A stretch of 64,000 bases of DNA from positions 667,341 to 731,340 of the forward strand of contig NZ_DAIRVK010000001.1 of the NCBI RefSeq assembly GCF_036802865.1, in the 5' to 3' direction. This document shows positions 1 through 64,000 of this stretch, one piece after another. The stretch's first letter is position 1. Every line of letters begins with the position of its first letter. The translations under genes were made by a program, and so were the position numbers. Below the pieces are notes generated by a model. The model was not told the origin of the DNA, searched no databases, and worked only from the letters and a program-made list of their open reading frames with translations. The DNA is from Sulfurospirillum sp. Lineage in GTDB: Bacteria; Campylobacterota; Campylobacteria; Campylobacterales; Sulfurospirillaceae.

Positions 1-2
1 TC

Positions 3-191
3 ATTTTAACGATGGTTCCCATGGCATTTGTAGGGCAGATGATGGGTGAGTTTATGAAGCCCATACCGCTGAATGTTCCTGTGGCAATGATGGCATCTCT
101 TTTAATTGCTTATATTTTTACACCTTTTTTAGCGCGTAAACTTTTAAAAAAGCCAACCCATACAAGAGGAGAGCATGATGCAAAAATTTGA
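3..191 (+). CDS. RND (AcrB-family) efflux permease, end of the N-terminal half; the 5' end lies outside the window
   Basis: Frame-3 translation is ILTMVPMAFVGQMMGEFMKPIPLNVPVAMMASLLIAYIFTPFLARKLLKKPTHTRGEHDAKI*. It looks like the last TM helix of the first half of an RND pump plus the cytoplasmic linker. It stops at TGA 189-191, 17 nt inside the next ORF. Confidence 0.6.
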   Translation: MLTMVPMAFVGQMMGEFMKPIPLNVPVAMMASLLIAYIFTPFLARKLLKKPTHTRGEHDAKI

Positions 192-1833
192 ACAGTTTGT
201 TCACGCTCTTTTACTCGAAGAGCGCAAAAAGAAACTGGTACTTCTTCTTACTTTGGTAGCATTTGTACTGGCTGTGTTAATGTTTCCGACTAAAATCGTT
301 TTAGCAAAGATGTTGCCAAGTAAAAGTACCAATACGTTCTCAATCTATGTGGATTTGCCCAATGGAAGCTCCTACCAAGAGACCAACCACGTCAATGCCT
401 GTATTATGGGCATTTTACAAAAAGAGAAAGAAATCCAAAATATCGAAGTGTTTAATGGTATGGGATCACCGCTTGATTATGCAGGTTTGGCGAAAGGCTC
501 AGGGCTGAAGAGTGGCGAGCATGTCAGCGAAATAGTGGTGAATTTAAGTGGCATTCACGAACGAGATGAACGCTCTTTTGCTATGGTGCATCGTTTACGC
601 CCAATGATTGTTCACAATTGTGAGAGACTCATTCCTCAAACGTCTATTAAGATGGTCGAACAGCCCGCAGGTCCTCCGACGATGGCAGCGCTTGTTGTTG
701 AACTGTATGGTGAAAATACGATGCACCTAGGTACTTTGGCAGAACGTATCAAGCAGATTTTGATGAAGACTAAAGACCTCGTGGATGTGGATATTATGAG
801 TGATGAGATTTACGAAAAATATGCGCTCATTTTAGATAAAGAGAAAGTAAGTCGCTCTCATCTTAGCATTGAAAAAATTAATGACCTCTTGTACCTCGGT
901 TTTGAAGGTATGCATGTAGCGCATAAGAACAGTGACAGTTCGCCATCGCAAATTCCTCTTTATGTGGTACTCAGTTCACCTTCTAAGTCTCTTCCTTATG
1001 CCTCGAAAGAGGAACTGAGCGCAAAACTAAGTACACTGAAACTTTTCAATGCTCAGGGCATGATGGTACCGCTCTCGGAGGTGGTACGTGTTGAAAAAGT
1101 CGCTTCAAGTCCAACCATTACGTCAAAGAACGTACGGAAAATGGTTAGCATTGTTGCTGAAGCAGATTTGGTTTCACAAGTTTATCCTCTTTTGGAAGCA
1201 CGAAAAAGCATTAAAGAGGCACTTGAAAATGAGTTTGAGATCACAAGAAGTCATCTTTTTGATTTGAAACTCAAAGATAAAAAGAGTGGTGAAGTTTTTG
1301 AACTTGTTTGGGATGGTGAGATGAAAGTGACGATGGATACCTTTCGTGACTTAGGCGGTGCTTTTATTGCCGCACTCATTTTAATTTTTTTACTTATGGT
1401 GGTTTACTATAAAAGCTTTACACTCTCAGGTATTGTACTCGTGGGGAGCTTCCTCTCAATCATTGGGGTTATCATGGGGCATTGGGTTATGGACATTTTC
1501 TCTTCTACGACCTTTTTTCTTACCGCGACTTCGCTTATCGGGTTTATTTCATTGATGGGGATTAGTTCGCGTAATTCTCTGTTATTGATTGATTTTACGC
1601 AGACATTGATTAAGCAGGGTGTCGAAAAAAAAGTGGCGATTGCAAGGGCCAGTGCAACACGGGCAAAACCGATTGTCCTTACGGCTGCTGCAATTATCTT
1701 AGCGAGTACGCTTTTAGCAACAGATCCAATATTTGGGGGATTAGGGGTAGCACTTATTTTTGGGACAATTGCTGCGGTGATTGCCTCTTTGGTAGTGGTT
1801 CCTGTTCTTATGGATAATACAAATGCAATTTAA
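175..1833 (+). CDS. RND (AcrB-family) efflux permease, C-terminal half (TM7, periplasmic loop, TM8-12)
   Basis: The 552-aa ORF has one N-terminal TM helix, a ~330-aa soluble loop and a C-terminal bundle of TM helices (GGAFIAALILIFLLMVVYY ... SRNSLLLIDF ... RAKPIVLTAAAIIL), typical of the second half of RND pumps. An AGGAG at 167-171 precedes ATG 175/178. Confidence 0.8.
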   Translation: MMQKFEQFVHALLLEERKKKLVLLLTLVAFVLAVLMFPTKIVLAKMLPSKSTNTFSIYVDLPNGSSYQETNHVNACIMGILQKEKEIQNIEVFNGMGSPLDYAGLAKGSGLKSGEHVSEIVVNLSGIHERDERSFAMVHRLRPMIVHNCERLIPQTSIKMVEQPAGPPTMAALVVELYGENTMHLGTLAERIKQILMKTKDLVDVDIMSDEIYEKYALILDKEKVSRSHLSIEKINDLLYLGFEGMHVAHKNSDSSPSQIPLYVVLSSPSKSLPYASKEELSAKLSTLKLFNAQGMMVPLSEVVRVEKVASSPTITSKNVRKMVSIVAEADLVSQVYPLLEARKSIKEALENEFEITRSHLFDLKLKDKKSGEVFELVWDGEMKVTMDTFRDLGGAFIAALILIFLLMVVYYKSFTLSGIVLVGSFLSIIGVIMGHWVMDIFSSTTFFLTATSLIGFISLMGISSRNSLLLIDFTQTLIKQGVEKKVAIARASATRAKPIVLTAAAIILASTLLATDPIFGGLGVALIFGTIAAVIASLVVVPVLMDNTNAI

Positions 1834-1838
1834 AGACG

Positions 1839-1849
1839 TTTACATGTAG
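1839..1849. repeat. Partial copy of the TTTACATGTAAA palindrome (TTTACATGTAg)
   Basis: Read directly; it lies 6 nt after the RND stop codon. Confidence 0.7.
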
Positions 1850-1862
1850 AAGATAGGGCAAC

Positions 1863-2030
1863 TTATCGTTTTACATGTAAAAGTTTTCGACGCGTTGAGA
1901 CCAACAGGCGCATCATACGGTACACAAAAAGACGCTTGTTCATAATGCTTATTTTACGGCAATTTTTATCTTTCAAACACTCAAATACCTCTTCTAACGC
2001 TAACTTCTCACTTACGGATAGATTTGTCAT
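1863..2030 (-). CDS. Hypothetical 55-aa basic protein, translationally coupled to the upstream XRE gene
   Basis: Hand translation of the minus strand gives MTNLSVSEKLALEEVFECLKDKNCRKISIMNKRLFVYRMMRLLVSTRRKLLHVKR*. Its ATG (2030-2028) overlaps the TGA (2029-2027) of the XRE ORF as ATGA. It is below the ORF-track length cutoff and I recognise no family. Confidence 0.35.
   Translation of the reverse strand: MTNLSVSEKLALEEVFECLKDKNCRKISIMNKRLFVYRMMRLLVSTRRKLLHVKR
1869..1882. repeat. 14-bp perfect palindrome TTTTACATGTAAAA
   Basis: Read directly; it lies in the last codons (LLHVKR) of the putative 55-aa ORF. Confidence 0.85.
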
Positions 2031-2290
2031 ACCGTTCCTTTTTGCCCGTCATTTATCTTACGTACCAGTCTTACAATATCTTCATCTCTTAACATTCCAA
2101 GCATATTAAAAACCACGGGAATCCCCATAGGTGCGCTACTACCGAGCCTCCACTCCTGATAGGTACGCATCGAAATACCAAAGTTTTCTGCCATTTTTTT
2201 TTGAGAAATTTTTTTACCCATATTCTCAGCTTCAATAGCATTGTGCAAAAGATTGATGATATCGCTTGTTTTCATCGTACGATAATACAT
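2027..2290 (-). CDS. XRE-family helix-turn-helix transcriptional regulator (87 aa)
   Basis: The segment ISQKKMAENFGISMRTYQEWRLG matches the HTH_XRE pattern (helix, G-I/V-S, x-x-T-hydrophobic-x-x-W/Y-E). The protein is small and contains a T9 run on the plus strand (2194-2202), read as codons QKKM. Confidence 0.7.
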   Translation of the reverse strand: MYYRTMKTSDIINLLHNAIEAENMGKKISQKKMAENFGISMRTYQEWRLGSSAPMGIPVVFNMLGMLRDEDIVRLVRKINDGQKGTV

Positions 2291-2409
2291 AAAAACGTAT
2301 TAAATATAAATTAAATTGTATAAAATATACTAATTAATTTATATTTTAAACTTTATAATAGATATTATATCTTTTTTATTGTTAATTATATTCTTTATAT
2401 TGATTTAAA

Positions 2410-2427
2410 TATACAATATATTGTATA
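2410..2427. promoter_or_regulatory. 18-bp perfect palindrome TATACAATATATTGTATA, a candidate operator in the XRE/efp divergent region
   Basis: The perfect dyad was verified by hand. The half-site ATTGTATAAAA(A)TAT recurs at 2315-2328 and 2420-2434. The whole 2291-2495 spacer is extremely AT-rich. Confidence 0.3.
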
Positions 2428-2462
2428 AAAATATGCCATTTTGTTGTCTTTGTTTTTTTCGC

Positions 2463-2468
2463 TATAAT
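2463..2468 (+). promoter_or_regulatory. Candidate -10 box (TATAAT) for efp
   Basis: TATAAT lies 27 nt upstream of the efp ATG, and AGGAG at 2486-2490 is the likely RBS. Confidence 0.35.
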
Positions 2469-2495
2469 GGTGAAAACTAATATTTAGGAGAATTT

Positions 2496-3059
2496 ATGGC
2501 CTCTATTTCAATGGGCGACTTAAAAAAAGGGTTAAAGATCGAATTTAACGGTATCCCTTATAAAATCACAGAGTATCAACATGTTAAACCTGGTAAAGGT
2601 GCGGCATTTGTACGTTGTAAAATTAAATCTTTTATCGATGGAAGAGTGATCGAAAAAACATTCCACGCAGGAGATAAATGTGAAACTCCACATCTTGAAG
2701 ATAAAGTTATGCAGTTTTTGTATGATGATGGCGAATTTTTGCAATTTATGGACAGCGTAACATACGAGCAAATTGCTTTAACACACGACCAAGTAGGTGA
2801 AGCAGCGGATTGGATTATTGATGGTATGAATGTCGATATGTTGTACCACAATGGACAACCTATCAGCGTTGAAGCACCTCAATTTGTTCAACTTAAAATC
2901 GTAGAAACACCACCAAACTTCAAAGGCGACACTCAAGGTGGCAAAAAACCTGCAACGCTAGAAAGTGGTGCTGTTGTTCAAGTTCCTTTCCACGTAGTAG
3001 AGGGCGATCTTATTAAAGTTGACACCGTTCGTGGTGAATATTTAGAAAAAGTAAAATAA
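2496..3059 (+). CDS. efp: Translation elongation factor P
   Basis: 187 aa. The N-terminus [38 protein letters not shown] is the canonical EF-P KOW domain, with the conserved KPGKG loop. Confidence 0.97.
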
Positions 3060-3073
3060 TCTTACTTGAAAAC

Positions 3074-3102
3074 ACCATAACGCGATAAACTTGCGTTATG
3101 GT
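3074..3102 (+). terminator. Hairpin after efp (ACCATAACGC-N9-GCGTTATGGT)
   Basis: A 10-bp perfect stem lies 15 nt after the efp stop. It is followed by a pyrimidine-rich stretch, not a clean T-run. Confidence 0.45.
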
Positions 3103-3168
3103 CTCCTCCTCTTTCCTCCTTTAGTGCTATAATAACCTCATAATTCGATTATTTAGGAGGTTGCAACG

Positions 3169-5025
3169 ATGTTTACCAATCTCACCATTAAAGCACGTAA
3201 TATTATTTTGGCATGCGTTGTCATTCTAGGACTCACGGCTATTCATACGACTGCAAAAATTTTTAACGACAAAGAAAAAAAACTTTTGAATATTAGGATG
3301 GATATTACCTCTTTAAAAGAAGAGATATTGACGTTGCGAAAAAATGAAAAAGATTTTTTGATGCGCAATGATCTTAAATACGAAAAAGCACTTTTAGAAT
3401 CTGCTACTAAACTCTCAGAACGACTTCAATTAATCTCTAAAACAGCAGAGACTCAAAAAATAAAAACATCGGAGTTAGTCCGTTTAGAAGAAGTTCTTCA
3501 CGCGTATGTTACTGTTTTTAATGAAGTTGTCGCCCAAAAAAAGAGAATAGGACTTACGCCTGAAGAGGGACTTGAAGGAGCGATGCGTCAAGCAATTCAT
3601 GAAGCAGAAAATGGATTTAAAGAGCTCAAAGATTATAAAATGCAAACATTCATGCTGACCCTTCGTCGTAATGAAAAAGATTTTATGTTACGTCTTGCTC
3701 CAAAGTATGCACAAGAACATCGTGCCAACTATGAAAAAACAGTGGCATATGTTCAAAACCATGAAGAACTGGCTTTTTCAGTGAAACTTTTAGAGAAATA
3801 CAACCAGAGTTTTGTGGAGTTTGTTAAGGCGTATGAAGTGTTGGGTTTAGATGAAAAAAGTGGACTCAATGGTAAACTGCGTGATACTGTGCATCAAACG
3901 GAAGCGTTGGTTTCCAAATCAATTCAATTATTGGATCAAGAAATTACATCAACGATTGAGACAACAAAAGTGATTTATGTTGCGGTTGGAAGCGTGGTTG
4001 TGGGCGTAGTATTATCTCTAATCGTGCTCATTATTCGCAGTGTTTTAATCCCTCTACGTGCTTTAACCCAAGCTATTGTCACCAATGAACGAGATCTGAC
4101 ACTCCGTTACAGTACGCCTTATAATGATGAACTTAAAGAGATTGCAGATGCCCTTAATGCCTTTATGGAACGTTTGAGACAGATTGTGTTAGGCGCCATA
4201 CATGCAAGCGATGAAAATGCTGCTGTCTCACATGAACTCTCTATGACATCCAATAACATTGGTAAGCGAGCCGAAGAAGAGAGCCGAATTGTGGAGCGTA
4301 CAACGCAAACGGGTAATCAAGCGCGCGATACGATTGATAGTTCCGTCGCAAACTCTCAAAAAGCACAAACAGAAATTACTCAGACAAATGAATCATTGAT
4401 GCAAACAAATCAAATTTTTGGTCTTTTAATCAATAGGATTGAACAAACAGGTGTTGTTGAAAGTGAGCTGCAGCAAAAAATGGTGACGCTTTCTCAAGAT
4501 GCCGAAAAAGTCAAAGATATTCTCCGTGTCATTAGTGATATTGCTGATCAGACCAATTTACTTGCACTCAATGCTGCCATTGAAGCAGCGCGGGCAGGGG
4601 AACATGGACGAGGGTTCGCGGTTGTCGCAGATGAGGTACGAAAATTGGCTGAACGAACTCAAAAAAGTTTAGTGGAGATACATAGTACGGTAAGCGTTAT
4701 TGTTCAATCTATTGCAAATTCAGCTGATCAGATGGCAAAAAATACAACGCTTTTTGAAGGACTGATTGTCCAATCGACTGAAGTTTCTCATAAAATTGAG
4801 ACTTCCGTGGGGCTAATGGGTAATGCCATTGGAGTGGTATCCCTTGCGACACATACGTCTGAAGAAACAGGACGTGAAATTAAAAAAATTGTTGATGAAA
4901 TTAATGAGATTAATCATATTACCTCCAGCAATGCTCGTGATATCGAAGAGATAGCTGGGGCGGCAGAGCATCTCCACAGTGTCACGCAAAAACTGAACGA
5001 CCAATTGCACTATTTTAAAGTTTAA
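3169..5025 (+). CDS. Methyl-accepting chemotaxis protein with a helical periplasmic sensor
   Basis: 618 aa. It has an N-terminal TM helix and a ~250-aa helical sensor with a duplicated motif ([18 protein letters not shown] / [19 protein letters not shown]). A second TM helix and a HAMP-like segment follow, then the MCP signalling hairpin [41 protein letters not shown]. Confidence 0.93.
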
Positions 5026-5039
5026 AAGAAGGAAAAATA

Positions 5040-5588
5040 ATGGTAAAAAAAGTAATTGTCCCTTTAGCTGAGGGATTTGAAGAGATTGAAGCATTAACGA
5101 TTGTTGATATTTTAAGACGTGCCAATGTGGATGTTACTATGGCCGCTTTAGCGTCTTTACCTGTAAAAGGAGCGCATGGCATTGTTGTGATGGCCGATGC
5201 ACTTTTGAAAGATTTAGAGGAGAATGACTTTGATATGATCGCCCTTCCTGGCGGTCTTCCTGGCGCTACCAATTTAGCAGCTGATGAGAATGTTCAAGCA
5301 CTTTTAAAAGCGTTTGATGTGAAAGGTAAAGCCATTGGGGCGATTTGTGCTGCTCCTTATGCGCTTAAAACAGCAGGTGTGCTCAAAAACAGCTATACCT
5401 GTTATCCAGGATTTCAGTCTAAAATTGGTCTTGAAGGGTATAACGTAAAGGATAAAGTAGTTATAGATGGCAATATAACGACCTCTCAAGGTCCAAGTAC
5501 CGCAATGTTGTTTGCATTATCTTTAGTCGAACAGTTGTGTTCAAAAAGTGTTGCTGACGCATTAGCAAAAGATTTGTTGTTACTATAA
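5040..5588 (+). CDS. DJ-1/PfpI (ThiJ/YajL-like) family protein
   Basis: 182 aa. It contains VLVPLAEGFEEIE, ALPGG and the nucleophile-elbow motif AIGAICAAP, typical of the DJ-1 family. Confidence 0.88.
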   Translation: MVKKVIVPLAEGFEEIEALTIVDILRRANVDVTMAALASLPVKGAHGIVVMADALLKDLEENDFDMIALPGGLPGATNLAADENVQALLKAFDVKGKAIGAICAAPYALKTAGVLKNSYTCYPGFQSKIGLEGYNVKDKVVIDGNITTSQGPSTAMLFALSLVEQLCSKSVADALAKDLLLL

Positions 5589-5615
5589 TAAGGCCATAAA
5601 ATAGGAGGTTGATGT

Positions 5616-7226
5616 ATGTTGTCAAAAATTAAAGTCAAACTGATTTTTTTATTTGTGATTTTATGTATCGGTTTTGGAATTATTGGGTTTGATACCATTA
5701 AAATGGGCTCTGACGCCAAAGGTGTTGCCGTGCGCTTTCAGCTTCTTCAACGTCTTGAAGCGGATGTGCTTTCATGTATGATGGATCTTCGAGGTTTTCA
5801 GCTTTTAGGCAATCCTAAAATGCTTGAACATTATGAACAAAGTTACCAAAAATCATCTCAAAATATTGATAAATTGGCAACTATATTTTTAAGTAAAGTC
5901 AATCAAGAAAAGATAGCGGAGATTAAAAAGAATTTTGAAGAATGGCATACACTCAATGCTCCTCGTGTAAAGATTTTAGCACAGTATGGCAAAGGGGTTA
6001 ATGATCCTACCTTTGAGCAACAGCACGGCTCAGAGCATGCAATGCTTACAAAATTAACGCAAGAGAGTGCCGTACGTTTCGATACAGTGGTCGAACAGTT
6101 ACAATCATTAACCCAAAGTGTTCAAAAAACAAATTTTGCACGTTTAGATACCGATGAGTGGGTCAATAAAATAGCACTAGTCGTTATTTTAATTATTGTC
6201 TCTATAGCGTTTATAATGATAGCACGAAGTATTCAACGCTCGGTATCCGAGGCACAAACAAAATGTGAACAAATGCGTCAAAGCAAAGCACTCAATATGT
6301 CATTGCAAATTTCTTCTCACGATGAGATCAGCGAGACGATGCACACGGTTAATGCTCTTTTATGCGAGATTACTGCTGCCATCGCACAAGCGAAAGACAA
6401 TGCCACTGAAAATGCTTCTGTTGCTGAAGAGCTTTCAAGTACGAGCCTTCAAATAGGCAAACGTGCAGAAGAAGAGTCGGCAGTTGTTAAACAAACCACA
6501 GAGGAAGCTGAACAAGTGGCTTTAGAGATAGAGCACACCAGTGCCGATGTAATAAGGGTGAAAGAGACCATTCATACCGCACAAAAGAGTCTTTTGTTAG
6601 CACAAGATTTGTTGAATCAGACTATTACGCAACTAGACGATACTGTGCATGCTGAATCAAACATCAATGACCGCCTCAATCAACTTTCCAACGATACCGA
6701 TCAAGTCAAAAATGTTTTAGAAGTGATCAGCGATATTGCAGAACAAACCAATTTACTTGCCCTTAATGCCGCTATCGAAGCAGCGCGTGCGGGTGAACAT
6801 GGCAGAGGGTTTGCCGTTGTGGCTGATGAGGTCCGAAAACTGGCGGAGCGGACACAAAAAAGCTTGGTAGAAACCAATGCAACGATTAACGTCATTGTTC
6901 AATCCATACAAGACATTTGTGGACAGATGAACCATAACGCAAAACGCATCCATGAGCTAGGCGAATTTTCCGTGAAAGTGAGTACACAAACTGGTGACGC
7001 GGTCAGTTTATTGGAAGAGACAGTGAGTGCAACGGATGATGTTGTACTTAAGGCATCTCATAATGTTGAGCGCATTAACACCGCCGTCATTCAAAAAATC
7101 GAAGAGATCAATAGCTTATCAAGCTCCAACGCCAGAAGTGTAGAAGAGATCGCAAGTGCAGCGGAACATTTGGCACGTTTATCGGAAAGTTTGAGTGCAA
7201 CATTGGCGCAGTTTAAAACCGCGTAA
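5616..7226 (+). CDS. Methyl-accepting chemotaxis protein with a CHASE3-like sensor
   Basis: 536 aa. TM helix, then [20 protein letters not shown] (CHASE3-like R-G-(F/Y)-x-L-x-G ... Y), a second TM helix, and the MCP hairpin [41 protein letters not shown]. Confidence 0.93.
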
Positions 7227-7228
7227 AG

Positions 7229-7242
7229 CTTTACATGTAAAG
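7229..7242. repeat. 14-bp perfect palindrome CTTTACATGTAAAG
   Basis: Read directly; it starts 3 nt after the MCP stop, in the convergent gap with the MutS-HNH gene. Confidence 0.85.
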
Positions 7243-7260
7243 AGCCAATGGGCTCTTTAC
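7237..7260. terminator. Bidirectional hairpin GTAAAGAGCC-aatg-GGCTCTTTAC
   Basis: A 10-bp perfect stem overlaps the palindrome on one side and the stop codon of the minus-strand gene (7257-7259) on the other. Both arms carry the CTTTAC/GTAAAG half-site. Confidence 0.55.
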
Positions 7261-10205
7261 TTCTCTTCGTAGTGGAGTTTGAGTCCTTCACTGCTCATGA
7301 CAAAACCACTAATCGTAATTTTGCCCTCATGCACTAGTTTATGGTGTTTCGCACAAAGCGGTATAAGGTTGTAGCGATGATTTTGGTGAAAATGGTCGAT
7401 GTTACCGTTTTCATCGGCACTCTCTTGTGCTTTAATGTGATGGACTTCATCGACATATTCATCACACAGTGCGCACTTGGAGAGGTAGAGGTTTTTGTTG
7501 TATTTGCTGCGTTTTTTCTGCTTTAAAAGCTCGACTTCACCCAGTTCTCCTGCAAGACTTCGACGGATATCATAAGCGGTTTTGATAAACTCTTTATCCA
7601 TGTGTAACGACTTGGCAAACTCCAAGCCATAAAGTGAACTACCACTGCCAATTTCGAGTTTTCGGTTATAAAGAAGTTTGTCATTTTCCTCATCGTAACT
7701 TACGCCTAAATGCAGGTAAATCACCTTTTTAAGTTCGCTAATAAGTGGCAAGTGGCTCAGTTGATGCAGATGGGTGGCAAAGACAAAGAAAGAGCCTAAT
7801 GAGTGCATCTTGGTAATGGCACTCGCAACAATGGCAAGAGCGGATTCGGTTTCTGTTCCATGACTGATTTCATCGCCCAGTACGAGTGAAAACTCTGTGG
7901 TACGGTTAAAGATATTTTTGAGCTCCAACATTTCAACCGTAAAAGTTGAAAGCCCTTTGTAAAGGTTGTCATGGCTGATGATGCGCGTGAAAATTTTATC
8001 AAACAGGTTAAAACGAAGGCTTGCACACGGAACAAAAAAGCCTGCTTGTGCCATAATGACAGCAATACCAAGGCTTTTCATGAGTGAAGATTTACCACTC
8101 GAGTTGATGCCGTAAAGAAGGACACCTTGCACTTCATTGGCGCTGCAGGCTTCTAAGGTAACATGATCGTGGGTAATGTCAGCTGAGCAATGACCTAAGA
8201 AAATGTCATTAGGTATATAGATGCCATTTTCCTCACGAGACTCAATGAGCGGGTGACGAAGCCCAATCGCCTCGATAAAGCGTTTTTCTTCTTGCATTGG
8301 TAGAAGATCGGGTCTGGTGTAGTTGTAAAGTACGGCACATTTGGCATTGCTAAGAGCAACATCAAGTGTTCCAACAAAGGAGATAAGATGCTCTAAGGTG
8401 AGGGCATAATGGGTTTCGATCTTCTCTAGCATCTCATCATAACGTTGCTTCACTAAAGCAATCATTTGTAGGTTACTAAGTGTGATCTCTTGTGAAATTT
8501 CTTCAATCAAAGACGCTGAAATTTTCACGCTGTTTTTAAGATGCCTAAAGGTGAAATCTTTAAAGAAGTAGTGTTTGTCTCCGATGGTAATGAAGCTTTG
8601 CATGAGCTTCTCTTCAATGAGTGCAAAACGGTTTTTACTGATGGAGATGTAGTGACCCTCGCTCTCTAACCATTCGATGCTAAGCGTCGTGCGATTGCTC
8701 TCTTCAAACAGTGCTTCAATATGTTTTGAAATATGTTCAAGTGCACCAAAGCGTTCTTGTTTACTCTGTTCAATCTTGTCGATTTGTGGATAAACACCTC
8801 TTAGAAAAAGGTTCTCACTGATCTGATCTTTACGAAACTTCGCACAGACATCGAGTACAAACGTACTTTGAAGCATCTCTAAAAGTGCTTCGCTTTCATC
8901 AAAAAGATTTTTAGGTGTTGGTACTTTTTTAAGCTCAGCTTCTTTGAGAATACCGATGATCGCCTCAAGCGATGTACTGAGATAATCAAGCTCTAAAGGG
9001 TGCAATTTTTTAAGCGCAATACGCCTTAAAATGCGCTCTAAGTCATACACTTGTTTGAGTGCGATCTCAAATTTTTTATAGTCTTTGATCAGTTGGTTAC
9101 TGAGATCAAAACGCTCATTGAGTGTTTTAAGATCGCAAATAGGATTGAGCAAACGCTCTTTTAAAAGACGTTTTCCTATCGCGGTAGAGGTTTGGTCGAT
9201 GAGGTTTAACAGTGTCATCTCGGAGGGATTTTTAGAGATGATGTCGAGTTGTTCAAGGGCATTGTTACCGATGTAGAGATAACGACTGTTTCCGAGCAAA
9301 ATAGGGCGACTCATTTTCTCGATGATGTTGGCATCATGCTCGATGATAAAATCGCACAAAATAGCTAAGGATTCGCTCGCATACGGGTATCGCTCAATGT
9401 CGAGGTACTCGATAGGAGAGAGCAAGGAGCGAATAGCGTAAATGCGCCCAAAAAGTTCATTTTGATACGCCACTTTGAGACGTTCTTTGTTGATGCTATG
9501 CGCCACGCTTGGTGTAATTTCAAGATAGTTCTGCACCCACTCTTTGTCAATGCTTTCAGTGTTAAACGTAAGAACAAGTTCGCTGGTTTTATAGGTTTGC
9601 AAAAGATTGAAAATCTCATCTAACGCATAGGTTTTATCTTCTCTTGTGCCATGCACTTCGTTGATGATGGTTTTGCCTGTGGTGACATCAATCGCACTAT
9701 AACCTACAGAATAAATCTGGTGGTTGCAGTCAACTAACAACGAGACAAGATAATTTTCACTGGACTCGATGAGGTAGTCGAAGTTCGTACCGGGGCTTAT
9801 AATGTTGGAGATGTAACGCTTCACATGCGGCGGCTCACCTTTTTGGCGCACTAAAACGATGGTGTATTTTTTACTTTGTACTAAGCGTGCAAGGTAGCGA
9901 TCGAGTGAAACCGATGGGATGCCCGCTAATAGGGGGTTTTGCAAAGAGTTTTCTAAAATGGATTTATTTTTGCGGGTGAGTTGGATGTTAAGAAGTTCGC
10001 TGACCTCTTTGGCTTTGCCGATTTGATGGGTTTCATTGTTGACTTCATACGTTTCAAAAAAAGAGCCAATCTCCATAAAAACGATGGTGTTTTTACCATA
10101 TTTTTCTTCAAAAAAGAGCTGAAGATCGAAATAGATTTCGGTCAGTAATCTCTCTTTAGAACAGAGCATTTGCGCAATATTTTCTAGCATTCGTTTCGTT
10201 TCCAC
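7257..10205 (-). CDS. MutS-family DNA mismatch-binding ATPase fused to a C-terminal HNH endonuclease (MutS7-like)
   Basis: 982 aa.
- The N-terminus has a GSFFETYE segment resembling the MutS domain I Phe-x-Glu motif.
- Walker A is [15 protein letters not shown], Walker B is [12 protein letters not shown], and the FATHLHQL motif matches the MutS ABC ATPase.
- The last ~70 aa are [17 protein letters not shown]...[20 protein letters not shown], a Cys-flanked HNH motif.
- No Smr domain is visible. Confidence 0.85.
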
Positions 10206-10305
10206 CTCTATGATATGACTAGATTATAGCGCAGGAAAGCATAAAGTTTGGTTTGGTAAAAGCCGTTTTAAGGTACAATAAAAACACTTATTGTAAAGGA
10301 TAAAT

Positions 10306-10710
10306 ATGGAGATTGAGATTTCAACACCTGCACTTTTATTTCCCGCAGTTTCATTGCTTTTGCTTGCGTATACGAACCGTTTTTTGGCGGTAGCGCAACT
10401 GATAAGAATGCTACACCGTCAGTCGATGGAGCGTGATAATTGTGAAGAGTACAAGCAGATTAGTAATCTTAAATACCGACTAGAACTGACCAAATGGATG
10501 CAATTCTTTGGAGTGCTCTCCATCTTACTCTGCACACTCTCGATGTTCGAGCTTTTTTTAGGGCTATTTGGCATTGGAAAACAGATATTTGGGCTTAGCT
10601 TGATTGCGATGTGTATTTCACTTTTTATCTCACTATGGGAAGTGATGATTTCCACAAAAGCCCTAAATATGGAGCTTAGCGATATGCACGATAAGTGCCA
10701 AATAAAATAA
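10306..10710 (+). CDS. DUF2721-like small membrane protein
   Basis: 134 aa with three predicted TM helices. The N-terminus PALLFPAVSLLLLAYTNRFLAVAQLIRMLH resembles the DUF2721 signature. Confidence 0.65.
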   Translation: MEIEISTPALLFPAVSLLLLAYTNRFLAVAQLIRMLHRQSMERDNCEEYKQISNLKYRLELTKWMQFFGVLSILLCTLSMFELFLGLFGIGKQIFGLSLIAMCISLFISLWEVMISTKALNMELSDMHDKCQIK

Positions 10711-10831
10711 AAAAGCACAAAATGTGCGCGGGCTTTCCGCCTAGGAAAACCCAGTGTTAACGTAGCTTTTAGAGCTTTGCTTTAATTGCGTGTTATAGAA
10801 TTTTAATAAAAATAAACGATAAAGAAATAAA

Positions 10832-11671
10832 ATGAATCAATACTTACTCGTAGGTGAAGTAAATCGCCTCAAAATCAACCGATATACCGATAATGGCGTT
10901 TACCTGATCTGTGATGACCAAGATGAAGTGTTAATGCCCAACCAATACGTGACATTTGCAATGAAAGAGGGCGATGAAATTGACGTTTTTGTCTACTTCG
11001 ATTCAGAAGATCGCATCGTAGCAAGTACAGTTTTTCCTAAAGCGCTGCTCGATCAATTTGGCTGTTTTGAAGTGGTCGATGTTACCCCCTTTGGTGCCTT
11101 TTTAGACTGGGGTTTACCGAAAGACCTTCTCGTGCCTAAAGCACTGCAAAAGTTCCCTTTTTATGTTGGGATGAAAGTCATTGTTCAGGTCAGTTTAGAT
11201 GATGAAACAGGGCGCATTATAGGCACTCAAAAGTACAATGACTTTTTGAAAAAAGATCTGACAGCGCTCAAACTTAAACAAGAAGTTAAGTGTTTGGTGC
11301 GTGAACGAACCCCTCTTGGCTTTAAAGTGATTGTGAACAACCTTTACGATGGGCTTATTTTTCACAATGAGATTTTTGAGAATATCGAAGTGGGTGATGA
11401 AAAAATTGGTTTTATTAAAACGTTACGCAAAGATGGCAAAATTGATGTTATTTTGCAACCCATCGGTGATAAAAGTGATGAAGTCGCCGCAAAGAAAATC
11501 TTAGAAATTTTAAATGCCACAGGTGGGCGATGCGAGATGAATTATAAGAGCACACCAGAGAGCATTTCACAGCGTTTCGGGTTGAGTCGCAAGGCGTATA
11601 AACGGGCGCTTACGAAGTTGATCGATGCTAAGAAAATCAGTGTAACCGATGAAGGTATGATGCTTCTATGA
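10832..11671 (+). CDS. S1-domain RNA-binding protein, CvfB/YitL family
   Basis: 279 aa. Repeated S1-like beta-barrel segments (VGEVNRLKINRYTDNGVYL, FEVVDVTPFGAFLDWG) and a C-terminal winged-helix-like tail match the CvfB architecture. Confidence 0.82.
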   Translation: MNQYLLVGEVNRLKINRYTDNGVYLICDDQDEVLMPNQYVTFAMKEGDEIDVFVYFDSEDRIVASTVFPKALLDQFGCFEVVDVTPFGAFLDWGLPKDLLVPKALQKFPFYVGMKVIVQVSLDDETGRIIGTQKYNDFLKKDLTALKLKQEVKCLVRERTPLGFKVIVNNLYDGLIFHNEIFENIEVGDEKIGFIKTLRKDGKIDVILQPIGDKSDEVAAKKILEILNATGGRCEMNYKSTPESISQRFGLSRKAYKRALTKLIDAKKISVTDEGMMLL

Positions 11672-12882
11672 GTCGTGTCGCCATTGTCGGAGCGGGTGCT
11701 TCTGGGCTTGTGTGTGCCATCGAAGCGGCACGTAAAGGGCATAGTGTCAGTGTGTTTGAAAAGAACAGCAAAGTGGGGCGAAAAATCCTTGCAACGGGCA
11801 ATGGCAGATGCAATATTTCCAATGAAACGATTACCCTTTCTCGCTACCACGGTGAATCTCCTCACTTTGTCAAAGAGCCATTACGTCGGTTTGATACACT
11901 CACATGTAAAAACTATTTTCGTACGTTAGGGCTTGAAATGCGTGAAGGTGAAGAGGGTAGGCTTTACCCGATGAGCCATCAAGCTTCATCCGTGGTTGAT
12001 ATGTTACTCCACGAAGCCCGAAGTTTGGGCGTGAGTTTTTTGATGGAGAGTGCTGTAACAAGCATCGACAAAAAAGGTGTTGAATTTGTCTTGCAGGTGA
12101 AAGAGCAAACGCACACCTTTGATGCATGTGTGATTGCCTCAGGAAGTGTCGCTATGCCAACACTTGGAAGTTCCAACAGTGGTTACGGTTTTGCCAAAGC
12201 ATTAGGGCACAGTGTGATTGAACCTTACCCTTCGTTGGTGCAGTTGGTGAGCGATGAAGTACATCTTAAAGAGGTCAGTGGTGTAAAGATGGACGCGGGC
12301 GTTGAACTGTACATCGACAATCAAAAGCGCCAAAACGTACAGGGCGATCTTCTTTTTACGGTGTATGGACTCTCGGGTTCTGCTATTTTAGATATCAGCC
12401 GTATGGCATCTAAAGCTTTTGTAGAGGGCGACTCTGTACATGTGGTGCTTGATCTTCTGCCAAATCTTAGTAAAGATGCTTTAAGTTCACTGCTTCAAAA
12501 AAGACTCTCCTTTGCCAAAGACAAATCGCTCTCTTTGTGGTTAGAGGGAATCATTCCTAAAAAACTGGCACTTTTTATCATTCAGCGTGAAAAACTCATT
12601 TCCCTCAAAGAGGCATCATCATTGGGTGCCAAAGAGATCAAAAAAATCGTTTTTGCACTCAAAGCCCTACGTATGAATGTTACTGCTACCAAAGGCTTTG
12701 AGAGTGCGGAGGTCTGCGCAGGTGGTGTGGATGTCCGAGAACTGGATGCGAAAAATCTTATGTCGCAAAAGGTTGAAAATCTCTATTTTTGTGGGGAAGT
12801 TTTGGACATTGATGGCGACTGTGGAGGCTTCAACCTCCACTTCGCATGGGCTTCTGGCTATCTTGTTGGGCAAAGCCTTTAA
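11668..12882 (+). CDS. HI0933/BaiN-like NAD(P)/FAD-dependent flavoprotein
   Basis: 404 aa. It has the dinucleotide fold VAIVGAGASGLVCAIEAARKGHSVSVFEK, then GRKILATGNGRCN, and the C-terminal FCGEVLDIDGDCGGFNL typical of this family. Its start overlaps the upstream stop (ATGA). Confidence 0.88.
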   Translation: MSRVAIVGAGASGLVCAIEAARKGHSVSVFEKNSKVGRKILATGNGRCNISNETITLSRYHGESPHFVKEPLRRFDTLTCKNYFRTLGLEMREGEEGRLYPMSHQASSVVDMLLHEARSLGVSFLMESAVTSIDKKGVEFVLQVKEQTHTFDACVIASGSVAMPTLGSSNSGYGFAKALGHSVIEPYPSLVQLVSDEVHLKEVSGVKMDAGVELYIDNQKRQNVQGDLLFTVYGLSGSAILDISRMASKAFVEGDSVHVVLDLLPNLSKDALSSLLQKRLSFAKDKSLSLWLEGIIPKKLALFIIQREKLISLKEASSLGAKEIKKIVFALKALRMNVTATKGFESAEVCAGGVDVRELDAKNLMSQKVENLYFCGEVLDIDGDCGGFNLHFAWASGYLVGQSL

Positions 12883-13077
12883 TTTTTCTTTCTAGATTGT
12901 TAAAGTGACACAGAATATTTCCTTTGGTATACGCATACAAGTATACTTAATGGCATAAAAGTAGCTTCTTTTTTTCTTTATAAATTAAGGCATAGACAAG
13001 TACAATAAAAACTTTAAAATGATAGTTTTATAATCATTAAAGTTAATTATTTTACTTGCTATCTTAAAAGAGGTACT

Positions 13078-14733
13078 TTGCTTACATTGAAATGCGATAG
13101 TTTTAGCAAAATTAAAAATAGTATTCTTACAAGAGTCGTTTTATTTGCATTTGCGATCATCATTATAGGAGGATTTGTACGCTATTACATCTCCTTTCAG
13201 ACTATCCACTCAAATCTTTTTAAGATTGTTTCTCTTCATCAAGAGGCACTTGCTGATGAACTTGCTCAAGATATAACACGTGATTTAGCCATGCGCAAAA
13301 GAGTTTTGACTAAAATAGCTTCTTTACTGCCTCTGCCATTGCTCGAAGATCCAAATGCACTCAAAAAATGGCTTATGGAGCGCCAAGAATTAATCCCAAT
13401 TTCTGTAGATACTTTGTGCGTAATCAATAAAGAGGGGACGTTGATTGGTGGGAGTGGTATTGAAATGATGGAGGGCGAAAAAGCCTATGCTGTTGATGAT
13501 TTTTTCAAGCATGCTTTGACTCAAGAGTTTGTCATTGGAACACCTTTTCTAAGTAAAATTTCAAAAGAGCCTATTCTTCCTCTTTCTGTGCCTATCAAAG
13601 ATAATTTAGGAAATATACGTGCTGTTGTAGTGGAAATGGCAAATTTTTACACCTCAGGTGTTTTTGATCGTATCCTCAATAATCATATTGGTCAAACAGG
13701 TGGTTTTTTGCTCATTGATGCTAAAAATCAAATTTTTATTGCAGCCCCTAAAAAAGAACTGATACTAAAGCCAACACCTAAGCATGGAATAAACCTTTTA
13801 CATGACAAAGCTATAGAAGGTTTTAGAGGCAGTGGGATTACGATAAATACCGAAGGTGTTGAAGAATTATCAGCGATTGCATCCATCCCAAACACAGATT
13901 GGTTTGCTGTTTCTCGTATCCTAACGAGTGAAGCTTTTGCTATGGAAGCCAATATTAAAACAACCCTCATGCAAGCACATGGGGTTAGTCTCATCATTGT
14001 TCCTAGCATACTCTTTGCTTTTTTATTTTTATTTTTTAGGCCATTACGAACATCTGCTTCGTTGGCCAATAAAATGTCTCTGGGGGAAGTTCCTCTCAAC
14101 CCGCTACCCATAAAGAGAATGGATGAAGTTGGGCATTTAACAGCTGCATTTAATCGCCTCATGTCGATGCTCCTTACGAGTCAAAAAGAGCTCAAAGAGA
14201 TAGCACACTATGACTATCTTACAAAGCTTCCCAATCGTTTTTTGATGGTTGATAGATTAGAGCAAGCTTTAGCACGGTGTGCACGAAATAATACACGATT
14301 GGCACTGCTTTTTATGGATTTGGATGGGTTTAAAGCTATCAATGACACTATTGGACATAATGCAGGAGATCAAGCACTGATTGAAGTGGCAAAGCGTTTT
14401 TCAGCTTTGATACGCGAGAGTGATACATTGGCGAGAGTTGGAGGCGATGAGTTTGTGATTTTACTGAGCGATCTTGATATCGATGTATCGTGTGCCACTA
14501 ATGCCGCGACTTTGGTTGCAACAAAGTGTGTTGAAGCATTAACAGAACCGCTGATACTTAAGGGAAATGTAAAATATTTGGGAGTTTCTATCGGTATGGC
14601 GATGGGCAATAAAGAGAGCTTGCTTGATGACTTGATGGTTGAGGCTGATACCAAGATGTATAAAATTAAAAATAGGGCAAACCGAAATTTCAAAGAAGAT
14701 ACAATATCTTCTTTGGACTCCCGAACATTATAA
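13078..14733 (+). CDS. Diguanylate cyclase with a periplasmic Cache-like sensor, a HAMP-like linker and a GGDEF domain
   Basis: 551 aa with a TTG start. Two TM helices flank a ~270-aa sensor. The GGDEF motif is intact (ARVGGDEFVILL), and an RxxD I-site (RESD) lies 5 residues upstream. Confidence 0.9.
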   Translation: MLTLKCDSFSKIKNSILTRVVLFAFAIIIIGGFVRYYISFQTIHSNLFKIVSLHQEALADELAQDITRDLAMRKRVLTKIASLLPLPLLEDPNALKKWLMERQELIPISVDTLCVINKEGTLIGGSGIEMMEGEKAYAVDDFFKHALTQEFVIGTPFLSKISKEPILPLSVPIKDNLGNIRAVVVEMANFYTSGVFDRILNNHIGQTGGFLLIDAKNQIFIAAPKKELILKPTPKHGINLLHDKAIEGFRGSGITINTEGVEELSAIASIPNTDWFAVSRILTSEAFAMEANIKTTLMQAHGVSLIIVPSILFAFLFLFFRPLRTSASLANKMSLGEVPLNPLPIKRMDEVGHLTAAFNRLMSMLLTSQKELKEIAHYDYLTKLPNRFLMVDRLEQALARCARNNTRLALLFMDLDGFKAINDTIGHNAGDQALIEVAKRFSALIRESDTLARVGGDEFVILLSDLDIDVSCATNAATLVATKCVEALTEPLILKGNVKYLGVSIGMAMGNKESLLDDLMVEADTKMYKIKNRANRNFKEDTISSLDSRTL

Positions 14734-14763
14734 GTTACAAAGTTCTTTTTCAGTCTAAAAAAA

Positions 14764-15279
14764 TTACTCTTTATGCGCAGATTGTTGCATAATCATGTAA
14801 ATGACAAAAGCAAAAAATGCGATGGTAATAGTTGTAAAGAGCAATGAAAAGGTTTTTACAACTACATAAGCTACGATTAAAATGGAAAGAAGTGTTGGTA
14901 CTTCATTGTATGCGCGAAAAAACTTACCACTGCGTACACACTCATCATTTTCCAGCTCTACACGAAAATATTCCAATGAAAACGAATAAACGATCATCAG
15001 TGCAACAACAACCAATTTAGCGTAAAGCCATGTACCAGTCTCAAATAAAATTGGGTTCATGATAAGCATGGCAGCACCGCTTAAAAGTGTTGCCCAAAAT
15101 GCGGGAAGACCAATGTATTTGTAGACTTTGTATTCTTGTATTTTGACGACTTCAACAAATTCACTTTTGTGTGCATGTTCAACATGGTAGACAAAAAGAC
15201 GTGGCAGATAAAAAAGCATCGCCATCCACGACATAAACGCCATAACGTGAAAAGCTAAAATCCAACTATAATACTGCAT
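14764..15279 (-). CDS. hemJ: Protoporphyrinogen IX oxidase, HemJ type
   Basis: 171 aa. The N-terminus AFHVMAFMSWMAMLFYLPRLFVYHVEHA matches the conserved HemJ signature (H...W.AGLFYLPRLFVYH), and there are 4-5 TM helices. Confidence 0.85.
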   Translation of the reverse strand: MQYYSWILAFHVMAFMSWMAMLFYLPRLFVYHVEHAHKSEFVEVVKIQEYKVYKYIGLPAFWATLLSGAAMLIMNPILFETGTWLYAKLVVVALMIVYSFSLEYFRVELENDECVRSGKFFRAYNEVPTLLSILIVAYVVVKTFSLLFTTITIAFFAFVIYMIMQQSAHKE

Positions 15280-15341
15280 CTTTCACTCCAACAAAAATAT
15301 GCGTGTATTATAACAAGTCCATGTGGTTTTTTATGGGATTT

Positions 15342-15704
15342 TTAACAGCACTCCATTTCAGCTTTTTCCATGAGTTCAATGCCTTTTTCAAAGTCATACT
15401 CCTCAAAAAGAGCGGAGAGATAAAAAACATGGGAGCAGATGTGGTACAAAATATCCTTAGAATCGTGCTTCGAAAAAATAGCTTTGTAATCTTTAGGTAT
15501 AAGCGTTTCAAACCGAATCCACAAATCATCTTTAGCTTCAGGATGAAGCTCAAAAAGTTCATACATGGCATCAAGCACTTGCGTGGCATTTTCATAGCAA
15601 TCTATGTTGTGAAAACTGACATAACGATCGCGTATCTCTTCCATAAAGGCAGCCTTTTTAAGAGGCTTATGCATGTTGTGTTCCTTGACATTACATATAA
15701 CCAT
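15342..15704 (-). CDS. Hypothetical acidic cytoplasmic protein, upstream of hemJ
   Basis: It is chosen over the antisense ORF 15303..15761 because its amino-acid composition looks normal. The likely real start is Met11 (ATG at 15674), preceded by AAGGAA with a 6-nt spacer. I recognise no family. Confidence 0.5.
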   Translation of the reverse strand: MVICNVKEHNMHKPLKKAAFMEEIRDRYVSFHNIDCYENATQVLDAMYELFELHPEAKDDLWIRFETLIPKDYKAIFSKHDSKDILYHICSHVFYLSALFEEYDFEKGIELMEKAEMECC

Positions 15705-15746
15705 TTTCGTGGAGTTTTAGGCTTGAAAAAATATGAAGTTCTTTTA

Positions 15747-15752
15747 TATAAT
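15747..15752 (+). promoter_or_regulatory. Candidate -10 box (TATAAT) for the RES-domain gene
   Basis: TATAAT lies within cttttaTATAATgttc, in the divergent spacer. Confidence 0.3.
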
Positions 15753-15769
15753 GTTCACTAAATAAATAA

Positions 15770-16666
15770 TTGGTTGGAAAAAAGGGTATATCATTGGAAC
15801 TTTCAGAAGAAATATTGAATCAACTCAGAGGTAAATTACAAAATTTTCAGAAAACCAATTTTGAAGGAAAAACAGTCGAGGACGTTAAGAATGAGCTTCA
15901 TGAGTTCTACAATTCTTATTCCATTGTTATTGCAAATCTTGGTAGATGTCCTGTTTTTAGAGTTAGAAAAATTGAGAATAGTCATGAACATAATACTTTA
16001 AAAGATGTATGGTGCCCTTCTGCTTCCTTTGTAAAAAAACTTGGGCGAGCAAATAATATAGGTGAATCCATGTTCTATGGTGCTCTTGATTACGAAACAG
16101 CGATTAAAGAGGTTGATGTCAAAATTGGTGAGTCTTTTTCTTTGGCTGTGTATAATCTTAAAGAAAAAGAAAATTTTGAACGAAGTAGCGTAGTAATACG
16201 ACCAAGTATTCCTTCTGGATATTATTGTGATTCTATGAGTTTATTTGGTTTAGAATTGAGCGATTTTATCGTTTACCCTGGGGAAGAAACAAAATACATT
16301 AGAAGTTGCGCAATTTCTTCTATTCTATTGAATCTGCCATACAAAGATAGTCTTCTGTACCCATCTGTTAAGAATAATGATTCAGTCAATATTGTAATGA
16401 AAGAACTCGATGCAAAAATTAGATTGAGTTTAAATTTGGTTTTGACGTGCCAATGTATATCTTTAAATAATTATGTCGTGTTTGAAGTAAAACAACCAAC
16501 TACAGATGGGTATCTTCACTTATTGCATAATTTATACAAACAGCCACCTCCGTTGAGAGTGAATGCTCCAAAAATGAGTTTTGAGACAATGTTTAGTGAT
16601 CAAAAGATTCTAAGTTCTGCGCAAGAGATTGAAGACTTACTAAGTTCAGTTTTGGTTAAAAGATAA
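15770..16666 (+). CDS. RES-domain protein (putative NAD-targeting toxin-like enzyme)
   Basis: 298 aa. The conserved R-E-S pattern is visible: VFRVRK, then LGRANNIGESMFYGALDYETAIKEV, then LLYPSVKNNDSVNIVM. The only starts are TTG; TTG at 15794 has AAAGGG 7 nt upstream. Hand counts on sample stretches give ~30% GC, against ~40% for neighbouring genes. Confidence 0.65.
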   Translation: MVGKKGISLELSEEILNQLRGKLQNFQKTNFEGKTVEDVKNELHEFYNSYSIVIANLGRCPVFRVRKIENSHEHNTLKDVWCPSASFVKKLGRANNIGESMFYGALDYETAIKEVDVKIGESFSLAVYNLKEKENFERSSVVIRPSIPSGYYCDSMSLFGLELSDFIVYPGEETKYIRSCAISSILLNLPYKDSLLYPSVKNNDSVNIVMKELDAKIRLSLNLVLTCQCISLNNYVVFEVKQPTTDGYLHLLHNLYKQPPPLRVNAPKMSFETMFSDQKILSSAQEIEDLLSSVLVKR

Positions 16667-16675
16667 AGAATTAAA

Positions 16676-16693
16676 ATGTTTACATGTAAACAT
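16676..16693. repeat. 18-bp perfect palindrome ATGTTTACATGTAAACAT
   Basis: Verified by hand; it occupies most of the 29-nt convergent gap between the RES gene and the GGDEF-EAL gene. Confidence 0.9.
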
Positions 16694-16695
16694 TA

Positions 16696-17949
16696 TTACT
16701 GAACCACTAAACTCTCAAATGGCATAGGTTCACTCCATAAATACCCCTGAAAATAGTCAATGCCGAGTTCTTTACATGTAAGGTAAATATCTTCCGAAGC
16801 GACAAATTCTGCAATGGTTTGCATTCCTACTTTTTGGGCAAAGGTCACGATGGCTTCAACGACGGCTTTATGGGTGGCGTTTTTATTGATGGTTTTAATG
16901 AGTGAGCCGTCGATCTTGATGAAGTCAGCTTGGAGTTTGACCAGATACTCAAAGTTAGAGTAGCCTGTTCCAAAATCATCTATGGCGATCTTAACCCCTT
17001 GGCTTTTCAGCAGTGTTAAAAAAGAGATGACTTCAGGATGATTTTCGATGCCTTCTCCTTCTGTTACTTCGATGGTGAGGCGTTCGCTTACATTGTATTC
17101 GTACATTTTCTCCAGTAAAAAATCAACTCTATTTTGGTCTAAAATATCACTGAGTGAGAGGTTTATGGAAAACTCAGCGTTTTTGTCAGCAAAAAAAGCA
17201 AATGATTTTTGGATGACTATTTTGGTAATGTTGCCATAAAGATTGGCTCGCTTTGCATGTTCTAAAAAAAGATAAGGCGAGATGATGCGACCTTCATGGC
17301 GAAGGCGTACCAAGCACTCAAACTTTGGAATTTTCCCGCCCTCAATGCTTTGGGCAAATACTTCAAAACGATCTTTTTTCAACGCTTCACGAATGGTGTT
17401 TTCCCATGTCAAATCGGCTTTGGCATTGGACTGTGGATTGCATAACGAAGGATTTTTGGCATCGTAGATCATGAGATCTTTTCCGATACGTTTGGCTTGT
17501 TTCATTGCAAATTCAGCATTGAGGAAAAGGTTGTCATAATCTATAGCAACACCTATACGAAGGGGTGTGTAGAGTTTTTCTCCTTCTACTTCAATGGGTG
17601 AGTAGCCAAAGTACCACAGGCACGATTCGATGTTTTGGATGAAGTGTTCATGCGAGACCTCTTTGCCTGAGAGAATGGCAAACTCGTCGCCTCCTAGATG
17701 GAAAACAACGGCATGTGCAAAGCGGCGTTTGAGGCGTTGGGAAATGGTTTTGAGTATTTGGTCGCCTACTTCGTAACCATAAGAGTGGTTGAAGTTCCAA
17801 AAACCATTGACGTTTAAAAGGGCAAGTTTGTTGGCAGTAGCGTTGGAAAGGGTATTGATAAAGCGTTGGCGATCAGGCAGTTCGGTAAGCGGATGAATTC
17901 TTCCATAACGCAGTTCATATTTAAGCTCTTTTCGCATATGCACTTGCAC
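16696..17949 (-). CDS. GGDEF-EAL c-di-GMP turnover protein with no N-terminal sensor domain
   Basis: 417 aa. GGDEF is intact (HLGGDEFAIL) with no RxxD I-site. EAL domain residues are present: ECLVRL, INLS, EVTE, DDFGTGYSNFEYL, KIDGS and QGY. Confidence 0.9.
   Translation of the reverse strand: MQVHMRKELKYELRYGRIHPLTELPDRQRFINTLSNATANKLALLNVNGFWNFNHSYGYEVGDQILKTISQRLKRRFAHAVVFHLGGDEFAILSGKEVSHEHFIQNIESCLWYFGYSPIEVEGEKLYTPLRIGVAIDYDNLFLNAEFAMKQAKRIGKDLMIYDAKNPSLCNPQSNAKADLTWENTIREALKKDRFEVFAQSIEGGKIPKFECLVRLRHEGRIISPYLFLEHAKRANLYGNITKIVIQKSFAFFADKNAEFSINLSLSDILDQNRVDFLLEKMYEYNVSERLTIEVTEGEGIENHPEVISFLTLLKSQGVKIAIDDFGTGYSNFEYLVKLQADFIKIDGSLIKTINKNATHKAVVEAIVTFAQKVGMQTIAEFVASEDIYLTCKELGIDYFQGYLWSEPMPFESLVVQ
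16771..16782. repeat. Copy of the palindrome inside coding sequence (TTTACATGTAAg)
   Basis: Read directly; on the minus strand it encodes L-T-C-K of the EAL domain. Confidence 0.7.
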
Positions 17950-18145
17950 CTTTGTGTTATTTGAGTGATAGTTTAAATGATGTGCTTATTGTACTATGGC
18001 ATTATTTAAAAAATCATCTACGGCATTTGTCTGTAAAAGAATAGAGATGTCAAAAAGCTCTTTAGTGAGAGTACCATAATCGGATGTTGGCGATGAGGTG
18101 TACTTCTTCCTCCTCACCAACGTCCTAAATGATGTGTCTAGTGTG

Positions 18146-19180
18146 TTAGAAAGCCCTTAAATACGAAGGTTCGATGAAGGCTTGTTTACCTTCTTCTTTT
18201 GCGGTGTAAAAGACAAAGTTAGGATTTCGGAGCAGTTCCCTGCCATACGCTACCAAATCGCAGAAGCCTCCTTGCAAAAGCTTTTCGCCTTCCTCTGCCG
18301 TGGTAATAAGTCCTACGGCAATGGTTGGGATGCTTACGCTTTCACGAATCACTTTGGCGTATGCTGCTTGGTAAAGAGGGACGAGGGCTGGCATTTTTTG
18401 GTCTTTGTTATTTCCACCTGCTGAGACGTGGATCATTGCAACACCAATGCTTTGAAGCTTTTGAGAGAGGTAAATGCTCTCTTCAACACCCCAGCCATTT
18501 TCCATCCATTCATCCGCACTGATACGTACAAAAAGAGGTACATTTTGGGTTGCATCTAAAATGGCCTCTGCTACTTCGAGGACGAAAGCACAACGGTTTT
18601 CTAAACTGCCACCGTATTGGTCGCTTCGTTGATTTGAAAGAGGCGATAAAAATTCACACAACAAATAGCCATGTGCCGCATGAAGCTCAAGAAATTCATA
18701 GCCTGCGTACGTTGCACGAAGGGCAGCTTGAACAAAGTGCTGTTTCACCGTTTGCATCTCTTGGAGGCTTAGTTCATGGGGAAGTTTATAGCCTTGTGTG
18801 TCGCTAAATGCCAGTGGGCTTGGTGCGACAGGTGTTGAAGAAACACACAAACTTTTACGACCCGCATGAGCGAGCTGTACGCCCATCTTTGCCCCATACG
18901 TTTGGCACAGATGAATGAGCTGCTGATGTCCTGAGACTTGATCGTCGTCCCACAGACCAAGGTCGTTATCGCTGATTCTGCCACGAGCCTCTACCGCTGT
19001 TGCTTCAACGATAATAAGCCCCACGCCACCCAATGCGCGAGCTGTATAATGGACAAAGTGAAACGGGGTTACTTTGCCATCGCTTTGCGCTTTGTACATA
19101 CACATCGGTGGCATCACCACTCTGTTTTTAAGAAAAATTCCATTTTCTTCATAAGGGCTTAGCAGTAGGCTCATGGTCAT
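18146..19180 (-). CDS. namA: NADPH dehydrogenase / NADH:flavin oxidoreductase, Old Yellow Enzyme (YqjM/NamA type)
   Basis: 344 aa. It contains LKNRVVMPPMCMY, GLIIVEATAV, LHAAHGYLL.EFLSP..N.R.D.YGGS and a C-terminal GR motif, all typical of the YqjM subclass. Confidence 0.9.
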   Translation of the reverse strand: MTMSLLLSPYEENGIFLKNRVVMPPMCMYKAQSDGKVTPFHFVHYTARALGGVGLIIVEATAVEARGRISDNDLGLWDDDQVSGHQQLIHLCQTYGAKMGVQLAHAGRKSLCVSSTPVAPSPLAFSDTQGYKLPHELSLQEMQTVKQHFVQAALRATYAGYEFLELHAAHGYLLCEFLSPLSNQRSDQYGGSLENRCAFVLEVAEAILDATQNVPLFVRISADEWMENGWGVEESIYLSQKLQSIGVAMIHVSAGGNNKDQKMPALVPLYQAAYAKVIRESVSIPTIAVGLITTAEEGEKLLQGGFCDLVAYGRELLRNPNFVFYTAKEEGKQAFIEPSYLRAF

Positions 19181-19184
19181 TCCT

Positions 19185-20585
19185 TTATTTTGTAGCTATA
19201 AGGTCATTCTCTTTCCAACCGCCACCGAGTGCTTTAAAGAGTTCAGCTTGGGAGGTGAGGAGGTATTGTTTGGTTGCAACGACATTGAGTGAGGCACTTA
19301 GAACACTTTTTTGAGCATCTAAGACTTCCAGTTGATTGGCAACGCCTTGGTTAAAACGCTTGGTTGAAAGATCAAAGACTTTTTGGTACGCCTTAAGTTC
19401 TTCTTCTTGGAATGCAAGTCTACTTTTGGCTAAATTCTCTTTTGCCAAAGTGTCATGCACCTCTTTATAAGCTTTTTTGACACTTTGCTCATAACTGACT
19501 AATGAAGATTGAAGATCGGTTTCGGAGATGGAAACACGCTGTTTGATACGTCCAAAATCAAAAATAGGCACGCTCAAACTTGGTCCAAAACTCCATCTGT
19601 TTGCGCTTGATTTTAAGATGTTATTCAAATCATCGCTTTGTTGCCCATAACTTCCTGTCAGACTAATTGTTGGAAAGTAAGCTGCTTTTTCAACGCCAAT
19701 CAGGGCATTTTTACTTCTAAGGTTTTCCAATGCCTCTTTAATGTCGGGACGATTTTCCATCAACGTTGAAGGTACGCCTTGTGGAATGGTAAGAACATTT
19801 GGAAGACTTGCCTCTGTTGTTTGTGTTTCAAAAAGTGCTTGTGGACTTTTGCCTAACAAAATAGCAAGCGTACTTTGTTGGATTTTGTAGCTCTCCATCA
19901 AGCTGTCTTTTGAGGCTTGTATATTGTTGTATTGGGCTAATGCTTGGTTGGCTAAAACATCGCTGATGGTTCCCACTTTTTGTTGTTTTGATCGAAACTC
20001 ATAGCTTGCTTTATAGGAATTTGCACTTTGCTCTAAAATTGCCATACGAGCTTGCAACGACGCTAGGTTAAAGTAGGCACTTACAACATCGTGAATGAGG
20101 CTATTGCGTAACGTCTCACGCGCAGCTTCGGTTGACAGATACAATGCCCAGTTGGATTCACTTTGGCTTGAGAGTCTTCCCCAAAAATCAACTTCGTAGG
20201 ACAAGCTGCCACCCAGTGTATAGTCTGAGTACTCTGAGCGTTTATTTTTAGTGGTTGAAGCTTCATTACTGGTTTGCTGGCGAGTAGCTCCTGCGTTGGC
20301 ACTCAGTGTTGGAAACTCATTGTCAACACTCAGCCCATACGCTTGGCGTGCTTTGAGTACTTTAAGGGCTGAAAGTTTCAGGTCATCACTTCCAAGAAGA
20401 GCTTCATCGACCAAGGCGTTAAGCTTAGCGTCATTAAATTGTTTCCACCACTCTTTGTTGACATGTAATGCTTCTTGGCTACTTTTTGGCGCTTCAATTT
20501 TAGGAACATTGAGATCGGGTTTGAGCGAACATCCTCCCAAAAGGAGGATAGTTACAAACGATAAAAGGGTAATGCTACGAGTCAT
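19185..20585 (-). CDS. RND efflux outer-membrane factor lipoprotein (NodT/CmeC-like)
   Basis: 466 aa. It has a lipobox LLLGGC and two OEP repeats, and it overlaps the pump gene by 11 nt. Confidence 0.9.
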   Translation of the reverse strand: MTRSITLLSFVTILLLGGCSLKPDLNVPKIEAPKSSQEALHVNKEWWKQFNDAKLNALVDEALLGSDDLKLSALKVLKARQAYGLSVDNEFPTLSANAGATRQQTSNEASTTKNKRSEYSDYTLGGSLSYEVDFWGRLSSQSESNWALYLSTEAARETLRNSLIHDVVSAYFNLASLQARMAILEQSANSYKASYEFRSKQQKVGTISDVLANQALAQYNNIQASKDSLMESYKIQQSTLAILLGKSPQALFETQTTEASLPNVLTIPQGVPSTLMENRPDIKEALENLRSKNALIGVEKAAYFPTISLTGSYGQQSDDLNNILKSSANRWSFGPSLSVPIFDFGRIKQRVSISETDLQSSLVSYEQSVKKAYKEVHDTLAKENLAKSRLAFQEEELKAYQKVFDLSTKRFNQGVANQLEVLDAQKSVLSASLNVVATKQYLLTSQAELFKALGGGWKENDLIATK

Positions 20586-23500
20586 GAACGACTCCTTTTT
20601 TAGTCAATTTCTCTTTGGTTTTCATAATAAGGTAGAAAAAGAGTGGCACAAAGAAAGTACCGATAACGGTGAGTGTAATCATACCACCTACAACCGTTGT
20701 TCCAATGATATGACGGCTATTTGCTCCTGCTCCTGAACTTAGGGCAAGAGGAAGTGTTCCTGCGATAAACGCAAACGAAGTCATAACAATAGGACGGAAA
20801 CGAATACGCGCACCCTCAATCGTTGCGTCGATAAGGCTATATCCTTCTTTCAGTTTATGCATCGCAAATTCAACCATCAAAATGGCATTTTTAGATGAAA
20901 GTCCTACAAGTGTGACAAGACCTACTTGGAAGTAGATATCATTTTGTAAATCTCTAAAATAAACCGCGACAGCTGCTCCAAAGAGTGCAAAAGGAACGGC
21001 TAAAACGATGGCAAAAGGAATTGTCCAGCTCTCATAAAGTGCGGCAAGAATCAAAAATACAAAGATAATGGCATAGATAAATGCGGTGTTACCACTTTTT
21101 TCCAGTAGTTTTTCTTGGTAAGAGGTTCCTGCCCAAGCGATGGTATAGCCATTAGGAAGTACGCTTTTTGCGACCTCTTCGATGACACGAAGTGCATCAC
21201 CTGAACTGTAGCCTGGGCTTGGCTGTCCTGAAATTTGTGCGGCTTGGAACATATTGAATTTTTGAACAATGGAAGGACCTACAATACGTTTAATGCTTGC
21301 AAGTGAGCTAATGGGGATAAGACGTCCTTCGCTGGATTTGACAAATACATCACTGTAGTTTTCAACACCTTCTCTAAAATTGCTCTCTGACTGGACGTTA
21401 ACATGGTAGGTTCGACCAAAGAGGTTAAAGTCATTGGTATAGGTGTTTCCAAAGGTGGCTTGAATGGTTGCAAAAATATCAGCGGTATCAACGCCTAGCG
21501 ATTTAGCTTTTTCAGTATCAACATTGATGAGCATTTGCGGAACATTGGTATTGATGGTTGAACGCATAGCCGCGAGTTCTTTGCGCTCACTGGCTTTTGC
21601 TAAAATTTCTTTAACGTAGGTGTCAAGCAGTTGGATGTTCCCTCCTGTTCTATCTTGAACATACATTTCAAAACCACCTGTTGTACTCATACCCATAATA
21701 GGAGGAGGCGTTACTGCTATGAGCATGGCTTCTTTATTTTGAGAAAGCCCTTTCATCATTTGACCTGCAATGGCTTGAGAGGTTTGATCTGCACGAGGCC
21801 TCTCATCCCACATTTTGAGACGAATAAAACTAATGCCTGCATCGGTTTTGTAAGCATTGATAATAAAATCAAGCCCCGAAAAAGCACCAACACGTTCAAC
21901 ATTAGGATTGGCAAGCGCAAAATCGCTTACTTCTCGACTGACAGCTTGTGTACGACTCAACGCAGCACCGGGCATAAGGCTATTGATGATAAGAATCATG
22001 CCTTTGTCTTCATTCGGTACAAGCCCTGTAGGAATACGTGCCGTAATCATGATAATAGCCGCAATCATAATGCCAAAAATGGCAACGTTCATCATCCCAA
22101 AGCGAATGGTTTTACGCACACCAATAGAGAAAAGCTCGGTACCAAAGTCAAAAAATTTATTGAACTTTTGGATAAACCAAAACGGCTCACTCTCATGTTT
22201 ACGTAAAAGTAGCGCACAAAGGGCAGGTGTCAAGGTGAGTGCCACAATACCTGAAATGGTAACGGAGATAATAACCGTCATCGCAAATTGCTTGTACATC
22301 ATACCGCTAAAACCACCCATAAAAGCAGCAGGAACAAAGACAGCACACAAAACCATAACAATGGCGATAACAGGACTGGTAATCTCTCTCATCGCTTTAA
22401 TGGTTGCATCTTTGACGTTTAAATCTTCATCCCTCAAAATCCGCTCAACGTTTTCAATGACAACAATGGCGTCATCGACCACCAGACCGATAGCTAAGGT
22501 CAGACCAAAGAGGGTTAAAAGGTTGATCGAAAATCCTGCGGCATAAAAACCTGCAAATGTTCCAACAATAGAAACGGGAATCGCAAGAACAGGAATGAAT
22601 GTCGCTCTAAGATTTCCTAAAAAGAGGTAGATGATGCCCACAACAAGGGCAATAGAAAGGATGAGTGTGAAAATCACCTCATGGATGGATTCACGTACGA
22701 AAATGGTTGGATCATACGCCGTGCCAATTTCGAGGTCACTAGGAAAATTGGGAGAAATCTCGGCAAGTTTTTTCTCTAAAAGGTCTGAAACTTCCAGTGC
22801 ATTGGCGCCAGAAGCGAGAAAAATACCCACGGGAATCATTGGGTTTTTGTTGAAAATACCACTAAAGTAGTATGACTCAACACCCAGTTCAATATTGGCA
22901 ACATCTCTTAGTTTTAACGAAGAACCATCTGCGTTAGATTTAAGGACGATGTTTTCAAATTCGCTGGCATTTTTAAGCCTTCCATCGGTTTTTACGGTGT
23001 ACGTAAATGTTGGTTCTTTACTCATTGGCTCTTGACCGATTTGACCTGCTGCGTATTGCTCATTTTGACTTTTGATCGCATTGATGACTTCTGCTGTCGT
23101 CATGTCATAGGTTGCCAATTTATCGGGCTTAATCCAAACACGAATGGCATAGTTTTTGTTACCAAAGATGGTGACATCACCAATGCCGGGGATTCGCTTA
23201 AGATCATCCACGATATTAATAAGGGCATAGTTAGAGATAAACGTTGTATCGTGTACATTATTTTTAGACGTGAATGTTAATACTTTGAGGATGTCAGGAG
23301 AACGCTCTCTGGTTGAAACACCTTGTCTTTTTACTGCTTCAGGAAGCTTGTTGGTCGCGATCTGCACACGGTTGTTAACATCGACTTTGGCTTGTGCGAC
23401 ATCGGTTCCGATTTGAAAGAAGACATTGATGCTCACGTTACCACTAGGCGAAGCTGTGGTGGTCATGTACAACATGTTGTTTACACCATTGATCTCTTCT

Positions 23501-23700
23501 TCAAGTGGCGCTGCTACCGTGGTTGCGATAGTTTGTGCATCTGCTCCTGGGTAGGTTGCCGAGACGATGATCTGTGGCGGCGCGATGCTGGGGTACTCTT
23601 GAATGGGCAGCGATTTGATCGCAATAATACCCGCCAAAATAATCACAATCGAAACAACGGTTGCGAAAATAGGGCGATTGATAAAAAACTTAGAAAACAT
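20575..23700 (-). CDS. RND multidrug efflux permease (AcrB/CmeB-like), full length
   Basis: 1041 aa. The N-terminus is MFSKFFINRPIFATVVSIVIILAG, and the layout is the 12-TM / two-large-loop architecture. Confidence 0.95.
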   Translation of the reverse strand: MFSKFFINRPIFATVVSIVIILAGIIAIKSLPIQEYPSIAPPQIIVSATYPGADAQTIATTVAAPLEEEINGVNNMLYMTTTASPSGNVSINVFFQIGTDVAQAKVDVNNRVQIATNKLPEAVKRQGVSTRERSPDILKVLTFTSKNNVHDTTFISNYALINIVDDLKRIPGIGDVTIFGNKNYAIRVWIKPDKLATYDMTTAEVINAIKSQNEQYAAGQIGQEPMSKEPTFTYTVKTDGRLKNASEFENIVLKSNADGSSLKLRDVANIELGVESYYFSGIFNKNPMIPVGIFLASGANALEVSDLLEKKLAEISPNFPSDLEIGTAYDPTIFVRESIHEVIFTLILSIALVVGIIYLFLGNLRATFIPVLAIPVSIVGTFAGFYAAGFSINLLTLFGLTLAIGLVVDDAIVVIENVERILRDEDLNVKDATIKAMREITSPVIAIVMVLCAVFVPAAFMGGFSGMMYKQFAMTVIISVTISGIVALTLTPALCALLLRKHESEPFWFIQKFNKFFDFGTELFSIGVRKTIRFGMMNVAIFGIMIAAIIMITARIPTGLVPNEDKGMILIINSLMPGAALSRTQAVSREVSDFALANPNVERVGAFSGLDFIINAYKTDAGISFIRLKMWDERPRADQTSQAIAGQMMKGLSQNKEAMLIAVTPPPIMGMSTTGGFEMYVQDRTGGNIQLLDTYVKEILAKASERKELAAMRSTINTNVPQMLINVDTEKAKSLGVDTADIFATIQATFGNTYTNDFNLFGRTYHVNVQSESNFREGVENYSDVFVKSSEGRLIPISSLASIKRIVGPSIVQKFNMFQAAQISGQPSPGYSSGDALRVIEEVAKSVLPNGYTIAWAGTSYQEKLLEKSGNTAFIYAIIFVFLILAALYESWTIPFAIVLAVPFALFGAAVAVYFRDLQNDIYFQVGLVTLVGLSSKNAILMVEFAMHKLKEGYSLIDATIEGARIRFRPIVMTSFAFIAGTLPLALSSGAGANSRHIIGTTVVGGMITLTVIGTFFVPLFFYLIMKTKEKLTKKGVVHDS

Positions 23701-24851
23701 TATTTTGCCTCTTCGTTGATTACTTTATCTACTTTGACAGGCGCACCGGCTTTAATTCTGAAGAAGTTATTGACAACAACAGTATCGCCTTCTTTGAGTC
23801 CGTTTTCGATAACGTAGTCATTTTCACTTGCTTCGCCGACTTTAACAGGTTTTACAACCGCTTTGCCATCTTCGACAACAAAGACAACGGTTCCAAGAGG
23901 ATTTTGAAGCACGGCTTTTTGAGGTACTTTAATGACGTTATTGCGTGTAAGACCTACAAGATTGATTTTCACAAATTGGTTTGGAAGCAGTTCTTTGCCT
24001 TCATTTTTGAACGTAGCTCTTGCTTTCAGTGAGCCTGTTTTGGCATTGAGTGAACTGTCTAAGAAGTCAACTACGCCGATCTCTTTAAACTTTGCATCGC
24101 CGATTTGCAAAGAGGCTTTGAGTTTGCCCTCGGTTGGATTTGACCATTTACCATTTTTGATGTTGTACTTTTGTTTCATGACATCAATATCAGGAATGGA
24201 GAACTCGACATGCAAAGGGTTAATTTGTGTAATATCGACCAGTGCAGTTCCATCGGTTACGAGAGCACCCACATCGACCATTTTCAGTCCTGTCATACCG
24301 CTCATTGTTGCTTTAATAGTCGTACGATCAAGGTTGATTGTGGCACTTTGTAAAGAAGCTTTCGCACTCGCTAAAGAAGCTTTGGCTCCTTCGAATGCCC
24401 AGTATGCGGTATCTCTTTCTTGTTCACTTGAAGCACCTGATTCAAAAAGTGATTTGATACGCTCCCAATCTTTCCCTGCTTTTTGCATTTGAACATCCAA
24501 CGCATTGACATTGGCTTTTGCAAGGTTTACAGCTGCTTCATACGTGTCTGGCTCAATTTTATAAAGCACATCACCCTCTTTAACAAAATCACCTTCGCTA
24601 AAGAATTTTTTCATCAAAATTCCATTGGCTCTGGCTTTGATCGTGACGCTTTGAGCGCTGATGGTTTTACCTGGATATTGTAGGCTTAATGCCTCTTCTT
24701 TTGCCGAAGTAATTTTATACACATCAACTGCTGGGGCAGGTGCATTAGTCGTGGCTGGGGCAGGTTGCTTTTTCGCTTCTTCCGCATAGCTTTGTGTTCC
24801 AAGCGCAAGGCATGTGACTAAAAGAAAAATCTTCTTGTTGAGTAAAAACAT
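23700..24851 (-). CDS. RND efflux periplasmic adaptor (membrane fusion protein, AcrA/CmeA-like)
   Basis: 383 aa. It has a signal peptide, a lipoyl/hairpin/beta-barrel pattern (ISAQSVTIKARANG, GDVLYKIEPD), and a 1-nt overlap with the pump gene. Confidence 0.92.
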   Translation of the reverse strand: MFLLNKKIFLLVTCLALGTQSYAEEAKKQPAPATTNAPAPAVDVYKITSAKEEALSLQYPGKTISAQSVTIKARANGILMKKFFSEGDFVKEGDVLYKIEPDTYEAAVNLAKANVNALDVQMQKAGKDWERIKSLFESGASSEQERDTAYWAFEGAKASLASAKASLQSATINLDRTTIKATMSGMTGLKMVDVGALVTDGTALVDITQINPLHVEFSIPDIDVMKQKYNIKNGKWSNPTEGKLKASLQIGDAKFKEIGVVDFLDSSLNAKTGSLKARATFKNEGKELLPNQFVKINLVGLTRNNVIKVPQKAVLQNPLGTVVFVVEDGKAVVKPVKVGEASENDYVIENGLKEGDTVVVNNFFRIKAGAPVKVDKVINEEAK

Positions 24852-24929
24852 CAGGATTCCTTAGTAATATTTGGTATTGAGTAAATTGTAACATATTGGT
24901 GTTAATAATACCTAAATGGTGTTATATGA

Positions 24930-25397
24930 ATGAAAGCTTTAATAACTTTTAAATCTAACAAAACTTATAATCGAGCTAAAGATGAGTTTAAGGATATACA
25001 AATGCAAACCTTAGGTGATGAAATTTTACTGGATGACACCTCTTTACTGGTTTCTGAAACGGATGCAAAAGGCATCATCGTTTATGCCGATGAAACCTTT
25101 GTTAAATTCTCTGAGTACCCGCTGGAAGAGTTAATTGGTAAACCGCATAATATGATTCGCCATCCAGATATGCCCAAAGCCGCGTTTAAAGAGCTTTGGT
25201 CCACTGTGAAGTCAGGAAATGTCTGGCAAGGGTTTGTCAAAAATCGTACGAAAAAAGGAAGATTTTATTGGGTTTATGCAACGGTTTTTCCTTTTGGAAA
25301 AGACCATTATCTCTCCGTTCGCAAAATTGCGAGTCGCGATGAGGTTGAAAAATACTCAAAACTTTATAATACGATGCGTGCAAGTGAGGGAAAATAG
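24930..25397 (+). CDS. Stand-alone Aer/CetB-like PAS domain protein
   Basis: The segment LVSETDAKGIIVYADETFVKFSEYPLEELIGKPHNMIRHPDMPKAAFKELWSTVKSGNVWQGFVKNRTKKGRFYWV matches the FAD-type PAS of Aer-like energy sensors (HN.(I/V)RHPDMP, W.G.(I/V)KNR). The more likely start is ATG 25002, which has AAGGA 7 nt upstream. Confidence 0.85.
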   Translation: MKALITFKSNKTYNRAKDEFKDIQMQTLGDEILLDDTSLLVSETDAKGIIVYADETFVKFSEYPLEELIGKPHNMIRHPDMPKAAFKELWSTVKSGNVWQGFVKNRTKKGRFYWVYATVFPFGKDHYLSVRKIASRDEVEKYSKLYNTMRASEGK

Positions 25398-27101
25398 ATG
25401 AGAGCATTAACCATTCAATTTAAAGTTACCATGTTGCTTGTTGTCTCTTTAGTATTGACAGCATTAGTCTCAACATTGGTGGTTGTTTTTTTAATGAAAA
25501 ATGATGCTACTGAGCGTTTAGAAGGTATACGTGCTGTCATGACACGTGAAAAAGTCGAAGCACTCTCCGATAAAGTTAAGATTGCGCATCATGTGGTCAA
25601 CTCATTTTATGAAGCGTTGCAAAATGATCCCAATATGAGTGATCCTGAAGTAATTAAAATGTACCAAGAAAAAGCAAAAACAGCGATTAAAAAGCTTCGT
25701 TTTGGCGAAGATGGTTACTTTTGGATTAATGACTTTACCCCTAAAATGGTTATGCATCCTATCAAGTCATCCCTAGATGGTGCTAATTTGAGTCAGTCTA
25801 AAGACCCCAAAGGGAAGTTTTTATTTAATGAAATGGTGGATGTTGCTACTAAAAATGGTAAGGGTGTGGTTCATTATATGTGGGAAAAACCAGGTTTTGA
25901 CACACCACAAGCAAAAATCTCTTTTGTAGAGGCTTTTAAACCGTGGGGATGGATTATCGGAACAGGTGTGTATGCGGATGATATTGATACGTTGGTTGCT
26001 AAAGAGAAGCAAAAATTAGATGATGCCCTTTTAGATTTGATACTTCGCAATAGCATTATTCTTTTGGTTGTTGTAACACTTTTCTCTTTGATTTCACGTT
26101 ATCTCAGTCAAAAACTCATCGGTCGAAGAATGACAGAGTTAAAGCGTTATGTGGAAGACTTTGGGCTTTATGTCACCAATAAAAAGAACTTAATTGATGA
26201 ACATTTGGATGACCATGAAAACGATGAAATAGGCTCAACCGTGAGTGTGATTGATAAAACGTTTAAAGACTATGAAAAGCTACGTTTGGATGATATTCGT
26301 GTGGTGGGCGAAGTGCTCATCATTTGTTCTAAAATGTCCAACGGATATATGAACAATAAAACATCTTATGTTTCATCAAACTTTCTAACCAATCGTCTTT
26401 CATATGAAATCGATGCGATGATTGCAAAAGTCAATGAAGTGATGCAAGCAACACTCTCATCACTGAAAAATTTTCAAAGCGGTGATTTTAGCAAGCCCAT
26501 TACGATCTCAACCAGTGGAGAGCTTAAAGAGTTGGTTGAAGGTGTCAATGCACTTGGCAGTTCTCTGTCGCAAATGATTGCTGAAAATGCAGAACAGAGT
26601 GCGAAGATCAATGAGAGTTCGCAAAAGCTTGCAAATTCTGTTGCGACAATCAAAAATGAGCCACTCAGTGATCTAAACCGTATTGTCAAGAAAACGACCA
26701 CATCGATGCAAGAGATGGGCTCAATTCAACAGCATTTAGCCGATACACTCAATACACTGACTCAAAATGCCAAAGAGGCACACGATATTTTAAATATGAT
26801 CGGTGATATTGCAGATCAGACGAATTTACTAGCACTAAACGCAGCCATAGAAGCAGCGCGTGCAGGTGATCATGGACGTGGGTTTGCTGTCGTTGCTGAT
26901 AATATTCGCGAACTTGCGGATAAAACTAACCATTCTCTAACACAAATTCAAGCGACTATTGGTGTCATTGTTGGCGGCATCGTTGATAGCTCAGCAAAAA
27001 TGAGTACAAACGCAAAAGAGATGAACACCTTAACCAGCGATGTCGAAGAGATTCAAGAAAAGACAAACGATATACTCTCCATTATGAGCAAACTAGGCTA
27101 A
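25398..27101 (+). CDS. Methyl-accepting chemotaxis protein with a single-Cache (sCache_2-like) periplasmic sensor
   Basis: 567 aa. The sensor contains [16 protein letters not shown]...[13 protein letters not shown]...[12 protein letters not shown] second TM helix follows, then the MCP hairpin [41 protein letters not shown]. The ATG directly abuts the PAS gene stop (TAGATG). Confidence 0.92.
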
Positions 27102-27108
27102 TACAGAC

Positions 27109-27142
27109 GTTACATGTAAAAATGAATTTTTTTACATGTAAC
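27109..27142 (+). terminator. Hairpin GTTACATGTAAAAA-tgaatt-TTTTTACATGTAAC, containing two TTACATGTAA copies
   Basis: The 14-bp perfect arms start 8 nt after the MCP stop. A T6 run lies a few nt downstream, so it behaves as a rho-independent terminator. Confidence 0.65.
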
Positions 27143-27163
27143 CCTTCATTTTTTGGCGTACTT

Positions 27164-27173
27164 CCCGATATAA
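27164..27173 (+). promoter_or_regulatory. Sigma28 (FliA)-like -10 element cCCGATATaa
   Basis: CCGATAT at 27165-27171 resembles the CGAT-containing -10 of FliA promoters (E. coli consensus GCCGATAA). It lies ~34 nt upstream of ATG 27205. I see no convincing TAAA -35 at the expected spacing. Confidence 0.35.
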
Positions 27174-27204
27174 CTTTGGGGCAAATGAAATGAAGGAGAT
27201 GGAT

Positions 27205-27702
27205 ATGAGTACCATCAACACATCGTACACCAATCAAGTTCTGGTAGACCAAAATCAAAATACCTCTAGTACGAATACTACGACATTATCGAATCAATCA
27301 AAAGATGAGAGTGTCGCAACAACTTCGAGCATACCTGTCGATAGCGTTGAAATTTCAGATGAAGCCAAAGCCTTAGCTGCGACATCATCGACTTCCAGTT
27401 CGGGAGAGAGTTCAACAACGAAAAATGGGTCCAGTAGTAGCACAAAAAGCGGGGGCGCAAGTGCAGCTTCAGGAGCCAGTAGTTCCTCATCATCCAGTAG
27501 CAGTGCAACGATAGATGCACAGGTCAAAGCACTTGAAAAGAAAATTGCTGCTCTTGAAAAAGAGATCTTGGCTGAGCAAAAAACAGCTAAAAATGATGAA
27601 GAAAGTGCAAAAGATATTCAAATGAAAGAAGCAATGCTCGCTACATATGAAGCGCAGCTTGCAGAACTCGAAAAACAAGCTGCGGAATCAGCTTCAGCCT
27701 AA
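27205..27702 (+). CDS. Ser/Thr-rich FlxA-like coiled-coil protein
   Basis: The ORF is open from 27190, but AAGGAG at 27193-27198 fits ATG 27205. The low-complexity S/T-rich N-terminal half ends in SSSSSSSS. The following heptad-like segment, IDAQVKALEKKIAALEKEILAEQKTAKNDEESAKDIQMKEAMLATYEAQLAELEKQ, resembles the FlxA-like family layout. No TM helix or signal peptide is evident. Confidence 0.6.
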   Translation: MSTINTSYTNQVLVDQNQNTSSTNTTTLSNQSKDESVATTSSIPVDSVEISDEAKALAATSSTSSSGESSTTKNGSSSSTKSGGASAASGASSSSSSSSSATIDAQVKALEKKIAALEKEILAEQKTAKNDEESAKDIQMKEAMLATYEAQLAELEKQAAESASA

Positions 27703-27723
27703 AAATCCCTGTTTGGCTTGGGT

Positions 27724-27760
27724 AAAAGCTTTACATGTAGCCATGACATGTAAAGCTTTT
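27724..27760 (+). terminator. Hairpin AAAAGCTTTACATGT-agccatg-ACATGTAAAGCTTTT
   Basis: The 15-bp perfect arms are built from the palindrome half-sites and lie 22 nt after the FlxA-like stop. The 3' arm ends in TTTT. Confidence 0.6.
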
Positions 27761-27829
27761 AAGGCACTACTTACACCCTCTTAAGCGCTATTTTGCTACA
27801 CTCTCAAAAACTAATAATGATGAGAACCT

Positions 27830-30800
27830 ATGAGCGATACAACCTATACCCATTTACATTTACATACCGAATACTCTCTCTTGGATGGTGCCAATAAAAT
27901 AGGCAAATTAGCCAAAAAACTTAAATCCCAAGGCGTGACATCCGTTGCTATAACCGATCACGGTAATATGTTTGGCGCGATTGATTTTTACAAAACGATG
28001 CGTAAAGAGGGCATCAAGCCTATAATCGGTATGGAAGCGTACATTCATAACCAAGATGACATCGGTGATAAAACCACAAAACAACGTTTTCACCTCTGTT
28101 TGTATGCTAAAAATGAAATCGGTTATAAAAACTTGATGTACCTCTCTTCGATGAGTTATATTAAAGGTTTTTACTACTATCCGCGTATTAACAAGCAGAT
28201 TTTAAAAGAGCATTCAGAAGGGCTTATCTGCTCAGGTGCATGTCTGCAAGGTGAAGTCAACTGGCATCTCAATCTTAACAACAAACGCAACGTTCAATTT
28301 GGTGCACGTGGTTATGAAAGAGCTAAAGAGATAGCCCTTGAATACAAAGAGATTTTTGGCGAAGATTTTTACCTCGAGATTATGCGTCATGGTATTACCG
28401 ATCAGCATTTTATTGATGACGATATTTTAAAAGTTGCGAAAGAGACAAACATTAAAATCATTGCAACCAATGACACCCATTACCTAGAACAAGACAATGC
28501 CGAAGCGCACGAGGCATTTATGTGTATTGCAATGAATAAAGAGTTTGATGACCCTAACCGTTTGCGTCACTCTGTCCATGAGTTTTATGTAAAATCTCCT
28601 GCCGCGATGAGCGACCTTTTTGCGGACATTCCTGAAGCCATTTCCAATACGCAAGAGATCGTTGAGAAGTGTAATTTGGAGATCAAACTGGGTGATCCTA
28701 CGCCTCCAAAATTTAAGTTTATGAAAGAGTATGCCGCCAAAGAAGGGCTTAGTTTTGAGAGCGATGATGACTTTTTTGCGTATCACTGTCGCAAAGGACT
28801 TGAAAAACGTCTTGTGCATGTGGATGAAGCGAAACATGAAGAGTATAAAGCGAGACTTGAACGTGAGATTAAAATTATTTGCGATATGAAATTTCCTGGC
28901 TACATGCTGATCGTTTGGGATTTTATTCGTGAAGCAAAAGACAGAGGTGTTCCTGTAGGTCCGGGACGGGGTTCGGCGGCAGGTAGTTTGGTTGCGTATT
29001 CACTTTTTATTACCGACATTGACCCAATGCCCTACAACCTGCTCTTTGAGAGGTTTTTGAATCCTGAACGTATTAGTATGCCCGATATCGATATTGACTT
29101 TTGTCAAAGCAGACGTGGCGAAATTATCGACTATGTGGTGGAAAAATACGGTCGCTATAATGTGGCTCAGGTTATTACCTTTGGTAAGCTTTTGGCAAAG
29201 GGAGTTATTCGCGATGTGGCGCGTGTTTTGGCTATTCCTTACGCAGAGGCCGATGCTATGGCGAAACTCATCCCTGACGAGCTTGGTATTACGCTTAATG
29301 GCATTGGGGTTGAGGGCGAAGAGGGGTATAAAGGTGGTGCATACCAAAAAGAGCCAAAACTTCGTGAACTCATCGAAAGTAGCCCTAAAATGCAGCGTGT
29401 GTGGAAGTTTGCACTTGCTCTTGAAGGACTGAATCGAAACTCAGGAATGCATGCGGCAGGTGTGGTTATCAGTGATGAAGAGTTGTGGCATAAAACACCA
29501 CTTTATCAGCCTTCCGGTGAAGACCATTTGGTCACACAGTATTCACTCAATTACCTTGAAGATGTTGATCTCATTAAGTTTGACTTCTTGGGTCTGAAGA
29601 CCCTTACGGTGATTGACAATGCACTCAAACTCATTAAACTTCGCTATAAAAAAGAGATTGACTTTACGACGATTGATATGAATGACCCTAAAGTGTATGA
29701 GTTGATTCAAAGTGGCGATACAGTAGGGCTTTTCCAGATTGAATCCAGCGGTATGCAATCACTCAATGAGCGTCTCAAACCAACCAGCTTTGAAGATCTT
29801 ATTGCGGTCTTGGCGTTGTACCGTCCAGGTCCGATGGAATCAGGCATGCTCGATGACTTTATCGACCGAAAAAACGGTAGAAAAGAGATCAGCTACTTCT
29901 TTGATGAATTTACAGAGCCCCTTCGCCCGATCTTAGAGCCAACCTATGGGGTTATTGTTTATCAAGAACAGGTTATGCAGATCGTTCAGTCCATCGGTGG
30001 TTTTAGCCTTGGCGAAGCGGATTTGATTCGTCGTGCGATGGGTAAGAAAAAGATCGACTATATGAAGCAAAAAGCCGAAGAGTTCGCACAAGGTGCCGTC
30101 AATCAAGGGCTGGATAGATCACATGCGATTGAGCTTTTTGGTTTAATTGAAAAGTTTGCGGGATACGGTTTTAACAAATCACACTCCGCGGCATATGCCA
30201 TGGTTACGTTTGAGACGGCGTATCTTAAATGCTATTATCCCCAAGAGTTTATGGCGGCGTTACTTACTTCAGAGCAGGACAATACCGATAAAATTGTAAA
30301 GTACATTGATGAGGTGAAACGCTTAGGGCTTAAACTTTTACCACCAAGCATTCAGCACAGTTTGATCGAATTTAGTGCCATTACGGATAGCGATGGCGAA
30401 GAAGCAATCCTTTTTGGAATGGGCGCTATCAAAGGTGTGGGTAATGCTGCGATTAGCAAAATATTAGAGGCAAGAGCAGATGCTCCGTTTGCCGATATGA
30501 GTGATTTTATTTCACGCATTGACAGCTCTAAAGTGAATAAAAAAGTACTTGAATCCTTCATAAAATCGGGTAGTTTTGATGACTTTGGACATACCAGACG
30601 AGCTCTTTTAGAAAATATTGATACGATCATTGATGCGAGTGCTGAATGCAGTCGTGCTAAAAAAATGGCAGAGTATTCGCTCTTTGGCGATATGGCTGAG
30701 ATGACGACGGTGCAAGTAAGTATCGAAAATATCCCAGAATTTGATAACAAACGAATGCTAGAACTTGAAAAAGAGACCATTGGTTTTTACATTTCAGGTC

Positions 30801-31375
30801 ATCCTCTTGATGCGTTTAGAGCGGAAATTGATGAGATGAATTACACCCTTTCCAGCGAACGTGATCAGATTGAAGATGGAAGTAAAGCCCTATTTATAGG
30901 CAAAGTTGAGGGTATTACTGAAAAGATAAGTAAAAAAGGCAACAAGTTTGGCATCATCTCTTTGATGGATTTTCATGGTTCAATGGAATTGACTGTTTTT
31001 GAAAAACAACTCGAAGCGCTTTCTCGAATGGATATTGAAAAACCGCTCTGTTTTAAAGTAGAAGTCACCAATGATGGTCAAAATGCGAAGATTCGCGTTA
31101 TGAAAATCATGGAGCTAAATGAGGCTAAAAAAGAGAAAATTGAGACCAAAGTCATTGAAGTACCCTTGGATCCAAAAGTGCTTTTGATTGATCTGTGTGA
31201 TGACACTACAAAGCTCGAACTCTTGTATCAGTTAGTGCGCCAAAGCTCAGGTCGCAGACCATTGCATCTTATCATTACCTCAAAATTGCAAGATGTTGTG
31301 ATTGAAACAGGTTTTGGTGTCGATGATAGTTTTGATGAAAAAATCACACAATTAGAGTATGTAAAGGTTGTCTAG
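27830..31375 (+). CDS. dnaE: DNA polymerase III alpha subunit
   Basis: 1181 aa. It has a PHP domain N-terminus (HLHLHTEYSLLDG), the polymerase core (PDIDIDF, GLLKFDFLGL-like FDFLGLKTL) and a C-terminal OB fold. Confidence 0.98.
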   Translation: MSDTTYTHLHLHTEYSLLDGANKIGKLAKKLKSQGVTSVAITDHGNMFGAIDFYKTMRKEGIKPIIGMEAYIHNQDDIGDKTTKQRFHLCLYAKNEIGYKNLMYLSSMSYIKGFYYYPRINKQILKEHSEGLICSGACLQGEVNWHLNLNNKRNVQFGARGYERAKEIALEYKEIFGEDFYLEIMRHGITDQHFIDDDILKVAKETNIKIIATNDTHYLEQDNAEAHEAFMCIAMNKEFDDPNRLRHSVHEFYVKSPAAMSDLFADIPEAISNTQEIVEKCNLEIKLGDPTPPKFKFMKEYAAKEGLSFESDDDFFAYHCRKGLEKRLVHVDEAKHEEYKARLEREIKIICDMKFPGYMLIVWDFIREAKDRGVPVGPGRGSAAGSLVAYSLFITDIDPMPYNLLFERFLNPERISMPDIDIDFCQSRRGEIIDYVVEKYGRYNVAQVITFGKLLAKGVIRDVARVLAIPYAEADAMAKLIPDELGITLNGIGVEGEEGYKGGAYQKEPKLRELIESSPKMQRVWKFALALEGLNRNSGMHAAGVVISDEELWHKTPLYQPSGEDHLVTQYSLNYLEDVDLIKFDFLGLKTLTVIDNALKLIKLRYKKEIDFTTIDMNDPKVYELIQSGDTVGLFQIESSGMQSLNERLKPTSFEDLIAVLALYRPGPMESGMLDDFIDRKNGRKEISYFFDEFTEPLRPILEPTYGVIVYQEQVMQIVQSIGGFSLGEADLIRRAMGKKKIDYMKQKAEEFAQGAVNQGLDRSHAIELFGLIEKFAGYGFNKSHSAAYAMVTFETAYLKCYYPQEFMAALLTSEQDNTDKIVKYIDEVKRLGLKLLPPSIQHSLIEFSAITDSDGEEAILFGMGAIKGVGNAAISKILEARADAPFADMSDFISRIDSSKVNKKVLESFIKSGSFDDFGHTRRALLENIDTIIDASAECSRAKKMAEYSLFGDMAEMTTVQVSIENIPEFDNKRMLELEKETIGFYISGHPLDAFRAEIDEMNYTLSSERDQIEDGSKALFIGKVEGITEKISKKGNKFGIISLMDFHGSMELTVFEKQLEALSRMDIEKPLCFKVEVTNDGQNAKIRVMKIMELNEAKKEKIETKVIEVPLDPKVLLIDLCDDTTKLELLYQLVRQSSGRRPLHLIITSKLQDVVIETGFGVDDSFDEKITQLEYVKVV

Positions 31376-31388
31376 CCTTTACATACTC
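31355..31388. terminator. Bidirectional hairpin GAGTATGTAAAGG-ttgtctag-CCTTTACATACTC
   Basis: The 13-bp perfect stem spans the dnaE stop codon (31373-31375) and lies 6 nt from the end of the convergent kinase gene. Confidence 0.6.
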
Positions 31389-31393
31389 ATGTT

Positions 31394-32410
31394 TTATTTT
31401 GGAATTCTAATTTCAAAGCCTTTGGGGTCTTCCAGTAGATTGATTTTGCCATTGTGAGCTTGAATGATTTGTAAAGAAAGAGCCAAGCCTAAACCATTTC
31501 CTTTGGTTTTGGTTGTTTTAAAAGGCTCAAAAAGTATATTTTTATTTTCAATAGGTTTTCCATCATCTTTAACATGTAGGATGACACATTCAGTGTCTTC
31601 TACAAAAGAAATGCTGACATTGCCACTCTCTTTTTCGCACTCTTCAATCGCATCAATCGCATTAAAAATAAAGTTTTGAAGTACTAAATTGAGAAGTTCA
31701 AAATCAGCTTTGATCTCGACATGTGGTAAGTCAAAATGATAGGCAACATCTTTGGTGTAAGAGTAGTGTGAAATGGCCTGTTCGCACTCTTTAATCAGAC
31801 GATCAACGTAGAAAAAGCTTGGATTGATTTGCACACTTTTCGTAAAGAGAAGGGTCGCTTTAATAATGCGTTCCACGCGCCAAATCGCTTTTTTGATCTC
31901 TGTAACAAGAGGTTTAACACTAGGATCTACTTTTTTGAGAAGCGTTGATGCAAGCAGTGAAACCGAACCTATTGGATTTCGGATTTCGTGCGAGAGATGT
32001 GCGGCAACTTGCCCCATAGAAACAAGGCGCTCTTGGCGTTTTCCTTCTGTAATGTCGGTAGCTGTAATGATTTTTTTATCACTTTTAGTGACGCTCTTAA
32101 TCAGGTAAGATCGCCCTTCAAAATCAATTTCATTTGCTTCATCCAGCGATAAACCTTCCAAAATAGCACCCATTTTTTTGGCTTCGCTGTTTTGTAAAAA
32201 GATGGCACCATCCTCATCAAAAACCCATAACGCATTGGGTTGCACTTCGATAATTTGACGAATAAAATCTTGCAAAGAGGAATAAGATTCATTTAGCTTT
32301 TTGTACTCATCTTCAATAACATAGGTTTGGTTGATAAGATCTTCCAACCCTTGTTTAAAGAGCTCTTTTTCTTTGGCACTAAGGCTGTTGAGCAAATTTT
32401 CATCAATCAT
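31394..32410 (-). CDS. Cytoplasmic PAS sensor histidine kinase (NtrB/FlgS-like), with no adjacent response regulator
   Basis: 338 aa with no TM helix. It has a PAS-like N-terminus, the H-box AAHLSHEIRNPIGSV, and N/G boxes (NAIDA, GNGLGL). Confidence 0.88.
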   Translation of the reverse strand: MIDENLLNSLSAKEKELFKQGLEDLINQTYVIEDEYKKLNESYSSLQDFIRQIIEVQPNALWVFDEDGAIFLQNSEAKKMGAILEGLSLDEANEIDFEGRSYLIKSVTKSDKKIITATDITEGKRQERLVSMGQVAAHLSHEIRNPIGSVSLLASTLLKKVDPSVKPLVTEIKKAIWRVERIIKATLLFTKSVQINPSFFYVDRLIKECEQAISHYSYTKDVAYHFDLPHVEIKADFELLNLVLQNFIFNAIDAIEECEKESGNVSISFVEDTECVILHVKDDGKPIENKNILFEPFKTTKTKGNGLGLALSLQIIQAHNGKINLLEDPKGFEIRIPK

Positions 32411-32479
32411 TTTTGATTCCTATCATCGCTTTAAAGGTTTATAAAGGGTATAATACCCGAAAATTTTTGGATAAAAGTC

Positions 32480-33742
32480 GTGCAAGCAATACGTAAAAAT
32501 ATTATTAAAGATAAAAATCTTCTCTATTTTGACTATACGGCATCTGGACAAGGGTATAAACCGATTGAAAAGCAGATGCAAGATATACTTAAAACCTATG
32601 CGAACACCCATTCTGAAGTCGCTTCAAATGCCGTTAAAACAAGCAATTATTATGCCAAAGCACGCAGTGATCTAAAGTTTGCCCTTGAAATTGATGAGAG
32701 TTTTTATCTGTTTCCTTGTGGAACAGGTGCAACGGGCGCGATTAAAAAATTTCAAGAACTCATGGGAATTTACATTCCTCCAAGGACACTGAAACGCTAC
32801 GGACATAAACCTGAAAATCTTCCTGTTGTTTTTGTAGGACCTTATGAACATCACTCCAATGAACTCAGTTTTCGTGAAGGGTTATGTGAAGTCATCCGTG
32901 TACCTTTAGATCAAGATGAAAAAATCGATATGGCGTTTTTGCAGACACATCTTGAATCGTATAAAGAACGCGAAATTATTGCCTCTTTTTCTGTTGCTTC
33001 TAATGTAACAGGTATTGTTAGCGACTATAAAAGCCTTTACACACTTATTAAACGCTATAACGGCATTTTATGCCTTGATGCAGCGGCTGCTTCTGCTTAC
33101 ATTAACATTGATTGTAATTACTATGATGCACTTTTCCTTTCACCTCATAAACTTTTGGGTGGTGTTGGATCATGCGGTATTTTAGTGATGAAAAAAGAGC
33201 TGTGTACTGAAAAAACGCCTACATTTGCAGGCGGTGGAACGGTAGGGTATGTTTCTCGCACATCGCATGATTTTTTAAGTGACATTGAGCTCATTGAAGA
33301 TGCTGGAACACCTGCTATTTTGCAGTTTATTAAAGCGTCACTCGCGTATAAACTCCGCAATGAAATAGGGCTAGAAAAAATCCATGCTCTTGAAGAGGAG
33401 TTGAAGTTTTATTTTGGTTCTCGTGTACGTGGCATTGATGGTGTTAAGCTCTATTGCAAATATTCACAAGATAAATTACCTATTTTTTCACTCAATTTTG
33501 AAGGAATCAATCCTTATACCATTTCGCAGTATCTCTCCGATCATTTTGGGATTCAAACCAGAGCAGGATGCAGTTGTGCTGGTCCATACGGGCATGACCT
33601 GCTTCATCTTGAAGATGGTCAAAGTTTTGATGAAAAACCAGGTTGGCTTCGCATTACTATTCATTACACACATACAAAAAAAGAGATAGATGCTCTTTTA
33701 AAAGCAATTGAAAAAGCTGTAAAAGCATTATCTAAATCCTAG
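32480..33742 (+). CDS. Class V aminotransferase / cysteine desulfurase-like PLP enzyme
   Basis: 420 aa with a GTG start. It contains YFDYTASG, a PLP-lysine motif SPHKLLGG, and C-terminal GIQTRAGCSCAG. Confidence 0.82.
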   Translation: MQAIRKNIIKDKNLLYFDYTASGQGYKPIEKQMQDILKTYANTHSEVASNAVKTSNYYAKARSDLKFALEIDESFYLFPCGTGATGAIKKFQELMGIYIPPRTLKRYGHKPENLPVVFVGPYEHHSNELSFREGLCEVIRVPLDQDEKIDMAFLQTHLESYKEREIIASFSVASNVTGIVSDYKSLYTLIKRYNGILCLDAAAASAYINIDCNYYDALFLSPHKLLGGVGSCGILVMKKELCTEKTPTFAGGGTVGYVSRTSHDFLSDIELIEDAGTPAILQFIKASLAYKLRNEIGLEKIHALEEELKFYFGSRVRGIDGVKLYCKYSQDKLPIFSLNFEGINPYTISQYLSDHFGIQTRAGCSCAGPYGHDLLHLEDGQSFDEKPGWLRITIHYTHTKKEIDALLKAIEKAVKALSKS

Positions 33743-33753
33743 CTATCATCTAT

Positions 33754-33792
33754 AGTATGTAAGGTTCAAGTCGTATTTAAACCTTACATACT
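33754..33792 (+). terminator. Rho-independent terminator AGTATGTAAGGTT-N13-AACCTTACATACT followed by a T-tract
   Basis: The 13-bp perfect stem lies 12 nt after the stop and is followed by tcttttcctttttttt. Confidence 0.75.
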
Positions 33793-33919
33793 TCTTTTCC
33801 TTTTTTTTCACTTTTGTTACTTTTAGTAAATTTTAATATTGATATCACTAGAATAACAGCTTGCACATTTAAAAAAAAATAAAAAATATAGTTTTTCATA
33901 TGAAAAAGGACACTAAGCG

Positions 33920-35740
33920 ATGACGTTAAAAGAGCGTATCAAAAATGAGATGATGGTCATAAAAGCGTTAGGTGTAGTTTATGGAGATATTGGAACAAGT
34001 CCGATTTATACCTTAGCCGTTATTTTTCTCATTGTTCCACCGACTGTTGTGAGTATTTATGGTATTTTATCTTTCGTATTTTGGGCATTAACAATTCTCG
34101 TCACGATTCAATATGCGTGGTTAGCGACGAGTCTAAGCCAAAAAGGAGAGGGTGGCACGGTTGTTTTAATACAGATGCTAACGCCTCATCTTAAGAGTGC
34201 CAAAATGGTTACGATGGTCTCTATTTTAGGCTTTTTAGGTCTTTCTTTAATGATTGGTGATGGTGTTATTACGCCTGCTATTAGTATTCTGAGTGCGGTT
34301 GAAGGTATATTACTGATACCTGCGTATTCAGAACTGCCACAATTAGCACTTTTGGTTTTTGCAGCCTTAATTGCATTTGCTCTTTTTGTGGTTCAGAAAA
34401 AAGGTGTTGAAAAAGTTGCGGCTGCATTTGGTCCCATTATGGTTATTTGGTTCTTGAGCTTAGGTGGGGCTGGTTTGTGGTATGTTAGTCAAGATGCTTC
34501 CATTTTGCATGCTATTAATCCAATGTATGCTATTAATTTTGCACTCGCAAACCCTGCAATTACCTTCATTATTTTAGCCGATATTATTCTTGCAACGACA
34601 GGTGGTGAGGCGTTGTATGCGGACATGGGACATTTAGGTCGTTTGCCTATTCTCAAAGGTTGGATTTTTGCATTTACAGCATTGATTTTAAGCTACTACG
34701 GGCAAGGTGCTTTTTTGTTGACACATCCAGAATCCGTTGGAAGCCCTTTGTTTGAAATGATGCACGAATTTGCCCCTACTTTTTATATTCCTTTTCTTAT
34801 TTTAACAATTATGGCAACGGTCATTGCTTCTCAGGCAATGATTAGTGGTATTTTTTCTGTACTGTATCAAGCGATGACCACACGTATTTTCCCTCATTTT
34901 CGTGTTGAATACACTTCCCATGAATTACGTTCTCAGATCTATGTAGGGTCTATTAACTGGTTCTTATTTGTCTGTGTTATCATCATGCTTTTTGTCTTTA
35001 AAGAATCAGCCAAACTTGCTGCGGCATATGGTTTAGCAGTTGCTGGTGCTATGTCCATTACGGGTGCTTTGATGACGATGATCTTTGCGTACCGTAAAGA
35101 GTGGTTTAAAATGGTTTTTGCTGCCTTATCAGGATCTGTTAGTTTTATCTTTTTCTCATCATGTCTCTTAAAAATTCCTCATGGCGGTTTTTGGTCGCTT
35201 CTAATTGCGGCTGTTCCATTGGCATTTATTGTTCTTTATACCCAAGGGCAAGAGCGTCTTTATTCATCTTTTCATTCGGTTGATAAGGAAAACTTCTTAC
35301 AAGCCTACAAAGACCATTATTCACACGAATCACACATCGAAGGTACTGCACTCTTTTTTGCACGTAAAGCTGAAAATATCCCTGCATATATTCCAAAAAC
35401 CATGTTCCAAAATGGTATTCTTTATAAACAAAATGTGATTGTTAAAGTTAAGCCTACCAATGAACCACTCGGTATTCAAACAGAGTTTAAATCTTTGGCC
35501 GAAGGGCTTGATCTTTTAGTCATTCATGTTGGCTACATGGAAGTCTTTAACATGGAAGAGATTCTTAAAAAAGAAGAGATTCATGAGCGAACCATTTTCT
35601 ATGGTGATGAAGAAATTGTCTCAAAACATTTTGCATGGAAACTCTATGCATTAGTAAAAGATATGTCACCAAGTTTCGTTAGCTTCTATAATTTTCCGCA
35701 AGAAAAGCTTATCGGCGTTTCACGTCGCATTGAAATCTAA
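33920..35740 (+). CDS. kup: KUP/HAK/KT-family potassium uptake transporter
   Basis: 606 aa. It contains ALGVVYGDIGTSPIY and GGEALYADMGH, with 12 TM helices plus a cytoplasmic C-terminal domain. Confidence 0.95.
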   Translation: MTLKERIKNEMMVIKALGVVYGDIGTSPIYTLAVIFLIVPPTVVSIYGILSFVFWALTILVTIQYAWLATSLSQKGEGGTVVLIQMLTPHLKSAKMVTMVSILGFLGLSLMIGDGVITPAISILSAVEGILLIPAYSELPQLALLVFAALIAFALFVVQKKGVEKVAAAFGPIMVIWFLSLGGAGLWYVSQDASILHAINPMYAINFALANPAITFIILADIILATTGGEALYADMGHLGRLPILKGWIFAFTALILSYYGQGAFLLTHPESVGSPLFEMMHEFAPTFYIPFLILTIMATVIASQAMISGIFSVLYQAMTTRIFPHFRVEYTSHELRSQIYVGSINWFLFVCVIIMLFVFKESAKLAAAYGLAVAGAMSITGALMTMIFAYRKEWFKMVFAALSGSVSFIFFSSCLLKIPHGGFWSLLIAAVPLAFIVLYTQGQERLYSSFHSVDKENFLQAYKDHYSHESHIEGTALFFARKAENIPAYIPKTMFQNGILYKQNVIVKVKPTNEPLGIQTEFKSLAEGLDLLVIHVGYMEVFNMEEILKKEEIHERTIFYGDEEIVSKHFAWKLYALVKDMSPSFVSFYNFPQEKLIGVSRRIEI

Positions 35741-35755
35741 GTACCTGCTTTCTAA

Positions 35756-35783
35756 GCTTCTAGGAGGAGTATTTCCTAGAAGC
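35756..35783 (+). terminator. Hairpin after kup (GCTTCTAGGA-N8-TCCTAGAAGC)
   Basis: A 10-bp perfect stem lies 16 nt after the kup stop; the T-tract is weak. Confidence 0.4.
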
Positions 35784-35933
35784 ATTCTTACTGTGTAAAT
35801 TTTACGATTAGTTTATTACTACAAGTGTATTAGGTTGATAAAGAGAGTTTAATAAGTATAGTATATGTAATTGGGCGTTAATGCAGAAGAAGTCTTGAAT
35901 AAAAAATGTCCCAAGCAGGGAGGAGTCGAAAGA

Positions 35934-36413
35934 TTACTTTCGGCTACCTGATTCACTGTATTGTTTTAGACTTTCAAAGTAAGTGTCACGAAGAGCGTTA
36001 ACGTAAGCAGAAGCTCTTTTCGCATCTGTCATAGTAATGAGTGCTTCATTGCCAAATTTATCGCTTACTTTTGAGAGTTCATATGCTAGTTTTGATTTCT
36101 CATTGAGTTTGGTAAGAGCTTTGTAAAATGCTTCATCAATCTCTTTATTTTTGAGTTTGTCATTTTGGTAAAGATAGAGTGCTACACGGTAAACTTCATC
36201 TTTATCGGTACTGTAAACTTCAACATATTCGATAGCATTATCTAAGAGTTTAATATTAAAATAATTTTGATCCTTCGTAACACAGGAAAACTCTGTACAT
36301 TTGAAACCATTGGCTTCTAAATAGACTTTATCTTTGCCAATAAGATCATCTAAAAAACCTGCGAAGAGAGAGAGTTGGGAAACGACTGCTAGAAAAAGTA
36401 ATCCTTTTTTCAT
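35934..36413 (-). CDS. Hypothetical secreted protein
   Basis: 159 aa with a signal peptide MKKGLLFLAVVSQLSLFA. I recognise no family. Confidence 0.6.
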   Translation of the reverse strand: MKKGLLFLAVVSQLSLFAGFLDDLIGKDKVYLEANGFKCTEFSCVTKDQNYFNIKLLDNAIEYVEVYSTDKDEVYRVALYLYQNDKLKNKEIDEAFYKALTKLNEKSKLAYELSKVSDKFGNEALITMTDAKRASAYVNALRDTYFESLKQYSESGSRK

Positions 36414-36464
36414 AACATTTACCTTTGTGTATCAAATTAAACGAATTCAAACTTAAGAAGCAAG

Positions 36465-36541
36465 TGGTGGGTCCTGAGTGGCTCGAACACTCGACCACCC
36501 CGTTATGAGCGGGGTGCTCTAACCAACTGAGCTAAGGACCC
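36465..36541 (-). tRNA. tRNA with CAT anticodon (elongator Met, or Ile2 if lysidine-modified)
   Basis: The reverse complement GGGTCCTTAGCTCAGTTGGTTAGAGCACCCCGCTCATAACGGGGTGGTCGAGTGTTCGAGCCACTCAGGACCCACCA folds by hand.
- Acceptor stem is 7 bp, D stem GCTC/GAGC, anticodon stem CCCCG/CGGGG with loop CTCATAA, and T stem GAGTG/CACTC.
- CCA is encoded.
- The G1-C72 pair argues against an initiator tRNA. Confidence 0.93.
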
Positions 36542-36609
36542 ATTTTAAAGAGTGAAATTCTACCTTTTTTATTGTTAAAAGAAGATAAAAAATAACCTTA
36601 AATAGGGCA

Positions 36610-37716
36610 TTAGAGAGAGTATTTAATTGAGCGATAGGTTGGGTCAAATCTAAATGCTAAAAGATTCTCCAAGATGCCAAAAAGAGCGAAAAAGGTGATA
36701 AAACTACTTCCCCCGTAACTGTAAAAAGGAAGCGGAACGCCGACTACAGGAGCCAGTCCTATGGTCATTGCAATGTTAATACTCATGTAAAAGAAAATGA
36801 GCAGAGAAATCCCACTGGTAATAACTCTAGCAAAGTAGTCGTCTTTGAGAATAAAATTGAGACTTAGCAGATGCATGACCAAAAGAGCATAACAGACAAT
36901 GAGACCAAGCGCACCCCAAAATCCAAGTCGCTCCACCGTATAGGCAAAGATAAAATCACTGGTCGCGATAGGTAAAAATTTGTAATGCGTTTGCGTTGCT
37001 TCGCTACGCTCTTTTCCTGTAAGTCCACCTGATCCAATCGCGATAATAGACTGTTGGACGTGATAGCTTGGTTTCTCAGACATAAAATCAGAGATACGTT
37101 TTTTTTGATAATCATGTAAACCATTGTACATAACTGGGCTACAGATACCTACAACAAGGGCTAGGGTTAACCAAATTTTTTTATTGACGCCAATGACAAA
37201 AAGCGTACCGTAGCCTAGTAAAATCAAAATCATTGCAGTCCCTAAATCAGGCTCTTTTGCAACGAGTACAAATGGAAGCAAAATATAAAAACTGAGTTTA
37301 AAAAAAGATTTCCAGCCATAGCCATTTTCATCCGGTGGATTGTGTTTGATCAGATAGGCAAGCATCAAAATAAAAGCAGGTTTGAAAATTTCTGAGGGTT
37401 GAATGGTAAAATGCACAAATGGAATTTCAAGCCATCTTCTCGCCCCAAGTTTGGCAATACCAAAGAAGTCAACACTGACAAGTAAAATGATCGTTACCCA
37501 ATAAAAAAAAGGGATAACCCACTCGATTTTTTTGATAGGAATAATAAAAAATATAAAAAATGTGAAACAGCCGACGGTATAATATACGAGTTGTTTATTT
37601 GCCAAAGCTGTATTGGCTTCCGAGATAAGATAGTAGGAAAGTACGATGACGGGAATGACGAGTATAGGAATTAAAAAATCAAAATGTGTTAATATGCGCC
37701 TATCAATTTGAAACAC
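36610..37716 (-). CDS. rodA: SEDS-family peptidoglycan polymerase, RodA-like
   Basis: 368 aa with ~10 TM helices. It contains EPDLGTA, GSGGL.GKG-like GSGGLTGKE, and TDFIFA. It sits next to rluD, as in Helicobacter, but RodA versus FtsW is not fully certain. Confidence 0.8.
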   Translation of the reverse strand: MFQIDRRILTHFDFLIPILVIPVIVLSYYLISEANTALANKQLVYYTVGCFTFFIFFIIPIKKIEWVIPFFYWVTIILLVSVDFFGIAKLGARRWLEIPFVHFTIQPSEIFKPAFILMLAYLIKHNPPDENGYGWKSFFKLSFYILLPFVLVAKEPDLGTAMILILLGYGTLFVIGVNKKIWLTLALVVGICSPVMYNGLHDYQKKRISDFMSEKPSYHVQQSIIAIGSGGLTGKERSEATQTHYKFLPIATSDFIFAYTVERLGFWGALGLIVCYALLVMHLLSLNFILKDDYFARVITSGISLLIFFYMSINIAMTIGLAPVVGVPLPFYSYGGSSFITFFALFGILENLLAFRFDPTYRSIKYSL

Positions 37717-37773
37717 TAGATCCCTTTAGAACGTTTTCACAAGTATATCAAAAAATAGAAGAAAGTAGGGTAG

Positions 37774-38757
37774 ATGGAATTTACATGTAAAGAGTCAAAA
37801 AGGCTGGATGCTGCCATGAGTGAAGCTCTGGAATTACCACGCAATCAAGTCGAAAAGCTCATTAAAAATGTAGGTGTGTATGTGGATGGCAAGCTGACGA
37901 ACAAGTCCAGTTTAAAGCTGGTGGAAGGAAATGTTGTTCGCTATGAATTTGTTGAAGCTGAGCAAAATCCAAGCCAGTATGAAGTCACTTTTGATGTGCC
38001 TATTTTATATGAAGATGATGATCTTTTGGTCATCAATAAACCTCCTTTTTTAACGGTACATGGCGCTCCAAGTGTCAAAGAAGCTACGTTGGTTGATTGG
38101 CTTCACTTCAAGGGCATCAATCTTTCCACCATAAGCGGAGAAGAGAGACATGGCATTGTGCATCGTATCGATAAAGAGACGAGTGGGGCGCTGGTCATCG
38201 CTAAAAACAATGAGGCACATTTAAGCCTTTCGTCGCAATTGGAAGACAAAAGTATGGGAAGATACTATCTTGCGATGATTGATGTGCCACTTAAAGATAA
38301 TATCGTTGTTGAGTTACCTATTGGAAGAAGCCCCAATAATCGCCTGAAAATGGATGTAGTAAAACGCGATGGACGCATAGCCAAAAGTGCATTTTCCAAA
38401 CTTTTGATTTCACGTGATGGTAAAAAAGAGTTGATTGCCGCAAAACTTTTTACAGGACGGACACATCAAATTAGAGTCCATTTAAGCGCCCTTTCTCGCC
38501 ACATCTTGGGGGATGGTTTATACGGCTTTAAGAGCCAAAATGGTACAATACCAAGAGTTATGTTACATGCATATATTTTGTATCTAAAGCATCCAAGAAC
38601 AGGGCAGTTATTGCAAATACATGCTCCATTGTGGGATGATTTTGATACGTATTTAACACACCATTTCAGTAAGGAAGAGGTACATGAAAAAATTACTTTG
38701 GATAGTATCATTGATGGCTTTAAGCTTAATGATCACTGGATGCGAAAAGACGCTTGA
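37774..38757 (+). CDS. rluD: 23S rRNA pseudouridine synthase, RluA/RluD family
   Basis: 327 aa. It has an S4-like N-terminus (KRLDAAMSEAL), the catalytic HRIDKETSGALV motif, and GRTHQIRVH. Confidence 0.9.
   Translation: MEFTCKESKRLDAAMSEALELPRNQVEKLIKNVGVYVDGKLTNKSSLKLVEGNVVRYEFVEAEQNPSQYEVTFDVPILYEDDDLLVINKPPFLTVHGAPSVKEATLVDWLHFKGINLSTISGEERHGIVHRIDKETSGALVIAKNNEAHLSLSSQLEDKSMGRYYLAMIDVPLKDNIVVELPIGRSPNNRLKMDVVKRDGRIAKSAFSKLLISRDGKKELIAAKLFTGRTHQIRVHLSALSRHILGDGLYGFKSQNGTIPRVMLHAYILYLKHPRTGQLLQIHAPLWDDFDTYLTHHFSKEEVHEKITLDSIIDGFKLNDHWMRKDA
37780..37791. repeat. TTTACATGTAAA copy inside the first codons of rluD
   Basis: Read directly; it encodes F-T-C-K. Confidence 0.8.
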
Positions 38758-39946
38758 AACACCAAAAGAGCCAATTGTTGATGCTTCTTTGCCTCGAATA
38801 GAAGGTATTCGCATACTTGCAGGTGCCACAGAAGTTGGTTTTGAGTGGACGCCTATTTACAGTGCTCAAATTGAAGGGTATTATCTGTACCGCCAAAGTG
38901 GCAATAGTATGAAAAAAATTGCCACCATTAAAGACAGGTATATCTCGCATTATGTGGATACCGAGTTAAAACCCAATACCACTTACTCGTATCAAATGAG
39001 TACGTATTCAGCCGATAAACATGAATCAGGGTTAAGTATGGTGGCAACTGCAACGACAACAGCTCCTGTTGCTAAAACTGCAACACTAGGTTCCGTTGAC
39101 TCTGTGTCGTTTATCAATGCAATTTCAGATCTTCCTGCTCGCATTAAAATTATTTGGCGACCGCATTCACTTGAAAATGTAGAGTATTATATTATTGAAC
39201 GTAATGAGTATAAATCAACTTCATGGGATGAAGTTGGTAAAGTCAAAGGCAGATTGAATGCCGAATATATCGATCAAGATATTAAAGATAACTATGCGTA
39301 TCGTTACCGCATTAAAGTTAAAACTTCTGATGGTGTTGTCTCAAAACCGAGTGACATGGTCGAAGCACATTCAAAGCCGCTTCCTAGAGGCATTACTGGA
39401 GTTAAAGCTACTTCAGATTTACCTAAAAAAATTCTTTTGACGTGGAATGCTTCTACAACAAGTGATTTCGCTTATTATAAAGTTTATCGTTCTCCAACAT
39501 CCAGTCTGTTCTACAGTTTTTACGGTAAAACTGTTAACACAGAGTTTGAAGATTTAATTAATGATAATGGCAAAACGTATTATTATCGCGTTGTCGCCGT
39601 TGATGTGGATGGTCTTGAATCTAAACAAGAGGGAACGGTTACGGGAATGACACTCTCAGCACTTGGTTCCCCTATTGTTAGTGCTGTTAAGCACGATGGT
39701 AGCTCCATTTCTATTTCATGGGGTGGGGATGAGAATGCAGTTAAGTATACCATTACCAAAGAGTTTGAAATGGCGGGTAAAACACAAAAACAGAGTTTTA
39801 CAGGTATTTTTGAAAGTAATTTTATCGACCAAGATACGCTCCCTGGTGTCGAATATAAATATCATATTATTGCGATTGATAAATACGGTATTGCTTCTAG
39901 TCCTTCTGATAGTGTTGTTATCAAGATTCCAAAGGAATTAAAGTAA
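38684..39946 (+). CDS. Lipoprotein with repeated fibronectin type III-like domains
   Basis: 420 aa with a lipobox LMITGC. Four repeats of ~90 aa carry the W...Y.(V/I)YR ... Y.Y.(V/I).A(V/I)D pattern. The ORF overlaps the rluD ORF by 74 nt. Confidence 0.75.
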   Translation: MKKLLWIVSLMALSLMITGCEKTLETPKEPIVDASLPRIEGIRILAGATEVGFEWTPIYSAQIEGYYLYRQSGNSMKKIATIKDRYISHYVDTELKPNTTYSYQMSTYSADKHESGLSMVATATTTAPVAKTATLGSVDSVSFINAISDLPARIKIIWRPHSLENVEYYIIERNEYKSTSWDEVGKVKGRLNAEYIDQDIKDNYAYRYRIKVKTSDGVVSKPSDMVEAHSKPLPRGITGVKATSDLPKKILLTWNASTTSDFAYYKVYRSPTSSLFYSFYGKTVNTEFEDLINDNGKTYYYRVVAVDVDGLESKQEGTVTGMTLSALGSPIVSAVKHDGSSISISWGGDENAVKYTITKEFEMAGKTQKQSFTGIFESNFIDQDTLPGVEYKYHIIAIDKYGIASSPSDSVVIKIPKELK

Positions 39947-39949
39947 TTT

Positions 39950-41128
39950 ATGCCAAATTTTCATACGCAGACATTAAAACCTTTATGTTACCCTTGTACG
40001 TATAAAGAGACCACTTTTAGTTACGAAGCGCATTCAAAAAGAGGCAATAAACTGGTGATGGCTTCTACGGCAGGGGAGCAACTCCTCATTCGTATTCACC
40101 AAAAAGAAGATGGTGGATTTCTCGTCAAGGGTGACAAAGTCACACGCCCAACGCAAGCCTCTTTTTTACAAAAAATCTTAATGGATTTTCGCGATGTAAG
40201 CGAAGCCGTAGAGATATTCTCTAATATTGAGCCTAAAAAGTTTTTAGAAGTAAAACATTCACCTTACCTAAAAGAGATAGAATTTTTTGCAACTCATTTT
40301 GATGTGGATCGTGAAATCTGGATAGAGATTGGCTTTGGAAGTGGACGACATCTTCTGCATCAAGCAAAGAAAAATCCTCACATACAATTCATTGGACTTG
40401 AAATTCACAAGCCTTCGATTGAGCAAGTTTTAAAGCAATGTGAGCTTCAGAACATTGAAAATATTCTCGTAGTTGACTACGATGCACGCCTTTTTATGGA
40501 GTTCTTACCGTCCACTGTTGTGGGACGTATTTTTGTGCATTTTCCCGTTCCGTGGGATAAAAAACCACATCGTCGTGTTTTTTCGGCTGCTTTCATTGAA
40601 GAAGCATTACGTGTTTTACATGTAAAAGGAACATTAGAACTTCGAACAGATAGCCCGCTTTATTTTGAGTTCTCTTTTGCTCAAATGATGCATCTTGCTC
40701 GTGCCGATGTCCATGTGAAAAAAAATGCCGAGCTAGAGATAACCAGTAAGTATGAAGACCGCTGGCGTAAAATGGAAAAAGACATTTATGATGTCATTTT
40801 AACCAATGAAATTGCAGCAGATCCTATCCCAAAACTCGGAACATTGCATTTTGATGAATTGGTCGATTTTAAAAAAATTCGCGATACCTTTAAAGATGAC
40901 CTTTTGCGAGGAGAGGGCTTTTTTGTCCATTTTGAAGAGTTGTTTGAAATTGATGATAATAATGGTCTCATTCGCCTCTCGTTTGGCGCAAATGAACGTA
41001 ATGAAAAGTGTTATATACAAATTCATGAGGGGAAAGTTTCCTACCTTCCTGAGACAATTTTAGCGACTAAAAACAATAGTGCAGCTCATACCTTAATCAA
41101 AGAGTGGTTTCATGGAATATGTGATTAA
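39950..41128 (+). CDS. trmB: tRNA (guanine46-N7)-methyltransferase with N- and C-terminal extensions
   Basis: 392 aa. The core IEIGFGSGRHLLHQAKKNPHIQFIGLEIH ... FPVPWDKKPHRRV matches TrmB. At 392 aa it is long, as I recall for Helicobacter orthologues. Confidence 0.85.
   Translation: MPNFHTQTLKPLCYPCTYKETTFSYEAHSKRGNKLVMASTAGEQLLIRIHQKEDGGFLVKGDKVTRPTQASFLQKILMDFRDVSEAVEIFSNIEPKKFLEVKHSPYLKEIEFFATHFDVDREIWIEIGFGSGRHLLHQAKKNPHIQFIGLEIHKPSIEQVLKQCELQNIENILVVDYDARLFMEFLPSTVVGRIFVHFPVPWDKKPHRRVFSAAFIEEALRVLHVKGTLELRTDSPLYFEFSFAQMMHLARADVHVKKNAELEITSKYEDRWRKMEKDIYDVILTNEIAADPIPKLGTLHFDELVDFKKIRDTFKDDLLRGEGFFVHFEELFEIDDNNGLIRLSFGANERNEKCYIQIHEGKVSYLPETILATKNNSAAHTLIKEWFHGICD
40614..40627. repeat. 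TTTTACATGTAAAA copy inside trmB
   Basis: Read directly; it encodes V-L-H-V-K. Confidence 0.8.
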
Positions 41129-41783
41129 AGCCACGGGCTTAAATATTAGCTATGGCAGAGACGAGCCAATTATTACCGATGCGAGTATGCAGATTAAAGC
41201 GCAAGAATTTGTCTTTATAACAGGAAAAAGTGGTAGTGGCAAATCAACCATTATTAAATCACTCTACGGCGAGCTTTTCCCCAATCGTGGAGATCTTAAC
41301 GTCTGTGGGATTGATTTTAAAAATATCAGTAGCTCTAAACTGAATCTTTTAAGACGTTATTTAGGGGTGGTTTTTCAAGACTATAAACTGATTGATGAGT
41401 GGACAGTAGAGCAAAATGTCATGTTGCCTCTTATTATTGGTGGGTTTTCAAAAAGTGTTTGTATTAAACAAGCGCACAAACTCTTAAAACATGTCAAATT
41501 GTTGCACAAAATCAATAAATATCCGTACGAACTCAGTGGTGGTGAACAACAAAGAGTTGCCATGGCAAGGGCATTAGCACATAATCCTGTGCTGATTTTA
41601 GCCGATGAGCCTACGGGGAACTTGGACAGCTATTCCAGTGAAGTCATTTGGAATTTACTTAAGGGTGCAAAAGAGCATTTGGGTACAACCGTGTTGGTTG
41701 TAACGCACAATATTCCCTCAACATTAGGGATTGATTATAAACACTATTTCCTAGAAGGTGGCATATTGCATGAGGTCAGTTAA
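41112..41783 (+). CDS. ftsE: Cell-division ABC ATPase FtsE
   Basis: 223 aa. Walker A is GKSGSGKST, the signature is LSGGEQQRVAMARAL, and Walker B is ILADEPTGNLD. Confidence 0.9.
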   Translation: MEYVIKATGLNISYGRDEPIITDASMQIKAQEFVFITGKSGSGKSTIIKSLYGELFPNRGDLNVCGIDFKNISSSKLNLLRRYLGVVFQDYKLIDEWTVEQNVMLPLIIGGFSKSVCIKQAHKLLKHVKLLHKINKYPYELSGGEQQRVAMARALAHNPVLILADEPTGNLDSYSSEVIWNLLKGAKEHLGTTVLVVTHNIPSTLGIDYKHYFLEGGILHEVS

Positions 41784-42579
41784 TAGCCATTTTTCAATTA
41801 TGATCTCTGTTTTTGTTCTGCTTTTTTCATTTCAATTTACGAATGTGATTAAGAGTATCGTGAACGATTATGCGACAAAAATTGTTAATGATTATGCCAT
41901 TGTTATTGTCTCTTCTGCAGAACTCAAAGAAGATGAACTCAGAAAACAGATTCCTGAAATTGAAAGCTTATCTGAAATTAGCAGTAAAAAGATTTTAGAT
42001 CGTCTCAAAAATGATATGTCCTCTAAAAATCTATCTCTTCTACAAGTGGCACTTCCTAAGTTTTACTCTTTAAAACTAGAGTCCATACCCAATAAAAAAA
42101 GAATTGAAGCCATTAAACAAAAGCTTATGGGAATTAACACGATAACGCGTATTGAAACGTTCGCCAAAACACATGAGAAGATGTTTAAGATGTTACAGCT
42201 TCTTCAAGCAATGGTCTATATTTTTGCCTTTTTTGTAGCCTTTGTTTCGATTCTTCTTATTTTTAAGCAGATTCGTATTTGGACGTATGAGCACAGTCGT
42301 AGAATGTCTATTATGACGCTCTTTGGGGCCTCCTTTTTTATGAAAAGTGCCATGTTATATCGTATGACTTTGGTGGATTCATTGGTGAGTTCAATTCTTG
42401 TGTGTGCCCTTTATACGGTTGCTCCTAGATTAGCCATTGTCAAAGATTTTGCTGCTGAACTTGATATTATGGTTCCAGAATTTGATCTTCTTTATCAAGG
42501 TGGTACACTCATTGGTGCTTCAATTCTTTTTGCATTGGTCTCTGTCACAATTGTTTCTCGTAAAATTGGACGTGTATGA
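41758..42579 (+). CDS. ftsX: FtsX-like permease
   Basis: 273 aa. It has TM1, a periplasmic loop and three C-terminal TM helices, and it sits immediately after ftsE with overlapping ends. Confidence 0.78.
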   Translation: MAYCMRSVNSHFSIMISVFVLLFSFQFTNVIKSIVNDYATKIVNDYAIVIVSSAELKEDELRKQIPEIESLSEISSKKILDRLKNDMSSKNLSLLQVALPKFYSLKLESIPNKKRIEAIKQKLMGINTITRIETFAKTHEKMFKMLQLLQAMVYIFAFFVAFVSILLIFKQIRIWTYEHSRRMSIMTLFGASFFMKSAMLYRMTLVDSLVSSILVCALYTVAPRLAIVKDFAAELDIMVPEFDLLYQGGTLIGASILFALVSVTIVSRKIGRV

Positions 42580-43805
42580 AACCATGGTTTTTAGGTGTGG
42601 TCTTATGGATGCCATTGGTGGTAGTCGCTGCACCCAATACAACGCAAAAGATTGATGAAAAAGCAAAAACACTCCAAGAAAAGCTTCAAACTGAAAAACA
42701 AATTCATGGAAAATTACAAGATATTGCCAATGACATTGTAAATGAAGAGAAAGACATTGAAAAGATCAAAGATAAGATCGAAGATCTCGGTCGCAATATC
42801 AATGAATCACAAGAAACAGTATCGCGTAAAAATGAATACCTCGATAAATTGACCAAAGATACCCAACAGCTCTCTTCTCAAAAGAAAGATTTAGAGCAAA
42901 AAATCATTAAAATAATTGCAGAGGATTTTTCATTTTATTTGGTCTCCGATAGCGATTATTTGGATAATGAAGATGGTATTTTAGTGGATGAAGTGCTCCA
43001 AAAGATGGACACAATTATGCGTAAAGAGTTTGGAAAACTTTCATCAGATTATAAACAAATCAACGACCAAATTTATTCTCAAAGCCAAGAAATTAAAAAT
43101 ATACATGGTGAAATTCAAAGTGCTAAAAGTAAAAAAGATGAATTACTTGCACTAGAAAAAAAGAGGGAGAGTTCCGTTTTATCGCTCAATGCAAAAAAAG
43201 AGGGGTATAAAAAACAGTTAGACGATATACAAAAAGAGCGTGATGAAATTCGTACAACCCTAGAACAGCTCAAAATTATTAAAGTACAAGAAGAGAGTAA
43301 AATCTTAGCAGAAAAAAATGCAGCTTCTAAAAGAGAAAAAGGACCTTCCACTGTGGGTGGTGGGGATAATAGCATTCGACAAATTGGCTCTTCTTATCAA
43401 AATAGTAATGTTAAAAAATATGTTGGGGAGCGTACGATTGCACCATTGGATGGCTATAGTATCAAACGTAAATTTGGCGACTACGTTGATCCAATTTATA
43501 AGATTAAAATTTTCAATGAATCTGTTGTTTTAGCTTCATCAACGCCTGATGCTACCGTTAAAAGTGTTCTTAATGGTAAAGTCATTTTTGCAAAAGACAC
43601 TGCTTCAATGGAAAAAGTAGTGATTATTGAAAATAGTGATGAAATTCATACTATTTATGCACATCTCTCTAAAATTGCTCCAACCATTCAGGTAGGTCAA
43701 AAAATCAAAAAAGGATACGTCATTGGACGTGTCGACAATGATCTTACCTTTGAAGTAACCCAGAAGAATTTCCATATTGATCCACTTGATCTGATTGCAA
43801 AGTAA
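42576..43805 (+). CDS. Coiled-coil M23 (LytM) peptidase-domain protein, EnvC-like
   Basis: 409 aa. It has a signal peptide, a long K/E/Q-rich coiled coil and a C-terminal M23 fold (IHTIYAHLSKI...G..I..G..IG). Its start overlaps the ftsX stop as ATGA. Confidence 0.85.
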   Translation: MKPWFLGVVLWMPLVVVAAPNTTQKIDEKAKTLQEKLQTEKQIHGKLQDIANDIVNEEKDIEKIKDKIEDLGRNINESQETVSRKNEYLDKLTKDTQQLSSQKKDLEQKIIKIIAEDFSFYLVSDSDYLDNEDGILVDEVLQKMDTIMRKEFGKLSSDYKQINDQIYSQSQEIKNIHGEIQSAKSKKDELLALEKKRESSVLSLNAKKEGYKKQLDDIQKERDEIRTTLEQLKIIKVQEESKILAEKNAASKREKGPSTVGGGDNSIRQIGSSYQNSNVKKYVGERTIAPLDGYSIKRKFGDYVDPIYKIKIFNESVVLASSTPDATVKSVLNGKVIFAKDTASMEKVVIIENSDEIHTIYAHLSKIAPTIQVGQKIKKGYVIGRVDNDLTFEVTQKNFHIDPLDLIAK

Positions 43806-43822
43806 CTTTTTAGGTCTTTTAG

Positions 43823-44593
<771 letters not shown>

Positions 44594-44602
44594 GGAAAAA
44601 AA

Positions 44603-44818
44603 ATGGAAAGAACAGAACAAATTACAGCAAGAGCTTTATCTCTTGTCGGTCAAGATCGTTATAAATTAGTGATGCTTGTTTCAAAAAGAGCAGATCAATT
44701 ATCAAATGGTGCAGAGCCATTAATTAAAGCAGATAAAAATAAGCAAAAGTTTACAGACATTGCTCTTCTTGAAATTGCAGAAGGCAAAGTCAAATTAGAA
44801 TCTATTACTGACTTATAA
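44603..44818 (+). CDS. rpoZ: RNA polymerase omega subunit
   Basis: 71 aa. The segment DRYKLVMLVSKRADQL matches the RpoZ core, and the position upstream of spoT is conserved. Confidence 0.85.
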   Translation: MERTEQITARALSLVGQDRYKLVMLVSKRADQLSNGAEPLIKADKNKQKFTDIALLEIAEGKVKLESITDL

Positions 44819-44830
44819 GCAGCGTGACAC

Positions 44831-46987
44831 TTGGAAGAGTTAGTCGAAATTGTTAAAGAGTGTAAGCGCTCTGATAAAGCGGTTGAACTCTTATACAAAT
44901 ACATCAAGCCAACACCGAACGTTGAAAAAGCAGTTGCTTTTACGATAGCCAAACATCAAGGGCAGTATCGTAAAAGCGGTGAAGAGTACGTTATTCATCC
45001 TATCTTAGTGTGCGTTTTTGTAGCATACTTAGGTGGTGATGAGTCGATGATTGTCGCGGGCTTATTGCACGACGTCGTCGAAGATACTTCGTGTTCTACG
45101 GAAGAAATCAAAGCAATGTTTGGTGAAGAAGTAGGGCATCTTGTTGATGGCTTAACGAAGATTGTCGAAATACGAGATGTTGAGCTTATTCCGTCCTCTT
45201 CCAATGACAAACTGGTTGCTTCAGCACTTACATTCCGTAAAATGCTCATTGCTTCCATTCGCGATGTACGTGTTTTAGTAGTCAAGCTGTGTGATCGTCT
45301 CCACAATATGCTTACCCTTGCTGCACTTGACCCTGTAAAACAGCGACGTATTGCCGAAGAAACCTTAGTTGTTTATGCCCCTATCGCCCATCGTTTGGGT
45401 ATTTCTTCCATTAAAAATCTTTTAGAAGATTTTAGTTTTTACTATGTGATGCCAAATGAGTACGCTAAAATTGATGGCTATATCACAGAGCATGGTCAAC
45501 AACTTCAACTTCGTCTCAACCATTTTATCTCTAAAATCAAAAACCATATGCTGAAAGAAGGGTTTATTGAGAGTGATTTTACGATCCAAAAACGCGTTAA
45601 ACACTATTACTCAATTTATCTTAAAATGCAACGTAAAGGTGTGACCATTGAAGAGGTATTGGATCTTTTAGCCATTCGTATTATTGTGCGAACACCTATT
45701 GATTGTTACCGTGCTTTGGGTATTGTCCACCAACATTTTAAGCCTTTAATTTCACGTTTTAAAGATTATATTGCGATTCCAAAAGAGAATGGTTATCAGA
45801 CGATTCATACAACTGTTTTTGACGATAAATCCATTGTTGAGTCACAAATCAGAACGTATGATATGAACAAAACAGCTGAATATGGTGTTGCAGCTCACTG
45901 GAAATATAAATCAGGGGGGCTCAATCCTAAACTTGATTGGCTCAATGACCTCAATACTCAAAATGAAGAAATTGAAAATATTGAAGATTTCTATGCGATA
46001 GCAAAAGATAATCTCTACAGCGAAGATATTGCCGTTTTTTCACCTAAAGGTGATATTTTTACGCTTCCTCGCGGTGCCACAGTCCTTGATTTTGCGTATG
46101 AAGTACATACGGAAGTTGGCACATACGCCGATGAAGCTTATGTCAACAAACAAAAAGTGCCACTGTTGAGTGAGCTTAAAAATGGTGACATTGTTCGTAT
46201 TGTCACATCCAAAGAGCCAAAATACAGATGTAGTTGGGTTAATAGTGTTAAAACAGGTAAAGCAAAAAGCACTATTCAAGCGAATTGTCGTCAGAAAATT
46301 AAAGAAGTTAACCACAAAGTTGCTATTAAAATTCTAGCACATGCGTTTGGTGTGGCTGAAAATAAAGTTGAAGCATGGGTTGAACAAGAACATGCGATGA
46401 AAAAGATCTTTAGAATCGCCACAGATTCGATCTATTTGCAAGATGTTTCCAATACATTAAAACTCTATGCTATGCAAGACACGTTACTTTTTCCATTGCT
46501 TAAAAAAGATCGTTATCACATCAAAAAACAGAAGTTTGAAAATATCGTTATTTATTCAAATCATCATATCTCCAATGTCTATTTTGACTACTGCTGTCAT
46601 CCTAAACGGGGCGATGATATTGTTGGATTTAAAAAAGGTAATGATGTGTTTGTACATCACAAACTCTGTGAGCGCGCTGCTGTATTAATGGAAGAGAATG
46701 AGCCTATGATTTTTGTAAAATGGACGAAAGAAGCTCCAGATCGTTACAAACTCATTGTCAGTATTGAGAATAAAAAAGGCTCTTTAGCCTCATTTTTAGC
46801 TTATTTGGCTAAAATGCAGATCAATCTGGTGACCATAGAGCTTGGAAAAGCCGAAGATGAGGGACATGCAGATTATTTTGAGATGATTTTAGAATTGCCT
46901 GACAAGAATGTTAGCGCAGTACGTGAAAACCTCAAAGGACGTTATCGTGTGATTGAATTTGTTTCGGCAAATGACGCTTATAAATAA
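44831..46987 (+). CDS. spoT: Bifunctional (p)ppGpp synthetase/hydrolase
   Basis: 718 aa with a TTG start. It has an HD domain (HPILV ... LLHDVVEDT), a synthetase domain (YSIYLKMQRK, DLLAIRIIV, YQTIHT), and TGS and ACT regions. Confidence 0.95.
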   Translation: MEELVEIVKECKRSDKAVELLYKYIKPTPNVEKAVAFTIAKHQGQYRKSGEEYVIHPILVCVFVAYLGGDESMIVAGLLHDVVEDTSCSTEEIKAMFGEEVGHLVDGLTKIVEIRDVELIPSSSNDKLVASALTFRKMLIASIRDVRVLVVKLCDRLHNMLTLAALDPVKQRRIAEETLVVYAPIAHRLGISSIKNLLEDFSFYYVMPNEYAKIDGYITEHGQQLQLRLNHFISKIKNHMLKEGFIESDFTIQKRVKHYYSIYLKMQRKGVTIEEVLDLLAIRIIVRTPIDCYRALGIVHQHFKPLISRFKDYIAIPKENGYQTIHTTVFDDKSIVESQIRTYDMNKTAEYGVAAHWKYKSGGLNPKLDWLNDLNTQNEEIENIEDFYAIAKDNLYSEDIAVFSPKGDIFTLPRGATVLDFAYEVHTEVGTYADEAYVNKQKVPLLSELKNGDIVRIVTSKEPKYRCSWVNSVKTGKAKSTIQANCRQKIKEVNHKVAIKILAHAFGVAENKVEAWVEQEHAMKKIFRIATDSIYLQDVSNTLKLYAMQDTLLFPLLKKDRYHIKKQKFENIVIYSNHHISNVYFDYCCHPKRGDDIVGFKKGNDVFVHHKLCERAAVLMEENEPMIFVKWTKEAPDRYKLIVSIENKKGSLASFLAYLAKMQINLVTIELGKAEDEGHADYFEMILELPDKNVSAVRENLKGRYRVIEFVSANDAYK

Positions 46988-47008
46988 TCGAAGAAGGAAA
47001 TAAGAGAT

Positions 47009-48220
47009 ATGGATATGCGGATTCAAAATGCGCTTAAAGAGATCAAAAGAGGCATTAGTGAGATTATTGATGAAGAGCGTATTGTTACATTATTGAAAAA
47101 TTATTTTGAGAAGGGTGAAACTTTTTTAGTTAAAGCAGGCTTTGATCCAACGGCTCCAGATCTTCACTTGGGACACACTGTTTTACTTCAAAAAATGGCA
47201 CTACTTCAAAAATTTGGTGCGGTTGTACAGTTCCTTATAGGTGATTTTACAGGCATGATTGGTGATCCAACCGGTAAAAATGAGACACGTAAAAAATTAA
47301 CACGTGAAGTAGTTTTAGCCAATGCTCAAAGCTATAAAGAGCAAGTTTTTAAAATTTTAGATCCAGCAAAAACAGTTGTAATGTTTAACTCCGAATGGTT
47401 AAATGCACTTGGTGCAAGTGGCTTAATTGAACTTACAACGACTTTTAGTGTCGCTCGAATGCTAGAACGTGAAGATTTTGAGAAGCGATACAAGTCTCAA
47501 ATGCCTATTTCAATCAGTGAATTTTTATATCCATTGCTTCAAGGTTATGACAGTGTAGCAATGAAAAGTGACATCGAAATGGGTGGGACTGATCAAAAGT
47601 TTAACCTTTTAATGGGTCGTCATATGCAACGTACGTATAACATCGGCAAAGAGCAAGCGGTCATTATGATGCCTTTGCTTGAAGGCTTAGATGGTGTCAA
47701 TAAAATGAGTAAATCACTTGGTAATTATATTGGTGTTACGGATATACCTTCAGAAATGTTTGGCAAGATGCTTAGCATTTCAGATGAATTGATGTGGCGT
47801 TATTATGAGCTTTTAAGCACAAAATCACTTGAAGAGATTGCTGTACTTAAAAAAGATGTTGAAGTGGGTAGTTTGCATCCAAAACACGCTAAAGAGACGA
47901 TTGCTTTAGAAATTATTGAACGATACCATAGTAAAGCTGAGGCACTTGAAGCCAAAGCCGAATTTGACCGTGTACATTCGCAAAATGAGATTCCAACAGA
48001 TATTGAAACCTTTATATCGAATGAATCACCCATCTGGATTGCTAAAGCTTTGGTGGATTGTGGATTAGAATCATCCACTTCTCAAGCAAGACGTGATATT
48101 AAGCAAGGTGCTGTAAAACTTGATCAAGAAAAAGTGGACGATGAACAGCTACAACTTGAATGTGGAGAGTATATCCTCCAAGTAGGTAAGCGCAAATTTA
48201 TCAAGTTAAAGGTGCAATAA
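47009..48220 (+). CDS. tyrS: Tyrosyl-tRNA synthetase
   Basis: 403 aa. It has the HIGH-type motif DLHLGH, the KMSKS motif, and a C-terminal S4 domain. Confidence 0.97.
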
Positions 48221-49317
48221 TGTCATTTAATGCTCTTAAAATTGGCAAATACACAATTGAATATCCTATTGTTCAAGGTGGTATGGGACTTGGAATCAGC
48301 TGGGATAAACTTGCAGGAACCGTAAGTTTAGAAGGTGGTTTAGGTGTCATTAGTTCGGTTGGAACAGGCTATTATAACAATGCACACTTCAGTAAGAAAA
48401 CGATCAATACCCGTCCTTTTGAAACAGAAAATTTTTATTCTAAAGAAGCTTTAACAACTATTGTAGCAAACGCACGTAAGATTTGTGGCACAAAACCGTT
48501 AGCAATGAATATTTTGTATGCGATCAATGACTATGAACGTGTTATTAAAGACTCTTGTGAAGCAGGCGTTGATATTATTATTACAGGGGCTGGGCTACCT
48601 ACCAATATGCCAGAATTTACCGCAGATTATCCCGATGTGGCATTGGTGCCTATTGTTTCGTCAGCCAAAGCATTAAAAATCATTTGTAAACGTTGGACTC
48701 AGCGTTACAATCGTCTCCCTGATGCTATTGTGGTTGAAGGCCCACTGAGTGGCGGTCACCAAGGTTTTACCTATGAGCAATGTGCTATGGAAGAGTATCA
48801 ACTCGAAAATTTGATCGCACCTATTAAAGAAGAGATTAAAGTTTGGGGAGATTTTCCTCTTATTGCCGCAGGCGGTGTTTGGGATCGTTCAGATATCGAT
48901 AAAATGATGGCACTAGGTGCTGATGGTGTCCAAATGGGAACACGCTTTATTGGAACACATGAGTGTGATGCCGATGAGAATTTTAAAGAAGTTCTTCTCA
49001 AAGCACATAAAGAAGACATTCAACTTTTTAAATCACCTGTTGGTTACCCTGCACGTGGTGTTCGTACCAATCTTATTCAGATGGTTGAGAAAAGAGAAGG
49101 GCCTGCTATTCGTTGTATCAGTAACTGTGTAAGTCCATGCCATAGAGGTCAAGAGGCAAAAGCAGTAGGATATTGTATTGCGGATAGTTTGAGCGATGCA
49201 TATATGGGGAAAGTAGAGACAGGGCTCTTTTTTACAGGTGCAAACGGTTATAAACTTAACGAAATTATCAGTGTGAAAGAACTTATTGCAAAGTTGGTAC
49301 ATGGGGAAGCACATTAG
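48220..49317 (+). CDS. Nitronate monooxygenase / FabK-like FMN-dependent oxidoreductase
   Basis: 365 aa. It contains YPIVQGGMG, EGPLSGGH, AAGGV.D and GADGVQMGTRF. Confidence 0.85.
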   Translation: MSFNALKIGKYTIEYPIVQGGMGLGISWDKLAGTVSLEGGLGVISSVGTGYYNNAHFSKKTINTRPFETENFYSKEALTTIVANARKICGTKPLAMNILYAINDYERVIKDSCEAGVDIIITGAGLPTNMPEFTADYPDVALVPIVSSAKALKIICKRWTQRYNRLPDAIVVEGPLSGGHQGFTYEQCAMEEYQLENLIAPIKEEIKVWGDFPLIAAGGVWDRSDIDKMMALGADGVQMGTRFIGTHECDADENFKEVLLKAHKEDIQLFKSPVGYPARGVRTNLIQMVEKREGPAIRCISNCVSPCHRGQEAKAVGYCIADSLSDAYMGKVETGLFFTGANGYKLNEIISVKELIAKLVHGEAH

Positions 49318-50989
49318 AGTATTTTTTGTTTTGTTGCTGACATGTATAGCGCTTTTTGGCGCACCCAATTACATGCAACAGCTTGAGCAGTATGATACAC
49401 AAATGAAAGGCGCAAATAACGATGAAGTGTTACGTGTCTTTCATGGACTCAAAGCAGTTTATATTCAAGCCATTATCTCTGGGGATGAAAACCTAAAAAA
49501 AGAGACGCTTGAGCGCCTGATTAAAACAGCCAAAGTCCTCAAATTGGATGCCTCAAAATATGAGTCAGAATTGGCTACTTTAGGCAAAGATACTAAAAAA
49601 ACAGCTCCATCTAAACCACTTATTCCACCTCCGGCTGCTGAAGAGAGCTTTGAAGCATCACGTAGTACCACCAGTAGTAATAATAATGCTTATCCTTCAG
49701 CACCACAAGCTTCTACTCAAGCCGTTTCTGCTAAAGAGAACAAAGCAGATGCCATGCCTATGAATGCAACAACAACGCAAGCTTCATCATCTTCATTACC
49801 TAAAAACTATAATGGTAAAAACGTATTGCAGCACGTGAAAACCAGTGAAGAAGAAATTGTGCTTGATTTTGGCTCCGCTGTAGTAGAGAGTAGTGTCAAA
49901 ATCTTTGTGTTGAAAACTACCGATGGGTATAAAAAAATTATTGATATACCTGCTATTATTATGAATGCGCCTTTAACAATTACAACACCTAAAAAGCTAC
50001 AAAGTTTACGCATTAGTCAATACAATGCCAATGCAATTCGCATTATTCTAGATGCACCCAGTGCTTTTGAAACGTATGTCAGTGTTTTAGATACACAAGT
50101 CATTTTATCACTCAATAAAAAACCGGTTTTGACTGAAAAAAGAATTATGACACCGGCTGTTGAAGCCCCTAAAAAAGCACCCGTAGTTGCACCTCCACCT
50201 GAACAGCCTTCTGCTAAATCTTATACAGCGCCTACCATCGCACCAGAAGCGCCTGTAGTTGCAAGTAAGGCTACACCATCATCTCCTCCTAGTAAAAAAG
50301 GGCAAAAACGCGACAAAACGATCGTTATCGATGCTGGACATGGTGGTAAAGATGCGGGTGCTATTGGCTATAAGCAACGTATGGAAAAAAATCTTGTGCT
50401 TGATATGGCATTACAACTGGGTAAAGAGCTGAAATCACGAGGATATAAAGTGTTCTATACACGTCAAAGTGATGAGTTTATCAACCTAAGAGACCGCACT
50501 AAAGTTGCTAATGATAAAAATGCGGATCTTTTTATCTCGATACATGCAAATGCTGCGCCTAATGAGGCAAAAAAGCTTTCTATGAAAGGACTTGAGACTT
50601 TTTTCCTCTCCCCAGATCGTTCCGAACGCTCTAAAAACGTAGCTGCATTAGAAAACCAATCGAATATGGAAGAGATGGATTTTTACTCTAAAGAGACTTT
50701 TTTAAATGTCTTTAATCGCGAGAAAATTATTCTCTCCAATAAAGTTGCCATTGATATACAATCGAGTATGCTTAAAAGTGTAAAGAAAAAATATAGCGTT
50801 GAAGATGGAGGGGTAAGAGAAGCACCTTTTTGGGTTTTAGTTGGAGCGACTATGCCATCCGTCTTAATCGAAGTAGGCTATATTAGCAATCCGGATGAGT
50901 CTGATAATATGTTCAATCCACAGTATCAAAAGCACCTTGTTGATGGTATTAGTGATGGACTTGACCAGTATTTTACAAACAATCCTTGA
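49301..50989 (+). CDS. amiA: N-acetylmuramoyl-L-alanine amidase (AMIN domain plus Amidase_3)
   Basis: The ORF is open from TTG 49286; ATG 49301 gives a signal peptide MGKHIRVFFVLLLTCIALFG. It has a P/A/S-rich linker and the catalytic region IVIDAGHGGKDAGA ... ISIHANA ... VLIEVGYISN. Confidence 0.9.
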   Translation: MGKHIRVFFVLLLTCIALFGAPNYMQQLEQYDTQMKGANNDEVLRVFHGLKAVYIQAIISGDENLKKETLERLIKTAKVLKLDASKYESELATLGKDTKKTAPSKPLIPPPAAEESFEASRSTTSSNNNAYPSAPQASTQAVSAKENKADAMPMNATTTQASSSSLPKNYNGKNVLQHVKTSEEEIVLDFGSAVVESSVKIFVLKTTDGYKKIIDIPAIIMNAPLTITTPKKLQSLRISQYNANAIRIILDAPSAFETYVSVLDTQVILSLNKKPVLTEKRIMTPAVEAPKKAPVVAPPPEQPSAKSYTAPTIAPEAPVVASKATPSSPPSKKGQKRDKTIVIDAGHGGKDAGAIGYKQRMEKNLVLDMALQLGKELKSRGYKVFYTRQSDEFINLRDRTKVANDKNADLFISIHANAAPNEAKKLSMKGLETFFLSPDRSERSKNVAALENQSNMEEMDFYSKETFLNVFNREKIILSNKVAIDIQSSMLKSVKKKYSVEDGGVREAPFWVLVGATMPSVLIEVGYISNPDESDNMFNPQYQKHLVDGISDGLDQYFTNNP

Positions 50990-51710
50990 TTGTTTTCCCT
51001 TTTTTCATCGTAGCATCTTTAAAATAGCGTGACCACTGCTCTACTAAAGCATGTTCCTCATGTGCAAGGTAAATTTCAACCATACGTTTTTCGCCAACAA
51101 AGCGTGGTAATGAGGAAAAGTTGAGCTCTTTTGGCAGAGCTTCCATAATATCAATTAAATCATTTTCTGTTGATTCAACGATAAATGAAACAGTGTAAAG
51201 TTTAGGTTGACTAGGGAAGTGTTTATCAAGGGCTTCTTTCGCCATAGGCCATGCCATTGATGGAAATCCTGGGGTGAAAAAGAAACGGTTGAACAGTGAA
51301 AATCCTGGGACATTGTTGACCACATTATGTAAGAGTTCAGAAGAAGGTGGAAGCATTGCCATATTAATACGGTGAGGATATGCTTCATTGCCAAATTGCT
51401 GTTCTATAAGCTCTTTTGCTTTCTCATGTAAAGTTAAAGACTGTCCTGTAAAGACTTCACTGGCAATAGATCGTGTCAGATCATCGGGTGTTGCACCAAT
51501 ACCTCCAAAACAGAACATCACACTTTTTGGGTCTTGTAAAATCATGTTGAAGCAGTTCTGAATAAGGGCAGGGGAATCTTGTATCACAAAACTTCCTGAA
51601 TGGAGAAGTCCTCGATCGCGTAGTTCTTGATTGATAAAGGCGAAGTGTTTATCTACCCTGCGACCATTGAGAAGCTCAGTCCCAATGATGACAGAGTAGA
51701 AGTGTTGCAT
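50973..51710 (-). CDS. CinA-like / MoCF-biosynthesis (molybdopterin-binding) domain protein
   Basis: 245 aa. The segments IIGTELLNGRRVDKH and GGIGATPDDLTR match the CinA N-terminal/MoaB-like fold. Its 3' end overlaps amiA convergently by 17 nt. Confidence 0.72.
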   Translation of the reverse strand: MQHFYSVIIGTELLNGRRVDKHFAFINQELRDRGLLHSGSFVIQDSPALIQNCFNMILQDPKSVMFCFGGIGATPDDLTRSIASEVFTGQSLTLHEKAKELIEQQFGNEAYPHRINMAMLPPSSELLHNVVNNVPGFSLFNRFFFTPGFPSMAWPMAKEALDKHFPSQPKLYTVSFIVESTENDLIDIMEALPKELNFSSLPRFVGEKRMVEIYLAHEEHALVEQWSRYFKDATMKKGKTIKDCL

Positions 51711-52291
51711 TAGATATGACTTTTAACGAAGCTTTCCATCTCGTTTACAATCTCTTCGATGGTACGCTCGCCATTGATTTTGTGAAGGAGGTTTTTAGCA
51801 CCGTAAAATGCTTGAATACCTGCTAATGGCTCTGTGTAAACTTTCATACGGTTATTAAAAACCTGAACGTTATCGTCCGCTCCACGTGCACGTCCTAAGA
51901 CGCGGTCACATGCAACTTGTTCACTGACTTCAACTTCAATGACAGAAACCAGTTTAACAGTTGTCTCTTTTGCTAAGAGTGCATCAAGAGCTTTCATCTG
52001 CTCATCAGAACGTGGGAAGCCGTCAATGAGGACAACATTTTTAGGGCTATTTTTTATAGCACCGACGATGGTATTGATAACAATATCAAGAGGTACAAGG
52101 TTTCCCGCACTGACAAACGAATCAATCGTTTTTCCAAGTTCACTACCGCTTGCAACTTCATCACGAAGCAATTCACCGGTTGAATAGTGTGCGATTGCAT
52201 CGCTATTTTTTTCTGCGATTAAACTCGCATCGGTTGTTTTACCACTGCCTGGGGCTCCAATAATCAAAAATAGTTTCTTCATCAACAACAT
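51710..52291 (-). CDS. adk: Adenylate kinase
   Basis: 193 aa. It has the P-loop GAPGSGKTT, the motifs STGELLR and IDGFPR, and a short lid form. Confidence 0.95.
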
Positions 52292-52296
52292 TCCTT

Positions 52297-54045
52297 TTAT
52301 TTGGTTTTTTCTCTAAGTCTAATTCCAAGGTCACGCAATTGGTCGTTTTCTACTGCACTTGGAGCGCGGGTAAGAAGACATTGTGCTTTTTGGGTTTTAG
52401 GGAAGGCAATAACGTCACGAATGCTATCACTTTTCGTGATAAGCATCATCAAACGATCAAGTCCAATTGCCAAACCACCGTGTGGAGGAGCGCCGAATTT
52501 AAGCGCATCAAGTAAGAATTCAAATTTCTCATGTGCTTCTTCATCGCTAATGCCAAGAAGGTTAAATACTTTTTGTTGAATCTCTTTTTTATGAATTCTG
52601 ATACTACCACCACCAAGCTCAACACCGTTAAGAACGACATCGTATGCGATAGATTCCATCTCATCGATAGGTGTGTTGTCAATGTCTTTTGGCATAGTAA
52701 ATGGATGGTGAAGTGCTTTGACTCTGCCATCTTCAACCTCAAACATTTCAAAGTCAACAACCCACACAAATTCAAATCGATCTTTAGGGATAATATTCAT
52801 TGCTTCAGCTAAGAAGATACGGAAACGTCCCATATAATCAAGTACAAGTTTTTTCTCACCAGCACCAAAGAAGATCGCATCGCCTACTTGTAGGTTTGCT
52901 GCGTCAACGATGGCTTGTAAATCTTCTTCATCAAAGAATTTTGCTAAAGGACCTTTAAGTCCTTCTTCTTTCATCTGAAAATATCCCAGTCCTGATGCTC
53001 CAAATTTGCGAACATACTCTTCAAAGCCTTGCATTTGACGTTTAGAAAAGATGTTGTCACCGTTTGGTACTTTAAGTGCTTTAATACGGTTTTTCTTTGT
53101 ATCTTTAGCAATATTGCTAAAAATTTCATTTTTACATTTAGCAAAAATATCAATAACATCAATCATAGAAAGGTCATAACGAAGATCAGGTTTGTCTGAG
53201 CCGTATTTTTCCATTGCATCTTTGAAACGAATACGGTTGAAAGGAATTGTAATTTCATGACCGCATGCTTTGAAGACATCTTTTAAAAGATTTTCGGTGA
53301 CTTTCATAACGTCTTCTTGGTTGCAGAAGCTCATCTCGATGTCGATTTGTGTAAATTCAGGTTGACGATCAGCTCTCAAATCTTCATCACGGAAACATTT
53401 AGCTACTTGGAAATAACGATCAAATCCTGCACACATCAAAAGTTGTTTGAAAAGCTGCGGAGATTGTGGAAGCGCATAAAATTCACCATTGTGAACGCGA
53501 CTTGGAACGAGATAATCACGCGCACCCTCTGGCGTAGATTTGGTTAAAATAGGTGTTTCAACTTCCAAAAAGCCTTGTGCATCCAATGAGTTACGAACAG
53601 CTATGGTTGCTTTACTTCTGAGTTTGAAAATTTCGTATGATTTATGATTGCGAAGATCTAAATAGCGATACTTAAGGCGTACATCTTCCCCAACATTGTT
53701 ATCGCCGATAACAAATGGAACGGTTTCACTTGCATTTTCAACGATAAGTTCGTCAACAACGATCTCGATTTTACCTGTTTGAAGGCGTGGATTTTCCAAC
53801 CCCTCACCACGTGCTCGTACGCGACCTTTTGCTTTGAGAACAAACTCATCTCTTACTTGAGCAGCAATATCGTGTGCTGAGACACTGTCTGCAGGATCGC
53901 AAACCAGTTGAATAAGACCTGTTTTGTCACGAAGATCAATAAAAATAACACCACCATGATCTCTGTTGCTATTTGCCCAGCCACACACTTCTACAACTTC
54001 GCCAATGTTGGCGACATCTAAATCGGTACAATAATGACTTCTCAA
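52297..54045 (-). CDS. aspS: Aspartyl-tRNA synthetase
   Basis: 582 aa. It has an OB-fold N-terminus (RSHYC...[19 protein letters not shown]) and class II motifs ([29 protein letters not shown]). Confidence 0.98.
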
Positions 54046-54269
54046 TGTTTATTCCTATACTGAAGGGTACTTTAATGAACCCTTGAATGTCGTTTTTTAA
54101 AAGGTATCAGTATAGCTAAATGTAGCTTTTCTTTAGTTTATTTGAGAAAAGTTTGTTGATGATCTGTTGGTAGTTACGTATTGATACAGTTTTGTTTGAT
54201 TGAGAGTGTACATGAAGAAGGATACGCATTATGTTTGGATGAGAGGAGAGAGCATCTCTCCTCTGTAGA

Positions 54270-54836
54270 TTACATGCGTGTTAAACGTGTAACGATTTGA
54301 TCGATGCTGTCCGTAAACAGAGTGTACAAAAATGGTTCTAAATCTTTAGAACTGTATGAAGGGGCAATCCATTTGCTTCCTTTTTGTCTAAAGTTTTGGG
54401 TTATGACTTCATCCCCTTTGCGTACAACGACTTCAATTTCAATTTCACCTTTGAGGTTTGCATCAAAGTTTTTGTCATTGTAAATAAGCTCAATATCTTT
54501 AATCGAGACTTCTACAACTAAATTGGCTTCGTTGGTAGATGCATTGGTGTTAAAACCTGCAAGGTTAAGGGCATAGCCTAAGCCTTCATTGTATTTCTCA
54601 GCAAAGTTTTCGTTGCTAAAGAAATTGATTGTATTACTGCTTTTTTGATCAACATAGCCAATAATATTTTTCTTCACGCGTAGATCTTTGACGGGTCTTA
54701 AATAGACAATTTTCTTATCGCGGGAGAGAGGTCCTTGGTACTCTGCTTTGTAAGATTCTAAACTTAGTGCTTCGTTTTTGTAGGTACAACCGCTAAATAT
54801 TAGCAATGCCATAGCTACGAAAATGAGATGTTTCAT
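54270..54836 (-). CDS. Hypothetical lipoprotein
   Basis: 188 aa with a lipobox IFSGC. I cannot assign a family with confidence; it may be YajG-like. Confidence 0.6.
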   Translation of the reverse strand: MKHLIFVAMALLIFSGCTYKNEALSLESYKAEYQGPLSRDKKIVYLRPVKDLRVKKNIIGYVDQKSSNTINFFSNENFAEKYNEGLGYALNLAGFNTNASTNEANLVVEVSIKDIELIYNDKNFDANLKGEIEIEVVVRKGDEVITQNFRQKGSKWIAPSYSSKDLEPFLYTLFTDSIDQIVTRLTRM

Positions 54837-54935
54837 CGTATTACTCCTCGTATTTAACCTCTTTGAGAGGTCTGTCGTATCGGCGAATTATAGCATAAAC
54901 ACTGATTAATAAAAGACACGCTAGAATGAGTTATC

Positions 54936-55811
54936 ATGAAAATAACCAATCATACTCAAAAATTAACGACTATTACTACCGTTGGACTTGTGAGCAAACC
55001 CAACGATAACACACTTGTAAGCTATGTGCAAGAGATTGAAATGGCACTTCGCAAACATGGTGTGAAACTCCTTATTGAAGAAAAAAGTGCCCAATGTTTA
55101 GGCTATGCAGGCGTCAGCTTTGAACAGATGTGTGCGCAAAGTGATTTTCTTATCTCTCTGGGTGGAGATGGTACACTCATTTCACTCTGTCGTAGAAGCT
55201 TTATGTTCCACAAACCCGTTTTGGGAATTCATGCAGGGCAACTGGGCTTTTTAACGGATATTCAAACCGATGAGATCAGCCATTTTATTGAAGATCTTTT
55301 TGTGGGAAATTACCGTATTGATACACGTATGATGCTTGAAGTCTCTTTACATAGAAATGATAAAATTGAGAAAGTTGTTGCTTTTAACGACATTGTTTTG
55401 TCTCGGTCTAAAATATCGCATATGAGCAACATTAAAGCTTATGTTGATGGGCAGCATTTTAATGCTTATTACGGCGATGGACTCATTGTCTCAACACCTA
55501 CAGGATCAACTGCATACAACCTTTCTGCAGGTGGTCCTGTAGTGTTTCCTTTAACAGAGGCACTTATTTTAACACCTATTTGTCCACACTCATTAACACA
55601 GCGTCCGTTGGTATTACCCGTTGATTTTGAAGTTTCATTTGAAAGTGATGGCGATACAATGATTATTGTGGATGGTCAAGATACGTACAGTATGCATGAC
55701 ATTGACCTCGTGAGTGTTCGCATTGCCGCAAAAGGTGCTGCGCTTATTCATAGTTTAGATAGAGACTATTTTGAAATTTTGAAAAAGAAATTGCATTGGG
55801 GGAACGTGTGA
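54936..55811 (+). CDS. nadK: NAD kinase
   Basis: 291 aa. It contains GGDGTLI, the GxLGFL-type motif GQLGFLT, and STPTGSTAYNLSAGGP. Confidence 0.93.
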   Translation: MKITNHTQKLTTITTVGLVSKPNDNTLVSYVQEIEMALRKHGVKLLIEEKSAQCLGYAGVSFEQMCAQSDFLISLGGDGTLISLCRRSFMFHKPVLGIHAGQLGFLTDIQTDEISHFIEDLFVGNYRIDTRMMLEVSLHRNDKIEKVVAFNDIVLSRSKISHMSNIKAYVDGQHFNAYYGDGLIVSTPTGSTAYNLSAGGPVVFPLTEALILTPICPHSLTQRPLVLPVDFEVSFESDGDTMIIVDGQDTYSMHDIDLVSVRIAAKGAALIHSLDRDYFEILKKKLHWGNV

Positions 55812-57349
55812 TAGAGCGATTGTTAATGAAAAACCATCTCTCATTTGCAGAGTGTGATATAGAGTTTAAAAAAGGGCTCGTTGTTTTTAGTGGTCCCAGT
55901 GGTGCTGGTAAATCCGTTTTGATGCAAGGACTTCTCTCATTATTTGGTTATGGCGATGTTCATGCCGATGTGATTGAGGCGGTTGTTGGCAAAAATTTGG
56001 GTCTCGATGCTTTTGGTTTTGAAGAAGAAGATCCTAATATCTTTAAATTTCTCAAAGCTAAAAATGCACGTTATTTCATCAATTCACAAGCTATCTCAAA
56101 AAAGGGGATGGTGGAACTCTCTCGTACCTTTGTCAATTACCTTTCCGTGAAAGATAACAGTGAATTTGAAAATAGCCGTCTTTTGGGCTTACTTGATGGT
56201 GTTTGCGCGCGTCAAGAGTCTACGCATACTGAAGATGTGAGTAAATTTGAAACACTTTTTGGTGAATATAAAAAACTTAAAGAAGAGCTCGAACGCATCG
56301 AAGCAGAAGAGAAAAAAATAGAAGATCTTAAAGAGTTCGCACGTTTTGAAATTGCTAAAATTGATGAGGTTTCTCCTAAAATTGGTGAAGATGAAGAGCT
56401 TGTAAGTTTTAAAAAATCACTCTCCAAAAAAGAGAAGATTGAAGCTGCGATGCAAAAAGCAGGTGCGGTGTTTGAACTGGAAGGAAGTGTAACCGAAGTT
56501 TTGAATCTTATTGAAGTTGATAGTAGCTTTTTTGATGCTTGCATGAATGAGTTACGCCTTATCTTTGAAAAACAAAATGAAACTTTAGAAGCACTCGAAG
56601 AGATCGATGTTGAATCATTGTTAGACCGTATTGAAAAAATTGCGCAACTTAAAAAGCGTTATGGCTCGATTGAAGAAGCAATAGAACATAAACTGCAGCG
56701 TCAAGAAGAGTTATCACGCTATGAAAACATTGCTTTTGAGAAAGCTCAGTTGGAAAAAGAGGTTGCGAAATATCAAAGCAATGTTGCTACTGAAAGCCAT
56801 AAAATCAGTCAAACACGTCAAAAATATTTATTACTTTTAGAAGCACGTCTCAATGATTATCTTTCACAATTGTATATGCCAACATTGCATTTACGTTTAG
56901 ATGAAGGTACATTATGTGAATTAGGGTTTGATGTTTTACATGTAAACTTGGGCAAAGTCGATCTTAAAAAGATCAGTTCAGGTGAATACAACCGTGTACG
57001 CTTAGCTTTTCTTGCAACCCATAATGAGTTTTTACTCTCTAGCGGAGGTGTTTTGATTTTAGATGAGATCGATGCAAACCTCAGTGGAAAAGAGTCTATG
57101 AGTGTTGCAAATGTGCTCAAAACGCTCTCATCCAAGTACCAAATCTTTGCCATTTCGCATCAACCACAGCTCTCTTCCCGTGCTGATCAGCACTTCTTGG
57201 TTATCAAAGATGCTTTACATGTCAGTCGTGTTTTGCCTCTTGGAGAAGAGGAGCGCATTGTCGAATTAGCACGAATGGTCAGTGGCGAAAATGTGAGCGA
57301 AGAGGCGATTGTTTTCGCGAAATCCCTTTTGGAGAGTGCAAATTTGTAA
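55808..57349 (+). CDS. recN: DNA repair protein RecN
   Basis: The ORF is open from TTG 55796. GTG 55808 overlaps the nadK stop as GTGA and gives the typical VIERLLMKN start. Walker A is GPSGAGKS, followed by a long coiled coil and C-terminal SGGEYNRV and ILDEIDANL. Confidence 0.93.
   Translation: MIERLLMKNHLSFAECDIEFKKGLVVFSGPSGAGKSVLMQGLLSLFGYGDVHADVIEAVVGKNLGLDAFGFEEEDPNIFKFLKAKNARYFINSQAISKKGMVELSRTFVNYLSVKDNSEFENSRLLGLLDGVCARQESTHTEDVSKFETLFGEYKKLKEELERIEAEEKKIEDLKEFARFEIAKIDEVSPKIGEDEELVSFKKSLSKKEKIEAAMQKAGAVFELEGSVTEVLNLIEVDSSFFDACMNELRLIFEKQNETLEALEEIDVESLLDRIEKIAQLKKRYGSIEEAIEHKLQRQEELSRYENIAFEKAQLEKEVAKYQSNVATESHKISQTRQKYLLLLEARLNDYLSQLYMPTLHLRLDEGTLCELGFDVLHVNLGKVDLKKISSGEYNRVRLAFLATHNEFLLSSGGVLILDEIDANLSGKESMSVANVLKTLSSKYQIFAISHQPQLSSRADQHFLVIKDALHVSRVLPLGEEERIVELARMVSGENVSEEAIVFAKSLLESANL
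56934..56946. repeat. TTTTACATGTAAA copy inside recN
   Basis: Read directly; it encodes V-L-H-V-N. A further partial copy, CTTTACATGT, lies at 57213-57222 and encodes A-L-H-V. Confidence 0.8.
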
Positions 57350-57450
57350 CATTTTTTTTAAACTTCATTTCTGCTTGTTGTAAAAATCATACGAATATCA
57401 TACCTTTGCTTTACTCTGCGTGTAGAGTTTACATTTATGAGGAGGTTTGT

Positions 57451-59100
57451 ATGCAAACTTGGCAACAAGTTTATGCGCCTATTGGTGGTAGTTTAGGATT
57501 ATCGGCATTGGTTGCGCTTATTCCAATTATTTTTTTCTTCTTGGCACTTGCAGTGTTCAGAATGAAAGGTCATTTTGCGGCAACGATTACATTGGCGCTT
57601 TCCATAATAGTCGCTGTAGTAGCGTTTGGTATGCCTACAAATATGGCATTTGCTTCAGCAGGGTATGGCTTTTTGTACGGTCTTTGGCCTATAGCTTGGA
57701 TTATCGTAGCATCGGTTTTCCTCTACAAGCTAACGGTTAAAAGTGGGCAATTTGGAATTATTCGTAACTCCATTCTTACCATTACAGACGATCAACGTAT
57801 TCAAGTAATCCTCATTGGTTTTGCTTTTGGTGCGTTTTTAGAGGGTGCTGCGGGCTTTGGTGCACCTGTTGCGATTACAGCAGCAATTCTTGTTGGACTT
57901 GGTTTTCAACCACTCTATGCAGCAGGACTTTGTTTGATCGCAAACACCGCTCCAGTCGCTTTTGGTGCTTTGGGCATACCTATCTTAGTCGCTGGTAAAA
58001 TTACAGGTATTGATCCTTTCTTGGTAGGCGCAATGGCTGGACGACAACTTCCGTTTCTTTCTATTCTTATTCCTCTTTGGATTGTAGCTATGATGGACGG
58101 TTGGAGAGGTGTGAAAGAAGTATGGCCAGCAGCACTTGTGGCAGGTGGCAGTTTTGCATTGTCTCAATATGCAACATCTAACTTCATAGGACCAGAGTTA
58201 CCAGACGTAACTTCTGCAATCCTTTCTATTATCTCTTTAACTGTTTTCTTGAAATTCTGGAAACCAAAAAATGTCATGAAAGGGCATGTTTCTGCTGAAC
58301 TTGAGCGAGAAACACAAAAAGCGCATACGGGCGGCGAAGTGCTTAAAGCCTGGTCACCGTTTATTATTCTCTCCATCATGGTTACTATTTGGACTACCAA
58401 TGCCTTTAAAGCGTATTTTGCTAAAGGTGCCATTATGGCGGGAACAATTTTTAACTTTGAGTTTACAAGTATTAGTAATACTATTTATAAAATGGCACCG
58501 ATCGTGGCTCAGCCTACAAACTTTAAAGTTATCTATACATTTAACCCTATTTCAGCAACGGGAACTGCGATCTTCTTTGCTGCGATTATCTCTATGTTTG
58601 TGTTGCGCGTCAATGTTTCTACTGCAGTTAAAACGATGGGTGAAACACTTTTTGAACTTAAATGGGCAATTTTATCGATCGGTATGGTTTTAGGCTTTGC
58701 TTTTGTCATGAACTACTCAGGTATGTCAACAACCATGGCACTTGTGCTTGCAAACACTGGGTTCTTGTTCCCATTCTTCTCTCCAATTTTAGGTTGGTTG
58801 GGCGTATTCTTGACAGGCTCAGATACATCATCCAATGCACTTTTCTGCGGATTGCAACAAAATACAGCGCAACAGCTGGGGCTCAATGAAACCTTGATGG
58901 TTACTGCTAATACAACAGGTGGTGTATGTGGTAAGATGATTTCTCCACAATCTATCTCAATTGCATGTGCATCAGCAGGTATTGTTGGAAAAGAGTCTGA
59001 TCTCTTTAGATTTACGGTTAAACACAGTTTGATTCTTGTCGCCATAATGGGTTTAATGACAATGGCACAAGCATACATCTTAACATGGATGATTCCTTAA
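57451..59100 (+). CDS. lctP: L-lactate permease (LctP family)
   Basis: ATG 57451 is preceded by AGGAGG at 57440-57445; the longer TTG-started ORF from 57406 is rejected. The N-terminus MQTWQQVYAPIGGSLGLSALVALIPIIFFF and the multi-TM layout match the LctP/LldP family. Confidence 0.92.
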   Translation: MQTWQQVYAPIGGSLGLSALVALIPIIFFFLALAVFRMKGHFAATITLALSIIVAVVAFGMPTNMAFASAGYGFLYGLWPIAWIIVASVFLYKLTVKSGQFGIIRNSILTITDDQRIQVILIGFAFGAFLEGAAGFGAPVAITAAILVGLGFQPLYAAGLCLIANTAPVAFGALGIPILVAGKITGIDPFLVGAMAGRQLPFLSILIPLWIVAMMDGWRGVKEVWPAALVAGGSFALSQYATSNFIGPELPDVTSAILSIISLTVFLKFWKPKNVMKGHVSAELERETQKAHTGGEVLKAWSPFIILSIMVTIWTTNAFKAYFAKGAIMAGTIFNFEFTSISNTIYKMAPIVAQPTNFKVIYTFNPISATGTAIFFAAIISMFVLRVNVSTAVKTMGETLFELKWAILSIGMVLGFAFVMNYSGMSTTMALVLANTGFLFPFFSPILGWLGVFLTGSDTSSNALFCGLQQNTAQQLGLNETLMVTANTTGGVCGKMISPQSISIACASAGIVGKESDLFRFTVKHSLILVAIMGLMTMAQAYILTWMIP

Positions 59101-59127
59101 TTGATGTAGTAGTGTAAAATATTTCTT

Positions 59128-59154
59128 AGGCGGTGGTTTGATCCTCCACCGCCT
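59128..59154 (+). terminator. Hairpin after lctP (AGGCGGTGG-N9-CCACCGCCT)
   Basis: A 9-bp GC-rich perfect stem lies 28 nt after the stop; the T-tract is weak. Confidence 0.45.
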
Positions 59155-59201
59155 CCTCTTTAGAAAACTCCCAAAATTTTTATGTTACAATTAAAATCAA
59201 C

Positions 59202-59211
59202 TTACATGTAA
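59202..59211. repeat. TTACATGTAA palindrome copy 16 nt upstream of the REC-REC-GGDEF start codon
   Basis: Read directly, in caacTTACATGTAAtagttaggataacttATG. Confidence 0.8.
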
Positions 59212-59226
59212 TAGTTAGGATAACTT

Positions 59227-60480
59227 ATGGCGCGAGAAAAGATTTTAATTGTAGAAGATAATAAAGCACTGTCAAAATTAATTGTCAAAAAAATGGAATC
59301 CAATCTTGATTTTGATATAGAAACAGCATATAGTTTTGAAGAGGCGCAAAATCTTGTTGAAAAAAGCAGCGATTACTTTGTTGCTCTTTTGGATCTCAAT
59401 CTTCCTGATGCCCCTGATGGTGAAGTGGTCGATATGATTTTATCGCACAAAATTCCCTCAATTATTCTTACCGGTTCCATGGATAAAGATGTCCGTGAAA
59501 AGATTTTGAAAAAAGATGTTATTGATTATGTCTATAAAGGCAATATTGATGATGTTAATTACATTTTTACGCTTATCGAGCGACTTCATAAGAACCGTGA
59601 TATTAAAGTTATGGTAGTGGATGACTCGATTGCAACACGTGCACAAATAAAATCTCTTTTACAACACCAAATGTTCAAAGTTATCGTTGCGGCTCATGGC
59701 GAAGAAGCCTTGGTCTTTTTGCAAGACAATCCTGATATTAAACTCATTTTAACCGATTATCAAATGCCCGTGATTGACGGTGTTGAACTCACCAAAGAGG
59801 TACGTAAGCTTTACAGTAAAAATGAGATTTCCATTATTGCTATGACAGGAACCAACACGGATCTTATTTCCGCTAAGTTTCTCAAAATTGGTGCGAATGA
59901 TTTTATCAATAAGCCATTTACGCGAGAAGAGATTGCTTGCCGTATCAATAATTCACTTGATGCATTAGAATACATAGCCAAAATTGAAGATATGGCACAA
60001 AATGATTTTTTAAGCGGACTTGCAAATAGGCGTTATTTCTTTGATGCGATGCAAGAGTATTTTAAAGTGGCCAAGAAAAAGAACGAATCGTTTGCTTTAG
60101 GCTTAATTGATGTAGATAGTTTCAAAGAAATCAATGACACATTAGGGCATCACGTAGGTGATTCTGTGATTGTTGATCTGGCTAAGACACTTAAAAAGCA
60201 CTTGACCCATGATCATTTTATTGCACGTTTAGGCGGCGATGAATTTTGTGTTGTTCTTAAAAATATTGATCAAAAAAAGGCACTAGAATTTTTTATAAAG
60301 CTCAAAAGTACCATTTCTAGCTTGCATGTAAAAACCAAAGATAAAAAAGATCTTACGATTTCTATCTCTATTGGCGTTACATTTGGCGATTTAGAAAGTG
60401 TGGAAGAGATGATTAATCAAGCCGATAGAGCTCTCCATATTGCAAAGAAAAATGGCAAAAATAGAGTGGAAGTCGCTTAA
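59227..60480 (+). CDS. Response regulator with two receiver domains and a GGDEF diguanylate cyclase output
   Basis: 417 aa. REC1 is ILIVEDN ... ALLDLNLPD, REC2 is VMVVDDS ... LILTDYQMP ... KP, and GGDEF is intact (ARLGGDEFCVV). No cognate kinase gene is adjacent. Confidence 0.92.
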   Translation: MAREKILIVEDNKALSKLIVKKMESNLDFDIETAYSFEEAQNLVEKSSDYFVALLDLNLPDAPDGEVVDMILSHKIPSIILTGSMDKDVREKILKKDVIDYVYKGNIDDVNYIFTLIERLHKNRDIKVMVVDDSIATRAQIKSLLQHQMFKVIVAAHGEEALVFLQDNPDIKLILTDYQMPVIDGVELTKEVRKLYSKNEISIIAMTGTNTDLISAKFLKIGANDFINKPFTREEIACRINNSLDALEYIAKIEDMAQNDFLSGLANRRYFFDAMQEYFKVAKKKNESFALGLIDVDSFKEINDTLGHHVGDSVIVDLAKTLKKHLTHDHFIARLGGDEFCVVLKNIDQKKALEFFIKLKSTISSLHVKTKDKKDLTISISIGVTFGDLESVEEMINQADRALHIAKKNGKNRVEVA

Positions 60481-61281
60481 ATGATCATTGATACCCACTG
60501 CCACTTAGATGATGCTCGTTTTCGTGAGGATGTAGATGCTGTCATAGAAAAAGCATATAAGCAAGGCGTGCAGGGAATTATTATACCAGGGGCTGATATT
60601 GATGATTTAGGGTATGCTCAAGAGCTCTCTCATCGTTATGAACACATCTATTTTGCAGCAGGAATTCATCCGTATCATCACACACAGTATGACGAAAAAA
60701 TTCTAAGAGTTTTTTTACAAGACGAAAAATGTATTGCAGTCGGTGAATGTGGTTTGGATTATTTTAGATTGCCTGAAGATGCAGCAGAGAAAGCGGTTGA
60801 GAAAAAGACTCAACACGATATTTTTTCCAAACAAATTGCGCTTGCTAGAGAGTTTAAAAAGCCTTTAATCGTTCATATTCGTGATGCTAATGAAGACAGT
60901 AAACGTCTTTTAGTTCAAGGAGGAGCAGATGAAGTTGGAGGTGTTTTACATTGTTATAATGCGTCAGAACATCTTTTAGATTTGGCGCAGAGTGGCTTTT
61001 ACTTCGGTATTGGTGGCGTATTAACTTTCAAAAATGCGAAGCATTTGGTAGAAATTTTACCTCGCATTCCTCGTGATAAATTACTCATTGAAACCGATGC
61101 GCCCTACCTTACGCCTATGCCATACAGAGGTGAACGTAATGAGCCAGTGTACACACTTTTAGTTGCAGAAAAGATGGCTGAACTTTTAAATATGAGTGTC
61201 ACTGAACTTCACAATTTGACCTCAAAAAATGCTTTTACACTCTTTAAAGCTTTAGAAAAGATAAAGTTGGCTACAATCTAA
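60481..61281 (+). CDS. tatD: TatD-family metal-dependent hydrolase/DNase
   Basis: 266 aa. It contains IDTHCHLD, GECGLDY, VHIRDA, HCY and ETDAPYL. Confidence 0.93.
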   Translation: MIIDTHCHLDDARFREDVDAVIEKAYKQGVQGIIIPGADIDDLGYAQELSHRYEHIYFAAGIHPYHHTQYDEKILRVFLQDEKCIAVGECGLDYFRLPEDAAEKAVEKKTQHDIFSKQIALAREFKKPLIVHIRDANEDSKRLLVQGGADEVGGVLHCYNASEHLLDLAQSGFYFGIGGVLTFKNAKHLVEILPRIPRDKLLIETDAPYLTPMPYRGERNEPVYTLLVAEKMAELLNMSVTELHNLTSKNAFTLFKALEKIKLATI

Positions 61282-61307
61282 AGTAAATTAAGAGATAAAG
61301 GAGAGGC

Positions 61308-62552
61308 ATGTATAAGGTTTTTTTAACCCTTTTTCTTCTGTTTCAGAGTCTCCATGCGTTTTTAAACACCGATAATAACTACGACAAACAACTTACCGCC
61401 CTTAAAAATTTCGATCTTCCAAACACTTTTTTGAAAGATTCCATCTTTATTTCAATGAAAGAAGATGTTGAAGTTTATAAGACCAAACACTTTTTGCGTA
61501 CGTTAGAAAGTGGCGATCGTTTTGTGCCTATTTTGCAAAAAAAGATGCAAGAAGCAGGCGTTCCCACAGAGTTCTTATACCTAGCCATGACTGAATCCAG
61601 TTTTGATCCGTATTCATCTTCTCCTGCACGTGCTTCTGGCATTTGGCAGTTTATTCCTGAAACCGCGCGCCGCTATGGTTTAGTTGAGAATGCATATGTT
61701 GACGAACGACGTGATCCTGTCAAATCAACAGAAGCTGCGATTGCTTATCTTATGCGATTACATGACATGTTTGGTAAGTGGTATTTAGCAGCACTTGCAT
61801 ATAATTGTGGAGAAGGTGCTGTTACCAAAGCTATCGCAAAAGCTGGAACAGATGACATCAATGTTTTATTAGATGAAAATCAAAAATTCCTTCCAAAAGA
61901 GAGCAGACTTTATATTCGTAAAATTTTGATGATGAGTTTTGTCTCTGGTAGTACTGATATTATGCTTGACAATGGCTCTGAGTATTTGCTCAATCGTGCC
62001 AATAATGCTACTTTTGTAAAAGTTTCTGTTCAAAATGGTACGCATCTGAGAGATGTGGCTGAGAGTATTGGTATTTCCCAAAATGAGCTAAAATCATATA
62101 ATCCGCATCTTAAACATGCTTTTACTTCACCCATAGGGGATAAGAGCTATATTTACATCCCTCAAGACCGTCAAGTTGCCTTTAGTCAGAATTTTGATCA
62201 AACCAAACAACCTCAAAAATATGCTATTTACAGCACTCAAAAAGGTGATTCTCTTCAAAGTGTCGCTAAAAAATACGGCATGAGTTCACAATCTTTGATG
62301 GATCTTAATAATCTTAAAAGTGCAGCACTTAAACCTAAAATGGATATTGTTGTTCCTTTTGGTGTCAATGTTCCTGTCTCCGCACCTGTCGCAACTGTTG
62401 GCGTTGAAAAAATGTATGTTATTAAAGCAGGGGATACCATCGAAACAGTGTCTAAAAAATATGACATTCCTGTCGCACAATTGATTAAAGCAAATAAGAA
62501 AAAGAATGCACTTGTGAAAGTGGGAGAGAGTATTGTCATTCCAAAAAATTAG
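61308..62552 (+). CDS. Lytic transglycosylase (SLT domain) with C-terminal LysM repeats, MltD-like
   Basis: 414 aa with a signal peptide. The SLT catalytic region is AMTESSFDPYSSSPARASGIWQFIPETARRYGL ... AYNCGEG. LysM-like repeats are present (YSTQKGDSLQSVAKKYG, YVIKAGDTIETVSKKYD). Confidence 0.88.
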   Translation: MYKVFLTLFLLFQSLHAFLNTDNNYDKQLTALKNFDLPNTFLKDSIFISMKEDVEVYKTKHFLRTLESGDRFVPILQKKMQEAGVPTEFLYLAMTESSFDPYSSSPARASGIWQFIPETARRYGLVENAYVDERRDPVKSTEAAIAYLMRLHDMFGKWYLAALAYNCGEGAVTKAIAKAGTDDINVLLDENQKFLPKESRLYIRKILMMSFVSGSTDIMLDNGSEYLLNRANNATFVKVSVQNGTHLRDVAESIGISQNELKSYNPHLKHAFTSPIGDKSYIYIPQDRQVAFSQNFDQTKQPQKYAIYSTQKGDSLQSVAKKYGMSSQSLMDLNNLKSAALKPKMDIVVPFGVNVPVSAPVATVGVEKMYVIKAGDTIETVSKKYDIPVAQLIKANKKKNALVKVGESIVIPKN

Positions 62553-63333
62553 TGGATTAAGCCTTTGTGTTATGATGCTTTTCTCCTTTTACGGATGTGC
62601 TTCAAAAAACGATAGTCATGCTTATCGTGGTCCAAGACCGACTCCAACAATGGCGCCACCTGAAGGCAGTGGTAGTATTAATGATTCTGCTGCGATGCAC
62701 AGGGCTACGATGCGACCTTATACCATTGACGGTAAATCGTATACTCCAACGATGGTGAGTGTGGGGGATTATTTTAGTGGAATTTCCAGTTGGTATGGTA
62801 AAGATTTTCATGGTAAAAAAACTTCAAATGGTGAAGTTTATAATATGTATGACATGACTGCTGCACATAAGACACTTCCTATGAACACGATGCTGAAAGT
62901 CACCAATCTTAAAAACAATAAGAGCATTGTTGTTCGTGTTAATGACCGTGGACCTTTTGTAGGTACACGTATGATTGATCTTTCGTATACTGCAGCAACC
63001 CGTATCGATCTTGTTGCAAATGGAACAGGACCTGTCGGGATCGAAGTTATTGGTTTTGCAGGTGTTGTCGCCCCTGCAGGCGCACCTAAACAGAGTGTCG
63101 TAGAGACAGATTATCTCATTCAAATTGGCGCGTTTAGAAACAAAGAGGGTGCCACAAGGTTTGCTCAAAGCAATATGAATGTCAATAATCGCTACAATGC
63201 AATTATTAAAGAAGGCTCTTTTGAAAATGAGCCGATATACCGTGTATGGCTCAAAGGATTTGGCAGTGAAGCTGAAGCCTCTGACTTTATTGCAAAAGGG
63301 TCTTTTAAAGGCTCATTTATTGTAAGGGAATAG
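62533..63333 (+). CDS. rlpA: Septal-ring lytic transglycosylase RlpA (DPBB plus SPOR domains)
   Basis: 266 aa with a lipobox FYGC. The DPBB core is GISSWYGKDFHGKKTSNGEVYNMYDMTAAHKTLPMNTMLKVTNLKNNKSIVVRVNDRGPF. A C-terminal SPOR-like region contains IQIGAF ... YRV. Confidence 0.9.
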   Translation: MSFQKISGLSLCVMMLFSFYGCASKNDSHAYRGPRPTPTMAPPEGSGSINDSAAMHRATMRPYTIDGKSYTPTMVSVGDYFSGISSWYGKDFHGKKTSNGEVYNMYDMTAAHKTLPMNTMLKVTNLKNNKSIVVRVNDRGPFVGTRMIDLSYTAATRIDLVANGTGPVGIEVIGFAGVVAPAGAPKQSVVETDYLIQIGAFRNKEGATRFAQSNMNVNNRYNAIIKEGSFENEPIYRVWLKGFGSEAEASDFIAKGSFKGSFIVRE

Positions 63334-63334
63334 T

Positions 63335-63907
63335 ATGCAGACATTACAAAGAAATACGAAAGAGACACAAATCAGTGTTGCATTAGACATCAATGGTACA
63401 GGTCAAGCAAAAATTGAAACGGGGATTGGTTTTTTTGACCATATGCTCGAAGCATTTGCAAAGCACTCACTCATTGATTTAACGCTTACCTGTAAAGGTG
63501 ATACACACATTGATTTTCACCACAGTGTTGAAGATGTTGGCATTGTTTTGGGTCAAGCGCTTCGTGCTTCTTTGTACCCCATTTCTGGCGTTGAGCGCTA
63601 TGGCAATGCAGTTGTCGTCATGGATGAAGCTGCTGTTGAGTGTGCTTTAGATCTTAGCAACCGCCCTTACTTGGTGTATGAGATTGAGATGGAAGGTAAA
63701 GTAGGGGAGTTCGATGTAGAACTTGCTGAAGAGTTTTTTAGAGCTGTTATGAGTAATGCGGGCATTAGCGCTCATATTGTATCACGCCGTGGTAAAAACA
63801 AACACCATCTTTTAGAGGCTGCTTTTAAAGCATTTGCTGTGGCATTGCGTCGAAGTTTGGTCAAAAATGAGCGTATGGGAATCCCCAGTACAAAGGGTGT
63901 ATTGTAA
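63335..63907 (+). CDS. hisB: Imidazoleglycerol-phosphate dehydratase
   Basis: 190 aa. It contains RNTKETQI, GIGFFDHML, D.HH..ED and KN.HH..EA.FKA. Confidence 0.96.
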   Translation: MQTLQRNTKETQISVALDINGTGQAKIETGIGFFDHMLEAFAKHSLIDLTLTCKGDTHIDFHHSVEDVGIVLGQALRASLYPISGVERYGNAVVVMDEAAVECALDLSNRPYLVYEIEMEGKVGEFDVELAEEFFRAVMSNAGISAHIVSRRGKNKHHLLEAAFKAFAVALRRSLVKNERMGIPSTKGVL

Positions 63908-64000
63908 TGATTGAATTATTGGTATTTGATGTCGACGGCTGTCTAACGGATGGTGGCATTATGTATGGCAACAGTGATGCAGAAGAGTTTAAAACTTTTC
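63907..64000 (+). CDS. kdsC: KdsC-like HAD phosphatase (KDO 8-P phosphatase); the 3' end lies outside the window
   Basis: The partial translation MIELLVFDVDGCLTDGGIMYGNSDAEEFKTF has HAD motif I (DVDGCLTDG), as in KdsC. The ATG overlaps the hisB stop (TAATG). Confidence 0.65.
   Translation, partial: MIELLVFDVDGCLTDGGIMYGNSDAEEFKTF

Follow-up and report, generated by a model that had tools for sequence, protein, structure and literature searches.

To our knowledge, hyper-abundant DNA words with a shown or suspected role in DNA uptake have been found only in Neisseriaceae, Pasteurellaceae and cyanobacteria. The Neisseria and Haemophilus uptake sequences (DUS and USS) are short words with a more than 100-fold enrichment. 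They lie within genes, in frames that permit them, and form terminators as inverted pairs; they have lineage-specific variants and are presumably driven at the DNA level. Being asymmetric, they have a single reading orientation, and DUS dialects follow phylogeny. A different kind of scattered word is represented by Noc NBS, SlmA SBS and MatP matS, palindromes of 12–16 bp that are bound by dimers and found in genes and intergenic DNA, at tens per genome and with macrodomain bias. In cyanobacteria, HIP1 (GCGATCGC), a GC-rich 8-mer, has lately been connected with natural transformation that depends on methylation: in one cyanobacterium, transformation increased by up to more than 100-fold when HIP1 was methylated. 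Among the Campylobacterota, Campylobacter jejuni takes up only DNA carrying a motif (RAATTY) methylated by CtsM, the methylated motif being needed for uptake into the periplasm.

We describe here an iterated word found in a 64-kb segment of the core chromosome of a Sulfurospirillum species (the window, i.e., the whole stretch of 64,000 nucleotides analyzed). Like HIP1 and the alternate HIPs, it is a hyper-abundant perfect palindrome present in coding and non-coding DNA, conserved above background at orthologous positions and replaced by other palindromes or absent in some lineages. Unlike HIP1, it belongs to the phylum Campylobacterota, is an AT-rich word of 12–14 bp with another core, is strongly enriched in intergenic DNA where it is used for hairpin arms, and has one clade in which it decays neutrally. 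It is also less dense than HIP1. In the literature searched on the 10-mer, the 12-mer and Sulfurospirillum palindromes, transformation, methylomes and competence, the element is not described (for the 10-mer, among the matches listed).

An over-represented palindrome

The 12-mer TTTACATGTAAA is present six times in the window against 0.00 expected from dinucleotide-preserving shuffles, and the 10-mer TTACATGTAA ten times against 0.09, so that TTTACATGTAAA is more than 100 times too common and chance or base composition is ruled out as the source of the copies. The over-representation reported in the preliminary description was therefore real, and its coordinates of perfect copies were all correct, as were its near-copies at 1839, 11902, 16771, 27730, 27746 and 57213/57214. 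The perfect 10-mers are located at the six sites of TTTACATGTAAA (perfect 12-mers in Table 1) and at 16772, 27110, 27132 and 59202. Half of the 24 occurrences of ACATGT in the window read TACATGTA. The consensus is (B)(Y)TTTACATGTAAA(R)(V). The word is a perfect palindrome of 12 bp whose symmetry is extended to 14–16 bp by the symmetrised flank profile.

Table 1. Copies of the palindrome in the window and state of the orthologous sites in related genomes (L numbers).
Feature	Position	Context	Orthologous sites
Hairpin pair: TTTACATGTAGA (1 mismatch) at 1839, perfect TTTACATGTAAA at 1870	1839..1881	Long hairpin, begins 6 nt past stop of RND-permease ORF 175-1833	
Decayed coding copy TTTACCTGTAAA	5156..5167	DJ-1 family gene	CTTACATGTAAA in L008
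Perfect 12-mer (7230-7241)	7230..7260	4 nt past MCP gene stop, convergent gap with mutS; overlaps hairpin GTAAAGAGCC-AATG-GGCTCTTTAC (7237-7260)	Site common to L005, L008
Decayed coding copy CTCACATGTAAA	11899..11910	Flavoprotein gene 11668-12882	Perfect TTTACATGTAAA in L008; CTTACATGTAAA (10-mer perfect) in L005
Perfect 12-mer	16679..16690	Convergent gap between RES-domain gene (15770-16666, +) and GGDEF-EAL gene (16696-17949, -); embedded in larger palindrome AATGTTTACATGTAAACATT	
Coding copy TTTACATGTAAG (10-mer perfect)	16771..16782	GGDEF-EAL gene, 75 nt from 3' end	Identical in S. cavolei group (L006, L029, L030)
Decayed coding copy TTGACATGTAAT	20458..20469	Outer-membrane efflux gene	Perfect 12-mer in L003
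Two perfect 10-mers	27109..27142	14-bp-stem hairpin GTTACATGTAAAAATGAATTTTTTTACATGTAAC, 8 nt past MCP gene 25398-27101	First copy common to L002, L003
Hairpin AAAAGCTTTACATGT-AGCCATG-ACATGTAAAGCTTTT	27724..27760	Between small ORF 27190-27702 and dnaE	Conserved in L002-L004, L006, L029, L030
Hairpin, arms are swapped half-sites TATGTAAAGG ... CCTTTACATA	31355..31388	At dnaE stop	Intact CTTTACATGTAAAG in L004, L031
Decayed coding copy TTAACATGTAGG	31569..31580	Histidine-kinase gene (31394-32410, -)	Perfect 12-mer in L003, L004, L031, L050, L008, L009
Perfect 12-mer	37780..37791	rluD codons 3-6 (M-E-F-T-C-K)	Same sequence in L031; decayed in L002 (TTTATATGTAAA) and L010 (TTTATCTGTAAA)
Perfect 12-mer	40615..40626	Within trmB, translated L-H-V-K	
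Decayed coding copy TTCTCATGTAAA	51421..51432	Gene 50973-51710 (-)	Perfect 12-mer in L206-L210, L214; TTTACATGTAAT (10-mer perfect) in L203
Decayed coding copy TTTACATAGAAA	55346..55357	NAD kinase gene	Perfect 12-mer in L203-L209
Perfect 12-mer	56935..56946	Within recN	Identical in L203-L210, L214; decayed in closest relatives L200-L202 (TTTACACGTCAA) and in L213 (TTTGCAAGTAAA)
Decayed coding copy TTTACATGTCAG	57214..57225	recN	TTTACATGTAAG in L203-L209
CTTACATGTAAT (10-mer perfect)	59201..59212	101 nt past lactate permease gene, 15 nt before CbrR-like response regulator gene	Same sequence in L206, L208; TTTACATGTAAA in L210, L214
Decayed coding copy CTTACCTGTAAA	63485..63496	hisB	CTTACATGTAAA in L203, L206, L208-L210

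Copies within genes and at gene ends

The coding copies are read in two frames, as had been noticed before. One gives F/L-T-C-K, in rluD, in the gene at 11668-12882 and in the GGDEF-EAL gene; the other gives L-H-V-K/N and is used by trmB and recN. The third frame of the palindrome would put TAA in frame, and only the two stop-free frames are used. Because both frames appear in unrelated proteins and at amino-acid positions that are variable among orthologues, the pressure acts on the DNA, as was originally argued, and a peptide motif is ruled out. The coding copies come from substitution without indels at variable residues. In one example K-R-Y-G-H-K has become K-R-F-T-C-K through changes at 6 of the 12 bases, with flanks that have diverged as usual, and the three resulting amino-acid replacements are fixed in several genomes. 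Coding copies cost amino-acid changes in the relatives. The density is 0.21–0.35 per kb in coding versus 2.1–2.6 per kb in intergenic DNA, and in the motif-rich genomes 55–84% of the copies are located within genes.

A repeated, palindromic motif that often comes in pairs between genes might be taken for the remnants of a miniature mobile element, of a REP/MITE-like repeat (the preliminary description had listed a REP-like element among its alternatives) or of insertion-sequence ends. REP and MITE repeats are intergenic and inserted as units of conserved internal sequence; in the motif-rich genomes most copies are coding and arose in place by substitution. A REP-like element is excluded because the coding copies replace an equal length of sequence without gaps and the flanks, beyond ~16 bp, are unrelated; mobile-element insertion is ruled out on the same grounds. 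The window yielded no transposase gene, and we regard this whole family of explanations as close to refuted.

Seven of the ten perfect 10-mers in the window are intergenic, and the intergenic copies are all downstream of a gene end, as first described. The gaps had been called usually convergent, but only two of the six intergenic locations are (7230 and 16679), the others being between genes on the same strand. Three sets of copies do form the hairpins that had been proposed, and among the best terminator-like hairpins of the first 40 kb, three carry the motif. Some of the intergenic pairs (7237-7260, 27109-27142 and 31355-31388) follow the T-run, G+C-rich pattern of terminators; a lone 12-mer makes just a weak A-T stem. 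In the relative L010 the hairpin upstream of dnaE has been kept through compensatory changes and the motif itself has been lost. The search of Rfam gave a single tRNA and no RNA family at the motif hairpins. The combination of copies inside genes and hairpin arms at gene ends resembles that of DUS and USS, a likeness already pointed out in the preliminary description, with the difference that a perfect 12-bp palindrome has no orientation.

The position after gene ends, the quality of the hairpins and the compensatory changes in L010 would all be expected if the motif was mainly a building block of terminators or RNA hairpins and the coding copies were incidental. We consider this very improbable. 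Coding copies cannot be terminators, and in the motif-rich genomes they are the majority and are conserved to the base at the expense of protein sequence. Besides, the single 12-mer would give a weak A-U stem, and a hairpin needs no particular sequence, as L010 illustrates. The intergenic excess in the window relative to the motif-rich genomes (Fisher p = 0.013) looks like survivorship, the surviving copies being mainly within terminator-like hairpins.

Conservation in relatives and decay in the clade of the window

We have compared two independent loci, the dnaE and recN regions, in related genomes. The same word was found at both, at 0.4–0.9 copies per kb in most motif-rich loci and mostly in genes (in L005, 11 copies versus 0.00 expected). 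Copies in the relatives outnumber those in the genome of the window three- to fourfold, and they occupy conserved positions. Among motif-rich genomes, perfect conservation was seen at 34 of 38 orthologous sites against a background of 9–25%, and at 10 of 13 sites for the dnaE locus. The word itself is therefore conserved in related genomes, a test that the preliminary description had proposed, and whole-genome counts within Markov expectation are already unlikely from the two loci sampled. These data indicate that a DNA-level process actively maintains the word in related Sulfurospirillum genomes. Bare ACATGT was depleted ~2.5-fold in the motif-rich loci (14 versus ~36 expected) and not depleted in motif-poor loci. 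This is not the pattern of restriction-site avoidance, since the word is enriched and the sole depletion is that of bare ACATGT, in motif-rich genomes only.

The clade of the window nests inside these motif-rich lineages. Here the ancestral sites have been kept in 2 of 7 cases in the window, 1 of 8 in L213 and 0 of 15 in L200-L202, and for at least eight near-copies in the window the orthologous copy in relatives is perfect or differs at a single base, so that they are decayed versions. The motif is thus ancestral to the clade and its maintenance there has stopped, with site conservation close to the neutral rate. L010 and L200-L202 have no copies of the word, and a replacement motif was looked for in the motif-poor L010, L002 and L007 and none was found. 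Since copies are so much commoner in relatives at conserved positions, those of the window are what survives, partly in decay, of an iterated palindrome that is genome-wide and specific to the lineage.

Sites so strongly conserved in motif-rich genomes might be bound by an accessory homodimeric protein of lineage-varying specificity, e.g., an organiser of the nucleoid or chromosome, a defence protein or a regulator. A perfect palindrome of 12–14 bp with two half-sites of 6–7 bp is a typical dimer target, T/A tracts on both sides of flexible CA/TG steps would favour DNA bending, and a role in nucleoid structure has been proposed for HIP1. On balance we think this unlikely. The motif extrapolates to hundreds or thousands per genome, against the tens of Noc and SlmA, and binding selection alone would not deplete bare ACATGT. 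The system has been lost in a whole clade with the synteny of the two compared regions largely intact, and must therefore be dispensable there. No candidate protein has been identified.

Palindromes of other lineages and the possible driver

Other Campylobacterales lineages have different iterated palindromes (CTTACATGTAAG, CTCTACATGTAGAG, CTATCATGATAG and CTTAGTACTAAG). They are significant and mostly have a CATG core, that of L071 being GTAC: TATCATGATA is present 9 times in L028 (0.06 expected), TAGTACTA 11 times in L071 (0.26 expected) and CTACATGTAG 4 times in L076 (0 expected). This diversity is closer to HIP1 and the alternate HIPs of cyanobacteria than to the asymmetric uptake sequences of Neisseria and Haemophilus. 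The Sulfurospirillum word itself reappears in the distant L027 and in L215 and L219 (RecN 50–53% identical), while closer lineages have no word or a different one. Because of this patchy spread, so unlike DUS dialects, a horizontally mobile driver, e.g., a methyltransferase, fits no worse than an uptake receptor passed on by vertical descent; we know of no receptor comparable to ComP for Sulfurospirillum.

The CATG core brings methylation into the picture. The core of HIP1 has been shown to be the site of an orphan methyltransferase, and the same seems to hold for CATG in one Sulfurospirillum species: published data for S. barnesii give 99.1% of CATG as m6A-modified by M.Sba3II, an enzyme listed without a cognate nuclease. 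The link to CATG methylation suggested by the preliminary description is therefore plausible, and CATG at the sites described here is presumably methylated too. C. jejuni, from the same phylum, likewise marks a short palindromic site with an orphan m6A methyltransferase, but RAATTY is a 6-mer, versus 12–14 bp with conserved flanks around CATG in Sulfurospirillum.

A methyltransferase might act without any signal being involved. In Elhai's ratchet model, already proposed for HIP1 and alternate HIPs, the palindrome would be a by-product of methylation-linked repair that converts near-matches to the full word, through mismatch-repair or very-short-patch-like activity tied to a CATG/ACATGT methyltransferase, and loss of the enzyme would lead to neutral decay. 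The methylatable core, the orphan-like enzyme active in S. barnesii and the depletion of bare ACATGT restricted to motif-rich genomes are in agreement with it, and methyltransferase swapping would give the patchy phylogeny and the GTAC core of L071. All the same, we would not expect it to be the right account. The conserved word is far longer than a methyltransferase site, the site described above needed substitutions at 6 of its 12 bases and three fixed replacements, which is much to ask of a patch-repair bias, and we know of no such repair enzyme in this group. For HIP1, later work has favoured selection and a part in transformation.

We tentatively favour, at somewhat less than even confidence, a word that acts as a HIP1- or DUS-like tag of self DNA, with a probable link to methylation as well as to natural transformation. 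The tag would be centred on CATG, modified by the apparently orphan m6A methyltransferase, and the recogniser may be a dimeric component of the transformation pathway, acting at uptake or in later processing or recombination. If word-bearing alleles are preferentially re-acquired, the word would therefore spread and persist even when it forces His or Cys into proteins, and partial matches would be driven to full ones. Pairs of copies at gene ends would serve also as terminator hairpins, and in the clade of the window the maintaining factor would have been lost, leaving coding copies to decay about neutrally and the survivors held mainly in hairpins. Several observations stand against the tag. 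DUS and USS are asymmetric and the word is perfectly symmetric, and their density is somewhat higher than the ~1 per 1.5–2.4 kb of the motif-rich genomes. No methyltransferase, pilin or competence genes were found in the window, nor, by a crude motif scan, in the fetched Campylobacterales loci, and the literature searched holds no experiment or report on natural transformability of Sulfurospirillum. One shared motif site was searched for a recent recombination tract and showed none, the flanks having diverged like the rest of the gene, and the CATG methylation comes from another species, S. barnesii.

A broader version, which we hold to be rather doubtful, is that Sulfurospirillaceae and other Campylobacterales have a family of interchangeable, lineage-specific palindromes of 12–14 bp, mostly centred on CATG, that work as methylation-dependent signals of self-recognition or uptake for transformation. 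If so, DUS-type signals would have originated once more, independently, with palindromic ones known for the first time beyond the cyanobacteria, and the methyl-mark rule of C. jejuni would have a general form; whether that discrimination is general in Campylobacterota becomes testable. The Campylobacterota become a fourth group with hyper-abundant words of a shown or suspected role in uptake, having several distinct palindromes in related lineages; how such words arise, switch and die is still debated. A clade in about neutral decay beside sisters with ~90% of their sites frozen is a natural experiment; since motif-rich and freshly decaying sisters are found side by side, the presence or absence of genes should reveal the recogniser, and the gene that maintains the word should emerge when the gene sets of motif-rich and motif-poor genomes are compared. 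The methylated word in constructs might also ease transformation of environmental Sulfurospirillum, whose importance lies in the respiration of organohalides and of arsenic or selenium. Finally, exact matches to the 14-mer were found scattered in viral contigs, with up to three copies of TTACATGTAA per locus among the matches listed.

Copies of the palindrome in the window

The 12-mer palindrome TTTACATGTAAA (the word, from here on) was found six times in the window, against 0.00 in dinucleotide-preserving shuffles, and its 10-mer TTACATGTAA ten times against 0.09 expected, over a G+C content of 36–42%. The shorter core TACATGTA accounted for 12 of the 24 ACATGT sites, whose flanks were mostly T-rich at 5' and A-rich at 3'. 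All the near-copies listed in the preliminary description were confirmed in the sequence, as were the two reading frames that it had described for the coding copies, TTT-ACA-TGT-AAA (F-T-C-K) in rluD and the GGDEF-EAL gene, and xTTA-CAT-GTA-AAx (L-H-V-K/N) in trmB and recN; the remaining third frame gives an in-frame TAA. Each intergenic copy was indeed located 3' of a gene end, but the convergent gaps said to be usual were found only for those at 7230 and 16679. Another palindrome, AAAGCTTT, was present ten times, often directly flanking the word (for example AAAGCTTTACATGTAAAGCTTT), and may be the outer layer of its intergenic form.

Coordinates of the features in the window, and extent of two related loci
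Feature	Position	Remarks
Perfect 12-mer TTTACATGTAAA	1870, 7230, 16679, 37780, 40615, 56935	
Intergenic copies	1839/1870, 7230, 16679, 27109/27131, 27730/27743, 59201	
Paired copies forming long stems	1839-1881, 27109-27142, 27724-27760	directly after stop codons
AAAGCTTT flanking the word	7227-7244, 27724-27760	examples
Decayed orthologous near-copies	5156, 11899, 20458, 31569, 51421, 55346, 57214, 63485	
ORF matching RND efflux permease	175-1833	C-terminal half only
MutS homologue	7257-10205	982 aa
152-aa ORF and RES-domain gene	15303-16666	RES-domain protein at 15770-16666
Complete RND operon	19185-24851	
tRNA gene	36468-36541 (-)	
L028, Campylobacterales MAG	1-23498	locus coordinates
L071, Campylobacterales MAG	1-23525	locus coordinates

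Besides the paired copies, the one at 7230, in a convergent gap, overlapped a hairpin richer in G+C, and the hairpin 3' of the dnaE stop was built from swapped half-sites. Upstream of dnaE a hairpin was kept across species, and in L010, a relative without the word, it showed compensatory changes (CTCTACATAT...ATATGTAGAG) and had lost ACATGT. Since this hairpin survives without ACATGT, the structure there is functional whatever the word. The word provides hairpin arms, but the hairpin does not explain the word, and a primary role in termination or at the RNA level is very improbable.

Related genomes and pressure on the DNA

Around dnaE, several relatives carried many copies of TTACATGTAA: 9 in 18.6 kb in L003 (SCADC), 5 in 5.7 kb in L004, 11 in 16 kb in L005, 12 in 18.7 kb in L008, 7 in 11.9 kb in L027, 5 in 13.5 kb in L031 and 3 in 7.5 kb in L050. 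In L005 and L008 all the ACATGT sites belonged to the word. The 10-mer was absent from the dnaE neighbourhoods of Arcobacteraceae, Sulfurovum, Helicobacter and Clostridia. At a second, independent locus, the recN neighbourhood in JGI metagenomes, there were 7–10 copies per 21.5 kb in L203, L206, L208, L209 and L210/L214, and two distant contigs with RecN only 50–53% identical (L215 and L219) were motif-rich as well. The word characterises several genomes as a group rather than the window alone, and its symmetrised flank profile was about (B)(Y)TTTACATGTAAA(R)(V), i.e., 14–16 bp.

The majority of the copies in the motif-rich genomes are inside genes. By crude ORF calls, 36 were coding versus 29 intergenic at the dnaE locus (counting the window) and 38 versus 7 at the recN locus, and per kb intergenic DNA was 6–12 times denser in copies than coding DNA. 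The coding copies originated by substitution, without indels, at positions variable among orthologues, and that the word is a mobile element is hardly credible. A good example is an aminotransferase gene where seven genomes have K-R-F-T-C-K (TTTACATGTAAA), while the window, L002, L010 and S. cavolei have K-R-Y-G-H/T-K (TACGGACATAAA), a difference of 6 of the 12 bases and three residues, with flanks that diverged as much as the rest of the gene. Taking L203 as reference for the recN locus, 34 of 38 sites were perfectly kept in other motif-rich genomes, versus 9–25% when all aligned 10-mers are considered (p about 1e-16); around dnaE 10 of 13 were conserved. Besides, ACATGT without the flanking T and A was less common than expected in motif-rich loci (14 versus about 36 in 178 kb) but not in the motif-poor clade to which the window belongs (18 versus about 21), indicating that where the word is abundant partial matches are either completed or removed. 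The pressure on the word acts at the DNA level and is strong where it is active.

Decay in the lineage of the window

In neighbour-joining trees the window clustered with L002 and L010 when the dnaE locus was used, and with L213 and L202 when the recN locus was used. Motif-rich genomes form the sister group of this clade, which is itself nested within further motif-rich lineages (L005/L008, L209, L210), so that the motif-rich state is ancestral. Few sites were kept in the clade: 2 of 7 L203 sites in the window, 1 of 8 in L213 and 0 of 15 in L200–L202, and 0 of 6 L003 sites in L010, a retention close to the neutral background of 10–16%. At least eight near-copies of the window correspond to orthologous sites at which relatives have the word either perfect or with a single mismatch. 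The density in the window, 0.16 per kb, was about a third of that of the motif-rich genomes, and 7 of its 10 perfect 10-mers were intergenic, versus 29% in motif-rich genomes (Fisher p = 0.013), an excess that fits survival where the hairpin is useful. The word is decaying in the window's own lineage. We are confident that the copies in the window, some surviving and others decaying, belong to an iterated palindrome that is lineage-specific, genome-wide and maintained in sister lineages by a DNA-level process, some of the copies having been co-opted as terminator-like hairpins.

Other palindromes, possible mechanisms and gene content

Other lineages had words of their own: GCTTACATGTAAGC in L020, CTCTACATGTAGAG in the clade of L011, L013, L014, L015 and L076 (CTACATGTAG 4 times in L076 versus 0.00 in shuffles), a mixture of these types in L009, CTATCATGATAG in L028 (TATCATGATA 9 versus 0.06 in shuffles; ATCATGAT 12 times) and CTTAGTACTAAG in L071 (TAGTACTA 11 versus 0.26 in shuffles). 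The DnaE of L028 and L071 was 70 and 66% identical, respectively. The words of L020, the L011 clade, L028 and L071 are AT-rich palindromes of 12–14 bp with a 4–6 bp core, CATG except in L071, where it is GTAC. TACATGTA was the core common to the variants in L011, L013, L014, L015, L016, L022, L076, L020 and L009. At one site within dnaE, the L011 clade has its variant, whereas the sequences of all other genomes there are unrelated. No iterated word of any kind was found in the L010, L007 and L200–L202 loci. The metagenome contig L222 had two copies of CTATCATGATAG in 4.4 kb.

There are precedents for such words. HIP1 of cyanobacteria is a hyper-abundant palindrome with orphan-methyltransferase sites, kept at orthologous positions and replaced in some strains by alternate palindromes; its abundance correlates with DNA-uptake machinery, and when methylated it raises natural transformation up to >100-fold. 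In Campylobacter jejuni, uptake is limited to DNA in which the orphan enzyme CtsM has methylated a motif (PMC8468864). The supplements of PMC4752239 give, by SMRT sequencing, m6A at 99.1% of the CATG sites of S. barnesii SES-3, attributed to M.Sba3II (Sulba_2268), an enzyme listed there without a cognate nuclease, and a CATG m6A enzyme in Sulfurimonas denitrificans too. We tentatively favour the word as a self-DNA tag that a dimeric component of a transformation pathway would read, probably in its CATG-methylated form, and that would spread because tagged alleles are preferentially re-acquired. No methyltransferase, competence gene or transposase was found within the 64-kb window. The word is distributed patchily and recurs in distant lineages, which speaks for a driver subject to loss and perhaps to transfer, and keeps alive a methyltransferase-centred alternative, a methylation-linked repair ratchet without any signalling role for the word, that we consider unlikely. 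It is equally doubtful that the copies serve as binding sites of a dimeric accessory protein. We found no iterated palindrome or uptake sequence in the literature on Sulfurospirillum outside subscription journals; the 12-mer string retrieved only unrelated papers, and none was relevant among the matches listed for the 10-mer. We class the word with the HIP- or DUS-like words, as a new form.

CATG itself showed a marked deficit in Arcobacteraceae, Sulfurovum and Helicobacter (373 observed versus ~670 expected by a first-order model, in loci L033, L035, L036, L038, L040–L042, L046 and L049), with a smaller deficit in Sulfurospirillum loci, window included (215 versus 274).

The gene set of the window is ordinary core chromosome: efp, chemoreceptors, mutS, an RND efflux operon, dnaE, rodA, rluD, trmB (long form), ftsEX-like genes, spoT, tyrS, aspS, adk, recN, lactate permease, hisB and a gene for a CbrR-like regulator. 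This regulator and the long form of TrmB are indicative of Campylobacterota. Its DnaE was 96% identical to that of a soil MAG and 95% to that of Sulfurospirillum sp. SCADC, followed by other Sulfurospirillum, Sulfurospirillaceae and S. cavolei loci. The long MutS homologue scored 389 bits, under the NCBIfam MutS cut-off of 480, indicating a divergent form. The first RND ORF matches profile positions 509–1003 of 1009 and is preceded by a stop codon, and could represent a gene that was split or truncated. The RES-domain gene, preceded by an ORF without family match, shows the arrangement typical of a RES-type toxin-antitoxin pair. The tRNA gene was the sole Rfam match.

Follow-up and report, generated by a model that had tools for sequence, protein, structure and literature searches.

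A MutS7-type MutS–HNH fusion protein of Sulfurospirillum as a candidate initiator of mismatch repair in a phylum that generally lacks MutL

The window that we analysed, a 64,000-nucleotide stretch of a Sulfurospirillum genome, encodes a MutS-family ATPase that ends in an HNH nuclease domain. Taken together, our data support the idea, to which we assign a probability of roughly 0.6, that this protein is a member of the MutS7 subfamily and makes mismatch-triggered incisions. The gene is almost certainly a MutS7 gene, and the odds that the cellular role predicted from its sequence, mismatch-triggered incision for mutation avoidance, is correct are slightly better than even. It is an intact orthologue of an already described family in a known host clade and its architecture is not new; the original description of MutS7 already covered Epsilonproteobacteria (PMC3166940).

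In a phylogenetic tree the protein was grouped with MutS7 of giant viruses (SH-aLRT 99), apart from MutS1 and far from the genome's own MutS2, in line with the initial annotation, which had called it MutS7-like. The MutS7 clade of this tree comprised 45 Campylobacterota, giant-virus and unnamed sequences, including one from a giant-virus contig of 1,259,197 bp, with two MutS1 proteins and one MutS2 as outgroups; octocoral sequences were left out. The gene tree follows taxonomy, and the gene is probably a resident, vertically inherited one of this Sulfurospirillum species. Three other identities were considered and rejected. MutS1 models span residues 38–880 with scores under their cut-offs (388.9 vs 480 bits for NF003810 and 292.5 vs 641.7 bits for TIGR01070), and the genome has no MutL. 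MutS2 proteins lack domain I, which is present here; there was also no Smr match, the TIGR01069 score was 120 vs 400 bits, and a separate gene of the genome encodes a MutS2-Smr protein of 733 aa. For plant-type MSH1 there was no GIY-YIG match, and the C-terminus is HNH.

The gene lies in a single uninterrupted open reading frame on the minus strand (7257..10205), which would encode 982 aa if translation started at the GTG at 10205. This is the frame given by the initial annotation, and it is intact, but the true start is most likely the ATG at 10190, with a predicted product of 977 aa. The ATG is favoured because the GTG is enclosed by a Shine-Dalgarno-like motif (AGAGGTGGA, 10209..10201) and because close homologues are nearly all 975–978 aa long, with the alignment beginning at residue 6 of the 982-aa frame. 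The ATG is downstream of the motif, 10 nt from its end.

The gene had also been credited with its own promoter and terminator hairpin. Both the hairpin and a TATAAT box exist (Table 1), yet a generic sigma-70 scan did not call the TATAAT at 10228..10223, and promoter-like sites were not in excess in that intergenic region. The hairpin lies between MutS7 and a convergent chemoreceptor gene that ends at 7226. Because a T-rich run follows it on the plus strand alone, with no T tract on the minus strand from which MutS7 is read, the hairpin suits the chemoreceptor gene better as a terminator than it does MutS7.

Table 1. Features of the MutS7 gene and its flanks, with positions in the window.
Feature	Position	Strand	Evidence and remarks
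TATAAT, -10-like box	10223..10228	-	Inferred promoter only; sequence reading; 100-bp divergent intergenic region
Five surplus codons of the 982-aa frame (GTG at 10205)	10191..10205	-	Probably 5' UTR; overlaps the ribosome-binding site
MutS7 gene, likeliest coding sequence (977 aa plus stop)	7257..10190	-	ATG at 10190; reading of the frame, Shine-Dalgarno spacing, homologue lengths
MutS domain I, mismatch-binding	9780..10097	-	Pfam MutS_I, E 1.5e-10, 41.7 bits vs cut-off 20.6
Phe-Phe-Glu of GSFFETYE, Phe-x-Glu wedge	10053..10061	-	F44/E46 (977-aa scheme); F49/E51 (982-aa scheme)
Connector, MutS domain II-like	9519..9755	-	Pfam MutS_II below threshold, 18.2 vs 25 bits; superposition of model on E. 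coli MutS
MutS domain III (core/levers)	8343..9263	-	Pfam MutS_III, E 3.1e-28, 99.9 bits vs 34.1; residues 315-621
MutS domain V, ABC-type ATPase and dimerising helix-turn-helix	7554..8120	-	Pfam MutS_V, E 4.8e-42, 144.5 bits vs 30.2
Walker A, GINSSGKS	8088..8111	-	Aligns with GPNMGGKS of MutS1; N696, G699 and K700 invariant (88 homologues)
Walker B region	7851..7880	-	Aligns with MDEIGRGTS of MutS1; D773 and E774 invariant (88 homologues)
ATPase-site motif FATHLHQL, with conserved His	7758..7781	-	Aligns with FATHYFEL; H807 invariant (88 homologues)
Linker from domain V to HNH, with conserved motif	7476..7550	-	Dip in pLDDT at residues 881-890, down to 57
HNH core, CCCH zinc finger	7329..7475	-	C906-x2-C909...H917-H918...N937...N941-L942...C946-x2-H949-H950...H954
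Conserved C-terminal beta-hairpin past the HNH core	7263..7319	-	I-x-I-x-G-F/Y-x-x-S/T-x-x-G-x-x-L
Hairpin, 10-bp stem, between convergent genes; shares bases with the MutS7 stop codon	7237..7260	.	T-rich tail on the plus strand only

The matches of the protein to MutS_V, MutS_III and MutS_I are far beyond chance. All three, of which MutS_I and MutS_V had been proposed for an HMM search, are well above the Pfam cut-offs, and the ABC ATPase recognised earlier from its motifs has complete Walker A and Walker B sequences. Every motif string quoted at that time was found in the translation. A motif-by-motif alignment with two MutS1 proteins holds throughout. In it, GSFFE of the segment first read as Phe-x-Glu-like aligns with GDFYE, and among 88 homologues with identity down to 32%, F44 is invariant and E46 is conserved in at least 90%.

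An AlphaFold model of the full protein (pLDDT 88.3) matched mismatch-bound E. coli MutS over approximately 885 columns with a TM-score of 0.82–0.87 normalised to the target. MutS7 has been described as lacking MutS domains II and IV (PMC3166940). The Pfam result agrees with that description, with domain II below threshold and domain IV not found in the scan of the protein; the model and the alignment with MutS1 cover both regions. A divergent insert resembling the clamp (domain IV) lies inside domain III at about residues 500–560, where the sequence aligns with MutS1, the model shows strands (E504-558) and the Foldseek coverage agrees. Since almost all of E. coli MutS is covered by the superposed model, and MutS1 can be aligned across both regions, the connector and clamp look present but divergent.

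At the C-terminus, a conserved basic linker and a zinc-finger HNH domain with all the catalytic residues stand where MutS1 has its tetramerisation/partner region. When the whole protein was scanned, Pfam HNH_2 was below threshold (17.9 vs 21 bits); when the C-terminal 94 aa were scanned alone, the same family scored 22.8 bits, above the gathering score of 21. PF01844 (HNH) was matched in 34 of 58 family members. In the PDB, a profile of the domain hit IscB and Cap5 through their HNH domains, and a 3D search gave weak matches only. The model of the domain (pLDDT 91.6) has a beta-beta-alpha core, and C906, C909, H917, H918, N941, C946 and H950 are invariant among the 88 homologues. The profile check on the isolated domain and the invariant His and Asn residues thus bear out the C-terminal HNH that the initial annotation had read. 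The motif in the linker is kept across 110 Campylobacterota orthologues; in 58 sequences, viruses among them, the Ser of S-x-Y-N never varies, and its Tyr and Asn are each conserved to at least 90%. We also looked past domain V for a motif that would bind the beta clamp and found none that was recognisable. What lies there is a conserved helix, E-V/L-E-L-L, with a basic patch behind it, and we do not claim it as one.

MutL, MutH and NucS are all absent from this genome, which is 99.99% complete. Across the phylum, MutL was present in one of the 301 Campylobacterota genomes sampled and absent from the other 300, in keeping with the earlier statement that Campylobacterota generally lack MutL and MutH. 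A full-length MutS7 orthologue was found in 72 of the 301 genomes, representing 28 of 57 genera, and in every Sulfurospirillum genome sampled. Here the gene is single copy and its setting is a housekeeping one, with chemoreceptors, DJ-1/PfpI, DUF2721, a CvfB-like S1 protein and a flavoprotein as neighbours. Comparison of 12 loci showed that gene order is conserved within Sulfurospirillum only, and no helicase, exonuclease or other partner recurred across genera.

Because our literature search returned no experimental paper, biochemical or genetic, on the activity of MutS7 or mtMutS, which agrees with the initial annotation's view that MutS7 biochemistry is essentially uncharacterised, we infer mismatch binding and cutting by homology alone. 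In the mechanism that we propose, a MutS7 homodimer would scan DNA until the Phe of one subunit stacks onto a mismatched or looped-out base. ATP binding would then shift the dimer into a clamp state, and the tethered HNH would cut near the mismatch, taking the place of the recruitment of MutL (and MutH) in a phylum without MutL. Resection would then fall to a helicase and an exonuclease, and resynthesis to a polymerase and a ligase. No strand-discrimination device is evident, there being neither a MutH nor a recognisable clamp-binding motif.

Some indication of such a role comes from homopolymer runs. The median number of G9 windows was 1 in MutS7-positive genomes vs 40 in MutS7-negative genomes, a contrast that was carried by three families (f2, f3 and f6). 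MutS7-negative genomes within MutS7-rich families also had few G runs (0–9), and one large MutS7-negative genus had a median of 6. Because the contrast originates in three families and counts are low in some MutS7-negative groups, it may reflect lifestyle or phylogeny. The scarcity of G runs where MutS7 is present is thus suggestive, fitting repair of slippage loops and being confounded by phylogeny. A broader proposal, which we offer tentatively, is that MutS7 is the sole mismatch-repair system of free-living Campylobacterota, a one-polypeptide, MutS1-like system of five domains with the tethered HNH replacing MutL and MutH, and that its absence in Campylobacter- and Helicobacter-type lineages let long G/C runs (phase-variable contingency loci) persist.

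MutS7 might instead act mainly on recombination, reading mismatches in heteroduplex joints with diverged DNA (D-loops, strand-exchange intermediates) and cutting or dismantling them, thereby limiting homeologous recombination and the uptake of foreign DNA. The literature does tie MutS–nuclease fusions to recombination control. Plant MSH1 (MutS with GIY-YIG), for which both suppression of ectopic recombination and a mismatch-repair function are discussed, has mutants that are rearranged between short repeats, and a passage of PMC3200294 describes MutS2-Smr as an anti-recombination protein. A nuclease tethered in cis with no evident strand signal would also suit the destruction of intermediates better than directed repair. 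However, this genome already has a MutS2-Smr, and MutS7 keeps domain I and the conserved F44 and E46 of Phe-x-Glu, a hallmark of base-mismatch reading that is absent in MutS2. The very low number of long G runs in MutS7-positive genomes is what slippage repair predicts, although this signal is confounded as described above. The two roles are also not mutually exclusive, as MutS1 performs both. Overall, we consider it unlikely that control of recombination is the main function.

Another way in which a mismatch could be handled is by a double-strand break, with one cut made by each HNH of the dimer, followed by accurate repair from the sister copy by homologous recombination, so that strand discrimination is needless. 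With this, the strand-choice problem disappears; the dimer would bear two nuclease domains on linkers that the dip in pLDDT suggests are flexible, and the same model has been proposed in the literature for plant MSH1. Against it, the asymmetric binding of mismatches by MutS dimers would favour a single cut, and HNH domains of other enzymes are often nickases. Overall, we consider this outcome rather improbable.

It is very improbable that the gene serves selfish ends or defence, as a homing-type nuclease with an HNH domain or as an anti-phage ATPase–nuclease, and not repair. Homing endonucleases and defence effectors do often carry HNH domains, Cap5 of CBASS is among the nearest PDB sequence matches, and giant viruses have the family too. 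Against this, PADLOC gave only marginal P-loop/HNH noise (E of at least 0.001), for which reason the defence reading was dropped, and the neighbours do not form a defence island. The gene occurs once, in a housekeeping context where gene order is kept within the genus and no partner recurs across genera. Its tree mirrors taxonomy, all sampled Sulfurospirillum genomes carry it and its GC content resembles that of its surroundings.

Mismatch-triggered incision by MutS7 would make this family, which connects bacteria, giant viruses and coral mitochondria, a natural experiment in mismatch repair without MutL. A single chain able both to sense the mismatch and to cut would be the simplest initiator of mismatch repair so far known and would pose the question of strand choice in a clean system. 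The gene in the window is one more intact orthologue, and its product could be a useful, soluble-looking bacterial representative for biochemistry that seems to be unpublished.

Among known systems, the closest are the MutS7 proteins of other Campylobacterota, of which the protein in the window is, by alignment, an orthologue. These have equal length and domain order, 60–97% identity over the full length, and the same invariant motifs, linker and HNH zinc finger. Databases, in entries for Sulfurospirillum arcachonense and Hydrogenimonas thermophila among others, call them by names that include 'MutS-related protein', 'DNA mismatch repair protein' and 'HNH endonuclease'. Sulfurimonas orthologues have an added acidic C-terminal tail of approximately 35 aa ending in ILLDDW, which the protein in the window lacks; otherwise there is no substantial difference within this group.

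MutS7 of giant viruses (Mimiviridae-type, with many GVMAG contigs and a 1.26-Mb genome) has 30–37% identity over residues ~15–975, including the HNH. A search of viral contigs with a single sequence gave no match, and a search with an alignment gave 584 relatives. The viral proteins share S-x-Y-N and the pattern C-x2-C...HH...N...C-x2-C/H-H. They differ in often having a second C-x2-C in place of C-x2-H, in longer zinc-finger inserts, in tails of 25–170 aa past the HNH motif (about 70–100 aa in many) and in being encoded by eukaryotic viruses. Octocoral mtMutS, a member of the MutS7 clade, is described as having domains I, III and V and an HNH (PMC3166940, PMC8438181); the likeness in architecture is by description only, and the gene is in an animal mitochondrial genome.

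More distant systems share parts of this plan. MutS1 of E. coli and Thermus has in common with the protein in the window the fold of approximately 800 residues, Phe-x-Glu, Walker A and B and the STF-x-VEM motif. By contrast, identity is only about 22%, the C-terminal domain in the window is an HNH instead, and the genome has no MutL or MutH partner. MutS2 also joins a MutS ATPase to a C-terminal nuclease domain, which is Smr instead of HNH, and is far off in the tree. Plant-type MSH1, which giant viruses and a few bacteria also have, resembles MutS7 in joining a mismatch-reading MutS body to a C-terminal nuclease, but the nuclease is GIY-YIG, not HNH, and MSH1 belongs to a separate MutS lineage.

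As published, a MutS7 protein combines MutS domains I, III and V with an HNH domain and clusters with sequences from viruses and epsilonproteobacteria (PMC3166940; PMC8438181), and the predicted protein studied here fits this definition as judged from its sequence, in agreement with the initial annotation. A Pfam scan of the whole protein returned MutS_I (1.5e-10), MutS_III (3.1e-28) and MutS_V (4.8e-42); MutS_II was below threshold and MutS_IV gave no match. The NCBIfam MutS1 models span residues 38-880 (977-aa numbering) yet score under their cut-offs, and the score of the MutS2 model is far lower. We also placed 48 sequences in a quick maximum-likelihood tree, with a pair of MutS1 proteins and the resident MutS2 as outgroups. 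Campylobacterota, giant-virus and further sequences formed one clade (SH-aLRT 99) with the outgroups branching outside it, so that the protein grouped with giant-virus MutS7 and not with MutS2. The bacterial part of the clade tracks taxonomy, with the window protein in the Sulfurospirillaceae group. The closest genomes are Sulfurospirillum (88-97% identity), and full-length relatives on giant-virus contigs, HNH domain included, are 30-37% identical; one is encoded by a 1,259,197-bp giant-virus genome. The family and its occurrence in Campylobacterota are already known.

The C-terminus had been proposed to be an HNH nuclease, and profile searches bear this out. HNH_2 scored 17.9 bits in the whole-protein scan, below the cut-off of 21, and 22.8 bits with the last 94 residues alone; among 58 family members, 34 matched PF01844 HNH and 32 matched HNH_2. 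Searched against PDB sequences, a profile of the domain aligned motif for motif with the HNH domains of two proteins, IscB (E 0.003) and Cap5 (E 0.004). About 135 of the top 150 cluster representatives carry the pattern C-x2-C...HH...N...N-L...C-x2-[CH]-H, and so do the 98 distinct C-terminal sequences from Campylobacterota and giant-virus loci. When the protein was aligned with MutS1 from Shewanella and a Calditrichaceae bacterium, GSFFETYE aligned with GDFYELFY, GINSSGKSS with GPNMGGKST, STFTVEM with STFMVEM, GDEISHGTE with MDEIGRGTS and FATHLHQL with FATHYFEL. In an alignment of 88 sequences with identity down to 32%, F44, N696, G699, K700, D773, E774 and H807 are invariant, as are C906, C909, H917, H918, N941, L942, C946 and H950 of the HNH domain; conservation is 90% or higher at E46 and H954. 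The Phe-x-Glu mismatch-recognition segment noted earlier is retained.

The full-chain AlphaFold model was confident (pLDDT 88.3, pTM 0.80). Its top PDB matches were mismatch-bound E. coli MutS over approximately 885 columns (TM 0.82-0.87 by target length), meaning that nearly the whole of MutS1 is matched. This match, the MutS1 sequence alignment and the strand and helix pattern of residues 147-250 and 504-558 in the model suggest that the protein has both a connector and a clamp domain, in forms that have diverged too far for Pfam to recognise. MutS7 has been described as having no domains II and IV (PMC3166940). Because that description rested on domain scans, the combined evidence suggests a small correction to it. 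In the linker to HNH, pLDDT falls to 57 at residues 881-890; despite this, the Campylobacterota share a linker consensus, E-[LVI]-E-L-L-K-K-K-K-R-S-K-Y-N.

The single open frame at 7257..10205 on the minus strand (982 codons from GTG) is real, and all motif strings quoted in the initial annotation were found in its translation. GTG 10205 falls within the Shine-Dalgarno-like AGAGGTGGA, ATG 10190 lies 10 nt downstream of that motif, and nearly all of the closest 120 database homologues are 975-978 aa long with alignments starting at residue 6. By sequence, the gene most likely starts at this ATG and encodes 977 aa. Residue numbers of domains and motifs follow the 977-aa form; the frame from GTG adds 5. 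It diverges from a DUF2721 gene and converges with a CHASE3 chemoreceptor gene. The hairpin between the convergent genes exists, but because its T-rich tail is restricted to the plus strand it is better read as the terminator of the chemoreceptor gene, perhaps shared, than as MutS7's own. The adjoining group at window 3169-7226 (plus strand) has two methyl-accepting chemotaxis receptor genes (one HAMP, one CHASE3) flanking a DJ-1/PfpI gene; one receptor gene is absent from some close relatives.

Features of the MutS7 locus (window coordinates)
Feature	Position	Strand or place	Basis
MutS7 gene	7257..10190 (most likely)	-	ORF, SD spacing, homologue lengths
SD-like AGAGGTGGA	10209..10201	-	sequence reading
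TATAAT	10228..10223	-	sequence reading
Hairpin	7237..7260	between convergent genes	T-rich tail on + strand only

The MutS_V genes of the source genome (2.64 Mb, 99.99% complete) number exactly two: besides the gene studied here there is only a MutS2 of 733 aa, whose C-terminus is Smr-like (LDLHG...). No MutL, MutH or NucS was found in this genome. Among 301 Campylobacterota genomes from 57 genera, MutL occurred in one, a fragmented assembly, consistent with the earlier statement that the phylum generally lacks MutL/MutH. That match (G230:C138:73939-74211, in a 170-contig assembly) could stem from contamination or from a rare acquisition. Full-length MutS7 was present in 72 of the 301 genomes and 28 of the 57 genera. 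Three families, two of them large, had no copy in any sampled genome; most of their genomes are 1.4-2.2 Mb, and genome size and G-run content mark them as probably the Helicobacter- and Campylobacter-type families.

In the same 301 genomes we counted windows of nine G on both strands. MutS7-positive genomes had a median of 1 (five or fewer in 94%) versus 40 in MutS7-negative genomes; genus-level medians were 0.5 versus 61. This scarcity fits repair of slippage loops. It is suggestive and not evidence of cause, because three families carry the contrast, runs are also few (0-9) in MutS7-negative genomes within MutS7-rich families, and the median is 6 in one large genus that is MutS7-negative. 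Miller et al. (2007) reported that G:C tracts are lacking in Arcobacter butzleri, Sulfurimonas denitrificans and Wolinella and guessed at a working repair system, crediting MutS2 and DnaQ-like exonucleases; the MutS7 gene was unmentioned (PMC2147049).

Domains, motifs, tree and genome context together support the MutS-HNH (MutS7) interpretation, and from this anatomy we infer mismatch-triggered incision. A dimer held by domain V would read mismatches through Phe44 and Glu46, ATP would convert the dimer to a clamp, and the tethered HNH domain would incise in place of MutL/MutH. By analogy, MutS7 might instead guard against recombination, a role discussed for plant MSH1 and for MutS2 (PMC3200294). 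Another alternative is that a mismatch leads to a double-strand break and then recombination. A selfish or defence element is very unlikely; gene order in 12 loci is kept within Sulfurospirillum only, no neighbor is common to different genera and PADLOC defence models gave no match beyond marginal ones. The gene is a stand-alone one of housekeeping type. For mismatch-triggered incision, the interest lies in the biochemistry rather than in this locus; we found no experimental study of any MutS7 in the searchable literature, in line with the claim that its biochemistry is essentially uncharacterised.

Several relatives vary this architecture. One genus has a second, shorter paralogue (G285:C7:105696-106784, G174:C29:41642-42742, G231:C9:102090-103001) in open frames of 652-678 aa that match only residues ~600-976 (to 903 in G231); it has the ATPase and HNH with the mismatch-binding half missing. 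Distant homologues such as P0132, P0153 and P0252 are 1,300-1,411 aa, approximately 400 aa longer, with two separate matching stretches. Such a layout would be consistent with an intein-type insert like those reported in giant-virus MutS genes. A cluster with a 46% identical representative (P0122) includes a member named Candidatus Magasanikbacteria (CPR) in NCBI, so MutS7 seems to occur beyond Campylobacterota, viruses and corals. In the Sulfurospirillum cavolei NBRC 109482 draft, codon 419 of the orthologue (L021:6001-8946) is an in-frame TAG where the window protein has Leu, reflecting either a pseudogene in that strain or a sequencing error. Four Sulfurimonas/Sulfurimonadaceae orthologues (L019, L020, L023, L030) have an acidic C-terminal tail over the last ~35 codons with a conserved ILLDDW end. 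This could be a partner-binding tail; the Sulfurospirillum protein lacks it.
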